A stretch of DNA of 64,000 bases from Ruditapes philippinarum. Taxonomy: Eukaryota. The position numbers were made by a program, and so were the translations under genes. The notes below the pieces were generated by a model, which saw only the letters and a program-made list of their open reading frames with translations, was not told the DNA's origin and made no database searches. The stretch is from positions 1 through 64,000 of the forward strand of contig NW_026862604.1 of assembly GCF_026571515.1 (NCBI RefSeq), given 5' to 3'. The number at the start of each line of letters is the position of its first letter. Position 1 is the stretch's first letter. Shown in pieces: positions 1 to 64,000 of the stretch.

Positions 1-227
1 ATTAAAAACACCCCCGGCCATGGTCCCCTCCCCCAATTTAAGCTCCCCAACGCTTAATCGTTCGGTTGCCGTACAAAACGCCTTGAAGGTGAAGCTTGGT
101 TATGCAGGAGGGTGTTTTCTTTGAATGTTGAATTGCCTTGTTGACTTTGTTCTCATATTTCAAGAAGTAGATATACAGCCAAACCTTTTAAACCTTTCGA
201 ATTGCATTAATTTAAATTTATAAATAC

Positions 228-1252
228 CAGTAATCATTTCTGTAGAACGCCCGGATGACAACATCTTAGACAAGGGAGAGAAAAATGCTGACGTGTAATA
301 ACGGAAAGACTCGTTCCTCCCTGAAAGATAAAATAAACATCAAGCAGATATAAGGCACACGTCTATGTCTTAAACAAAGCATTTTTGTTAAGGCTTCTGA
401 TTGAATAATCTTTTGTATTGGGACAATGAAGAAAAAAGAAAGAAAAAGCATTTTGGACACAAAGAAAACGGATTTAACTCCCTTAAGTGTTGGAGCTGTA
501 CCTCTAGACGCTTGCAGAAATCAACATCATAAAATAGAAAATATCGCTTTTACGCCGATTCTTACATTGTTCATTCATTATTATATATAGTACAGTGTGA
601 ACAGTCTTAAAATGCATTTCGGTTGGTGAAAAGGCGAGGTTTTAGCACTTAACCATTCAAGCGTCTTGTCCGGTATAAACCGGAATACAGCATTTAGTTT
701 GGTGTTCCAACACTTCAAAGAAAACACACCCGTAAGAAGAAGACTAGTTTAAGTTGCAGTTTCAGATTATCATAAATTTTATCAAACTAGTTCAAGTTAA
801 TATTATAAAGCAAGCCTTCCTAGAAAGCGTAATAATATGTGTACTGAATAAACAAATATGTTTATTTATGTTGAAAATAAGACATGATAACGAAAATCAG
901 ATTAGCTGAAATTTATCTAGATCGAGCAACAAATTTAAGCATCTATAATTTTTTTTATCTTCCAAAGCATGTTACTTTGGGGATGTTGAGCTGTAAAGTT
1001 TTTTCGCAACCTCTAAAGTGTACTGTAATGAACTAATTAAATAATGCATGTCTCACAGAATCGCCCTGCTGAAAGCCAATTTGGTTCTTTCGTTGCCGGT
1101 GCCACAAAATCTGGGTGAAGTGTTATACGTTTGAACAAATCTGTTGTGCCGCATTTAGCCACGCCAACCAGATAAACATACGGTAAACAGTGTAACTGAC
1201 GTCTATGGTAAAAACATGGATTTTTTAATTTGTTGATCAACGAAACTTTTTC
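228..1252 (-). CDS. CHST15: Carbohydrate sulfotransferase 15-like (GalNAc4S-6ST family), two internal exons: 1057-1252 and 228-320; gene continues beyond the left edge
   Basis: Exon 1057-1252 (tacttcag|...|gtgaga) reads EKVSLINKLKNPCFYHRRQLHCLPYVYLVGVAKCGTTDLFKRITLHPDF..KEPNWLSAGRF, with the KNPC..CLP and 5'-PSB GxxKCGTTDL motifs. It joins in phase 1 to exon 228-320 (ctttcag|...|gtattt), WRNESFRYYTSAFFSPLSKMLSSGRSTEMITG, ending at the family's ITG motif. The symbol is family-level; orthology is not shown. Confidence 0.8.
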
Positions 1253-1593
1253 CTGAAGTAAAAAGAGAAGATATTCTACCGCACTGTAAGGAAATTCTTT
1301 TTGTATCTGAATGTACATATTTCATGTAAATTCGCGTTCTTTCTGTTCAAACATACCAGTAGAAAAGACTACTAATCACTTTCAGTGCTTTAAAAGCACA
1401 AAAATGACATACGTGGTTTACAACTTACACATGTACGACGAAAAACACTTTATCCTAAAGTAAAATATATTGTTCTTCAAGTTGGAGCGACAGTCTTAGA
1501 AATACACAAAGTGCATGACAGTTTTCCATAAAATGTATGCTATATTCTTTTTTATTTTCTATTTCAGAAAAAGAAGAGGGAAAAAATTCAAAC

Positions 1594-1864
1594 CAGATGC
1601 TCATTAAATCCATGTCATTTCAACGAATTTGAAAGTTAAAAAACTGTTCATATTCAACACTCTTCTGTTTCCACTGTAATTGGTATTCGCTTTTTAGAAG
1701 ACCGCCAACAGCTGAGGAACCCTCATAACCGTTTCTGTAATTTCTCTGTTTGTTAAAACTCTACACTAAATGTGGACAAAATGTTCTTTCCAAAAAAATA
1801 ACAATAGCAATACTGGTGAGGATCGTTGCCACCGATAAACATACGCATTCATTGAGGTGTAAAT
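1594..1864 (-). CDS. Candidate upstream exon of the sulfotransferase (transmembrane anchor and stem), interrupted by stops
   Basis: Acceptor tgtatcttcag| at 1865 is followed by LHLNECVCLSVATILTSIAIVIFLERTF (hydrophobic stretch), then a TAG and about 50 further open codons. Phase with the next exon is not clean. Confidence 0.3.
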
Positions 1865-4282
1865 CTGAAGATACAAATGAACAAAAAACAAGGAAAAAAA
1901 GGTTATTTTAGTAATTTTATACAAAACAAAGTATCTTAAATGGACTAACGTTTCCATCATTCAGTTTAATCATTTTGGGGAAATATCAAAATAAGCACTT
2001 CCTGAATAGCGACCAGTGCTGACCATGGCCAGGCGACACCGAAATCGTCGCCCTGGTCTTATCTGCACTGGTCGCAATTTTGAAAGCAACAAGGCTTATG
2101 GGGTTTTTTAAGCCCCCCCTAAAATTTGATATAAATTTGATTATTACCTTGATATTTTTCTTAAAACAAAATGTGTTGCTATTATAAAAACTGCTACTTG
2201 CATGGGCGTACGTTTAGAAACATAAGGAAAGAAAAGTGATGTTTAACTGCATGAGACATTTTCTTGATGGTGATGCATAGATGCAATTTATTCTTTTTCA
2301 TCACTAACGTTTAACCACATGTGATGTCATCAGGACAAATTGTCGGCTGGTATGCTTGTATACAGCCTTCATCATAACTTTTGTAACACTTGTGCTCATA
2401 TGCGATGAAAGCAACTTTAATTGGTTCACAGGGATTAAAGCGGTGACATGATACGGTCACCAAAACTACTTTTATCTACAGGATCGTATACTGTAAATGG
2501 TACTTGTTTTTATTACTTGTTCATTATAAAACATCGTGACCATAGCCAAACATTTCTCTTTTTTAAATTGTATATATTTTTGCATTTCCTTTCTAAGCCA
2601 TTAATTTTGACAACAACATTTATGATTCTAAACATGTACCGACTGTGCACACTTTGATCAGGCGACCTGCTGATCATCGTCTGCGCTGGTCACGTGGGTA
2701 GAATTTTGGCCGCCAGCAGGCAAAGGATTTAAATATAATAAAACACATAAGACAGCACTTATATAAATATAAGACTTTGGTGTTTTCTTTGATAAATTAA
2801 TAAATTAAAAAATTACAACGAATGAACGCTTTGAATTCCAGTGAAATATTTCATATATAGCGATTACTTCCCCTGATTACTACAGAAAAGATGCAATGTG
2901 CAAGGTTAATCGGTGTCGTGTGTGAGAAGAGCTTGTCAAGTTATCATTTTATTAACTGTCTAGTTAGAAGAAAGGCATCTTTCGTATACTCAGCACCGTC
3001 TTTCATGTATTTAAAAGACCCTGATCTTACCAAAGAGTTGTTTTTAAAAAAGCTGATTACTGAAGAATTAAAATTTAAAAAAATCATTTTTACGTGAAAA
3101 TAAACTTTTTACTATCTAAATTAAGTCACCATAAAATATAGAAAAAGCAGCACTTTGTTTTTAGTAAAATTGAAACGAAGAATAAAATATGTATAAACAC
3201 ACAAACGAACGAACGAACAAATGAACAAGGGAGATCTAAAAAAACAAACAAACAACTAGGAACACTACAAACAAACAACTTCACACAAACAACTACAAAC
3301 AAATATTTGTAAATTTTTCAGAAACAAATACTAGTATATTGAATGTACATACCTCAGCATTTTGAAATAAAATAAAATAGAGTCCTCACAAATTTCAAAA
3401 ATGTACGTTGATGTATAATGGTGAAATAATGATAGGCCTGTTGGTGTCGAACATTTAAAAAGTTCACACAGCTTGACATCCAGGTTTTAATACAAACTCT
3501 TTATTTTGAACATTGTAAATACTAAACAAGCTGTATTAAAAATAGATTTGTCCGTTTTTTTACATTTTGGAACCGTCCACTGTAATCTTTATGGATTTCA
3601 CAAGGGTCTTCCAAATTCTATTTATTAAAATGCCTGATTTCTCTGAGACTGACTACACTTTTAAAATGGTAACACGGGGATCTGTAATAGTAGGCGGCTA
3701 GAAGGTCAAACGGTTTATAAGTTTCAAATTCTATGTTAAAGAGGACCGGGGCGACATTTAAACTTGTAACACATGGGTCAATAATAGTATGTCATGGTCA
3801 AACGGATTATTAGACAAAAAGAATGTTAATCATATAAAAGCTGATTTAAATTAAGTCTATCAGGCTATTCATCTAAATTAAAGTGAAGAATTTATAAAGT
3901 CGGTCACCATATTGTTCTATGAACAAACATGTCTAAATTTTCAAATTTTCAAATGTACTGCAGAAAAAGGGGTATCTTTTATATTCTTATTCATCTATAC
4001 TTAATTGTTTTCTTAGATTAGTGCTGCAAAATAGTTCGCCCATTTGTGCGTTGCAATTTCCTAAGTGTTAGAAGTGCAGTTTAGATATCAATTAGAAAAA
4101 GCAAAGACAATATTGTAAAAATGAAATGAACAACAATAAATGAATAAAATAAAGTATACAATGAGCAAATGAGCCTTATATTTGTACAGTGAAAATAAAA
4201 TGAAAGAAATATATCCAAAGACATTATTATATTTAACTACGCACTGTAATGCTATAATGACGCGTACGTTCTCTTTTTTGGT

Positions 4283-4505
4283 GTAACAACAACAACAACA
4301 ACAACAACAACAAAATCAGCAACAAAAACCAAGCAAATTAAATAAATAAAAAAAAAAATAAAAAAAGAAAACAACAACAAAATAACAAAAACAAAACACC
4401 CCTCCTCCCTAAAAACACAACCCCCACCCTCAAAACAAAACAAAAACATAAAAAGCATGTAAACAACCAAAACAGCAACAGTAAATAACAACAACAACAA
4501 CAATA
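4283..4505. repeat. (CAA)n / A-rich low-complexity tract
   Basis: aacaacaacaac runs and poly-A; explains the hydrophobic minus-strand ORFs 4252-4509 and 4338-4622. Confidence 0.85.
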
Positions 4506-5415
4506 CCAATAATTTTCAAATGGATTCATTCTTAATCTAAGGTAATGAAATGATTGTCTGATATCAAATTGTCTGATATCTAATGGTAAATTTAAGATTT
4601 TATATTTAAAATTGATAAGCACTTTCTATTGATATCATCATTTTCACCTAAATAGCTTTCCCGAATGACTAAAAGACACCTTGATTAATAAGCCGGCTCT
4701 CTCCATATTGAGCTAGCATAATATATGTAAAAGCAACTATATAAATTAAAAAAAAACACTCTGAGGTCCAAAGGCTTAAAACATAAAAAATAATTTTGAA
4801 CATAAATAAGCTGGGAACATAAAACAGAAAAATATGCAAAAGATTATTAAGAAATATATTCAGAAATAAATTGAAAATCATACTTTGCGTTATTCCAGTT
4901 ATTTTTTCACAATTAAAATAATAACTCCGGCAAAACGGAAAGAGCGAATGATCTGAAATTTTGCACACACGTTATTGGTCCAACATTGCATCAAATGGAT
5001 CCTTAATCTCAAACAATTATTTCCAGTCTCGTCATGTCAAAACCCCTCAATCGTGTCCCTTTAATAATCTTAGATAATCTGAGTTAATATCACAGCATAT
5101 AACTTACTTGAAACTCCCAATATTACATAATATATGTGAGCTTTCGAAGTCAATCTCACTCCAAAAATAACAATTTCCTCCTACTCGTTTATGTTTAAAG
5201 TTATTTTACGAACTTTTTCTTCAACTTGGTCATTCTGTGAACAACTTCACGTACTGATTGTGGAAAGTATTTCTCACTTTCTATTACTCAACTGCGGCTA
5301 AATTTTGTTACATTTTTTGTAAAACATACACTATAATAGTTTTTGTAGAAAAAAAGTTTAAATTAAATCGAAACCTGGGAATACATTACATGCTTTACAA
5401 CCCATTAAATCATTT

Positions 5416-5632
5416 TGAGCCGCGTCATGAAAAAACCCAACCAAAAGGGGTTTGCGACCAGCAGGGATCCGGGACCAACCCCTGGGGAAATCCGCAAACA
5501 TTTTAAATTTTACTGTTAAAAGTGTTGAAAGGCGAACAGCATGACCGGGATCATACTGCGCGGATGCGCAGGCTAGCCTGGATCCATGCTGGTCGCAAAC
5601 CCATTATGTTGGTTTTGTCGTGACGCGGTTCA
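5416..5632. mobile_element. ~215-bp palindromic MITE, family A, copy 1 (left arm degraded)
   Basis: tgagccgcgtcatgaaaaaacc...ggttttgtcgtgacgcggttca; same family at 6325 and 9983. Confidence 0.8.
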
Positions 5633-6059
5633 TTTTCATTAGATTAATGTTAAGGCTTCCTCTCGAATAAAAAAATGCATTTTTTATACAGTGGTCAACA
5701 ATTTAATCCACGAAGGGTATTAAGCTATTATCTAAAGAAAGATTTGTATTAAATTGAAAGCACGGTAATATTATATATTCTTTTCATAATTTCATGGGAA
5801 CGATTCTGCGATTTAATACATATGAATACCGTAGGAAAAGATAATTTAAATGTCCGGTATAAATTATTATGCAGACATAAAAAAAGAAAAAAAAAAGAAA
5901 AACAACAACAACAAAAACAAAACAACAAAAAAACGTTTAACAATGATTTTGTGCATACGCAATTCGCGATATATATTGTGTTGATCCTAGCTGAGTTGAC
6001 CAGTCGTGTGATCTTATATTGGCTCCGTTGACCGGTCGGGATTGTTATGGCTGGCTGAG

Positions 6060-6290
6060 TTAGTTGTTAGTTTATACAAATTTATTTTAGATCGATTGTG
6101 TTGGAATCAATAAGCTAATTGAAACACTCTCGAATCCATTCTTAGAACCAATCAAGATGAATATATAAAATATCTTGCTCAAAGAAACAACGGCTTGCCC
6201 CTGGCAGGGTTTGGGTTTGGACCCACGCGCGTCAGCAAAATCCTTAATTACTTGTCCGACGCGTAAACCACTCGGGCCCGCCGCCACTGC
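6060..6290 (-). mobile_element. tRNA-derived SINE, CORE-like
   Basis: Minus strand: A-box-like ggcccgagtggtt, B-box-like gggtccaaaccc, then gttgtttctttgagcaagata (CORE-like), then an AT-rich tail. Confidence 0.55.
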
Positions 6291-6324
6291 AGAGTTGGTG
6301 TGATGGCCAGGCTTGAATAAGTTG

Positions 6325-6541
6325 ATATGAGCCGCGTCACGACAAAACCAACATAATGGGTTTGCGAACAGCATGGATCCAGACCAGCCTGCGCACCTGC
6401 GCAGTCTGATCAGGATCCATGCTGTTCGCTATCAGTTTCTCTACTTTCCTATAGGGTTTGTAACCGAAAATGCGCAGGTTGGTCTAGATCTATGCTGGTC
6501 GCAAACCCATTTTGTTGGTTCTGTCGTGACGCGGCTCATAT
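6325..6541. mobile_element. ~215-bp palindromic MITE, family A, copy 2
   Basis: Long TIRs atatgagccgcgtcacgacaaaaccaacataatgggtttgcg / cgcaaacccattttgttggttctgtcgtgacgcggctcatat. Confidence 0.85.
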
Positions 6542-7258
6542 ATCCTTAAGGTTAAGTGCAAAGCTAAAAAACCAACTAGTTTTAGTATGGCTTAAAAGCG
6601 AGACATAAAAAGTGCAAAATGAGGTTGAAAGTAAAAACGTCATTTACTCAAGAGGTCCTATTGTGTCATTTGTGTAAATCATTTCAATACCTTTACATTA
6701 AACATTGCATTAAAGTTCAACAGGATTTCACATAGAAAAGTGTACTGCCATTTTATTGCGCTATAAACACTTTCTTTGTAAAGAGTTTTGTACTATTGTT
6801 CAAAACTTTACTCTGTAAACTTTAGTGTTACCAACAATTCGACTAATAACCGCATCTTTTACAGCTCTTGTTTTCAACATCTCTGGAACGCCAAATGTAA
6901 AATTCATTAATTAAAACATAAACCTTAACAAAGTAATCATCAACAACCATTAGCATCAACTTAAATTACAATAAAAAAGATAAAAACGAAACGAACGAAC
7001 GATCGAGCGAGCGAACGAACGAACGAACTTAAAAGCAGGACAGTCACAATATTTGCACTTTTATCAATTTTCAAGGTCAACGGCTGCGCATTAAAAAGAA
7101 CTGACCGAGAATTTGGGATTAAATTGGAACATACATGACTTCAAATGGTAACATTCTTATTTCATCTGATAAGATAAACAGTATATATGTTTGTTTGAGG
7201 TCACAAAGTTGTCTCCTAAATTTTGAATATCCTAATCATTTTCAGCTTAAATTTCATC

Positions 7259-10200
7259 ATGGTAACATCTTGGTTAGTATTTCTGAGTGTAATTCACGTC
7301 TCGTCTGCTCACAGCATACATGCACGTGAGACGCGCTGTTACACAGACCTCGGATGCTTTTCTTCCTACGCCGATATTCCTGCGCCGCAATCACCGACGC
7401 AGATTGCAACGACGTTTCAGATTTACACGTTCTGGGGCTCGAGCGGTTCGTTTAATTTAGAATCTCTGCATTACAAAACTCAGATAAACAGCTGGGCATT
7501 GCATTTTTGACTCAAGTAAACCTACAAAGGTCCTCATCCATGGCTACCTCGACTCCGGGTCGACATCTTGGATGCCCCAGATGTCCAGCGAACTTCTGAA
7601 AAAGGTCTGCATATGTTTACTTATTGATTTCATACACTAAAACTGTTTTGTTATTGTTATTACAATTTGAAAAATACTGGCTACACTAAGTATATAACTG
7701 TTGTTTAAGCTAGACTTACCTGTAAGGTGAAGGTTAATCATGCTTACATCCACATAAAACTCATTAAGGGCTACATAAAGAAAGGGACGCCAAGCTATCA
7801 GCAGCGCCAGTGGTTTCAATAACTAGGAAAGTAATGTTAATAATATCGGAAAAAAGAATTTCACGATCAGTTTAAACGGGGAAAGGTAGATGGGTTGGCG
7901 GTTGTGAGCCTTAGTGAGTTTTATGTTTGGATGAAATCATATTAACCCTTCACTTTACATCAGGTAAGTTAGCTTAATATATTATTTTATCATGCATATA
8001 AAACTCATAATTCCCGAAATTGCTATTATTGTTAGTGCCACAGCTCTTTTGTTAAACACACTTTCCTCGGTTTAAATAGTGCACAGCTCCAACTCCCAAA
8101 AATACAAACCTTTTTCGAGCGAAATCAAAAGACAGATTTTACTCATTTGAAATCGCCAAAAAACCTAAACTTGCTCTTAATAATTTCATTTGTTTTCAAA
8201 AAGAAACGGAGAATGGCAGAACTTGGGGAAAACATGCGTCGTCGATATGAATTGAACTTAAATAACCCCGCCCTCTTAGAAAAAATACTGGCTTCAACAG
8301 TTTAGTAAATAGGTTTTTTTAAAAAAATCCCATCACAAGCGAGTGAAAAAGGAAACGACAATGGCTCCTGTCGGGTTCGTTTATAGGTATGGAGTAAAAT
8401 GCATCAGAAATGTAAACTTTGCCAGAGTAACAATTTTATCTCATTTTCTGTTGTTACTGATCCCAATGTTTCCATTTTAAAATGTATTTTCTTGACGAAA
8501 TTGCTATTGAATGATTTTAATTTCAAAATGATTCTAATTCGTTCGTCTGATTGCAGTCTTGTAAATATGTTCGAAATGTATTCTCCGTCAAAATTTTCGT
8601 TGGCAACTTGAATTATTCCTTAATTGATTTTTCCTTGATTTTTTTTAATACTGTATTGCTTGTTGCACACGATAAACGCCTACAGTTTCTAGTATTCATT
8701 TATCCTTGGTTATTCTTCAACTCATTCGCCACCATTCTGATCTTCGCCGCCGAGGGATTTATCAGGGTAAAGGAATATTTCATATAATGGTTACTTACTT
8801 CAGATATTATTGTTCATGTGCTCTTGATAGGAAAGTATTCTTTTTGTAAAATTGATGTTTACGTCGTCGCTGTTGATTAAAATTAAAGTTGGCCTGTGAG
8901 TTGAGCGCATGTTTTTTCGTTTGTTACCAGGGACAACGCGTCCTGGCGTTCCCCCTAAAATAGTCCGCCTGGAAATAATCTATTGTTCCTTAACCTTTCA
9001 AGTTCTTCATCTACTTCATCGCCAAATAGATGAGTGGCAAAAGGATTTGCAGTACTAATTGGTCAATAAAGCGGGACAAGCTCCTTCTTAATCCCGTCAC
9101 GTCGCACCTTAGAAGTGGTGACCAAGGCGTTGATATTGACAAACAGTTTGAAAGTAAACTCAAATCAACTCTTTCATTTTTGGTGGCCCATCTGTTTTTA
9201 GTTCACCCATATCCTTCAATACTGGTACCGAAAGCATACGAAAAATGTTTCTGCGTCATAGTTGTAGAAAATCGGCATTGTTAGGCCTCTTATACCGTCA
9301 AAAAAAAATTTCCTTCAATTTTTCTTCTTTCTGTTTTACATGTAAAAACCTTGTTGAATACGGAATCATCGGCCTCGAACAAAATTCGTTTCCCAACTTT
9401 AATTGTTTCCACGTGGTAACTGCAGGTTTTTCAAAAGAATTAACCTCAGACCCATTTCAGTTCAGAAAAAATCCGTTTAAAACCTTTAATCGCATTTAGG
9501 ATACCTTCTAACTGACCGGAAGATCAAATGCAGGGTGTCCCGATTTTGTTCAAAGAATATTGGGAAATACTTGACGGTGTGGTTTTCCAATTTCCTGGTC
9601 GTTTTCGGCCAATGACCCTAAAAAAATGTTTTTTGAAACAGTTGTTGAACTCGACTAGCCATTTCCAGCAGTCCCCGTTTTAATCAAAATCCGCGGTGGA
9701 AAATAGATTTATAAAACGAAAACGATTACGCCCCTCAAAATAGACACATTATTTCGTCTGTGGCAATGCAAACGAAGACCGAAGTGCACGGACAATGATA
9801 TATATATTTGGAAAGAATATACACACACAAAACTTTTCCTTTGTGTTTGGCAAGCATTATTGTGAACTAGTGTAAATTTTGCCTGTGGTGTTCAGACATT
9901 TATTTTTAAACACAGGTTTCCTCTTTTCAGAAAAATTCAATTTCATTTCGGAGACTTAACGTGTCTAACAAACACAAATATTTGAGCCGGTGTCATGACA
10001 AAAACCAACATAATGGGTTTTTGCCAAAAATCAAAAGGAATCCATGCTGTTCGCTTACCAACTCTAAATTACAAGTAGAGAACCCTGAATAGCGAAACAG
10101 CATGGATTCCCTGAATCAAGAACGGCGCGGAATGCGCTGGCTGGTCTGGATCCATGCTGGTCGCAAACCCACTATGTTGGTTTTGTCATGACGCGTCTCA

Positions 10201-13200
10201 TTTGTTTCATACATGTATACTTCTTACACATATGTTTACTTCTTAATGCTGAACTTTTGTTTTAATATTTAGATTTGGTTGTGTCTTATCTATCTATGAC
10301 TCTAAATTGTCTAGGGGTTTACATCTATAAACAAAGGGGTTATTCGACAACGAGTCACGTTTTGATAAAACAGTCATAAAGAAGTACAAGTACATGAAAA
10401 AAAAATCCTTTAAGGGTTTTTATACATCGTTTGTTTATGGTTTTCATCGTTTGAATATGAATATATGTTACTTTGTTTATATCCTTTTTCAATTAGATAA
10501 AATAAAATAAAATCATTAAGCAAATAATATACTAAGTGAAATTATTGCCGAGTGGTCAACACGTCGGGCTAGTATTCTAATGATCACTATGTGGGTTCAA
10601 ACCCCGTCAGGATATTAGTAAATCACAATAGTGTAAAATTTATAGAGACAATATGGTCTTCTCTGTTCACAGGTGGTATTAAAACACAGGGTGTCCTTGA
10701 TATCTTAAAAATAAAAATATAACCAAAAAAACTATCGGGAAATCATTAGATATACCGTTTAAATTTGGGTTAAGTTTTTTCGGTAAATAAATAGTAATGT
10801 TTCTTTAAAAATATAAAGGAACGTTTTAAAACAACCCCAAAGATCAAAAAAAAAAATTTAAAAATGTCAACAGACTTGGTAATTTTAAAAAAAGTAAATT
10901 GTCAAAAAAACCTTTGCATGAAAGAAAGGGAAAATGTACCCGCCCCTTTTTTGGGGTATTAAAAGAAACAATGTATTCTTTTTAAGGGTTTTTTTCTGTT
11001 TTTGACAAATCTCAATTGCATTTTTAAATTCAATTCCAGGGTGATTTTAATGTGATAATTGTTGATTGGGGACACGGATCCAAAACCGATTACCAACATG
11101 CCGCAGCTAATACTTTTGTTGTCGGTGCAGAGACTTCTTTGCTGCTTAAATATCTGCACGATAATCACGGCCTTAAGTACTCCGATGTGCACGTTATTGG
11201 ACACAGTCTTGGCGCGCAAACTGCCGGTCACGTGGGTCATGCCGTTCCGACATTAGCTCGTATAACAGGTGATGGCATTTTTATGGTAATGCTGTTGAAT
11301 GTCTATGAAACAAATAAAAACTTAATAAAATACTAAAGTACATGTTAGTCCAAGAAAATTACTGTGTTTCTTTACAAATATCTGTAATTTCTTATGGATG
11401 TATGCATCTTACAATATTTCCGGATATTCTTAGAGACATTAAAGTCTGTATATATATTTTTGAATATAATGTTTTTCTTTGAGGACAGCATTTTTCTAAT
11501 TAACTCGTAACATTAAATGATTTAACATTTTAAAAATGCATGTAATGATTGGAAAATACATTTACAAAATGTTGATTTAAATTAGCTAAAACATATTTCT
11601 CTTAGGTCTTGATCCTGCTGACCCTGGATTCACCGGAAGGCCTCTAGACAAGCGTCTCGATGCCTCTGACGCCAACTTTGTTGACGTCATCCATACAGAC
11701 GCCTCAAAATTTGTTCTAGTATCAGGTAAATAAGCACATCACTATATAATCCTTTGGCCGTTAACTGTTTTAAGGTCCGTTTTGGGTTATTTTTGCAGAT
11801 TCCATAGTGTCTTTTGGTTCCATTTGACGTTATATGTGTTAAATTTTTTTATCATATCATACAAAATTTATCACCAAAGACCACGGTGACCTTTGCTAGG
11901 TATTGCATTATAGGATCAATTGCAAGGCAAGAGGTACTGTTTTTATTGTGTACCTTACAATTTGTGTGGCACTATTTTTTGAGTAATGATATTGGTAATG
12001 TTACTTCTAATAGCGTCGTAAAATAACATCTAGTAACATAAATGTCTCTGTTTGCTTATTTTACAAAGATTTTATATCGTTCCACTGAAAAGATAGACTA
12101 AAAAAAACGATTTTGTGGTTTCAAGTCAAAAAATTCTAGATCTATTTTAGAATAAGTTTTCTATTTATTAGGCTATGGAACACGTGACGCTGTTGGTGAC
12201 CGTAGATTTCTATCCAAATGCAGCCGAATGGCGGCGATCATCAGCCAGGCTGTGAAGAGAAACCAGTAGCTGGGCTAATAGTAGTGTGATTGTGGATCAA
12301 TGAAGGTATACAATAACAATGCAAGTCCTGAAAAAAAATCTTACTTCACTCTTCAGTCAATCAGCCTTATAGCACCCTTTGCATTTTGCCGTTCGGGCAA
12401 AGTGCGCATTACATATTAGTCTTAAAATTATGATTTTCAAAATACAGTCACTGAGAATAAGCAATAAACTCAACAAGCACCTTCGCCTATTCGGCTAAAA
12501 TCCTAATTTCATAATCTTAGAAAGTCATCTTTATGTACCCACAGCGATTTGTTAATCTACTAATATTTCTTCCTACATTTGTTTTCATTACAGGCGCTGC
12601 ACAGCTTCTATAAATGTAGCCATCCTAGATCCAGGGAGTTATTTATAGAATCTATATAATTCAAATGTAATTTACGACATTACTTGCCCCAGCGGCGATC
12701 TCGTTTGAAGCTGGGATTGTCTAGGTTGTCCAGCCGGCGGCTGTCCTGTCATGGGATACGACGCCGACCAACAGAGTAGTATGAGGGGGTCTTTCTATCT
12801 CAGCACTTCAGACAAGCACCGTTTCTGTGGTACGTCAAATGAAACTAAAAAAATTACAAAAACCCTATTACATTGTTAAAGGTTTATTTCTGTATTGTTG
12901 TCATAATATCTAGTTATAACATTTAAATAAGTTGCTCACATACTATTTCCGCAAGAATCTACATACTTTCTATCTTCAAACGTAAATCGACTGTCTTTGG
13001 TCAAACTTCTGCAATTTAGATTACTTTGAAAACTTAAAAAAACTTTTATTTTGTTTTATTTTAAACAAGCGTATGTATTATGATTATTCTAAAAGTCTAC
13101 ATGTATTTTTTATCTAGAGAGAAAATAATAGGAAAAATAATTGCGTAAATATTATGATCAAATATTTTTGAACATGAACTATTGAGGTCACATGAGTAAT

Positions 13201-15249
13201 TTTATTGATATCAAGGATGGCGGACGATGTTTCCACATTATGGAGATTTATTATACTACTGCTTAGGAACTAAACCGGAAAGTTGAGCGCACGAAGTTTG
13301 AAAGGTTAAGTCAGCCTTTTAAACGTTTTATTATCCGATTTGAGCTGGCTAATACAAACGTTGCTTTATTCTATGTCAAAATCAATGTGTTAACTTAAAA
13401 CTATAGTAACTGTGTCTAATTACAAAAATTATAGATCGAGCATAAAAAGTAATAAAATATATTCAAATAACCATTAATGCATGAAATAAATAGACTGGAG
13501 TCAATGTTCGCCAGTGGTTAATATTTGCTCCAAATAGTGTTGATTTACCCTTTGTAAATATACTATGATTCTAGCAAATATATACAATTATTATATAAAA
13601 AGGAACGATACAGTGTTTAGTAATAGAAAGAGCATCGAAACACGAGACTTTCTGATTTGCACGAGGGGGCGTAGCGAGTAGTTTTGGTGTTCTTTTCTCT
13701 TTTGTATCATAGATTCAAACATGAAAACACGTTCGTTGTTGTCACAATATGAAACCCCAGAAAAAAAAGTAACCAATGAACGAGCATCTGAATATCATAT
13801 ATCTGTCGCGTTTCCTTTCTCTGCCGTTCCTACAATAAGTAAGCAGCAAAAAATGAACCAATCAATGGGCGTACTAATACCTGCATTCCAGTTAACGCAC
13901 TGTGCACGTATATGTCTTACGATTTATCTCTGACGCATTTTCAACAGGAAAAAGGTCCCCAAACTATGATACAATTTTCAGCTTAATGACACTTTGACCA
14001 CGTGAGAGAACGAGAAACCGTCTATCTACCGCATACTGATTATTGCTCACCTGTACGGTCAGTACACTTCCCATTTGTCAAGTCCCTGTATCTTCCATGT
14101 CTTGCTTGCCGGTGCATCTTCAGAGTCATAGTATAATGTTCTATAACCTGCTAACCTGCTCAAGGATAATAACATTGATTACCTTTTTACCGTTTAGAGT
14201 ATCTACAATCATGACAAAAATCAGTATAACCGGTCCAGTATTTTCTACATTAACATTATCATGGTATTACGACATGAATGATACAACAGCCTACGATAAC
14301 TTACAATAACAATAAACGATAACGGGTATTTTCTACAACTGACAATTACATTTGGCTTACACGTATTTATACTTTCAAACATTACAGTACGTTTTCACAA
14401 TGACATAAATATACCAGTACAGTATTTCTTACAATAACAATTCATATACCAGTACAGTATTTCTACAATAACACTTCATATACCAGTACAATATTTCTAC
14501 AATGATAATACATATACCCGTACAATATTTTACAATGACATTTCATATACCAGTAACAATATTTCTACAATGACAATACATATATCAGTACAATATTTCT
14601 ACAATGACAATACATATACCCGTACAATATTTCTACAATGACATTTCATATACCAGTCACAATATTTCTACAATGAAAATACATATACCAGTACAATATT
14701 TTTATAACTGACGATACATTTATCGGAAGGGCATTTTTACAATGACAATATATATAAACAGTATGGTGTTTGTAAAATGACAATATATATACCATTACGG
14801 TATTTATACAATGACAATACACACTATACATTATATAACGGTACAATATTTCAACAATGACGAAACATATACCAGTATGGTGTTTGTATATTGATCATAC
14901 ACATATTCATTTCCGGATAATTTCTTAGAATGGCAATACATTAATGTATTTCATGCAAGACAACTAAAGGTAAAGTTCGGGTTTTTTTTTTATTCCTGGA
15001 CAATAAAATGTGTACGTTTTTAAAATATATGTCTTATGTTATTTATAAAATATTAAATATAATAATGTATAGTTGCACCATGTCTAATATCATAAAACAT
15101 TTCGGATTACCATTTATTTATATCTTTGTTACTTTTAAAGTAAAATGCTTTCGTTTAATAAAAAGAACATTTCTTTCAGATACACATATTCTTGCTCCGG
15201 CATCGTTTTATCCGAGCAATTGCATCAACTGTACGTCACACACGTGTAA
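7259..15249 (+). CDS. Pancreatic lipase-related protein (secreted alpha/beta hydrolase + PLAT), 8 coding exons: 7259-7604, 11040-11268, 11606-11725, 12172-12305, 12594-12829, ~13187-13304, ~13982-14165, ~15180-15249
   Basis: Signal peptide [17 protein letters not shown]; CYTDLGCF; KVLIHGY; NVIIVDW; nucleophile [10 protein letters not shown]; RITGLDPA (catalytic Asp); [11 protein letters not shown]; DFYPN..QPGC; CSH (catalytic His); PLAT exons. Splice sites and phases are consistent for exons 1-4. There is one extra T in a homopolymer near 7504-7508 and many indels in exons 4-8, probably sequencing error, since copy 2 gives clean versions of exons 5-8. Confidence 0.85.
7705..9660 (-). mobile_element. 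Decayed DIRS-type (tyrosine-recombinase class) retrotransposon in lipase intron 1: gag remnant ~9000-9660, RT remnant ~8230-8680, terminal inverted structure 7705-7977
   Basis: Manual minus-strand translation gives [53 protein letters not shown] and [23 protein letters not shown] (DIRS RT signatures HFKME, DAYYSVPI, FTKLLKP, YIDD). The gag-like segment reads [25 protein letters not shown]. Inverted pair ttaagctagacttacctg...caggtaagttagcttaa. Outer boundaries are approximate. Confidence 0.8.
9983..10200. mobile_element. ~215-bp palindromic MITE, family A, copy 3
   Basis: tgagccggtgtcatgacaaaaaccaacataatggg...cccactatgttggttttgtcatgacgcgtctca. Confidence 0.8.
10545..10700 (+). mobile_element. 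Degenerate tRNA-derived SINE head
   Basis: ttgccgagtggtcaacacgtcgg (A box) ... gtgggttcaaaccccg (B box); no full cloverleaf. Confidence 0.45.
14190..14945. repeat. 34-bp minisatellite in lipase intron 7 (copy 1)
   Basis: Unit caatgacaatacatataccagtacaatatttcta in tandem; paralogous arrays at 27915 and 53205. Confidence 0.85.
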
Positions 15250-15679
15250 GTATTCAATTAGTTGTTACATAATTATGCAATAGATCACTACGACTTTCTG
15301 GTCCATTTTTTATGTTTGAAAAAATAGAATAAAAAATAAATTGTGTAAGTCAGTATTAATTGTTTACTGAATTCTATCATTGGCGAAATTTAAAGATATA
15401 ATTAAGTTGGACACATCTCATTGCTGGTGATATAACAAAATGTTCACCTGAGACAAGCGATGTTTACGAGGAGAACATTTCATCCTATTATCATCAGTGA
15501 ATATGACATTTATTTTATTATACCAATTACAAGCTTATACAAATAAATGTTCAAGGTCGAGATCTCAAACATTGCTACTAGTAGTATATTGTAAATAAAT
15601 CCTATGAGGCATAAAAGTAAGACCTATCATTTAGGTAGCAATGAACTCAATTAAGGTAAACGTTTTTTTTTATAATAAC

Positions 15680-15862
15680 ACATGGTCGCTGACTTCTGAA
15701 CCTCTTGACCCTCACCCCTGTGGTTTCGAATCTCGTCAGGTTATTCGAATTAAAAAAAAAAAAATCTGAATATTGTTCTGCTTAGGATCCCGTACGTGCA
15801 TGAATTGATGCAGGAGGGGCACCTAAGGTTTTCCTCTGCTAGTTTTGGAAAGTGGCCTATAT
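15680..15862 (+). mobile_element. Degenerate Meta-type SINE in the duplicated unit (paralogues ~29521-29715, ~29820-29945, ~55347-55530)
   Basis: ggtcgctgacttc..gtggtttcgaatctcg..gaggggcacctaaggttttcctctgc..tggaaagt; similar to the reverse complement of the younger SINE at 23978. Confidence 0.6.
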
Positions 15863-16533
15863 GTAATCAATACTTGTAATATGTAAAATGAACTATATCT
15901 ATTATTTTCATTCTTTATGAAATTTTACTTAAATAATTTTCTTTATGATCTTTTAATATTAATTTCCAAGTTTGTTTCAGCGCTAAAGAGAGGTATTTTA
16001 ATTCGTCATCTTAAAGCATCTTACACAATTTTGACACATAAAGTTAATAATCATTTCATTGTCTGCATGATTTATATTTGGAAAAGGAAATGGTATTCGT
16101 TTCACAAATGTTTTGCTACACAATCTGCGATCTTTAGATTATTAATTCATGGTAATAGAGCGGTGTTCATACCGTTTATCATTTATACACTCACTTATAC
16201 AAGTACTATTGATATATTAGACGTTTTGCTATCGTACCATAATGTGTTACTTATACTGTTATTTTAAGGTTAGTTAAGGGAGATATTTATAGAAACGACA
16301 GATAGTTGGTAAGTTGACATTAATTTCGTTAATCATGAATTTTAAGTATATAGAATTTGTGGAATACATAGGTTGATTATTTTTTAATAACTATTGCTTA
16401 TATAGCTTATCGAGTTCCAGTGAGGTGTTTTAATTGCATTTTGTATACAGAGAACATTTATAACAAGATTATTTTATTTATATGGATAAACCCTTACCAT
16501 ATATTTACAGCACTGATTTTAACGATCTCAACA

Positions 16534-16692
16534 TATATTAAACCTAACTCCCAGTGAACCAGGAAGTGTAAATAAACTTCTTTTTCACGAAGTCACACTG
16601 ATAAAACATCTGCAGAAAAAAGAGGTCAATATATTTGTCGTGTGTACATAATATGTCATTTGACTTGATTTTATTTGCGAATAAACCTACAG
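16534..16692 (+). promoter_or_regulatory. Putative promoter and non-coding first exon of TRIM-like gene 1
   Basis: Block tattaaacc..tcccagtgaaccaggaagtg conserved at ~31020 and ~55890, and diverged at ~39690. It ends in cag|gtaagatt at 16692, 39836 and 56004. Matching acceptors lie just upstream of each ATG (19695, 32280, 40720, 57588). Confidence 0.6.
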
Positions 16693-16890
16693 GTAAGATT
16701 GTATGTTGATATGTATTTATATATCACTAGTTTGTCACGTTTTCTTGTACTGAAACGATTCAGATAGATATTACTTTATTAGTTAGTGATTCTGCTTTGT
16801 CAGCCATGTTTGTTTTCACGAAGTCTGTCCAAAATGAAAAAGTAGGCCAAAATTCATATAACAAGAAAAGATTACAATGTAAAATGTAGA

Positions 16891-18582
16891 TTAAGGTCTT
16901 CAGCGTACCCGTTTATATATATGTCATGACGTGAACGCTGAAGATAACCCCGTAGAGGAAAGTCCACCAATAATCGTGCCAGGAATCTGACACGCTCGTA
17001 TTTATTTATCGAACATGCCACGAAGTAAAGTGAAGCATACCTTGATTAAACGATATATAATCTGTTGATAAGCCAAGGATGGACAAATAAAAATCTTATT
17101 AGGAACATAAACTACCTAATAGTTTCCGACAGGTAAAAATTTCGGCACTTGGCCGCCATCTTGCCAAAATGTTTGACCACGTGATTACGAGATTGACCTT
17201 TAGGAACCCATGTGCCTCCAATATTTTTATAGATTACTTTTTTTTAAGATGTTGAAAAAGGTTATTTACTGACTGTTATATTCAATAAAATCATATTTAA
17301 ATACTAAAAAATTTATGAAAATAAATAAAAACATTATTTTGAATAAAAATATCGAAATCATGTCAACAAAATGTTCTAAATATAGTACACAACTCTATTC
17401 AAATCTGTTCCCGCAAATGACGTCATACGAGGTCTCGCGTCACTTGAATGTCATGCTTACTTCGGGTGAAACATGATGTTTACAGTTAAATAGCAATTTT
17501 AATGACCAGGTATTTAATATTTCATTACTCTGAATTGCGTTATTTAGAACATATTTAATAATTGTTTCCGTAAAATGCACAAAGAATGATCGGGTAAGTG
17601 TATTGCAATGAAAACAAGATAAATCACACTTATGTATTCTGTAGTTTTCGTAACGGGGTCTTATCACAAACTTTAATGCCGCATCTGATGAAAAACAAAA
17701 ATGTTAAAAAGCGGCTTATAAAGTTTTGGAAGCCAGAACTATGTAAAATGATGACCATTTCAAAGTGCACTTCAAGGTCTATGTTTAAAAGACTATTGAA
17801 AACTGAAATAAAAATGATAACACAAGAATATTTACCTTGAATGTGATACATTTCCGAAGATGATCTCTTGTCAAGTTTTATACACATTTCATGAATGGCA
17901 AAATCCAATTTAGTGTCTGTTTTAGTGCAGACGAATGCTAGTTTTTGCACCTTAATATCAGATAAAATTGTTCTTTATTGTCCATGTATATGTTGCCTTT
18001 ATCTTTTCACACAAGTTATTAGGCCTCAAATAGTGAAAAATGTCCTGTTTGGGCCCCAAACACATGTTTTCGTTTGAGAAATGTTAGTAAAAACTGATCG
18101 CTTTTTCGGCGCCACCCCCATCTAAAAGGTAGATCACTCGGGTTGCCAGAAGGGGGATTTGCCCCCTTCTGTTTTTATTTTTTTTTTTGAGGGGGGGGGG
18201 GAAGGGGGCGGTGGTCCCCCTCATTGCCAGGAAAATTTTGGACTTGTGACAGGTCAATCATAAGGTACCGTGTAACCAAAGCTGAAAAGCCTTTGACTCT
18301 GTCTGAATTTATTGAGAAGTTGCAGCACTTTGAAACAATTTTGTTACAAAAAATCACCACAAAATAGTGATTTTGGCAATTTTGAGATGTCCCCTAGTTG
18401 CCATGGTAACAGAAAATTTAAGACTGAACCTGCTGTTGCAAAGGCAATGGTCCAGTCAACATTTGTGCCAAGTTTCATTGATATTGAAACAGGTTTTATA
18501 CTTTTATAGCAATTTGAGCTTGTAACGGCAGACTTTTCAATGAAAACAGACATTTTTCACAAAATGCTCATAAAGTAATGGG
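16891..18582. mobile_element. Two unclassified repeat-like insertions (~16891-17955 and ~18020-18582) in the 5'UTR intron of TRIM-like gene 1
   Basis: Absent from the paralogous intron of gene 5, where 56930-57050 matches 17953-18020 and 18583 onward. The first is bounded by ttaaggt...accttaa. Confidence 0.4.
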
Positions 18583-19778
18583 TTAAACTCAAATTATAAT
18601 AAAATAATCTCCCGTTGACACACCGTTGCGAATTTCATACCTTGTATATTGTAACACATAGTAATTCGGTACTGGCATTATATTTTGTTGTTTGGTATCA
18701 GGGAATTCCAGTTTTTGATATCACATTGACATTTACTGGCCAGTAAAGGTCTGAACCCTTTGTTAAACTTAAGTAATAAAAGACAAACAACTGTGTTAGA
18801 ACTCAAAGATTTTGAATTTTTTAAAAAATAAGTATATTCCCAAACAGTTGATTTTATTCGCTCAATAACATCACTTTTGAGTTCGATTGCGAGGAATTAT
18901 CACAGGATTTGGGATTATTATTTCTTCTAACCGACTCAAAAATCAATGTTCACGTTCCTGATATTAGCAAAATTGGCGCCTGATTTGTTTCCACGTACTT
19001 ATTTCGAGCGAAGTTGAGTTTTTTGTTATCAGGACCTTTATAATGATTACGTCACCCATGTCTAAATTATAGAACGTTCAAACTGGTGACCTCTGTTGCA
19101 TAATAACACACACTTTCGGTTCTTCTATGTTCAATAGGGAAAATGCGGGTCGTGTTGGAATACTCAAATAAAATTGATTACAATATTTATGGTCATATAA
19201 AGAAATGATTTTTATAACTAGATGAGAAGAAAGTGTAAATTATGAAAAGTGTATTAGTATATAAAACTTTAGCTAAATAGTATTTACATACGAGTAGACA
19301 CAATGAGTTGTCTGATAATCAGGAACATGTCAGATATAGAGACAACTTTTGTACTTTAAAGTGCAACCTGTAATGTAATTACACACCAAAACGTTTTAAA
19401 TATTTTAACAGAAGGTTAGTGTTATAATAAAGTATCAATAACATATAAAAGCAAAACAAAAACAAACAAGCAAACAAAAAACTTAAATTTTAATAAAAAG
19501 ACCATAATGGTTCAAATTTACATCATCTAAAATTTAAATCATATATTTCTAATTTGAAATGAATGAATTGAGTTTCTTGGAATATTAGTGATTCAGTCAC
19601 GAAAAAGAGGTGATTGTCATCGTAGCATGACTTCATGTTTTACCACGATTGCATTGAACAAATTCAAATATTGTAATTCTCTTTCCATTTTTCAGAAATG
19701 GATAAAGAAACAGACACCGAAGGAAGTGGGTCATGAAAAAGTAATTTGACTAAATAAAGTTCAAACATAAGATAAGAC

Positions 19779-21588
19779 ATGGAGGTCCCTGGAAGAACAC
19801 AAGACAGTCCAACAAAAGATAGTGCAGGGAGGTCTTTGAGTGGAGAAAGAACAATATTTTGTCAACCATGTAGTAGTGACGGCGATACGATAGGTGCCAT
19901 AGGATACTGTCAAAATTGTAATGAGTATCTATGTGCAGTGTGTCTAAAAGTTCATCGCAAGCAAGCCGTGTCAAGAAATCATATTATTCTGGACGGTGAC
20001 AATATGCCTAAAGTTACAATTCCGGCTGTAACCACAAACGCTTGTTCTGATATATGTACCAAACACGTAAATGAAATTGTAAAATATTTCTGCATGTCAC
20101 ATGATGCGGTGGGTTGTGGAGATTGTATGATCATTGATCATAAATCCTGTAAAATTGATCGTATACAAGATATATCTACAGAATATTTCAATGGCACTGA
20201 ACACCAAAATATACTAAAAAAGGTAAAGCAGTTTGTTAAAGATATGGATGAAATAAAAGGGGAGCTACAAGCCAGCGAAGGGAATACGAGACAAGCATAC
20301 ACACAAGCAATTAAAGATGTCAAAGCATTCAAGAAAGAAATCATAGATTATCTTAACAAGGCAGAAAGTGAAATGCTGGAAATGATAAATGAAAGAAAAA
20401 AGAAGAATGAGATGATGATACAGGAACTACAGCAAGCAGAAAGTCGTATTAGAAGAAATATTAAAGAAATACAGACGAAATTACAGCTACAGGTAAACCA
20501 AGCGAATGAGTTGTTTGTTGAAGCAAAACAAGTAAAAGCAAAGCTTATTGATTTTGAAGAGAAAATCTGAATTGTTTTTAAAAAAAGACACCAGCATTGA
20601 TGTATATGAGTTTCAACGTTCCTCCACATGAGCAATTGGCCAAGTCTTGTAGACCACTACGGTGACATAGTTGATCAAACAGAACAAGAAGGTCGAACAC
20701 GTGGTATCAAAATACGATCATCTTGTTTCTAGCAAAGAAATAACAGATCACACTGGTTTAGACAGGAAGAGCATTTCTGAAATGGACTTATTTTGATTGT
20801 GAGATTTAACATTAAACACAAGATGATTCTTCCGATTGCTTTTTGCAAGTTGTGCATTGATTTGCCCAAGTCAGATTATAGTCACAGATAGGAATAATAA
20901 ATGTGTGTTAAACTTAGTTGATGTCAATAACAAACAGTTTCAAAGTACAATCTTAAGTATTGTCCATATGGTCTGTAGCAGTAGTAAATCCCCAATCTGG
21001 TTGCTTGACATTTCATGATAATAGGAAGATACAATTTTTCACCATAACACAGGTTATAAAATCAGTGAAATTGACATGAATCAATGTCCGTACAGGTTGT
21101 AAGAAAATTGCAATCCATGAAGATAAGATTATTGGTATAACCGACACGAGTGTTGAGATTATGAGCATGAGCGGACAACTGATAAAATCTTTATCTCATC
21201 CAAATATGAAATGGTTAATTGATATTGCTGTCATACCAAGCTCACAAATCTTTTATGTCAGTAATCACTTAAGTGTTTTGATGTTTTCAAGTTCGATTTT
21301 GATGGCAATCTGATAGCAACATACAAGGACAAGGATCTGGTAGATGTGAGAGGATTAGAAGTAACAAGAGACGGTACAGTGCTTGCGTGTAACTGGACTG
21401 GAGATGGCAGTATTCATATGATTACTCCTGACTGTAAAAAGATCAAAGAACTCAAGGATAGTAGACATGTAAGATATCCATTGTGTGTTACGTACTGTAA
21501 TAAAACAAATAAACTTTTTGTTGGAAACTATGAGAATAACCTTGACAAGAAGTTCAGAAACGTTTTGAAAGTTTTTCAATTAAGGTAG
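19779..21588 (+). CDS. RING-less TRIM-like protein 1 (B-box1, B-box2, coiled coil, NHL-type propeller); multiple frameshifts after ~20560 (sequencing error or pseudogene)
   Basis: CQPC..YCQNCNEYLCAVCLKVH..H and CTKH..FCMSHDAVGCGDCMIIDH. Colinear with the intact 603-aa paralogue at 57672 through to VLKVFQLR*. Indels are scattered 1-2-bp events. Confidence 0.8.
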
Positions 21589-23977
21589 ATTTTTATTCCA
21601 TATGAAATCAATGGTCTGATGCAAACAGAAATGGACAAAACATAAATGATATACTAAATATACATTTATTCATTACATTAAACAATTGTACAGATGTTTT
21701 ATAAATAATAAGGCACGATCTTAAAATGACATTGTCTTAAGAAAAACAGAACAAAAAAAACAAATTTAAACAACAGAAGAAAATATATTAAAGAATTTAT
21801 TAGCGTTACATACATGTATATACAGTAATACATAAACAGTGCATATCTGCATATAATGTTGGACATGTGCTTTTATTATTTCATAATTTATTGCATTATT
21901 TACCAGGTAAGTAATCATGACCTTTTATATGATGGATAAGACAAAATGTGCGCTTCAATAACAAATTCAGATCTGCATATGATAGAACAATATCTTTATA
22001 TAGGCCAATGATTATTAGCATTTCAGTGATGTCTTAAATATTACTTTGTATTCCTACAAAACTGCTTGTACTCCCTGCTGGTCTTTTGCTTGCGTTGCCT
22101 CATGAAGAAAGAAAGGAATTTCAAACTATTAGGAGAAACAGTCAAATTCCGAAGTACATTATGTTTAAATCCAATGTAGTAAATAGTAGTAAAATAGAGT
22201 GAAATAAGAATCCCTAAAGAAAGCCCAACGTCGCAACTGCAGGCTCGGTTTGATTGAGCCTGTTCATGGACGATACTGTCAAGTGCAAACTACCGTCCAC
22301 GCCCCCTAGCACCGGCTTAAGCAGAATTCAACATTTAACATATACTGGTAAAATTTAGAATTTTGAAACAAACCTTGTAATTTCAAAAGTATTTAAAAAA
22401 AACGACCCTGAAAATATGACTAAATTTCAAAGTAATAATTAGAAATAACTTAGTAATAAAGTATTAAAAGGACAGTATATTTATATCTGAATCAAATTTG
22501 AGTTTAATGAACTTTTTGAACTAGAATATTTATAAAATATTCCGTGGCAGATAAGATGATATATGTTTACAAAAAAGCACTTATTTGGAACCAAGTTTGT
22601 CATAGAACACTTAAAGCTTTGAACATAACGAAATGTTTCACTTAGAACTGAAATGTTTAGCTAAATCAAATCACTAGTGAAGTCCTGACAACTTTTTCCG
22701 AAAACAAAATATTTTAGAAGCCTTCAATTTGGCAAAATAAAATGTTTCTTTTAGCACTGACAGTTAAGTCCAAATTTAATAGACACTAAGTCTTATCTAT
22801 TTTGTTATACGTTATTGATCATGTGTTTCACAAAGCATTGTTTGTTTTTATCTACATAAATCGTTTGAACCACAGAATCTAGTTTTATCTGATATGTGAT
22901 GCCTTTAGAAGAACATGTTCCGTTTTCTGTATGCCTGATTATGAAGAAACACTCTTCTTATTTTTATCACTAGCAAAGCAATTCCAGATACGTATTGTTT
23001 CATCAGCAGCAGCACTTGCAACCATAGTGTTATCTGGTGACATTGCTAGGTTAAGGACACGAGCCTTATGACCTGAAAGAAAAACCATGAAAATAAAATA
23101 TTCAGGTTGTGTTTGTACTTTGTTTGATCCGCTAAAGAAGACTTCCTCTTAAGTTATAGAAACGAAAAAAAATTGTAAGATAAAATAAGACTTTTGCATT
23201 AGTAAAACACGAATAAGAAAATAAAGAATGAAGCAACAGTGAAATTTGTTCTACCTCAAACTATGAACTTGTTAGGTCACGGATGAGGATGACAACCACA
23301 TGTTTCAATAATTGAACCAAATTCTGATAATCTGCATAATATCCATACTGCAACCTGTCTGATTTCATGTTTCTTAAAGATAATCCAAGAACTTTATGAA
23401 TTATCACCAGATTCAGTTTTTGAGGTCTGGGTGAAAAAAAGACCTATTGTCCCCACCAGTAGGTAACCAGTTTTGTTTGTTTGTTTGATTTTACGCCTTT
23501 TCCCAACAGTATTTCAGTCATATAGGCGGGTAGTTTCCTAACCATCGTTCCTGGTGAGTTACACCAGTACTAGACTATCTTCCTCCGCTAGGGAACCAGT
23601 AAACTAACAAAACATTTCAAAGACAGCATACCTTCAAGATCAGTAACTTTTGTGAGATCTGGATATTTCCAGATGGACAGCTGATTTTGTGAGAAGCCAT
23701 GTCCTGATATCAATTCTTTATACTCCTTTGACCATAAAATAGCACATACCTAAAATTTCAATGTACACATATAACATCAATTCTATATTTTAAAAAATTC
23801 AAGCTATTTGATAATTATTGCTGTTAAAGTTTTCAACATGATTATCTTAAGGTAATTAATTAAAAAATATAATCATTTAGTAATAATTAATTATCAAATC
23901 ATGTTTGTTTAATTGATAAAAATAAAACTGTCACATGTTTAATATACATGTACAAGAGTGTTCATCACTGATCACAT

Positions 23978-24252
23978 TTTGTTTGTTTTTATTTGGTTTT
24001 ACGTCACACCGACACAGTAAAGGTCATTTGGCGACGTTCCAGCTTTACTGGTGGAGGAAGACCTCATGTGCCCTTCCGTGCATTATATCAGGCCCCAACG
24101 GGCACCTGAGTAGAACCACCGACGTTCCGTAAGCTAGCTGGATAGCTTCCTCACATGAAAGAATCCAAGTCCCTGTCGGAATTCGAACCCCCAGCGGTGA
24201 GGGGCAAGTGGCTTGAAGTCAATGACCTTAACCACTCGGCCACGGACGCACC
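23978..24252 (-). mobile_element. Full-length tRNA-derived Meta-type SINE with 13-bp target-site duplication
   Basis: TSD tcactgatcacat at 23965-23977 and 24253-24265. Minus strand: gtggccgagtggttaaggtc (A box), ggggttcgaattcc (B box), gcttacggaacgtcggtggttctactcaggtgcccg..ggtcttcctccaccag..aagctggaa core, and an (aaac) tail. Confidence 0.88.
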
Positions 24253-24869
24253 TCACTGATCACATGTATCACCTGATGATACCCAGTTCTGTAGTTGTAT
24301 TGAGTAGTGATTTGTTGGAAATTTAAATGCCCGTATGGATATTTGAATGTTTTCTATAATATGAAGTAAAAACAAATACCCAAAAATCATGAATGGGCCA
24401 AAAACACCTTTTTAATTCATGGGCCTTAGGATTTCATTCACATTGCAGAAGAAGTGGTTTGAAAAACATTATTCATTTGTGAATTCATACCTGAGATTAA
24501 GCATCAACAGAGGACAAATTGCTTCCAGTGTTCACATTCCATATCCTAATGTGCCTGTCAGCAGTGCCTCCACCACTAGCAAGAATATTTGGTTGCCATG
24601 GACACCAAGAAAGAGCCTGAAATGTAAATTAGAGGGTTTTTTACTATGGTATATAAATTGTATTTATTTCAGGCACTGTTGCAAAATATACACAATTATA
24701 AAAATGTCTAAATTAAAGTTACGAAAATTTTGTTTTTAGAGAGATTCGTAACAATTAATCTAAAGGTTCATGAATCATATAAAGAGGCCAAGAAATAATT
24801 TCTTCCATTTATATACTTTGAGCTGACTTGATTAGTTTAGACAAAGAAAATAAACAATATCCTTATAAT

Positions 24870-27800
24870 GATCCTGCCGACCCTGAATTCAACGGAAGGT
24901 CACTATACATGCATCCCGACGCCTCCGATGCCGACTCCGGTGACGTAATCCTTACAGACGCCTCAAAATGTAAATGTACCTTATAATTTGTGTGGAACTA
25001 CTTTTCTTCCTAATGATTTGATAAAATATTACTTCTAATAGCGTCTAACATAACCCTAGTGACATAAATGTTATCATGTACCTTATTTTACACAGATTTT
25101 ATATCTTTCCAATAAAATAGATGATAGAACAAAACAATTGCTTCTAATTAAAAAGACAAATCTAACTGATAGCATTTACAATACGTTTCTATTTATATGC
25201 TATGGAACACGTGACACTGTCAGTGTGAGTGACGACGATTTCTATGGCGATCATCAACCAGGCTGCGAAGAGAAACCAGTAGCTGGCGCGATAGGAAGTG
25301 TGATTGGTGGATCAATTTGAGGTATACAATATCAATGTCAAATCCCGAAAATTCTTTATTTCACTGTGAATAAAACAGGCTCATTCAAATTGACCTCGTA
25401 CCATTTGCAATTTTGGCTTCATTTATGTTTCAACTACAAGAATTTAACATAAACAGCACAATGAGCCGGATGCTTACAAATTTTATTTCTAGATTATTTT
25501 AATATATATTTAATACATATTCAAAAGAAGAGAAATTTTGCAACAAAAATTTCAACAAAAAGAATGACGCAAAGTCTACTTTCTTATTTTTTCGCCATCA
25601 TCTTCCGAGAAATCTCGTTTTCTCAGGATTGATTGTTTGTAACAAGACAGAAACAAAGAAAAGGTCAGAGAAACGTGTAACATATTTATTAAAATATAGT
25701 TCATGTGTCTGACTTTTAACATTTTTATATGTGTACATGTAGAAGGATTGGTATATAGTAATTTATTACTTTAATTTTTTTTTTTTGGTTAACCGATAAA
25801 ATAATATACAGCAAAACCTATGAATAAGGCCACCAATAGTGGACACTGAACATAGCCTAAAAAGACATTCAAGTGTTTTGTTTTTTTTGGGACGTTACTC
25901 CGTTCAATTTATGCAATGACGGTTTGTCGAAGATTGATCATTATTCACTGCGTGATCTTTATTTGCAAGTGGTCTTTCACACAGTTTTGACTGTGTACAG
26001 AATATATTATAAATTGTATCCCAATGAAATAGTTTAAATTGTCATGCACTAACTTTTTAAAGATCTTGTAACTAATTTGTTATGGTTTTATAATTATCAT
26101 AAATATGATGCTCAAGTGAAGATTTATAAATATTGTAAGTTCAACAAAATATTTGTAACGATATTACCTAATTAAATTTCATGTAAATAAATTAGTTAAT
26201 TAGAAATCTATTTTCGGTAAAGTTTAAGCCAAATGTTTCAATAACAAATGAATGCATATATTTTAATGATTATTTAAACTGCGAATAAACATTGGCAGTA
26301 CATATTTATAAATATTCTTTGATATTTGGAAATTGTTTTAGAAGAATAATTACATGTATATACATTTATAAAATTTCACTTAACTGTTGTTACATTCTTT
26401 ATTATAATACAGAATCTTTATTGATATAAATCAGCGGTAAAATAACTGAACCGTTTAGGTCAGTACAATGTTAAGACATTACTTTATCATAGTATATTTT
26501 AAAAACAAATTCCACTTCTTGACAAGATAAGACCAACACCGATGTTTTTGTTTACAAAACTGCTGCTATGACACATGTCTTTACCCTCCAGGTATGATTT
26601 ACTAAAATCTAATTTCACAAATCTAGAAATGTCATATGTTGTACACAGCGATTTGATATTAACATCTGTCTTTTTAAGGAACTAGAATATTTCTGCTACA
26701 ACTCTTTTGTTTTCAATTACAGGCGCTGCCAGCTCGATAACATGTAGCCATTCTAGGTCAAGAGAGTTATTTATAGAATCTATAAATTCCAAATGTAAAT
26801 TTTACGCACATACTTGCCCCAGCGGCGACTCGTTTGAAGCAGGGGATTGTCTAGGTTGTCCAGCCGGCGGCTGTCCTGTCATGGGATACGATGCCGACCA
26901 ACAGAGTAGTCTAAGGGGGTCTTTCTATCTCAGCACTTCAGGACAAGCACCGTATTGTGGTAAGACAATCAAAACTAAACAAGCAAAAACAAAACCATTC
27001 GCATTGTTCAAGGTTTATGTCTGTATTATAGTCAAATATCTATAGATATAACATTCAAATAAGTTGCTCAAATACTATTTCCTGCAAGAATCTACATAGT
27101 TACTTTCTATCTTCAAGCGTAAACCGACTGTTTTGGTCAAACTTCTGTAATTAAGATTACTTGAAAACTTAAAAAAACTTTTATTTTTGTTTTATTTCAA
27201 ACAAGCGTATGCATTATGATTATTCTAAAAGTCTACATGTAATTTTTATCTAGAAGAAAATTAATAGGAGAAATAATTGGTAGATTATTTTGATCATGAA
27301 TGTTTTGAATGACTATAGGTCATGAGTATTTTATTGATATCAAGATGGCGGACAGGATGTTTCACACGTATGGAGAGTTTATTATAACTCTGATAGGAAC
27401 TAATGGAAAGTCTGAGCCACTAAAGTTTGAAAGGTAAGTCAAACCTTCTAAAACGTTTTTTAATAGATCTGTATTAAGAGCTTGCATGACATGACAAACT
27501 TACATTATTCTATGTTAAATAAATTTGTTTACTTAAAAATATAGTTGTCTAAATTAAAAGATATAGATGAGCATAAAAAGTGTTGATGGTATTGGTTATT
27601 TTTGCTCCATTAAAGAGTGGTTTAATTTTACTTTGACATAAATATGATTCTGGCAAATATAACACTTTAAAAGGAACAATAAAGTGGTTAATTTCAGCTT
27701 AATGCACACTTTTGACCACGGGAGAGAAGAGAAACACGTCATATCTACCCATACTGATATTGGGACTGTGACGTCAGTACAACTTCAATTTGTCAAATCA

Positions 27801-29091
27801 CGTGATCTTCATGGCCTGCTTGCGGTACCATCTGTCAGAGTACATAGTATAATAGTAGAACCTGCTGAAACTGCTCAGAAGTGAGTAATAATAATCGTAT
27901 TACCTTTTTACCGCTAGAGTATTTCTACAATCATGACAAAACATATACCAGTACAATATTTCTACATGACAAAACATATACCGGTACGGTATTTTTACAA
28001 TGACATTACATGTATGGTATTTCGACAATAATGATACAAACACCGTAACGATACTTACAATAACAATACATATACCGATAACGGGTATTTCTACAATGAC
28101 AATTCACATACTGGTACAGTATTTATACACTTTCAATACATATACCAGTACAGTATTTCTACAATGACAATACATATACCAGTACAGTATTTCTACAATA
28201 ACAATTCATATACCAGTACAATATTTCTACAATGATAATACATATACCCGTACAATATTTCTACAATGACATTTCATATACCAGTACAATATTTCTACAA
28301 TGACAATACATATATCAGTACAATATTTCTACAATGACAATACATATACCCGTACAATATTTCTACAATGACCATACATATACCAGTACAATATTTCTAC
28401 AATGACAATACATATAGCAGTACAATATTTCTACAATGACAATTCATATACCAGTACAATATTTCTACAATGATAATACATATAGCGGTACAGTATTTCA
28501 ACAATGACAATACATATACCAGCACAATATTTTTATAATTGACGATACATTTATCGGAACGGCATTTTTACAATGACAATATATAAAACAGTATGGTGTT
28601 TGCAAAATGACAATATATATACCATTACGGTATTTATACAATGACAATACACATATACATATAACGGTACAATATTTCAACAATGACAAAACATATACAA
28701 GTATGGTGTTTGTATAGTGACAATACACATATACCGGCATATATCTAGAATGGCAATGCATATATGTTATTTCTATGCAATGACAACTAAATGTATAAGT
28801 TACGTTTTTATAATCCTAGTGATAATAAATGTGTATTGTGTTTTAAAATAATATGTCATTATCTTATTTATAAAAATATTTAATATTTTGTGATAGTGCA
28901 CCATGTCCAATATCGAATAAAACAATTTCTGATTACCATTTATTTTATCATCTTTTGACTCTACATATTAAAGTTAAATGCATCGTTAAAAGTAAAAAGA
29001 CACATTTTCTTTCAGAACAACATTCTGTGCTCACGAGCATCGTTTTGTTTCCGGACATGCATCAACTGTGACGTCACACACCGGATGTTAA
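24870..29091 (+). pseudogene. Partial lipase duplicate, copy 2: decayed exon 3 (24870-24969) and exon 4 (~25199-25321); intact exons 5-8 (26723-26959, 27319-27433, 27698-27880, 29016-29091)
   Basis: Starts mid exon 3 (DPADPEFNG..). Exon 4 has lost its AG and the PNG motif and ends in TGA. Exons 5-8 splice in phase: GAASSITCSHSRS..APYC/GHEYFIDIKM..KFE/SLMHTFDH..AQ/KTTFCAHEHRFVSGHASTVTSHTGC*. Exons 1-2 (signal peptide, GHSLG) are missing. Confidence 0.85.
27915..28785. repeat. 34-bp minisatellite in intron 7 of lipase copy 2
   Basis: Tandem caatgacaatacatataccagtacaatatttcta units. Confidence 0.9.
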
Positions 29092-30495
29092 AGTATTCAA
29101 TTTAGTTGTTGACATATGCAATAGAAATCACATACGACTTTCTGTGTGCCATTTTTTATGTTTGAAAAATAATAGAAAATAAAAAATAAAACTTGTGTAA
29201 TTCAGTAATTAATTGTTTACGTGAAATTGTAATAATTGGCGCGAAATTTAAGATATAAGTTGGACACATCTCATTGCTGGTGATATAACAAAATGTTCAC
29301 CTGAGACAAGCGATGTTTACCGAGGAGAACATTTCATCCTATTATCATCAGTGGATATGACATTTATTTTATTATACCAATTACAAGCTTATACAAATAA
29401 ATGTTCAAGGTCGAGATCTCAAACATGGCTATATTATAAATAAATCCTATGAGGCATAAAGATAAGACCTATCATTTAGGTAGCAATGAAAACAATTAAG
29501 GTAAACGTTTTTTATGATAACACATGGTCGCTGACATCTTAACCTCTTGACCCTCACCTCTGTGGTTTCGAATCTCGTCAAGGAATTCGGATCCTTAATA
29601 TTATAAAACTATCCAACGTCGGTGATTCCGCTTAGGACCCCAATCATGCATGAATTGGTGCAAAAGGGGCACCTGAGGTTTTCCTCTGCTAGTTTTGGAA
29701 AGTTGCATTATATGTAGATAATATTGTAAATATGTTAAGTGAATATATCTATATTCTCATTCTGTTATTTATACATGTAGACTATAGGCCTATATCAGTA
29801 AATGTACAGTATGCCCATAAAACTATCCGGCTAGCTTACGGAACATTGGTGGTTCTGCATAGGATCCCGTTCGTGCATGAATTGATGCAGGAGGGACACC
29901 TGGTATCTTCCTCTGCTAGTTAAGCTGGAAAGTCGCCTTATATGTAGATAATATTGTAAATATGTAAAATGAATATTTCTATATTATCATTCTGTTATTG
30001 AAAATTAAAATAATTTCATAGTGATCTTCTAAATAAAATACCAAGTTTGCTTTTAAGCAGCTAAAAGAGGTATTTTAATGTCGTCATTTAAAGCAGTCTT
30101 ACACAAATGTTGACACTTATTTTAAAGTGTAATAATCGTATTTCATGTCATGCATGATTTATATTTTGGAAACCAGAATGAAAATGGAGCTCTGTTTCAC
30201 AAATGTCTTGGTTACAAATCTTGCATTTTTTTAAAAATCTGGTTATATTATAGGTATAGAGCGGTGTCATACCGGTATATGATTATACAGTCACATATAT
30301 TGATTTATCACACACCCGTGCCGATTATGCGACTTCGTGAAAATGGTATTGCACGGTCGTGCATATATTTTTACGTGACGTCATTAGCGTTATAGAAAAA
30401 CATACTGTAAAGACGCGATAAAATGTTATCGTTATACTATAGGCGCGTCAATGAAAAATGACTCTTATTTCACTTTAAACGGTCTTTATTTTGGG

Positions 30496-30657
30496 TATGT
30501 AATAAATAGAATTAAGTTCGTGTAAGTTCATTACTTAATTTATTGCACTCGTTGAATAAAATAAGATTATGCTCGCCAGAGGCTCGCATAATATAATTTT
30601 ATTCAACTCGTGAAATAAATTCAGTATTGAACTTACACTCATTCAATATCCTCTATA
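30496..30657. mobile_element. Foldback element with a central ctcgcc..ggctcg hairpin (related copies ~34722-34830 and ~43122-43200)
   Basis: gtgtaagttcattact..ctcgttgaataaaat..atgctcgccagaggctcgcat..attttattcaactcg..agtattgaacttacac; its end attcaatatcctcta is the reverse complement of tagaggatattgaat at 34724 and 43123. Confidence 0.6.
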
Positions 30658-31168
30658 TATTAGAATGGTTTATGCCTTAAGTGCCATAAGGTGTTATATA
30701 CGTGCTATTTTTAGGTGTTTAAGTTAAGGGGAGAAAGTTATAGAAACGACAGATATGGTTGACATAATTCTTTAGATCTGAATATTCTTAGAATAAAGAA
30801 TGTTTGAAAATAACATAATAAAGGATAATTATATTTTAAAACAATGAATACTTATATAGCTTATCGAGCTTCTTCCATGAAAGCCTGTATGCGTTAAGTC
30901 AAACATTTCGGACAGTTAAATGAACATTAAACATGTTAAAAGTGTTATGCACCCTTAATAAACAGTTATGACATGTACTATAGATGACAGCGACTTAACT
31001 TTAACGTGTGTCAAAATTATATTAAACCTATTCCCAGTGAACCAGGAAGTGTAAATAAACTTCTTTTCCACGAAGTCACACTGATAAAATATTTGCAGAA
31101 AAAAGAGGTCAATATATCTGTCGTTTGTACATAATATGTCATTTGACTGTGATTTGATACGCAATGTA

Positions 31169-31316
31169 NNNNNNNNNNNNNNNNNNNNNNNNNNNNNNNN
31201 NNNNNNNNNNNNNNNNNNNNNNNNNNNNNNNNNNNNNNNNNNNNNNNNNNNNNNNNNNNNNNNNNNNNNNNNNNNNNNNNNNNNNNNNNNNNNNNNNNNN
31301 NNNNNNNNNNNNNNNN
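31169..31316. other. Assembly gap (N run) covering the expected first-exon donor of TRIM-like gene 2
   Basis: Run of N. Confidence 0.99.
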
Positions 31317-32347
31317 TAAACGATTGATCAGATAAATATTTTAAACACTGTTACAATTGGTCTTTATTATCCATATATGTGGCAAAAGTTATTGTAATAA
31401 CATACTAAATCAGACCTCATACTTTTTGCACGTAACACTCACAGGCGATGGCACACTTGCCGTTGTGTGCCATCGCTTTAATGGTCAAATAATCATAAAA
31501 TAATCTCCATTTGATCACCAGTCTACTATATACATTTTGTACAACATATATACAAAATTTTTTACCGTGTCGGGAAATACCCTATGGACAGTTACATACC
31601 TTGTATATGTTGTTATAAATAGTAAACGAGAACTGGATAGTATTTTTGTCATTGATGATCAAATTATTAAATTACCGGTATTTGATGATAACTTGACCAT
31701 TAGGCATTTAATTAGTATTGGCAAGATAAATGTGCAGAACGCCTTTGGTTAAACTAAAAGTAATATTTAAGCAACTTATTGTGTTGAAACCAAAAGTTTG
31801 ATTATTCAAATAAAATTGATTGCAATATTTTTGGGTCATATAAAGATTTGATTTTTATTACTAGATGTGTAGAAAGTGTACAACAATGGTAAAATTATGA
31901 AATGTAAAATGAAAAGGCAATACATGTACAGGCAACGCGGGCAACTCGTTGTGTAATAACATATATACAATGACGTTTTAAATATTTCTAACAGAAGGTT
32001 TTGTTAAACTGAATTATCAATAATATATAAAAGCAAATAAACCAAAAAAACTTGAATTTTAATAAAAAGACCATAATAGTTCAAATATGCATACATTATT
32101 TTAAAATTCAAAACGTTTCTTGCGAATTTGAAATAAACGATATATAAGTTACTTGTAATTTTAAGATACAAAGAGGTGAATGTCATCTTAGCATACAATT
32201 TCAATGTGACATCATGATTAAGCACTATTGCATTGAGAGAAAAAAATAATTCAAAATTTGAATTCTCTTTCCATTTTCAGAAATAGACAAAGAAACAAAC
32301 AAAGAAGGAAGTAATTCAACTAAATAAAGATCAACATTAGGTAAGAC

Positions 32348-34132
32348 ATGGAGGTCCCAGGTCGAACACAAAACAGTCCACCAAAAGAAAGTGCAGTATT
32401 TTGTCAACCATGTAATAGTGACGGCGAAACGATAGTTGCCATTGGATACTGTCAAAATTGTAACGAGTATTTATGTGCAATATGTCTAAAAGTCCACCGC
32501 AAGCAAGCCGTGTCAAGAAATCATATTATTCTGGTTGGTGACAATATGCCCAAAGTATCACTTCCGGTTGTAACGCCAAACGCATGCTCTGAAATATGTA
32601 CCAAACACGAAAATGAAATAGTTAAATATTTCTGCATGTCACATGATGCCGTGGGTTGTGGAGATTGTATGATCATTGATCATAAATCCTGTAAAGTTGA
32701 TCGTATACAAGATATATCTTTAGAATATTTCAATGGCACTGAACACCAAAATATCCTAAAGAAGGTAGAGCAGTTTGTGAAAGATATCGATGAAATAAAA
32801 TTGGAGCTACAAGCCAGCGAAGGAAATACGAGACAAGCATACACACAAGCAATCAAAGATGTCAAAGCATTCAAGAAAGAAATCATCGATTATCTTAATA
32901 AGGCAGAAAGAGAAATGCTTGAAATGATAAACGAAAGGAAAAAGAAGAATGAGATGCTGATACAGGAACTAAAACAAGCAGAAAGTCATATTGGAAGAAA
33001 TATTAAGGAAATACAGACGAAATTACAGCTACAGGTAAACCAAGCGAATGAGTTGTTTGTTGAAGCAAAACAAGTAAAAGCAAAACTTAACGTTATTGAC
33101 GAAAATCTGAATAGGTTGAAAAAAGACATCAGCATTGATGTATATACATTTCAACATTCTTCTTCCATGGAGCAAATGGTCAAGTCTTGTGTTCCGCTCG
33201 GTGACATAGTTGATGGATCAAAGCAAAAGATCGAACAAAAGGCATCAAAACACGATTGTCTTGTTTCTAGCAAAGAAGTAACAGATCAAACTGGTTTAGA
33301 CAGGAAGAATATTTCTAAAATGGATGCTTATTTTGATTGTGAGATAAACATTAAAACACAAGATGATGCTTCAGATTGCTGTATTAGAAACTGTGCAGTG
33401 ATTTGCCCAAGTCAGATTATAGTCACTGATGCGAATAATAAATGTGTGAAATTAGTTGATGTCAATAACAAAGAAGTTTCAAAGTACAATCTTAAGTATC
33501 GTCCTACTGGTGCAGCAGTAGTAAATCCCAATCTGGTTGCTGTGACATTTCCTGATGATAGGAAGATACAATGTTTGACCATAACAACAGGTAATAAAAT
33601 CATTGAATGCGATATGATCAATGTCCGTAAAGGTTGTCACAAAATTGCAATCCATGAATATAAGATTATTGGTATAACCGACATTAGTGTTGAGATTATG
33701 AGTATGAACGGACAACTGATAAAATCTTTATCTGATCCAAATATGAAAAGGTTAATGGATATTGCTGTCGTACCAAGTTCACAGATGTTTTATGTCAGTA
33801 ATAGTTCATTGGGGTATAAGGCTGTTTTAAAATTCGATTTTGATGGCAATCTGATAGCAACATACCAGGACAAGGATCTGGTAGATGTGAGAGGATTAGA
33901 AGTAACAAAAGACGGTACAGTGCTTGTGTGTAACTGGGCTGGAAATGGCAGTATCCATATGATTACTCCTGACTGTAAAAAGATGAAAGAACTCTTGGAG
34001 AAAAATCAACACATTTATTGTCCATATTGTGTTACTTTCTGTAATGAAACAAATAAACTTTTTGTTGGAAACTATGCTTCAAATATTGACAAACAATTTA
34101 AAAACGTTTTGAAAGTATTTCAATTAAGGTAG
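32348..34132 (+). CDS. RING-less TRIM-like protein 2 (594 aa): B-box1, B-box2, coiled coil, NHL-type beta-propeller
   Basis: Intact single-exon ORF with two B-box Cys/His patterns, a heptad-rich middle and propeller blades (IIVTDANNKCVKLVD, DIAVVP..MFYVS, RGLEVTKDGTVLVCNW..SIHMIT, PYCVTFC..KLFVG). Acceptor at 32280. Confidence 0.92.
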   Translation: MEVPGRTQNSPPKESAVFCQPCNSDGETIVAIGYCQNCNEYLCAICLKVHRKQAVSRNHIILVGDNMPKVSLPVVTPNACSEICTKHENEIVKYFCMSHDAVGCGDCMIIDHKSCKVDRIQDISLEYFNGTEHQNILKKVEQFVKDIDEIKLELQASEGNTRQAYTQAIKDVKAFKKEIIDYLNKAEREMLEMINERKKKNEMLIQELKQAESHIGRNIKEIQTKLQLQVNQANELFVEAKQVKAKLNVIDENLNRLKKDISIDVYTFQHSSSMEQMVKSCVPLGDIVDGSKQKIEQKASKHDCLVSSKEVTDQTGLDRKNISKMDAYFDCEINIKTQDDASDCCIRNCAVICPSQIIVTDANNKCVKLVDVNNKEVSKYNLKYRPTGAAVVNPNLVAVTFPDDRKIQCLTITTGNKIIECDMINVRKGCHKIAIHEYKIIGITDISVEIMSMNGQLIKSLSDPNMKRLMDIAVVPSSQMFYVSNSSLGYKAVLKFDFDGNLIATYQDKDLVDVRGLEVTKDGTVLVCNWAGNGSIHMITPDCKKMKELLEKNQHIYCPYCVTFCNETNKLFVGNYASNIDKQFKNVLKVFQLR

Positions 34133-35290
34133 ATTTTAATTTCATAAGAAATCAAATGTCTGATGCAAAACAGAAATGGAAAAACAGTAATGGCTATGTT
34201 CAAAATATTATTGTTTAGTTGATACTTTAAATAATTGATACAAATGTTTTATAAATAAGAAGGCATTATAATAAAAGACACGTCTTGAAGAGAGAAAGAA
34301 AAATGCCAACAAAGACTTTAATTTAAGGATTTATTATTGTTACATACATGTATATACATTGTTAAATATATATTGCATATCTGTATATAATGTTGGACAT
34401 TTTTATTCAGTGCCTTATTTACCGGTAAGTACTCGTAGGCTTTTATTTGATGAAGAAGACAAAAAGAGTTACAGAAGTATACCTTTCAAGTAGAGAACTT
34501 TTGTGAGATACAGAACTTTCCAAATTGGCAGCTGATTTTGGGAGAAGTCATGACCTGATTTCAGTTCTTATATAATCATAAAATCAAACACCTCGCAGTG
34601 GTTACTTCCCCTAATCTGAACAGTATCTATGCCGAAGAATGAAGGGGAGATAACTGCATGGTGATTGCTATAAAGTTTTACACGCTTCACAATTATCCCA
34701 TATCTAACACATATGGCAATCAATAGAGGATATTGAATGAGTGTAGATTCAATATTGAATTTTTTGTACGAGTCAAATAAAATCATATTATGCAAGCCTC
34801 TAGCGAGTATAATATTTCTTCATTCAACGAGTTCATATTTACGTCAATAAACCAAATGACTCTAGAAAAATTACTTCTACGCTCAATGTAGTTCAATATA
34901 ATTTTATCAATTCCTTTTGTTATTGGCATGTTAGAATTGAAATATATATTAATTCTTCATACATGTCATACATCATAATATAATAATGCACGGCGTTTCG
35001 TTTAAATGCTTTATAATTAATCAGTCAGGCCTATCAATCTTCATTATCAAATTCCTAAACCTTTAAACTCGAATCGTACATTATTGTACAACAATGAACT
35101 CAGTAATTGATATCAATTGCGTAAATAGCACATACCTTGGTATTATATGGACATAAATACCAAACAGATAAGTTCTGTGCATAACAGCCAAAAATAATTA
35201 TTTACAGTAGAGTTTGGTATTTTTAAACATAATCGTCTAGATATGAATAACAAAATACATTTATCACGCAGGAATGTAATAAAATCTTAT

Positions 35291-36872
35291 AACAAGACAT
35301 GCCCATGGGCTGAATATCGATCCAACTCGTGTTAATTCAAACCTGATCTCATGGGCTTCAGATCAAGGAGAAGTGTGTATACATAGGTGAGATGTGCGCA
35401 AAACATCGTTTTGATACCCAAGGCAAAATATTGACATTGCAACATCCAAGGTGACCTTGACCTTTGACCCTGTGAGATTGACACAAAGTCTGATGATGAA
35501 CATTTGTGCCTAAAAACTAAATTTATGTTATTTGAAAATGCACGAAGAAGTTCTGACATGCACAAGTTTGGACGTACGCACACACAGACAAACATTTTAC
35601 AGCCATTTTGACAAAAATCCTCTGACCACTAAGTATTATAATTCAAAGCATAAGCAAGATACAGTGAAGACAAATTTTGATATTTTTTTTACCTTTGGCC
35701 TCTTGCGATCTTGACCTTCATTTTGCAAGACAAACTCATCTTACAATTGAAAACGTTTCTTCTAAGTTATATTAAAATATATCTATGTATATAGAAATAA
35801 TACTCACGAATGAATGTTTTCATTTGCTATTTGACATTTGACCCTGAAGTAAGACTTCGACCATTGCCACAGACACCTAAATTTTTCGTGCGACACTACA
35901 CCACACTATGAAAAACATATGTCCCAAGTTATATGAAAATCCCGCCACGCATGTAGACGTTATACTCCGGACAAGGGTTTTGCACCAACGACCCATGTGT
36001 GACCTTGACCTTTAAGCGGCGGACACGTGTGTTGCGTTTGGCTCACCACCCTATTATGTTGAACATTATATCAAACTCTTTTGTAATCCTTTAAAGAATG
36101 AGCAAGATATAGACCGGACAAATAAAATATATGGCAGGACAGACTGACGGGCGCATATACATCAAAAGTAAATGTGGCAGCTTAGTCGACCTGACCACAA
36201 GCGGGCTCAACAATTTAAAAATCCTCTGACCACTAAGCATAATACTTAAAATCATAAGCAAGATACAATGCCAACGAACAAATTTTGATATTTTTATTTG
36301 ACTTTTGACCTCTTGTGACCTTGACCTACATTTTGCGGAAAACAAAAACTCAACTCAACATGGAGAACGTTTGACCTGGAACTTTGACACAGGCACAACA
36401 ATATTTGGAGAACATTTGTACCAAGTTATATTAAAATCCAGCCACGCATGTAGAAGTTACGCTCCGGGCGCTTCTTTTGCACTGAATCCCAAGTGTGAAA
36501 TTGACCTTAGCGCAGAGGACCTGGATTTTGTGTGTGATACATCATCCTATCATGGTAAACATATGTTGCAAATTATTTTGTAACCCTTTAAAGAATGAGC
36601 AAGACATAGATCGGACAAATCTATACGAACTCTCGGACATAAGGAGTGTAAACATTCGGTATGTATGTATGTGTTTTTTTATCTTTCTGTGGCATGTTTA
36701 AACCAGTTAAACTACCACATAAACCTGTCGGTTTATAGGATTTTCTTCTTGAGCAACTAATATTGACGGAATGAAGCTCATTGAGCCCGGACTGACGCAC
36801 TGACGCACATACGCCGAATTATACGTCAAATGTGATGACTAAGTCGAGCTCACTGCAAACGGGCTCGACAAA
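35291..36872. mobile_element. Composite tandem-module repeat, Helentron-associated/pearl-like (truncated paralogue 45345-45915)
   Basis: Begins aacaag; contains repeated gtgaccttgacctt modules, ggacagactgacgg-type microsatellites and terminal hairpins (gtcgagctcactgcaaacgggctcgac). Family assignment is by architecture only. Confidence 0.5.
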
Positions 36873-37574
36873 AACGATGTTACATTTTATCTTGTCATTA
36901 CATTGATTTATGTTTATTAAGTGCAGGCCTGATCAATGTAGCTTCATATTTACCCTCAGCTTAATGAGATACCTCATCCTTACATATTGAAATGAAATTA
37001 ATAGGATGGAATATTTTACCTCTTACTAGTTTGAAAGTGTTAAACAGAGAATCTTTGAATCGAATATATGTTGTAACAGAAACCATCATATATTTTTAAC
37101 CGATGCAAAATTTCGTTTGAAAATATGAAGTTGTATTCCTTTGAATTGTGCCTATACATTTTGTGAAAACCAACTAATCATGGTGAATGAATGTAACATT
37201 TTAGTAGAAAAATATCAATTCACAATTAATATCAAAATAGAGGACGGGTGACTATACGCTTTATTTTAGTTGCCGATATAAACTCAACGGAAAGATGACT
37301 TGGAAGGTTTCAGTCTGATGTAATTCATATGTAAAACATAAACAAGATGAACAGAATAAGCATCAGTTCAGCATGATATCTTCTTGTAATTAAGGTGGTT
37401 ACCTGAATTTGGTGAAAGAGAAATTCAGTCTAAATCATAAAAATTCTTATGTTGTCTTGATAACTTCAAATGTTAAAATACAAAACAAAACAACAGAAAA
37501 CGTAACATCAGCAGCCTTTAATTTTATAACCTGTAACAAGTCTACACCAATGTGTAATTGTGAGGATTAGACTA

Positions 37575-39130
37575 AGCCCGTCTCACACAAAACACGGTTG
37601 GACACACGATTCCCATACGGTATACTCGGTTATACACGGGTTGACTGGTACGAGTTTTGAGCTCCAACCGTGCTTGTGGTTTAGTTGGCACGAATTAGAC
37701 TCGAATAAAGCACAAGTATGTACGAATTGAGCACGGATATACTCGGTCAAGCAAGGTTAGAACACGATTTGCATACGAATACATACGACTGTTGTACGGT
37801 TCCAAGTACGGTCTTGTACGGTCTGGTACGATTAAACACGACTTTTACTCGATTTACAGGCCGGGTTTACATAGGGTCCCGCCGACTTATGATCGAGTTA
37901 GGCTCGAAATATCACACATTTGTGTATGTTTTGATATAAATTAACCCATTTTGATGACTTGGCTTCATTAATTTTCGAAATTTCAACGAAGAACACTTAT
38001 ATATAGATCATTATAATGCTGCACGTTTGTAACGTCGCTTTTCATTGGATAATCGTGACGTTTATATATTTTTATAAACACGGCTGTTGTCGATTTATAA
38101 ACAAATCTCGCTTTATTCCTCTAAAAATGATGCTTCCTGTATTATAAATTCGTTATAAAGATTGTTGACAGGTTATATGGCCTTATATAAACGGCTGTTT
38201 GCAATATAACCCTCGCCTAGCGGCTCGGGTAATATTTACAAACAGCCGTTTATATAAGGCCATATAACCTGTCAACAATCTTAATAACTAATATTAACAT
38301 CAATACATGAATAAAAAGTGAAGCAATGTAAAATGAATGTGTCTTTTTGTCTGTTGTGTAGCGGTTGCTGGAGGGTCCACCGAGCTGGCATTGGAGTCTG
38401 AATCCCTAGGAGACACGGTTATTGCCGGTTGGTCCTCTAGCTTATCAGGGTCAATAAGTTGGAGTGGTCGGTGGGCCTGGATGGCTCTTCTTGTATTCCT
38501 TCTATGCGTCCAAAACTTCTTCTTTGGATACATTCTAGTGTGATGCAGCAAGAACTCTTGGTAGGGTGGCAGCAGCTAGTTGTGTTTTTTGTACAGTTCT
38601 TGCTGACGTAGAGGCCTTGTTAGACCGTACGAGGCCGTGTGAGACCCTGTATACCCGTATTTTACCGTGTCGGCCATGTATGTTTCGTATATGAACCGTA
38701 TTGGTCGTATGGCGATCGTATGAAACCGTGTGTGCACTCGTTTGAATCGTACCGTGATCTTGTGACATTCGGGTGTTAATCGGGTGTTGCATGTAGGACT
38801 TGGGGACGGTCTCGAACGATTCCATACGATTTATATACGACCTTGATACGGTTGGGCTCACTCGTGGAGTGAAGTTCACATACGGCTGTATATACGGTCT
38901 CATACGGTCTCACACGGTCTCTTACGGTCTTGTACGGTCGCTTATACGGTCATACACGGACATGGCATCCGTACCAGTTTTTTAAAAGTTTTAAAAATCA
39001 TACACGGCTTACACGGATACACTCGAATGGCCCGAGTGTAACTCGGATAACGCTACGGTTAGTTCGGTTGTATGTACGGTTTACACGGGTGGCCAACCGT
39101 GTAAGCCGTGTGTCCTGTGTGAGATGGGCT
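37575..39130. mobile_element. Non-autonomous PIF/Harbinger-like DNA transposon (~1.56 kb)
   Basis: TIRs agcccgtctcacacaaaacacgg / ccgtgtgtcctgtgtgagatgggct; flanks cta and taa (imperfect TWA-type TSD); dense tacgg/cacgg subterminal repeats. Confidence 0.75.
38152..38289. repeat. Near-perfect ~135-bp palindrome (foldback MITE) nested in the Harbinger-like element
   Basis: aagattgttgacaggttatatggccttatataaacggctgtttg..cctcgcctagcggctcgg..caaacagccgtttatataaggccatataacctgtcaacaatctt. Confidence 0.85.
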
Positions 39131-40791
39131 TAAAGTATACTCGTATCACTATTTCATTTCCCAGGTGGCATGTGTCATTCAGCATATATTTTGTAAGATA
39201 TTAGGGATAGGTAAGTTTCTATGTCAATGAAAATAAACAAATTTACACAACCGAAATGACGCAATTACAATAACAACACCCAGCTCAACTGAACGTGAAA
39301 TTTGATGATCCGTTTAAAAATGTAGCATAATTAGGTCTACTGTAAATCACTTTATGTTCGTGTTATCTTTATTTCGCGAAAACCCCATTCCCGAATTATT
39401 TCGAGTAATTGAAATGTCATGGTACTTTTCATTTCAAAGAGGAAGTATTTTGTTAAACGAATATTCACATTGTGTTGGGTATAGTTAGATATTCACTGAA
39501 ACATTCAATAAGTTACTAAATAGACATGAACATGTATATACAAATAAAGTTTTGAAGAAATATCCAATTTTAAATATTAGGCTTTTACACAAACATATTG
39601 TGCAATAACAGTTAATAATTCACAGCTAAACCGTTTGAAAATTTACCACCCTTTATACTACTATTAATCCGTCATTATTATATAAGAGTTAAAACCCGTG
39701 ACCAGGGAATGTAAATAACGTCAGTTCTGATTAAATAGATAAAAATGAGTTATCTCTGTCGTTTTTACATACAATATATAATTGTATTTGAAGAATTTGG
39801 TCATATGACACAGCAAATAGGCACATGAATCTGCAGGTAAGATTTTTTTGCCTATTATTATGTTACTATTATACTAATATGTTCCTCTTCTTGTTAATTA
39901 TTTAAAATTATTCTTTAACAACCATTCGCTTTGAAGAAAGTAAGACTTTATTTCTTACACAAGTATTTAATGATTACTTGACCAGTCACCTTAATCGTTT
40001 CCCATAGACAAGGAACAATGAAGTGAGTTTCAACAACAACTTTTTGATGGTTATTAACTTCATTGCATATATATACCAATGGGCTACATGTTTCTTGTGC
40101 GAAGTCCGTAGTGTTTGTTATTTTTAAGAAAAGGCCATAAGTCTTGAAGTAGAAATTTCATTTGTATATCTGAATGTAAGGTATAAAAAATGTATTGTGG
40201 TTGTGAAACGGACAGATTTGGGCTTTTCTGATTTTTATAACTTTATTCAGACAATATATATTGACCCCGTTAAGCAGCCCCTAAACTCATTGAAATATCA
40301 GAAAAAATCACATCCTATCGTTTAGTGATAATCGTATATAACTTTGATATCATTATCTTCGTATCAGTTGTTACATACATGTATAATTACATTCTGAATG
40401 TTCATATTATACACTGGTTTTAAAAAGTTGAGTTTCACTATTTTATAAGTAATATCTTGGACATAAAATATTTAAACAAAAGTGCGAAATTTTTATTCCA
40501 ATAACAAAGACCATAATGGCTTAATTCCTTACAAAAGCGTAGATCCAAAATGCTTAAAGGTAACATGCATTAATGAAGACCTGTATTGATAATTATATTG
40601 AAGACTACAACTTTTCATAATGATTAAAGCATTTATATATTAAAACTTCTTTTCTCAGTCAACCATACCATGCACAAATTAAACCGTGTATTTTAATATT
40701 TTTTTCATTCTTGTTTACAGCAAACAAACACGTGTATCAACAAATAATGTACAGTAGTTTGAACAGTTATCTTTGAAAAAAACATATTGAC

Positions 40792-42604
40792 ATGGAGGTC
40801 CCTGGTCGAACACAAGACACCTCACCTGATGATAGGATAGGAATGTCTTTTAGTGGAGACGAAGCGGTATTTTGTCAACCATGTAGTGGTGACGGCGATA
40901 CGATGATTGCCATTGGATACTGTCAAAATTGTAACGAGTGTTTATGTGCAGTTTGTCTAAAAGTCCACCGCAAGCAAGCCGTGTCAAGAAATCATATTAT
41001 TCTGGATGGTGACACTATGCCTAGAGTAACACTTCCGGTTGTAACCCCAAACGCTTGCTCTGAAATATGTACCAAACATGAAAATGAAATAGTTAAATAT
41101 TTCTGCATCTCACATGATGCGGTGGGTTGTGGAGATTGTATGATCATTGACCACAAGTCCTGTAAAGTTGATCGTATACAAGATATATCTACAGAATATT
41201 TAAATGGCACTGAACACCAAAATATCCTAAAGAAGGTAAAGCAGTTGGTAAAAGATACCGATGAAATAAAAAGGAAGCTACAAGCCAGTGAAGAAAACAT
41301 GAGACAAGCCTATACACAAGCAATTAAAGATGTCAAAGCATTCAAGAAAAATCATCGATTATCTTAACAAGGCAGAAAGAGAAATGCTTGAAATGATAAA
41401 CAAAAGGAAAAAGAAGAATGAGACGCTGATACTGGAACTTCAGCAAGCACAAAGTCGAATTGGTAAAAATATTAAAGAAATACAGACGAAATTACAGCTA
41501 CAGGTAAACCAAGCGAATGAGTTGTTTGTTGAGGCAAAACAAGTAAAAACAAAACTTAACGCTATTGATGAAAACCTGAATAGGTTGAATAAAGACATCA
41601 GCATTGATGTATTTGAGTTTCAACATTCTTCCCACATGGAACAAATGGTCAAGTCTTGTGAACCGCTCGGTGACATAGTTGATGGATCAAAGCAAAAGAT
41701 CGAAAACAGGGCATCAAAACACGATTATCTTGTTTGTAGCAAAGACATAACAGATCAAACTGGTTTAGACAGGAAGAGTATTTCTGAAATGGATGCTTAT
41801 TTTGATTGTGAGATTAACATTAAAACACAAGATGATTCTTCATATTGCTCGATTAGAAAATGTGCACTGATTTGCCCAAGTCAGATCATAGTCGCTGATG
41901 GGAAAAATAGATGTGTGAAATTAGTTGATGTCAATAACAAAGAAGTTTCGAAGTACAATCTTCAGTATATTCCCTCTGTTGTAGCAGTAGTAAATCCCAA
42001 TATGGTTGCTGTGACGTTTCCTGATAATAAGAAGATACAATTTTTCACAATAACAGCAGGTAATAAGATCAATGAAAGTCACATAATTAACGTTCATACA
42101 GATTGTAATAAAATTGCAATCCATGAAGATAAGATTATTGGCATAACCAGCACGCCGAGTGTTGAGATTATGAGTATGAGCGGACAACTGATAAAATCTT
42201 TATCTCATCCAAATATGACATGGTTAATGGATATTGCTGTCGTACCAAGTTCACAGATGTTTTATGTCAGTAATAATTCATTCGGGTATAAGGGTGTTTT
42301 AAAATATGATTTTAATGGCAATCTGATAGCAACATACGAGGACAATGATCTGGTAGATGTGAGAGGATTAGAAATAACAAGAGACGGTACAGTGCTTGTG
42401 TGTAATTGGGCTAGAGATGGCAGTATACATATGATAACACCTGACTGTAAAAAGATAAAAGAACTCTTGAAAGATGATGGACATGTTAGAAGTCCCTGGT
42501 GTGTTACGTTCTGTAATGACACAAATAAACTATTTGTTGGAAACTTTGCGTCAAATATTGATAAAAAGTTTAAAAACGCTTTGAAAGTATTTCAATTAAG
42601 GTAG
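40792..42604 (+). pseudogene. RING-less TRIM-like gene 3, split by a single 2-bp deletion at ~41347-41351 (ORFs 40792-41367 and 41330-42604)
   Basis: ttcaagaaaaatc here versus ttcaagaaagaaatc in the other four copies; otherwise colinear and free of stops. Confidence 0.8.
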
Positions 42605-43740
42605 ATTTTAAATTCATATGAAATCAAATGTCTGATGCAAAATAGAAATGGGAAATTAAGTAATTGCTAGATCATCTATGTTCAGTATATCATTTTAAAG
42701 TTAATACATTAAATAATTGATACAAATATTTTATAAAAAAGGCAAGATAATTGTTACATACATGTATAAACATTGTTAAATAAATATTGACTATCTGTAT
42801 AGAATATTGGACATTTTGATACAATGCATATTTTACCGGTAAGAACTAAATCGCAAGCTTTAATATGAGCGAGAAGACAATATTAGTAACAGTTGTAGTA
42901 TACCATTTAGGTAAATTATTTTTGTAAGATATAGAATTTTCCAAATTGACAGCTGACTATTACCTGATTTGGGTTCTTATATCACCATAAAATCGAACTC
43001 CTCCCAGCGGTTACTTCCCTAAATCTGTGCAGTATATATGTATGTCAAAAATGAAGAGGAGATCATTGCATTGTGATTGCCATAAATTTTAACGCGCTTC
43101 ACAATTATCCAAAATCAATCAATAGAGGATATTGAATGAGTGTAGATTCAATACTGAATCGTTTTTACAGTCAAATAAAATAATATCATGCGAGTCTCGC
43201 GAACCTCTACGTCAATAGACCAAATGACGTCAGAAAAAAATGAACTTCTATGCTCAATGCGGTTCAATATCATTCTATCAATTCCTTTTAATATCAACAT
43301 GTTAAAATTGATATATATATATATATATATATTAATTCTTCGTGCATCATAATATAATAATGCACAGTTTTTCGTTCAAATGCTTATAATAATCAATTAC
43401 TAAGGCCTATCAGTCTTCATTATAAAATACTATTGTGACGTCATTCCTTTGTTCTGATCTAACTGTATTTTGTATTTTTAATACAGTATAGGTAGGTGTA
43501 AGTCCAATATTAATCGTGTAACACATTAATATGAGAGAGCGTGCCATGTAGTAAAAGAAGCTTGTATGACCACAGAACTTTTTAGAAAATTATCAAAAAA
43601 TAAATAAATAAATAATAAATAAAATGTTACTTTTTATAAGTAAAAACGAGGAATGCAACCTCTTCCCTTCGCTAATTACGCATTTAACAGAATTTTACGA
43701 AAACAACAACAACAACAAAAAGCAATAATTGTTATCTTGC

Positions 43741-44406
43741 GGTATCACGACTTACCGAAATACCGAAACACTACCGAAATACCGTAATAGCCCTGGAATA
43801 CACGATAATAGATATAAGAAAGCCGAAATACCCATTAATGATATATTAAAGGAGTCGAAATACTCCCGATACTTCATTCGGGCCTGAATATGGCAGTTTT
43901 TCACCAAAATATCATCTAATTACTGCTTTGAAATCGAAAGCAATTTTTTATAATTTGCAATTTGAAATTGCTGATACAGACGACAATCTGCAAGTTATTT
44001 ATCTTTGTTAATAGCATAGACACTTGGTTTTGGGATAAAAAACCGTTTTGACAAATTTAATTGAATGTAACTACATCGGTAAAGTGACATTTTTAGAATC
44101 GAGACATCTACGTTTAAAAATCTTTATATGCAATCAAATTTGATTTCTACACACCTCTCAGACGGGTTTTTATCCCGAAACTTAGTGCCTATGGTTAATT
44201 ACTAAAAACAACAACAACAACGGCAAATTATTCGTTCTGTAAAGCACATACGATAATTATGACACGAAGTATTTAATTGAGTAATTATTGATTTATTACA
44301 CCTCATTACTACCAGGTATTTCGGCTTTCTTATATCTTTATCGGGTATTCTGGGGGTATTCTGGTATTTCGGTAGTGTTTCGGTATTTCGGTTAGTCGTG
44401 ACATTC
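43741..44406. mobile_element. Mutator/MULE-like MITE
   Basis: ~95-bp TIRs (tcacgacttaccgaaataccgaaacactaccgaaatacc.. / ..ggtatttcggtagtgtttcggtatttcggttagtcgtga) flanked by a 9-10-bp direct repeat gttatcttg(c) at 43731 and 44407. Confidence 0.85.
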
Positions 44407-44904
44407 GTTATCTTGCAATGATTTCTTTGCTTATTTCACGAATTCTATTTTCATGTCTACTGGTTTTTGATTTCCAAGCTCTTAAAATCATACCACTGTT
44501 TACGCTTCTCTAGTGAAAGGTAGCGGAGTATCAGTTAAGAAGTGATTTTAATGGGATTGTTTAATTTCTTGACAATCATACCTGATTTGCATCATTGTAT
44601 GTACGTAATGTTTCAGTTAATTTAGTTTGTTTTTCAAATGAATGTAATAGAGAAAATAAGTTCATCTATTCAAAACAAAAACGGTTAATATTTTTTACAT
44701 ATTTGGTTGACTTTTATATAGCAACGATTCCAGACTCCTGTGGTATGACAAATATCAACTGAAAGAAAATATCATTTTGTTGCGTAAAATTCACACTAAT
44801 GGCCATTTTCACATAACATTTTAAAGCCGTGATAGTTGAAGTAAAATAAATAAATATATCATTTTAACACTAATCGATGGTCAGTATTAATCCTTCTTAA
44901 AAGT

Positions 44905-45340
44905 ATGGTGGCTGTTTTGTGCCATTCGTGTTTTCGCCCCAAAACCCCGCCAAGCGAAAAGTCGCGAATTGTCAAGTTAAAATGGCGGGGTGCGGAGCGA
45001 AAATTTGCTAATAACGGGGGCGCTGGGCGATGTTTAATAAATAAAACTGCGCCCCACAGGGGCGCTGAGCGAGATTTAAGAAATAAAACGGCGGGGCACG
45101 AAGCGAAAACACGCTTATTAGCGCCCTCGCTAATTAGCATGTTTTCGCTCTGCACCTCCGCCATTTTAACTTGTTAATTCTCGACTTTTTTTTTGCTTGG
45201 CGGGATCGCGGGGCGAAAACACGCTTATTAGCGGGGGCGCGGGGAGAAATTCTATTTGTTAAACTTCGCCCCACGCCTCCCCTAATGTGCGTGTTTTCGC
45301 TCCGCGCCCCCGCCCTTTTATTACTTAAATCTCCATTTTG
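44905..45340. mobile_element. GC-rich foldback repeat, probable truncated non-autonomous DNA transposon
   Basis: cgtgttttcgcccc..ccgccaagcgaaaagtcg..aagttaaaatggcgg inverted against ccgccattttaactt..cgactttt..gcttggcggg..ggggcgaaaacacg. Confidence 0.6.
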
Positions 45341-45684
45341 ACAACCATGTCGAGCTCAGTACAAGCGGGCAAACATAAGCAACATACAGTTCATCAAACA
45401 AATTTTAATATTTTGATTTGACCTTTGACCTCTTGTGACAATGGCCTTAATTTTGCGCAAGACTCAAATCAATAAGTAGATCATTTGTGATAAGTTATAT
45501 TTAAATGGTTTTGCGCTGACCCCCAAGTGTGACCTTGAAATCTGAGCGGCTGCCCTGTGTTTTGTGTGTAACACATCACCCCATCATGATAAACATATGT
45601 ACCAAATTATTTTGTATGATATAGACCGAACAAATCTATACAATCGCACAGACGCACAGACGGAAGTGTCAGCGTTTGGGGTTC

Positions 45685-47331
45685 ATGTGCTTTTTCTTTG
45701 GTCTTTATGTGGCATTTTTCCCAGAAACTAGTAAAATTACAACATTAAGCAGTCGGTTTATGAGATTTCCTTCTTTCTTAATTAAGATTATGGACGGAAT
45801 GCAGCTTATAGACCATTGGATGTTTGTGCCCGAACTGTCGCACGGAGGTACCTACACCGACATGTACGTCAAAATTGACGACTTAGTCGAGCACACCGCA
45901 AGCAGGCTCGACAGAAACGTATATAACACTTTATCTTGTCATTACATTGATATCCTAAGGAAGGTAGTGCAGTATGTTAAAGATATGGATGAAATAAAAA
46001 GCGAGCTACAAGCCAGCGAAGGAAACATGAGAAAAGCCCATTCACAAGCAATTAAAGATGTCAAAGCATTCAAGAAAGAAATCATTGATTATCTTAACAA
46101 GACAGAAAGTGAAATGCTTGAATTGATAAACGAAAGAAAAAAGAAGAATGAAGTTCTGATACAGGAACTACAGCAAGCAGAAAGTCATACTGGTAGAAAA
46201 ATTAGAGAAATGCAGACGAAATTACATCTTCAGGTAAACCAAGCGAATGACTTGTTTGTTGAGGCAAAACAAGTAAAAGCACAACTGAACGCTATTGATG
46301 AAAATCTAAATAAATTAAATAAAGACATTAGCATTGATGTATTTGAGTTTCAACGTTCTTCCCACATGGAGCAAATGGTCAAGTCCTGTGTACCGCTCGG
46401 TGACATAGTTGATCAAACAGAACAAAAGGTCGAACAGGGGGTATCCAAACATGATTGTCAAATTTCTAGTAAAGAAGTAACAGATAACACTGGTTTAGAC
46501 AGGAAAAGAATTTTTGAAATGGATGCTTATTTTGATTGCGATATTAATATTAAAACACAAGATGATTTTTACGACTGCTTTGTTCAAAATTGTGCATTAA
46601 TTTGCCCAAGTCAGATTATAATCATTGATGAGAAAAATAAATGTTTAAAATTAGTTGATGTCAGTAACAAAGACGTTTCAAAGCACACTCTTAAGTATTG
46701 TCCCACTGGTGTAGCAGTAGTAAATCCCAATCTGGTTGCTGTGACATTTCCTGATGATAGGAAGATACAATTGTTTACAATAACAACAGGTAATAAAATC
46801 ATTGAAAGCGACATGCTCAGTGTCCATACAGGTTGTAAGAAAATTGTAATTCATGAAGATAAGATTATTGGTATAACCAATACGAGTGTTGAGATTATGA
46901 GCATTAGCGGACAACTGATAAAATCTTTATCTCACACAAAAAAGGATCGGTTAATGGATATAGCTGTCGTACCAAATTCACAGATGTTTTATGTCAGTAA
47001 TGTTTCATCTGGGTATCGTGGTGTTTTCAAATTCGATTTTGATGGCAATCTGATAGCAACATACCAGGACAAGGATCTGGTATATCCGAGAGGAGTAGAA
47101 GTAACACGAGACGGTACAGTGCTAGTGTGTAACTGGGCTGGCGATGGTAGTATCCATATGATTACTCCAGACTGTAAAAAGATCAAAGAACTCTTGAAAG
47201 AAAATCAACACGTATATTCTCCATATTGTGTTACTTTCTGTAATGAAACAATTCAACTTTTTGTTGGTAACTTTGCTTCAAATATTGACAAAAAGTTCAA
47301 GAACACCCTGAAAGTATTTCAATTATGGTAG
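45685..47331 (+). CDS. 5'-truncated TRIM-like gene 4: coiled coil and propeller (homology from 45950), B-boxes deleted, in frame with repeat-derived upstream codons; may be a pseudogene
   Basis: Open frame 45676-47331. From ILRKVVQYVKDMDEIK onward it is colinear with the paralogues; upstream DNA matches the 36660-36907 intergenic repeat. Confidence 0.65.
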   Translation: MCFFFGLYVAFFPETSKITTLSSRFMRFPSFLIKIMDGMQLIDHWMFVPELSHGGTYTDMYVKIDDLVEHTASRLDRNVYNTLSCHYIDILRKVVQYVKDMDEIKSELQASEGNMRKAHSQAIKDVKAFKKEIIDYLNKTESEMLELINERKKKNEVLIQELQQAESHTGRKIREMQTKLHLQVNQANDLFVEAKQVKAQLNAIDENLNKLNKDISIDVFEFQRSSHMEQMVKSCVPLGDIVDQTEQKVEQGVSKHDCQISSKEVTDNTGLDRKRIFEMDAYFDCDINIKTQDDFYDCFVQNCALICPSQIIIIDEKNKCLKLVDVSNKDVSKHTLKYCPTGVAVVNPNLVAVTFPDDRKIQLFTITTGNKIIESDMLSVHTGCKKIVIHEDKIIGITNTSVEIMSISGQLIKSLSHTKKDRLMDIAVVPNSQMFYVSNVSSGYRGVFKFDFDGNLIATYQDKDLVYPRGVEVTRDGTVLVCNWAGDGSIHMITPDCKKIKELLKENQHVYSPYCVTFCNETIQLFVGNFASNIDKKFKNTLKVFQLW

Positions 47332-48714
47332 ATTTTAATAACACAATGATATTAATTGTCTGGTTTAAAACTGATATAGCAAAACTGAAATGACTATATT
47401 CCAAATATCATGTTTTACATATTCAAAATGTTTATGAATAACAAGACACGCTAATAAAATCGTATCGTCTGAACAGGGGAAAAACGTACATTCAAGAATT
47501 TATTATTGTTAGATACATTATGAAAATTGATAAATAAATATTGTATAGCTGTATATTATGTTAGATTTTTATCATACAAACAATATCATATCATACATAC
47601 TTACCGGTAAGTCATCATATGCTTTTATTTGATTAAGAAGACAAAGTGTGCGCTTCAAAAATATATTCAGAAATGAATAAGATACAACAATACACTTTCA
47701 TAGGCCAACGATAATCAATATCCAAAGGTTGTCTTAAATGCAACTTTTTAGACATGTACTCACAACTTGTTAATAGCCTAACCATATGAAGAATGAGTAT
47801 GGCAATTTCAAACTGTTAAACTGAAATAAAAGAAAATCAAAGGGTTGCAAGCTCTGTGGTATTGTCTGATCTCGTACTGTATATCTGTATGTTTTTTCCT
47901 GTAAAAGTTTATTTTTATATACTATAATTCACCTTGTAGGGCACCGAGATGCAGCGACTACGTTTGGATGTTTTACTTTAACAGTTTGAGTTTGATACAT
48001 ACGGAATTTTGCATGACTATAGAGTTGCATCAAAAATAATTTATGTTCATTTTTTTATGACAGCCACACTTTATCCTTTTATCCTTGCATTACGTGGCTA
48101 CTTCCTTAAATAAGACACTTAATTGAACCCCAGACCTCTCACACCCTACACGAGCGCGTTACCCCTGCACCACGAAGAAGTTTAACGACAACAAACTGAA
48201 TAAAATCAAATAATTCTAATTTTAGAATATCCATGCTTATTAATTTCGAGGTATTTTGTTCACGATATACCTGTTGTTTAACATTGATGTAAATAATTTA
48301 GCGAAAATTTTCTCACAAAAACAGTCCGACATGTATATATTCCACTACTCGACAGTCAGATTTATTTGTGTAATACGCTCTGATGTATTCGGTAATCGAC
48401 ATCGCTAAAAATAGCAATTTCATTGATCAAAATCATATTCATCGACAATTCTATAAGCCAACGCTACTTTTAAACTTTGAATGCGTTGTAATTTGTTTGA
48501 TACTTGTAACAAAATAAAAATATTTCTTTCTTTTACATCGCTAGTTTTAAGCTGTTTTGAGAACTACTTGTTGTTAGGTTTCTCTGTGTCAGAGATTGAA
48601 TGTCAGCATTGAATTTCCTGATCTGCGATCAGAAAATACATAAACTATATAATACTTAATTTCTTTATTCAATTATTCAGTTACTTTTTTACTATTCATT
48701 TTAACAGAGGAAAT

Positions 48715-49750
48715 ATATACTCAGATAAACTTTAACTAAACTATCCTCAAGTAGACTTATATAAGACTTTTCTCAGATAAACATACACTGAACTCTCTTC
48801 AGATATACTGACACTAAATGCTTACACTAAATTTTCCTCAGATAAACTTATATAAAACTGCCCACAGAAAAACTTATACTAAATTCTTCCTCAGATAACA
48901 TACATTAAACCCTCCTTAAATAAATTTACACTAAATTTTCCTCAGAAAAAACTTACACCACTCTCCTAAGATAAACTTACACAAAAACTTTCCTCAGATG
49001 AACTTACATTTTTCTCACCTCAGATAAATTGACACTAAACTATTCTCAGATAAACTTAGACTAAACTGTACTCATATAAACCTACACTAAACTCTTCTCA
49101 AATAAACTTTCTCTTAACTTTCCTCAGATAAGCTTACACAAAACTCTCCTCAAATTAACTTAAACTGCTCTCCTAAGAAAAACTTACACTAAGCTTTCCT
49201 CAATAAACTTAAACGCCTCTCCTTAGATAAACTTACATTAAAATTTCCCTAAGATAAACTTACACTAAACTCTTCTTCAGATAAACATACATTTTACTCT
49301 TCTCAGACAAACGAACATTTAACTCTGCTGAGATAAGCTAATCTTTCCTCAGAAAACTTAAAACACTAAGATAAACTTACACAAACCTTTCTTCAGATAA
49401 ACTTAAATTAAACACTCCTCAGCTAAACTTACTCTAATGTCTCCTCAAATAAACTGACACTAAACTATTCTCAGATAAAGTTACACTTAACTCCCCTCAT
49501 AGAAACTAACACTTAACTCTTCTCAGATAAACTTTCTCTAAACTTTCCTCAGATAAACTGACACTACTATCCTCAGATAAACTTTCTCTAAACTTTCCTC
49601 AGATAAACTTACACTACTATCCTCAGATAAGTTTACTCTACACTTTCCTCAGATAAACTTACATTACACTATTCTCAGATAAACTTACACTAACTTTCCT
49701 AAGATAAACTTACGTTAAACTCTCTTCAGATAAACTTACAAAAAACTCCC
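48715..49750. repeat. ~26-bp minisatellite
   Basis: Unit ctcagataaacttacactaaactctc, degenerate tandem array; same family at 62155. Confidence 0.9.
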
Positions 49751-51653
49751 CAACATGACTGATTTTTAAACTAGCAGATTTTATTACATTGAGACTATAT
49801 TATTAAAGACTACTCACTCTGATAATATGAAAAGATATTCAAAGGTAGAACAGACAATATGTAAAGCCAGTACGGATTAGGATTTATGCGCCGCAATAAA
49901 TTGTTCATTTGTAATTTTGCCGTTTCGTCCGAAGTTTGCACTTTCATTTTTGTTTTCAACTACAAGAATAGTAAACATAAACAGTTAAATGGGCAGGATG
50001 CTAAAAATTATATTTCTAGTTCATTTTCTCTTTTATAGCAGTAGCTTTAATAATTACATATTCAATATTCGAGGAATTTTACAAATGCATTTTACATGTA
50101 GCAAAAAGATCGAAACAAATGTCCATTTTTTTGTCACCATCTTCCGAGGGATGTCGTTTTCTCAGAATTCTTTTTGTTACAAGACAGAAACAAAGAAAAG
50201 ATCAGAGAAACTTTATTTATTGAGATGTAGTTCATGTGTTTGTCTTTTAACACTTTTATGTGTATAAGGATTGGTATATACAGTAGTTATTTATTAAAAA
50301 AAAATCATTTTTTGGTTAATCGATAACATAACATATGAACATAACAAATCTTTGAACAAGACCATCCAGCAGAGAGACTGAAATGGCCTAAATAGACAAG
50401 TGATTTTTTTATTTGGACGAAACTCTGTTCAATTTATGCAATGACGGTTTGTCGCAGATTTGTCATTATTCACTGCGTGATCTTTATTTGGAGGTGGTCA
50501 TTTACACCGGTTTGTCTGTATACAGTAGTTATAAATTTTACCTCTATACAGTTAATCAATCAAATAGTTTTTCTCATGCACTAAATTTTTGATGATATAA
50601 ATAAGCTGTAAATATATTTGGAACTGAACCGTCTAGGTCAAAACAATGTTCAGACATTACTTTAAATCAACTGGTTATCACATTATATTAAACAAAATCA
50701 ACTTTCTATTTCTTGGCAAGATAAGACCAACACTGATGTCTTTTGTAAAACTGCTACTACTACATATGCACATACCCGCCAGGTATGATTAACTAAAATC
50801 TAACTTCACAAATCTAGAAACGTCAAATGTTGTATATAGCGATTTGATATTAACAATTGTCTTCATAAGGAACTAGCATACTACTTCTACAACTCTTTTG
50901 TTTTCAATTACAGGCGCTGCCAGCTCGATAACATGTAGCCATTCTAGATCCAGAGAGTTATTTATAGAATCTATAAATTCCAAATGTAAATTTTACGCTC
51001 ATACTTGCCCCAGCGGCGACTCGTTTGAAGCAGGGGATTGGCCGGCGGCTGTCCTGTCATGGGATACGATGCCGACCAACAGAGTAGTCTAAGGGGGTCT
51101 TTCTATCTCAGCACTTCAGGTCAAGCACCGTATTGTGGTAAGTCAAATGAAACTAAAAACAAAATAACAAAAACCTAGTACAATTGTTAAAGGTTTATTT
51201 CTGTATTATAGTCAAATATCTATGATATAACATTAAATAAGTTGCTCACATATTAATTCCGGCAAAAATCCACATACTTTCTATCTTCAAGCGTATACCG
51301 ACTGTCTTTGGTCAAACTTCTGCAATTTAGATTACTTGAAAACTTAAAAAACTCTTTGATTTTTGTTTTATTTCAAACAAGCGTATGCATTATGATTATT
51401 CTAAAAGTCTACATGTAATTTTTATCTAGAAGAAAATTAATAGGAGAAATAATTGGTAGATTATTTTGATCATGAATGTTTTGAATGACTATAGGTCATG
51501 AGTATTTTATTGATATCAAGATGGCGGACAGGATGTTTCACACGTATGGAGAGTTTATTATAACTCTGATAGGAACTAACGGAAAGTCTGAGCCACTAAA
51601 GTTTGAAAGGTAAGTCAAACCTTCTAAAACGTTTTTTAATAGATCTGTATTAA

Positions 51654-52770
51654 CCCAGCCAGCATCACTATATCGGGCCGATATAGGATTAATGTCGGCA
51701 TGTCGGCAAAATATGCCGACTATTGGCCGACGTCGGGCCGCTGCAGTGCCGACATATTGAGTATTTTGAAAAATTCTAATTGCAATGCCATTGTTTACTT
51801 AATAATGTGAATAAATTGTCCTTTGTATGATTTCAATTACTAGAACAATATTAACCACATTTCGTGTAAGATCAAAAAAGATACATCGGGTCTGCGTCGG
51901 GCCTACATGACCTATCAATGCAAGTATTTTGTATATCGGATTGACATCGGTACGATATTGCGTTTTCTGTTGAATTGAAAATCATGCAGCAAATAATTGT
52001 AAATTTTGATATGAATTTCTAAAATAATCATAGTTGAGTTTGGAAATGATATGTGGTTTGTTATTAAATTCAATATTTACGTTTTGACTACATAAAATCA
52101 CTCTTTTATTATATCTTAAATGAAAAGCTTGAAAATATTCACTGCAGTCCTACAATTAACAGATTAAGCGCCAAAAAGAAAAGCTAACAAAGGAAGGTGA
52201 TGAAAAGCATGTTTTTTTATTAATGTAATGATGATTCAACAAATCTGTAAACGCTGTTAATAATTTGATTTTTACACTTAAAACTATTGGAAAAACACAA
52301 TTTATCTGTTTGCCTCTTTTTTAGATGTAAAATTATGTTTGAAAATATTTGTCACATAATTTCGCTGCATGCATTATCATGGTAGTGATTGTCATTTGCA
52401 CATTTAAGTTAAAATATGTGTCTTTATTGTCTAATTTTGTAGAATAATTATCTTTTATTTTGTGTTTTTGCAGGTTGTGCCAAATGCTTGCTGCTAGATG
52501 TCATCGACATGCTAGCATAAGGATGATACCTGGTCGATATAGGACCGATATCTTTCTACTGTTGGCTGACATCGCACCGCCATTGTTTTGATGTAGGCCC
52601 GATGTCGGCAAGAAATATCGGGCCTATATCGTTAAGATGTCGGCCCGATATTGTTCTGCCGATGTCGGGCCAACATCATTCCTATTTGCAGCCGAGGTTA
52701 AAGCCGACATCGGGCCGTCATAGAAAACCATGTCGGTTTGATGTCGGGCCGATATAGAATGTTGGCTGGG
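51654..52770. mobile_element. Non-autonomous EnSpm/CACTA-superfamily-like DNA transposon (1117 bp) in intron 6 of lipase copy 3
   Basis: Termini cccagccagcat / atgttggctggg; 2-bp TSD aa proven by the empty site gtatt-aa-gagctt at ~27471-27483; subterminal tcgggccga repeats. Confidence 0.85.
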
Positions 52771-53204
52771 AAGAGCTTGCATGACATGACAAACTTACAT
52801 TATTCTATGTTAAATAAATGTGTTTATTTAAAAATATAGTTGTCTAAATTAAAAGATATAGATGATCATAAAAAGAGTTGTTGGTATTGGTTATTTTGCT
52901 CCATTAAAGAGTGGTTTAATTTTACTTTGACATAAATATGATTCTGGCAAATATAACACTTTAAAAGGAACAATAAAGTGGTTAATTTCAGCTTAATGCA
53001 CACTTTTGACCACGGGAGAGAAGAGAAACACGTCATATCTACCCATACTGATATTGGGACTGTGACGTCAGTACAACTTCAATTTGTCAAATCACGTGAT
53101 CTTCATGGCCTGCTTGCGGTACCATCTGTCAGAGTACATAGTATAATAGTAGAACCTGCTGAAACTGCTCAGAAGTGAGTAATGATAATTTCATTACTTT
53201 TTTA

Positions 53205-54050
53205 CCAGTAGAGTATTTCTACAATGACAAAACATAAACCGGTACGGTATTTTTACAATGACATAACATGTATGGTATTTCGACAATAATGATACAAACA
53301 CCGGTATGATATTACCAATACATATTCTGATAACGGGTATTTCTACAATGACAATACATATACCGGTACGGTATTTCTACAATGACAATACATATACCGG
53401 TACGGTATTTCTACCATGGCAATACATATTCTGATAACGGTATTTCTACGATGACAATACATATACCAGTACAGTATTTCTATATTGACATATACCAGTG
53501 CGTTATTCTACAATAACATATATACATACACCGGTACAGTATTTCAACAATGACAATATATATACCATTACGATATTTAAACAACTGACGATACATTTAT
53601 CAGAAGGGTACTTATACAATGACAATATATAAAACAGTATGGTGTTTGTAAAATGGCAATACATGTACCATTACGATATTTATACAATTGACGATACATT
53701 TATCCAAAGGGCATTTTTACAACGACATTATATAAAACAGAATGGTGTTTGTAAAATGACCATACATGTACCATTACGATATTTATACAATTGACGATAC
53801 ATTTATCGGAAGGGCATTTTTACAATGACAATATATAAAACAGTATGGTGTTTGTAAAATGACAATATATATACCATTACGGTATTTATACAATGACAAT
53901 ACACATATACATATATAACGGTACAATATTTCAACAATGACGAAACATATACCAGTATGGTGTTTGTATATTGACAATACACATATTCATATACCGGTAT
54001 ATGATTTCTAGAATGGCAATACATATATTGTATTTCTATGCAATGACAAC
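53205..54050. repeat. 34-bp minisatellite with a ~116-bp higher-order triplication, intron 7 of lipase copy 3
   Basis: Basic units, then three copies of tgacgatacatttatc..aggg..atggtgtttgtaaaatg..accattacg. Confidence 0.8.
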
Positions 54051-54636
54051 TAAATGTAAAAGTTACATTTTTTTATATTCCTAGTGATAATAAATGTGTA
54101 TAGTGTTTAAAAATAATATGTCATTATGTTATTTATAAAAATATTAAATATTTTGTGATAGTGCACCATGTCCAATATCGAATAAAACAATTTCTGATTA
54201 CCATTTATTTTATCATCTTTTGACTCTACATATTAAAGTAAAATGCTTCGTTAAAAGTAAAAAGACACATTTCCTTTTCAGAACAACATTCTGTGCTCAC
54301 GAGCATCGTTTTGTTTCCGGACATGCATCAACTGTGACGTCACACACCGGATGTTAAAGTATTCAATTTAGTTGTTGACATATGCAATAGAAATCACATA
54401 CGACTTTCTGTGTGCAATTTTTTGTGTTTGAAAAATCATAGAAAATAAAAAATAAAACTTGTGTAAGTCAGTAATTAAATGTTTACCTGAAATTGTAATA
54501 ATTGGCGCGAAATTTAAGATATAAGTTAGACACATCTCATTGCTGCATGGTGATATAACCTGAGACAAGCGATGTTTACCGAGGAGAACATTTCATCCTA
54601 TTATCATCAGTGGATATGACATTTATTTTATTATAC

Positions 54637-55205
54637 AGCAGGTTAAGGCAACTTCCTTCTTCAATCAGTGGAAACATATTTTCTCCTCTGGGCCTACTGA
54701 TCTTGGTTCTACTGACTTGGTCGAACATGAAATCAATCTGTCTGATCCCACACCACCTTTTAAAGACCCTTATCGCCGAATACCACCAGGGATGTTTGAG
54801 GAGGTACGTGAGCATTTACGAGACATGATTTCGGCAGGAGCGATCCGTGAGTCCAAGAGTCCTTTTTCTTCTAATGTTGTGCTAGTAAGAAAGAAGGACG
54901 GGTCTTTGCGTTTTTGTATCGATTACCGGAAACTGAACAACCGTACAATCAAGGATGCTTATGCCCTTCCTCGCATCGACGAAACTATAGATTCTCTCAT
55001 AGGTTCCACTATTTTCTCTAAACTCGACCTACGCTCAGGTTACTGGCAGGTCCCAGTCAAAGAATCTGATGAGCAAAAGACTGCCTTTAATGTTGGGCCT
55101 CTCGGATTCTATGAGTGCAACAGAATGGCTTTTGGTCTTACCAATGCCCCTGCAACGTTTCAGCGTCTGATGGAGCGTTGTATGGGCGAACTTCACCTTC
55201 GTGAC
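54637..55205 (+). mobile_element. Ty3/Gypsy pol fragment (RT N-terminal half, 569 bp), no LTR and no TSD
   Basis: PYRRIPP..SPFSSNVVLVRKKDGSLRFCIDYRKLN..LPRIDE..FSKLDLRSGYWQV..KTAF..RMAFGLTNAPATFQRLM; stops just before YxDD. Empty sites at ~15520 and ~29375. Confidence 0.93.
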
Positions 55206-57671
55206 ACAAGCTTATACAAATAAATGTTCAAGGTCGTGATCTCAAACATTGCTATATTGTAAATAAATCCTATGAGGCATAAAAGTAAGACCTATCATTT
55301 AGGTAGCAATGAAATCAATTAAGGTAAACGTTTTTTTTATAATAACACATGGTCGCTGACTTCTGAACCTCTTGACCCTCACCTCTGTGGTTTCGAATCT
55401 CGTCAGGTTATTCGAATTAAAAAAAAAAAATCTGAATATTGTTCTGCTTAGGATCCCGTTCGTGCATGAATTGATGCAGGAGGGGCACCTAAGGTCTTCC
55501 TCTGCTAGTTTTGGAAAGTCGCCTTATATGTAGATAATATTGTAAATATGTAAAATGAATATATCTATATTCTCATTCTGTTATTGAAATTTAAAATAAT
55601 TTCAAAGTGATCTTCTAAATAAAATACCAAGTTTGCTTTTAAGCAGCTAAAAGAGGTATTTTAATGTCGTCATTTAAAGCAATCTTACACAAATTTTGAC
55701 ACCTATTTAAAAGTGTAATTATCGTATTTCATGTCATGCATGATTTATATTTTGGAAACCAGAATGAAAATGGTACTCTGTTTCACAAATGTTTTGGTTA
55801 CAAATCTTGCAATTCTTTTAAAATCTAGTATATTATTATAAACCTTTACCCCATAGATGACAGCGACTTGATTTTAACGAGTCAAAATTATATTAAACCT
55901 ACTCCCAGTGAACCAGGAAGTGTTTGATAAAAGAGAGGTCAATATATCTGTCGCTTGTACATAATATTTCATTTGCCTTGATTTTATAGGCAATAAAACT
56001 GCAGGTAAGATTTTATACTGAAATGAATTCATATATCACTAGTCTTTCACGTTTTCTGTAAATCAATATGTAATAGTTATAGTACATGAAACGAGACAGT
56101 TACGAGGATATAACACTAGCTGGGGCCACAGACACTTGGAGTATGGACCCCGCCCTTCACTGCCCCTGAATAATAAAAACTAAAAGGATTGTTTATTACA
56201 AGAATTAGTTTTAAATTTTTGCTTATATTAGTATGAGACGGTTAAGTGTCTAAAAATTGAACAACTTTGAATAGAATTTCATAACGTTTTAAAAAAGTCA
56301 ATTTTTACCAACGCTTCAATTTCCTGAAGATACCAAGCTTCGAAATGTAAACACAACTGACCTACATATATATTTCAAGTATTTATGTTATCGCATGCCA
56401 TTTATTTCTGGTGTAAAGCAGTCGATATAAATATTCTTTTAATAAATAAATGCATGTTATTATCCGATCGTACCTTTTTTCCAAACTTTGCATATCTAAT
56501 TACATTTTCCTAACCGCGTCACATGCTTCTTTACGAATTCATGATGCTGATTCAAGATTAAATGGCTTTTTTTTCAGTGGAAATAATTCATTCAGCAGAT
56601 GTACCTTTTGATTAAATGAGAGTAAATTTCATTTCATAAATTATCTTTGTTTATATTTTTCATTGTATTTATTTATTTATTTATTTTATTTTATTAATTC
56701 CTTTTTATTTGCTTCTAGAAATTTTCGTTACCACTGCCCCATTGGAGCCTCTATGAAAAAAAACATTGATATACAAGGTGCTATTTAGCAGTCGTTTTTT
56801 TTCCTATGTGAATCAATAAAAAACCTGTACTGCTATATATCAATACAGTTTTCAAATGCTCATTGAAGTGTACCGAGTATAATGGTTTAGTAAGAACAAA
56901 GGCAAATTTCCAAACCATGCGATAATAGTAAATATCAGATAAAATCGTACTTTATTGTCCATGTATATGTTGCCTTTATCTTTATACGCAAGTTATTGAT
57001 ATAACATACTAAATCATACCTCTTACTTTTTGCACGTTAAACTCAAATTAGTATAAAATAATCTCCCATTGATCATCAAGATAAGCACCTGTTGACTATA
57101 TTTAGCATAATGACCGTGTCGGGAAATCTCTACGGCGAATTATAACCTTGTGTATGTTACACATAGTAAACCGGTACTGGATTATATTTTTGATGTTGAT
57201 GATCAAGGGGAGGTTACCGGTTTTTGATGATAACTTGACCATTATTGGCAAGATAAATGTGCTGAACGCCTGTGGTTCAACTAAAAGTAATATAAAGCAA
57301 CAAACTGTGTTCAAACTCAAAGTGTGATTATTCAAATATAAAATTAATTACAAACAAACAAACACAAACTTGAATTTCAATAAAAAGACCATAATTATGG
57401 TTCAATTATTCATAAATTATCTAAAATTTAAAGCATATATTGCTATAATGAAATGAATGAAATGAGTTTCTTGGAATATTAGTGATCCAGTCACGAAAAG
57501 AGGTGATTGTCATATAAACATGACTTCATGATTTAGCACGATAGCATTGAAAAAATTCAAACATTGTAATTCTCTTTCCATTTTTCAGAAATAGATAAAG
57601 AAACAGACACAGAAGAAAGTGCGTCATGAAAAAAGTAATTTGACTAAATAAAGGTCAACATAATGTAAGAC

Positions 57672-59483
57672 ATGGAGGTCCCTGGAAGAACACAAGACAG
57701 TCCTCCAAAAGATAGTGCAGGGAGGTCTTTGAGTGGAGAAAGAACAATATTTTGTCAACCATGTAGTAGTGACGGCGATACGATAGGTGCCATAGGATAC
57801 TGTCAAAATTGTAATGAGTATCTATGTGCAGTGTGTCTAAAAGTTCATCGCAAGCAAGCCGTGTCAAGAAATCATATTATTCTGGACGGTGACAATATGC
57901 CTAAAGTTACAATTCCGGCTGTAACCCCAAACGCTTGTTCTGATATATGTACCAAACACGTAAATGAAATTGTAAAATATTTCTGCATGTCACATGATGC
58001 GGTGGGTTGTGGAGATTGTATGATCATTGATCATAAATCCTGTAAAATTGATCGTATACAAGATATATCTACAGAATATTTCAATGGCACTGAACACCAA
58101 AATATACTAAAAAAGGTAAAGCAGTTTGTTAAAGATATGGATGAAATAAAAGGGGAGCTACAAGCCAGCGAAGGGAATACGAGACAAGCATACACACAAG
58201 CAATTAAAGATGTCAAAGCATTCAAGAAAGAAATCATCGATTATCTTAACAAGGCAGAAAGTGAAATGCTGGAAATGATAAATGAAAGAAAAAAGAAGAA
58301 TGAGATGATGATACAGGAACTACAGCAAGCAGAAAGTCGTATTAGAAGAAATATTAAAGAAATACAGACGAAATTACAGCTACAGGTAAACCAAGCGAAT
58401 GAGTTGTTTGTTGAGGCAAAACAAGTAAAAGCAAAACTTAATGATTTTGAAGAAAATCTGAATAGTTTAAAAAAAGACACCAGCATTGATGTATATGAGT
58501 TTCAACGTTCCTCCCACATGGAGCAAATGGTCAAGTCTTGTAGACCACTCGGTGACATAGTTGATCAAACAGAACAAGAGGTCGAACACGTGGTATCAAA
58601 ATACGATCATCTTGTTTCTAGCAAAGAAGTAACAGATCACACTGGTTTAGACAGGAAGAGCATTTCTGAAATGGATGCTTATTTTGATTGTGAGATTAAC
58701 ATTAAAACACAAGATGATTCTTCAGATTGCTTTATTGCAAGCTGTGCATTGATTTGCCCAAGTCAAATTATAATCATTGATGAAAACAATAAATGTTTAA
58801 AATTAGTCGAGGTCAATATCAAAAAAGTTTCAAAGTACAAAGTTAAGAATATTCCCACTGGAGTTGCAGTAGTAAATCCCAATCTAGTTTCTGTGACATT
58901 TCCTGGTGAAAGGAAGATACAATTTTTCACAATAACAACAAGTAATAAGATCATTGAAAGCGATATGATCATTGTCAGTACAGGTTGTAAGAAAATTGCA
59001 ATCTATGAAGATAAGATTATTGGTATAACCAGCACGAGTGTTGAGATAATGAGCATGAGCGGTCAACTAATAAAATCTATATCTAACCCAAATATGGTAT
59101 GGTTAATGGATATTGCTGTCGTACCAAGTTCACAAATGTTTTATGTCAGTAATGGTTCATTGGGGTATAAGGCTGTTTTCAAGTTCGATTTTGATGGCAA
59201 TTTGATAGCAACATACCAGGACAAGGATCTGGTAGATGTGAGAGGATTAGAAGTAACAAGAGACGGTATTGTGCTTGTGTGTAATTGGGCCAGTTCTGGC
59301 AGTATTCGTATGATAACTCCTGACTGTAAAATGATCAAAGAACTCTTGAAGGGTGATAGACATGTTAGTTATCCATATTGTGTTACCTTCTGTAATGAAA
59401 CAAATAAACTTTTTGTTGTTAACAGTCACTATAACCTTGACAAGAAGTTTAGAAACGTGCTGAAAGTCTTTCAATTAAAGTAG
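57672..59483 (+). CDS. RING-less TRIM-like protein 5 (603 aa): B-box1, B-box2, coiled coil, NHL-type beta-propeller
   Basis: Intact single-exon ORF with the same architecture as gene 2; upstream non-coding exon donor at 56004/56005 and acceptor at 57588. Confidence 0.92.
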   Translation: MEVPGRTQDSPPKDSAGRSLSGERTIFCQPCSSDGDTIGAIGYCQNCNEYLCAVCLKVHRKQAVSRNHIILDGDNMPKVTIPAVTPNACSDICTKHVNEIVKYFCMSHDAVGCGDCMIIDHKSCKIDRIQDISTEYFNGTEHQNILKKVKQFVKDMDEIKGELQASEGNTRQAYTQAIKDVKAFKKEIIDYLNKAESEMLEMINERKKKNEMMIQELQQAESRIRRNIKEIQTKLQLQVNQANELFVEAKQVKAKLNDFEENLNSLKKDTSIDVYEFQRSSHMEQMVKSCRPLGDIVDQTEQEVEHVVSKYDHLVSSKEVTDHTGLDRKSISEMDAYFDCEINIKTQDDSSDCFIASCALICPSQIIIIDENNKCLKLVEVNIKKVSKYKVKNIPTGVAVVNPNLVSVTFPGERKIQFFTITTSNKIIESDMIIVSTGCKKIAIYEDKIIGITSTSVEIMSMSGQLIKSISNPNMVWLMDIAVVPSSQMFYVSNGSLGYKAVFKFDFDGNLIATYQDKDLVDVRGLEVTRDGIVLVCNWASSGSIRMITPDCKMIKELLKGDRHVSYPYCVTFCNETNKLFVVNSHYNLDKKFRNVLKVFQLK

Positions 59484-60743
59484 ATTTTATTTCCACATGA
59501 CATGTTGTATTTTTTTTAAAAATGACTCTGAAAATATCGTTAAATTGCAATGTCATAATTTTTATCTGAATCATATTTGCAATTATTTATAAAATTTTCC
59601 GTGAAAGATAAGAGGATATATGTTTACAAAAAAAGCAATGACAAATTTGTCAAAATTAAATGTTTCACACAATTTACCTTAAATATAATGTTTCACAAGG
59701 CACTGACTCGGACCAAATTTGTCACAGAGCTCTTAAAGCTGTGATTACAGCAAAATGTTTCATTAATCGCTGAAAGTTTTGACCAAATCAAATCACTGGT
59801 GAAAGCCTGACAACTATTTTCTTTTAGACAAACTATTTGAGAAGCACTTAATATGGCCAAATCAAATGTTTCTTTCAGCACTGACAGTTTAGTCCAAATT
59901 TGATAGACTGTTGTCTATTTTGTTGTATTACACTGATCATTTGTTTCACAAAGAATTGTTCGTTTCATCTACATCAATCGTTTGAACCACACAATGTGGT
60001 TTTATCTGATATGTGATGCCTTGAGAAGAACATGTTCTCTTTTCTGTTTGCCTGGTTTTGAAGAAAGACTCTTCTTAGTTTTATCACTAGCAGCACTTGC
60101 AACCATTGTTAAGTCATAGATACAAAAAAATGTTTCGTGCCTTAATTATGATATAATAAGACTTATGCATAAGTAAAACACGAATACGAAAATAGAGTAG
60201 GAAGCAACATTGAAATTTATTTTTACTCAAAAGATGAACATGGTTTGCCCCGCATGAGGATTACCACGCCATATTTAAATAATTATACAGTACAAATACT
60301 AATTCATTTTGCAGCACTTTTACATTGCAAATTGCAAGTTTCATAAAATTAATCCAAGAACATTATGAATTATCACTGGATTCAGTTTTTTTTAAACTTA
60401 CGGAGAGCAAACCTATAGTTTCACCGAGGAATTGGTAGGGAACTAGTAAACTCAGATTGACAGCTGATTTTGTGGTAAGCCATGCATGGCCTGATATCAT
60501 TTTATACTCCTTTGACCATACAATACAACATACATATAATTTCAATGTACACAGTCATATATCAGCAATTCTATGGTTTCTTTATTTAATAAAATAATTT
60601 ACAGCTATTTGTACAGGATGTCAACATGATATAATATGATGATTGATTGAATTATATAATTATTTTGGTATTAATCAAATCATGTTGCATGTTTTGAATG
60701 ATATAGAAATGTTACATATTCCTGACTTTAACATGTTTAATAA

Positions 60744-62077
60744 AACAAGAGCCACCGCGGGGCAGGGGCAACCCTTGACATTTTACTTTTCCTGCAGGCA
60801 AACAAATAGATGGTTTAAAGAAACCTTTTAAAAAGAAGTTTATGTTTTCATTTTTTATTTCATTAGATCTGCCTAGTCACACTTCAAGTTGTTGTTTTGT
60901 CCAAGTTGGAATCATTTCCATAAATCAATGACAAAGTTAAGAAAATATAAGCAAAATTCAATCATCTGACCTTGATAGTCAATGTCTTTTAAGAGAAAGG
61001 TCATATCTAAATTATTCATCATTTCCGTTTGGTCAAGGTCACATTAAAATTATTTAATATGCTTGTTTGGTAGCAAGTCTTGTTTTGTTCAAGCATAAAT
61101 CAAATTCGTACCGTACATAAATTAGCAAAATTATGACAATTAACAAATATTCAATAATTTGACCTTGACTGTCATTGTCATTCGAAGCTGAAATTCAAGG
61201 TCAGTTCAACCTTTCAGAAGATCTTGACCAAAAGGTTGTTTTGTCCCCAATATGAAAAAAATCAAATAAAATATGAAACTACAGTCAATAAATTCAATGA
61301 TTTAATCTTAAAGGTAAAGGTCATTGATGAGGCAAAGTCAATTCCAGTTAATATACATAAAGTTCTTATCCCAAGGAATCTTGTTTCCTAATATAAGGAC
61401 AAAACATCTATTAATTAACAAAGTTACAGTCAGTTACAGCAAAAACAGATAAATTTTTAAAATTTAAAAAATAGCCTTCAGAGTCAAGATCATTTATGAG
61501 TGAAGGTGAAGGGTCAAGGTCTGTCTGGTTTACTTAATTGTTTGTCCTAAAAGATTATTGTGTTGGAGTTTGAAGATAATCCATTCAAAAATAACAGTTG
61601 TAGTCACTTAAAGCAAAACCCAAGCACAATTAATAAATTTCATAAAGGTCAAATAGAGAAAATAAGAAACCCTAAAGAAAGCCCAACACGGCAAAATTGA
61701 AAATACTGCAGGCTCGGTTTGATTGAGCCTGTTGACGGTACTGTCAAGTGGAAACTACTTTCCACTCCCTTTAGCACCGGCTTAAGCAGAATTCATACAT
61801 TTAACAAAAACTGGTACAATTTTGAATTTTGAAACATCCGCATATGGTCCACAGGTAATAAATTGCGTTTAAAGTTTAGACTTGTCTACTTGAAGGTCAT
61901 GTCAAAGGGGTTGTATGACGATAATACACCAAGAACTGAAATAGCTTTGATCAAAGCTAAAGTTTAAGTTTTCGGACGGCAACGGGAACACCGCCATGAC
62001 TGTAGCAATACCCCTTCTTTTTTCCTTTTTCGAAAAAGGTATATTTTCCTTCCAAAATATGTCAAGCAGCTAAAAAT
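60744..62077. mobile_element. Tandem-module repeat, Helentron-associated/pearl-like
   Basis: Starts aacaagagcc; repeated tgacctt/aaggtca modules; cggacggc..acaccgcc and hairpin cctttttcgaaaaagg near the end; absent from the paralogous flank of gene 1 (~23900). Confidence 0.5.
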
Positions 62078-62154
62078 GACTAGTTGAATGGTGATTTTTA
62101 TACTGATTTGTCATTTCTTCTTCGGTCTGATAACCATAATCTTACCTTTGTTGC

Positions 62155-62545
62155 CATTTCAGATAAATTTACACTTAAATCTCCTCAGATGTGCTTTCAC
62201 TAAACTTTCCTGATATTAACTTACACTTATCTCTTCTCAAACAAACTTACACTAAAGTCCTCTCAGATAAACTTACACTAAACTCTCCTCAGATAAATTT
62301 ACACTTTACTCTACTCTAATGAACTTACACTAAACTGTCATCAGATAAAAACTTACACTTAACCCTCTTCAGACAAACTTACACTTAACTCTTCTCAAAT
62401 AACCTATATATACACTCGCCACAGATAAACTTATAGTTAAGTCTTCTCAGATAATCTTACACTAAATTCTTCACAGATAAACTCACACTAAACTCTCTTC
62501 AGATAAACTAACACTTTAATATCCACAGATAAACTTGCACTAATT
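62155..62545. repeat. ~26-bp minisatellite, same family as 48715
   Basis: ctcagataaacttacactaaactctc units. Confidence 0.88.
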
Positions 62546-64000
62546 CAAAATGAACATTCATACAAAATCCTTTATATACTTTTAAATTGTTATCAATACC
62601 AACACAGGACAAATTGCTTTCAGTGTTCACGTTCCATATCTTTAGGTGGCAATAATATTAAGTTGCCGTGGACACCAAGAAGGAAAGAGTCTGAAATGTA
62701 AATGAGAGCTTTATTAATATGTATAAATTGTATTTATGTCACTGTTTCAAAATACACACAAGTACAAAAATGTCTAAAGTAACAATAAAGTTAAATTTTT
62801 TTTGGATATCCTTAACAACTTATCTACAGGTGTCATAAAATATAAAAAATAAGTTTTTCCAGTTCCATACTTTGAGCTGACAGGATAAATCTGAACAAAA
62901 AATAAACAAAATCAATGTAATGATCCAAATCTACAATAGTTAGTAACAATTTAAACAATAATATTAATGATTTAAGATCATTGTAATTATAGATTCGATG
63001 CTTACTTTCAAAGCGCCATGGTGGTGTGTAAGACTAAATAGTGGCGCAACAGCGCTACCAGGGTGATTATTCCAAATGTTCAGTATGTTATCTTTCTAAC
63101 ATTGCGACAAATATTGTACCTGGTAACGAAAATAGTCCGAAAACATCCTGCGTGTGGCTGTTCAATACGCCCACACAGTGGTCTGCAACCCTCATTTCAC
63201 ACCACAGTGATGAATGACACATAAACAAGACGCAAATATCGTGCACATTTTCAGTAAATTTCAACCCCGACACTTCTCAACTTCCATTGGTATTGCCGGG
63301 GAAATGAAGGCATTTCCCATCTGTCCTGAGTCTTCTAGATCAGGTAATATATGTGTCTAACTTGAAGTGTTTTGTTTAGGAATGAAGCATGGGTAAATTA
63401 TATCTATATGCGAATGAATGTAAGATAATTACATAGTCAGCCATTTTATTTTCTTTATGAGGTACATGTATCACCATTATATAATCTTTTTTTTTAAATA
63501 AAAGTAATTCTTGCTTGAAACATTCATATATCATGTCATATCAAGAATCGTGGTCAATGACATGTCTTTATATGCTTCTTTTAATGGAACATTCATATAA
63601 CTGGGTCAAGATAGAGTTAAGCACAGTTCAAGTACTAAAGTTTGTAGATGCTATAGGGCTACAGGTAACAAATATTGGACGACTTAAAGCAAAATCCAAG
63701 GGCAAAGGAAAATGGTTGGCAATATGTTGGTACTATATTTTTATTATATAATTATTACACCGATACACATTACAGCAATAGGAGAAATTTATGTACGCAT
63801 ATTAAGCTTGCAAAATGAATTTTGCTACGGATAAAATTTTTATATGTTACTCATTTATATGAGATTTCTAAAAAAGTTTTATTATTTCAAGCACAACTTA
63901 CTCTTATTTGCATTTGCGTTATATCTGCACGTTGATATTAAATAGCCGCGTAAGTTACATGTGAACGGATTGTTTTGTGTAAAATTGACTTATCGGAATC

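What the first reader, a model, noticed from the sequence alone, without database searches (positions are those of the whole stretch)
19779..59483. Array of RING-less B-box/NHL genes with hypervariable propeller loops: candidate diversifying recognition system
Seen: the B-boxes and strand cores are highly similar among the five paralogues, while non-conservative changes recur at equivalent short segments about once or twice per blade. For genes 2/3/4/5: ASDCCIRNC/SSYCSIRKC/FYDCFVQNC/SSDCFIASC; YRPTG/YIPSV/YCPTG/NIPTG; RKGCHK/HTDCNK/HTGCKK/STGCKK; MKRL/MTWL/KDRL/MVWL; NSSLG/NNSFG/NVSSG/NGSLG; WAGNG/WARDG/WAGDG/WASSG; IYCPY/VRSPW/VYSPY/VSYPY; NYASN/NFASN/NFASN/NSHYN. Known: NHL propellers (Brat, LIN-41/TRIM71) bind ligands on the top face built from such loops, and TRIM C-terminal domains can be under pathogen-driven selection (e.g. 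TRIM5 B30.2). Inference: these are intracellular sensors with a constant oligomerising scaffold and a variable binding face. Lacking a RING, they would need a partner E3 or act without ubiquitin-ligase activity.
Basis: partly seen in the sequence, partly recalled or inferred. Interest (0 to 1): 0.8.

Follow-up and report, generated by a model that had tools for sequence, protein, structure and literature searches.

The report
Clam B-box/NHL genes with hypervariable face
A Manila clam locus holds tandem copies of a Brat-like gene (two zinc B-boxes, a coiled coil, an NHL propeller, no RING) whose scaffold is conserved while the ligand-binding face of the propeller evolves under positive selection, as expected of a recognition repertoire whose targets are still unknown.

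Summary
The core observation holds, but not for five good genes. Two copies are intact (g2, g5). g3 has a 2-nt deletion, g4 has no B-boxes, and g1 is a broken mosaic that may be an assembly artefact.

The C-terminal domain is a six-bladed NHL propeller (AF2 pLDDT 93.5; best PDB folds TRIM2 and Brat). With seven further copies from the same genome (ten analysed; g1 left out), dN/dS is 0.24-0.25 in the B-boxes and coiled coil and 0.60 in the propeller.

My own codon site models find about 5-7% of codons at omega 3.5-5. M1a/M2a gives 2dlnL 61-86, against at most 6.1 in 12 mosaic null simulations. All 18 selected propeller sites lie in or next to the d-a and b-c loops, the top face that binds RNA in Brat. 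None lies in a bottom loop. A second subfamily (33% identical) shows the same pattern.

The N gap sits in g2's 5'UTR intron, not in coding sequence. A transcriptome-sized run has contigs confined to the mRNA, one of them apparently spliced across the gap.

RING-less is confirmed. An immune or sensor role is untested.

The scan found the same kind of array on other DNA of this genome (s1-803846, s1-810581).

The parts
19779..21585 (+). g1: broken mosaic copy. B-boxes and coiled coil read open to 20570; the linker and propeller part has many frameshifts.
   Evidence: tblastn pieces lie in three frames, with 14 stops inside. Nearest-neighbour scan and block alignment: 100% identical to g5, then a zone rich in small indels, then 99-100% identical to h1 (C9730) and h2 (C12673).
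31135..31165 (+). 3' end of the g2 5'UTR exon (its start is not defined). GT follows at 31166-31167.
   Evidence: The 29-nt loose end of an X1 contig, lying before 32279, equals window 31135-31163. A 19-nt part of it matches once, with 0 matches in 100 shuffles. Sequence read.
31166..32280 (+). g2 5'UTR intron, containing the assembly gap 31169-31316. Polypyrimidine tract and CAG acceptor at 32278-32280.
   Evidence: The acceptor context is conserved in g1, g2, g5 and g7; h1 has CTG at that position. The exact junction is ambiguous by 1-2 nt, and one letter differs between the contig and the window.
32348..34132 (+). g2 CDS, intact, 594 aa, single exon.
   Evidence: ORF. TAA at 32342-32344 is in frame just upstream of the ATG. 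X1 contigs cover 32279-34246 only.
32402..32524 (+). g2 B-box 1 (residues 19-59; C19 C22 C35 C38 C43 C46 H50 H59).
   Evidence: Pfam ANCHR-like_BBOX/zf-B_box, weak hits. Ligands conserved in at least 90% of 29 relatives. Profile hit to the TIF1-beta RBCC, E 8e-16.
32585..32692 (+). g2 B-box 2 (residues 80-115; C80 C84 H87 C96 C104 C107 C115 invariant; H99, D100 and H112 nearly invariant).
   Evidence: Pfam zf-B_box stretch 83-113. Invariant columns.
32738..33124 (+). g2 coiled coil: long helix 131-228 and return helix 233-259.
   Evidence: AF2 full-length model. Pfam TRIM_CC weak, E 0.016. Profile hits to the TRIM25 and TRIM3 coiled coils.
33125..33325 (+). g2 linker (residues 260-326), low confidence or disordered. 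It holds 5 of the 23 selected sites.
   Evidence: pLDDT below 50 for residues 290-319. Linker omega 0.71. Selected alignment columns 275, 281, 306, 310, 316.
33326..34126 (+). g2 six-bladed NHL propeller (residues 327-593). The hypervariable top-face loops are the d-a and b-c loops.
   Evidence: AF2 pLDDT 93.5, 24 strands. Foldseek TRIM2/Brat/Mei-P26/TRIM3 NHL, TM 0.76-0.78. Profile E 1e-12 to 4e-10 to Thin, Brat, TRIM2, TRIM71 and TRIM3 NHL. Selected sites.
40792..42604 (+). g3: full-length copy with one 2-nt deletion near 41345, otherwise open.
   Evidence: Two overlapping ORFs. Deletion seen in the alignment.
45883..47331 (+). g4: 5'-truncated copy with coiled coil, linker and propeller but no B-boxes. 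Repeat-like DNA lies upstream.
   Evidence: tblastn from query residue ~109-118. blastn homology from 45950; 45504-45951 resembles repeats at 35973-36907.
55853..55994 (+). g5: homologue of the g2 5'UTR-exon region (by similarity only).
   Evidence: blastn 30980-31165 to 55853-55994, 70% identity.
57672..59483 (+). g5 CDS, intact, 603 aa.
   Evidence: ORF. Pfam zf-B_box 32.5 bits, above the cutoff.

Best explanation
The window carries part of a tandem array of Ruditapes philippinarum genes. The array has at least 8 copies on this contig, with related copies on two other contigs. The genes encode cytosolic, RING-less, Brat-like proteins: B-box1, B-box2, a long coiled coil, a disordered linker and a six-bladed NHL propeller.

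Shown here: the zinc-finger and coiled-coil scaffold is under purifying selection. About 5-7% of codons are under positive, diversifying selection. Within the propeller, every one of those codons lies on the top face (d-a and b-c loops). Copies also exchange segments by gene conversion or unequal crossing-over. At least g2, or copies at least 95% alike, appears to be transcribed from a spliced 5'UTR exon.

Inferred: the coiled coil dimerises the protein as in TRIMs, and each paralogue presents a differently shaped top face. The family would then be a germline repertoire of intracellular binding specificities, most likely shaped by an arms race with pathogens or genomic parasites. The ligand class (protein or RNA) is unknown. 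Output would be without intrinsic E3 activity, by sequestration, Brat-like repression, or pairing with a RING-bearing relative.
For: Organism and family: best named hits are R. philippinarum, with 48% identity to Mercenaria proteins. There are 2502 first-look candidates in the genome. Mollusc B-box+NHL clusters appear in the Atlas.

Fold.

Selection: NG86 omega on the six intact copies is 0.24 (B-box), 0.25 (coiled coil), 0.71 (linker) and 0.60 (propeller), with dS about equal across domains at 0.16-0.23. Site models on the six intact copies give M1a/M2a 2dlnL 61.1, M7/M8 73.6 and M8a/M8 59.1. On ten copies they give 86.2 and 123.4; the N-terminal half alone gives 8.8 and the C-terminal half 68.1.

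Null control: simulations under M1a with six mosaic segments gave a maximum LRT of 6.06 in 12 replicates.

Placement: 18 of 18 selected propeller sites are in odd loops (14) or two residues from one (4), and none is in an even loop. The tree-free omega is 0.92 for odd loops, 0.40 for strands and 0.37 for even loops.

Top-face definition and register: PMC4015489 Fig. [quoted passage not shown]

Replication: a second subfamily of 9 intact genes gives 2dlnL 113 and 134, with 9 selected sites in odd loops, 0 in even loops and 4 in strands. Model positions 28, 48, 71 and 172 are shared with the first subfamily.

Composition: selected sites are enriched in W (13x), R (5.6x) and Y (3.2x).

Recombination: PHI test, 0 of 1000 permutations reach the observed value.

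Expression: X1 contigs are confined to 32279-34246 and one carries a spliced loose end. Fourteen transcriptome-sized runs from 8 studies hold 0.39-0.57 of g2's sampled words.
Against: As a whole class the top-face loops do not exceed neutrality: omega 0.92 with bootstrap CI 0.56-1.45 on the six intact copies, and 0.72 on all ten.

The site models are my own implementation. Branch lengths were fixed to M0 times one scale factor, and posteriors are naive empirical Bayes. PAML and HyPhy were not available.

Recombination is real and can inflate such tests. It was controlled only by one simulated null and by splitting the alignment into halves.

Selected columns 495, 497 and 500 adjoin an alignment gap.

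Three of the five window copies are broken or doubtful.

The RNA evidence is indirect. X1 is only guessed to be RNA. The one clean raw RNA run gave 8 reads, all 95-99% alike. X22's reads break at GATC, as a Hi-C library's would.

No coordinates of the AF2 model were available, so 'face' rests on loop parity and register, not on measured geometry.

Nothing here bears on immunity, ligand or induction.

The net charge of the top loops is -2 to +5, so the face is not clearly electropositive like Brat's.
Confidence: 0.6

Rival explanations
1. The proteins form a diversified RNA-binding repertoire. As in Brat and LIN-41, the NHL top face binds RNA. Under this reading the paralogues are RING-less post-transcriptional repressors whose RNA specificity diversifies against viral or transposon RNAs, or among endogenous mRNAs. 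This is a special case of the recognition reading, with the ligand class fixed as RNA.
For: The architecture is identical to Brat's, which lacks a RING and binds RNA on the top surface (PMC4015489). The best fold and profile hits are RNA-binding NHLs: Brat, TRIM71, Mei-P26. Arginine and aromatic residues are enriched at selected sites.
Against: The top-loop net charge is only -2 to +5 and varies in sign among copies. PMC4015489 describes an electropositive top surface for RNA-binding TRIM-NHLs. W, Y, S and R enrichment fits protein-binding hot spots equally well. No electrostatic surface could be computed because no coordinates were available.
Confidence: 0.2
2. This is non-immune functional divergence. 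Duplicates specialise on different endogenous partners (for example as substrate adaptors that pair with RING-bearing TRIM relatives), with bursts of adaptive change after each duplication rather than a continuing arms race.
For: Paralogue comparisons cannot separate post-duplication specialisation from continuing diversifying selection. Related mollusc clusters with RING+B-box+NHL exist and could be partners (rank 27). Human TRIM-NHL top openings also differ strongly between paralogues (PMC9634614).
Against: The same top-face positions are hit in two subfamilies. The family is very large, with tandem arrays, frequent pseudogenes and ongoing conversion, which is the usual birth-and-death picture of arms-race families. 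Oyster TRIM-like transcripts cluster in infection-related modules (PMC9892467, passages read), though those are not these genes.
Confidence: 0.13
3. There is no adaptive signal. The array is decaying, and relaxed constraint, gene conversion, alignment error and long-read or polishing artefacts together mimic hypervariable loops.
For: Three of five window copies are broken. g1 looks like a chimera with homopolymer-type indels. Recombination is significant. Pooled top-loop omega is about 1.
Against: M2a and M8 beat nulls that already allow omega=1 by 2dlnL 59-134. The mosaic null reaches at most 6.1. The same sequences give only 8.8 in the N-terminal half. dS is even across domains. Random errors would not avoid all 42 bottom-loop residues. 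The six intact copies alone give the same result.
Confidence: 0.07

Closest known systems
Drosophila Brat / C. elegans NCL-1 type 'incomplete TRIM-NHL' (B-box1, B-box2, coiled coil, NHL, no RING)
   Same: Same domain order and same absence of a RING. Six-bladed NHL with the N-terminal strand closing blade 6. Brat NHL is among the best fold hits (1q7f TM 0.76) and profile hits (E 3e-12). Brat's functional surface is the top face (PMC4015489).
   Different: Brat is a conserved, single-copy developmental repressor with an electropositive RNA-binding top face. The clam genes are a fast-evolving tandem multigene family, about 15% identical to Brat in the NHL. Their top loops are near neutral in charge and positively selected. 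The NCL-1 architecture is recalled, not checked here.
Teleost finTRIM / btr / hltr and primate TRIM5alpha (TRIM multigene families with a positively selected C-terminal domain)
   Same: Tandem or multigene TRIM-type families with a conserved B-box/coiled-coil scaffold. Positive selection (M1a/M2a, M7/M8) is concentrated in the loops that form the ligand-binding surface of the C-terminal domain. Recombination among copies occurs (PMC3137616, passages read).
   Different: In those families the variable domain is B30.2 (PRY/SPRY) and a RING is present. Here the variable domain is an NHL propeller and there is no RING. Antiviral function is documented for TRIM5alpha but is untested here.
Human TRIM2 / TRIM3 / TRIM71 NHL domains
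   Same: Best structural matches (7b2r E 1e-12, TM 0.77-0.78). Sequence diversity among these paralogues is concentrated at the top opening and the blade-connecting loops (PMC9634614).
   Different: They carry a RING (and a filamin domain, by recall). They are ancient single-copy orthologues, not lineage-specific arrays. No positive selection is reported in the passages I read.

Membership tests
TRIM/RBCC proteins (complete tripartite motif) | N-terminal RING finger | tested here: not met
   The ORFs begin 18-27 residues before B-box 1. In-frame stops lie 2-9 codons upstream of the ATG; in g2 the TAA lies downstream of the splice acceptor. There is no RING hit in Pfam.
TRIM/RBCC proteins (complete tripartite motif) | One or two B-box zinc fingers | tested here: met
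   Pfam zf-B_box scores 32.5-35.2 bits in g5 and g1, above the 24.1 cutoff, and 22.6 in g2, below it. Two full sets of Cys/His ligands are invariant or at least 90% conserved in 29 relatives. Profile hits to TIF1-beta and MID1 B-boxes.
TRIM/RBCC proteins (complete tripartite motif) | Coiled coil following the B-boxes | tested here: met
   AF2 helix 131-228 plus return helix 233-259. Profile hits to TIF1-beta RBCC (E 8e-16), TRIM25 (6e-8) and TRIM3 coiled coil (2e-7). Pfam TRIM_CC is only weak at E 0.003-0.016. Dimerisation itself was not tested.
NHL-repeat six-bladed propeller (Pfam PF01436 clan) | Six four-stranded blades with NHL repeat signature | tested here: met
   24 strands, pLDDT 93.5. 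Top Foldseek hits are TRIM2, Brat, Mei-P26 and TRIM3 NHL at TM 0.76-0.78; seven-bladed G-beta scores TM 0.64-0.69. Family profile against PDB: Thin, Brat, TRIM2, TRIM71, TRIM3 and PknD NHL at E 1e-12 to 9e-8. Single sequences fail Pfam NHL (best E 0.058).
Brat-like RNA-binding TRIM-NHL | Electropositive RNA-binding top surface | tested here: inconclusive
   Only loop charge counts were possible: net -2 to +5 among ten copies. No coordinates and no electrostatics.
Brat-like RNA-binding TRIM-NHL | RING-less B-box1/B-box2/coiled-coil/NHL order | tested here: met
   Brat's lack of a RING is stated in PMC4015489.
Diversifying immune TRIM multigene families (TRIM5 / finTRIM type) | Tandem multigene family with positive selection on the ligand-binding loops of the C-terminal domain | tested here: met
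   Array of at least 8 copies on the contig. Site models and loop mapping.
Diversifying immune TRIM multigene families (TRIM5 / finTRIM type) | B30.2/SPRY C-terminal domain | tested here: not met
   The C-terminal domain is an NHL propeller.
Diversifying immune TRIM multigene families (TRIM5 / finTRIM type) | Antiviral or immune function, induction by infection | not testable with these tools
   No challenge experiment was accessible.

The most novel reading that the evidence does not exclude
Bivalves may keep a very large germline repertoire of RING-less B-box/NHL proteins (hundreds or more per genome). In it the NHL top face would play the part that B30.2 loops play in vertebrate TRIMs or LRRs play in plant NLRs. 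The repertoire would be a cytosolic recognition library, diversified by positive selection at about 20 fixed top-face positions and reshuffled among tandem copies by gene conversion. It might be aimed at viral or transposon RNA, since the homologous face of Brat and LIN-41 reads RNA.
Probability: 0.25. Interest if true: 0.85.

Novelty: new variant of a known kind. Interest (0 to 1): 0.62.

Why it matters
TRIM-type families with a positively selected recognition domain are known for B30.2 (TRIM5alpha, fish finTRIM/btr). NHL propellers are known as conserved RNA- or protein-binding modules.

An NHL propeller serving as the hypervariable module of a RING-less multigene family would add a new scaffold to the short list of animal germline recognition repertoires. 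It would also give bivalve immunology a concrete, testable family. Bivalves lack adaptive immunity and suffer herpesvirus, Perkinsus and transmissible-cancer epidemics.

The roughly 20 selected positions on a confidently modelled fold tell an experimenter exactly which residues to swap between paralogues.

I found no paper describing this in nine full-text searches. Subscription journals and supplementary files were not searchable. Oyster papers do list many 'TRIM-like' transcripts (PMC9892467).

Tried and rejected
Pfam on single sequences did not call NHL (best E 0.058). NCBIfam gave only noise. I therefore relied on the fold and on a family profile.

The plain gene-wide or domain-wide dN/dS>1 criterion is not met in 45 of 45 pairs for the whole gene and for the propeller. 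The signal appears only at site level.

X22, labelled RNA-seq, was rejected as RNA evidence. Of its 214 laid reads, 196 fit only partly, and the loose ends start at GATC.

Variants seen in the runs (16 nonsynonymous and 7 synonymous of the 23 listed; 68 more were not shown) were not used. Alleles and paralogues at least 95% alike cannot be told apart.

The AF2 coordinates are not exposed, so no surface distances or electrostatics could be computed.

The literature hits PMC4759782 and PMC8905726 matched 'TRIM' only through 'trimmed/Trimmomatic' or not at all. PMC9334734 and PMC8195603 give context only.

Fourteen null simulations were planned and 12 finished within the time limit.

The CDS is one exon and was searched as such.
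Full report
WHAT IS THERE

The window is G000:C11091:1-64000 of a 1.41-Gb genome. The best named protein matches are from Ruditapes philippinarum (Manila clam). The nearest other species is Mercenaria mercenaria at 48% identity.

Six-frame ORFs and tblastn show five + strand copies of one gene:
- g1, 19779-21585
- g2, 32348-34132 (594 aa, intact)
- g3, 40792-42604
- g4, about 45883-47331
- g5, 57672-59483 (603 aa, intact)

The array continues beyond the window at C11091:66378, 78526 and 98358. Close relatives at 81-86% identity lie on C9730 and C12673. After these there is a jump to many relatives at about 30-35% identity. The first look found 2502 candidates, of which 74 were scored.

THE GAP

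The N run 31169-31316 is the only one in the window. It lies about 1 kb upstream of the g2 ATG and in no copy's coding sequence.

A contig of run X1 starts on the window at 32279 and carries 29 loose letters upstream. A 19-letter part of that loose end matches the window once, at 31145-31163, with 0 matches in 100 shuffles. The full 29 letters equal 31135-31163. GT follows at 31166-31167, and a polypyrimidine tract with CAG ends at 32280.

So g2 has a 5'UTR exon, and the gap sits inside the 5'UTR intron, a few bases after the donor. One letter at the junction differs between the contig and the window, so the exact junction is uncertain by 1-2 nt.

Both sides of the gap are collinear with the g1 and g5 units. 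In g5 the matching blocks lie about 1.05 kb apart, against 320 nt in g2, so the gap may hide several hundred bases. I did not fill it.

STATE OF THE COPIES

g3 has a 2-nt deletion in AAGAAAGAAA and is otherwise open. This could be a recent null allele or a sequencing error.

g4 begins to resemble the others only from about codon 109-135. Upstream of that lies repeat-like DNA, so g4 has no B-boxes.

g1 is odd. Its first ~770 nt are 100% identical to g5, although its upstream flank is not. Alignment columns ~770-1340 carry 17 of the gene's 18 small indels, many at homopolymers. Columns 1340-1600 are 100% identical to the C9730 copy apart from a single-base gap, and the last ~225 nt are about 99-100% identical to the C12673 and C9730 copies. 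That indel-to-substitution ratio, next to perfect tracts, suggests a chimeric or poorly polished consensus at least as much as a real pseudogene.

Mosaicism among copies is general. Nearest neighbours change along the gene. My PHI test is significant, with 0 of 1000 permutations reaching the observed value, both for the six intact copies and for nine copies.

THE PROTEIN

Pfam finds B-boxes. The score passes the cutoff in g1 and g5 and falls just below it in g2. Pfam gives a weak TRIM coiled coil and essentially no NHL hit.

Two complete sets of zinc ligands are invariant or at least 90% conserved across 29 relatives.

AF2 of g2 residues 315-594, with a 31-row alignment, gives pLDDT 93.5 and pTM 0.91, with 24 strands forming six blades. 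The best PDB folds are the NHL domains of TRIM2, Brat, Mei-P26 and TRIM3 (TM 0.76-0.78, E about 1e-12). Seven-bladed G-beta chains have similar E-values but lower TM, 0.64-0.69.

A family profile hits Thin, Brat, TRIM2, TRIM71, TRIM3 and PknD NHL at E 1e-12 to 9e-8. Its N-terminal part hits the TIF1-beta RBCC at 8e-16.

The full-length model (pLDDT 78.6) shows two small zinc modules, a 98-residue helix with a return helix, a disordered linker (residues 290-319, pLDDT below 50) and the propeller.

There is no RING. In-frame stops lie 2-9 codons before the ATG, and in g2 the stop lies after the splice acceptor. This is the architecture of Brat, which "lacks the RING domain" (PMC4015489, passage read).

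SELECTION

I built a 604-codon alignment of ten copies. Six are intact (g2, g5, two further copies on the contig, and one each on C9730 and C12673). Four are broken; their frame pieces were placed with gaps at the breaks. g1 was left out.

NG86 on the six intact copies gives omega 0.44 overall. By region it is 0.24 (B-boxes), 0.25 (coiled coil), 0.71 (linker) and 0.60 (propeller). dS is similar across regions at 0.16-0.23. No pair has omega above 1 for the whole gene or for the propeller.

The trees are star-like with low support.

My own codon-model code uses F3x4 frequencies, with branch lengths from M0 times one scale factor. On the six intact copies it gives M1a/M2a 2dlnL 61.1, M7/M8 73.6 and M8a/M8 59.1, with 5-6.5% of sites at omega 4.7-5.2. 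On ten copies it gives 86.2 and 123.4, with 4.7-6.9% of sites at omega 3.5-4.4.

Analysed separately with their own trees, the N-terminal half gives 8.8 (one site) and the C-terminal half 68.1. The N-terminal half serves as an internal control.

As a null control I simulated under M1a with six segments of permuted tip labels, which mimics conversion. The maximum LRT was 6.06 in 12 replicates.

WHERE THE SITES ARE

With M8 posterior above 0.9 on ten copies, 23 sites are selected: 5 in the end of the coiled coil and the linker, and 18 in the propeller. Of the 18, 14 lie in odd-numbered loops, 4 lie in strands two residues from an odd loop, and 0 lie in the 42 even-loop residues. Fisher's test of odd against even loops gives p=0.0013, and the odd zone against the rest gives p=3.7e-4. 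The six intact copies give 9, 2 and 0.

In an antiparallel propeller, consecutive loops alternate between the two faces. All these sites therefore lie on one face, whatever the blade register.

The register comes from alignment to TRIM2 and to NHL repeats. It makes the odd loops the d-a and b-c loops. These loops "by definition" form the top surface, the RNA-binding face of Brat (PMC4015489, Fig. 5 legend). This agrees with the TRIM2 C-terminus lying on the bottom surface (PMC9634614).

A tree-free NG86 by structural class gives omega 0.92 for odd loops (CI 0.56-1.45), 0.40 for strands and 0.37 for even loops. As a class, then, the face is near neutral, and only a subset of its positions exceeds 1.

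Selected sites are enriched in W, R, Y and S. Columns 495, 497 and 500 adjoin an indel and are less secure.

REPLICATION

Nine intact genes of another subfamily (contigs C4347, C9942, C13550) are 75-87% identical to each other and about 33% identical to g2. They give 2dlnL 113.1 (M1a/M2a) and 134.0 (M7/M8), with about 3.5% of sites at omega about 6. There are 15 selected sites: 2 in the N-terminal half, 9 in odd loops, 0 in even loops and 4 in strands. Model positions 28, 48, 71 and 172 are shared with the first subfamily.

Two earlier notes of this scan on other pieces of the same genome reached similar readings.

EXPRESSION

Fourteen runs with transcriptome-sized contig sets (83-176 million letters, 8 studies) hold 0.39-0.57 of g2's sampled words. 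Their kind is only guessed to be RNA.

In X1, contigs cover 32279-34246 and nothing in the flanks apart from a repeat. One contig carries the spliced loose end described above. The DNA-sized run X16 covers all 30 bins, with CDS depth about ten times the flank depth, as expected of a roughly ten-copy family.

The raw RNA run X24 gave only 8 reads, about 6% of the run having been read. X22's reads break at GATC and are not usable as RNA evidence.

So transcription of g2, or of copies at least 95% alike, is likely but not proven. Nothing is known of tissue or induction.

COMPARISON AND VERDICT

In architecture these are Brat-like incomplete TRIM-NHL proteins. In evolutionary behaviour they resemble fish finTRIM/btr/hltr and TRIM5alpha, where positive selection falls on the variable loops of B30.2 (PMC3137616, passages read). 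Here the module is an NHL top face and there is no RING.

Oyster studies list many TRIM-like transcripts in infection-related modules (PMC9892467, passages read). In nine full-text searches I found no description of a hypervariable NHL face in molluscs. Supplements and subscription journals were out of reach.

I rate this a new variant of a known kind. The immune-sensor function remains an inference.

Noticed in passing
window 19779-21585: g1 is a patchwork. It is 100% identical to g5 for the first ~770 nt. A zone follows with 17 of its 18 small indels, many at homopolymers. After that it is 99-100% identical to copies on contigs C9730 and C12673. It is either a very recent multi-donor conversion product or an assembly/polishing chimera.
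   Followed up: partly
window 14393-14821, 27933-28731, 53203-53907: Arrays of a 34-nt satellite (12-23 copies) sit at the same place upstream in the ~12.5-kb duplication units of g1, g2 and g5.
   Followed up: no
window 48821-49748 and 62159-62543: Tandem arrays with a 26/52/78-nt period (CTTACACTAAACTCTCC... units). The first coincides with the strong GC skew of -0.377 seen.
   Followed up: no
window 54637-55205 (ORF 54717-55223): A reverse-transcriptase fragment (Pfam RVT_1, E 3e-20) lies exactly where the g5 unit has ~570 nt more than the g2 unit (g2 29377/29383 correspond to 54636/55206).
   Followed up: partly
window 26707-27045: An ORF of 112 aa matches the C-terminal end of Pfam Lipase (E 1.6e-18). 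It is probably an exon or relic of a lipase gene between g1 and g2.
   Followed up: no
window 34573-34906 (inverted partial copy 30544-30656): A high-copy repeat just downstream of g2. Its depth in the DNA-sized run X16 is 11,000-16,000, against about 115-125 in single-copy flanks.
   Followed up: no
run X22 laid on window 31400-36400: This run is recorded as paired RNA-seq, but its reads behave like a proximity-ligation (Hi-C-type) library. Of 214 laid reads, 196 fit only partly, and the loose ends begin with GATC at several places.
   Followed up: no
window 32993: One contig of the DNA-sized run X16 (depth 117) reads T for G here, which would turn g2 codon 216 into a stop. It may be a null allele or a paralogue at least 95% alike.
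   Followed up: no
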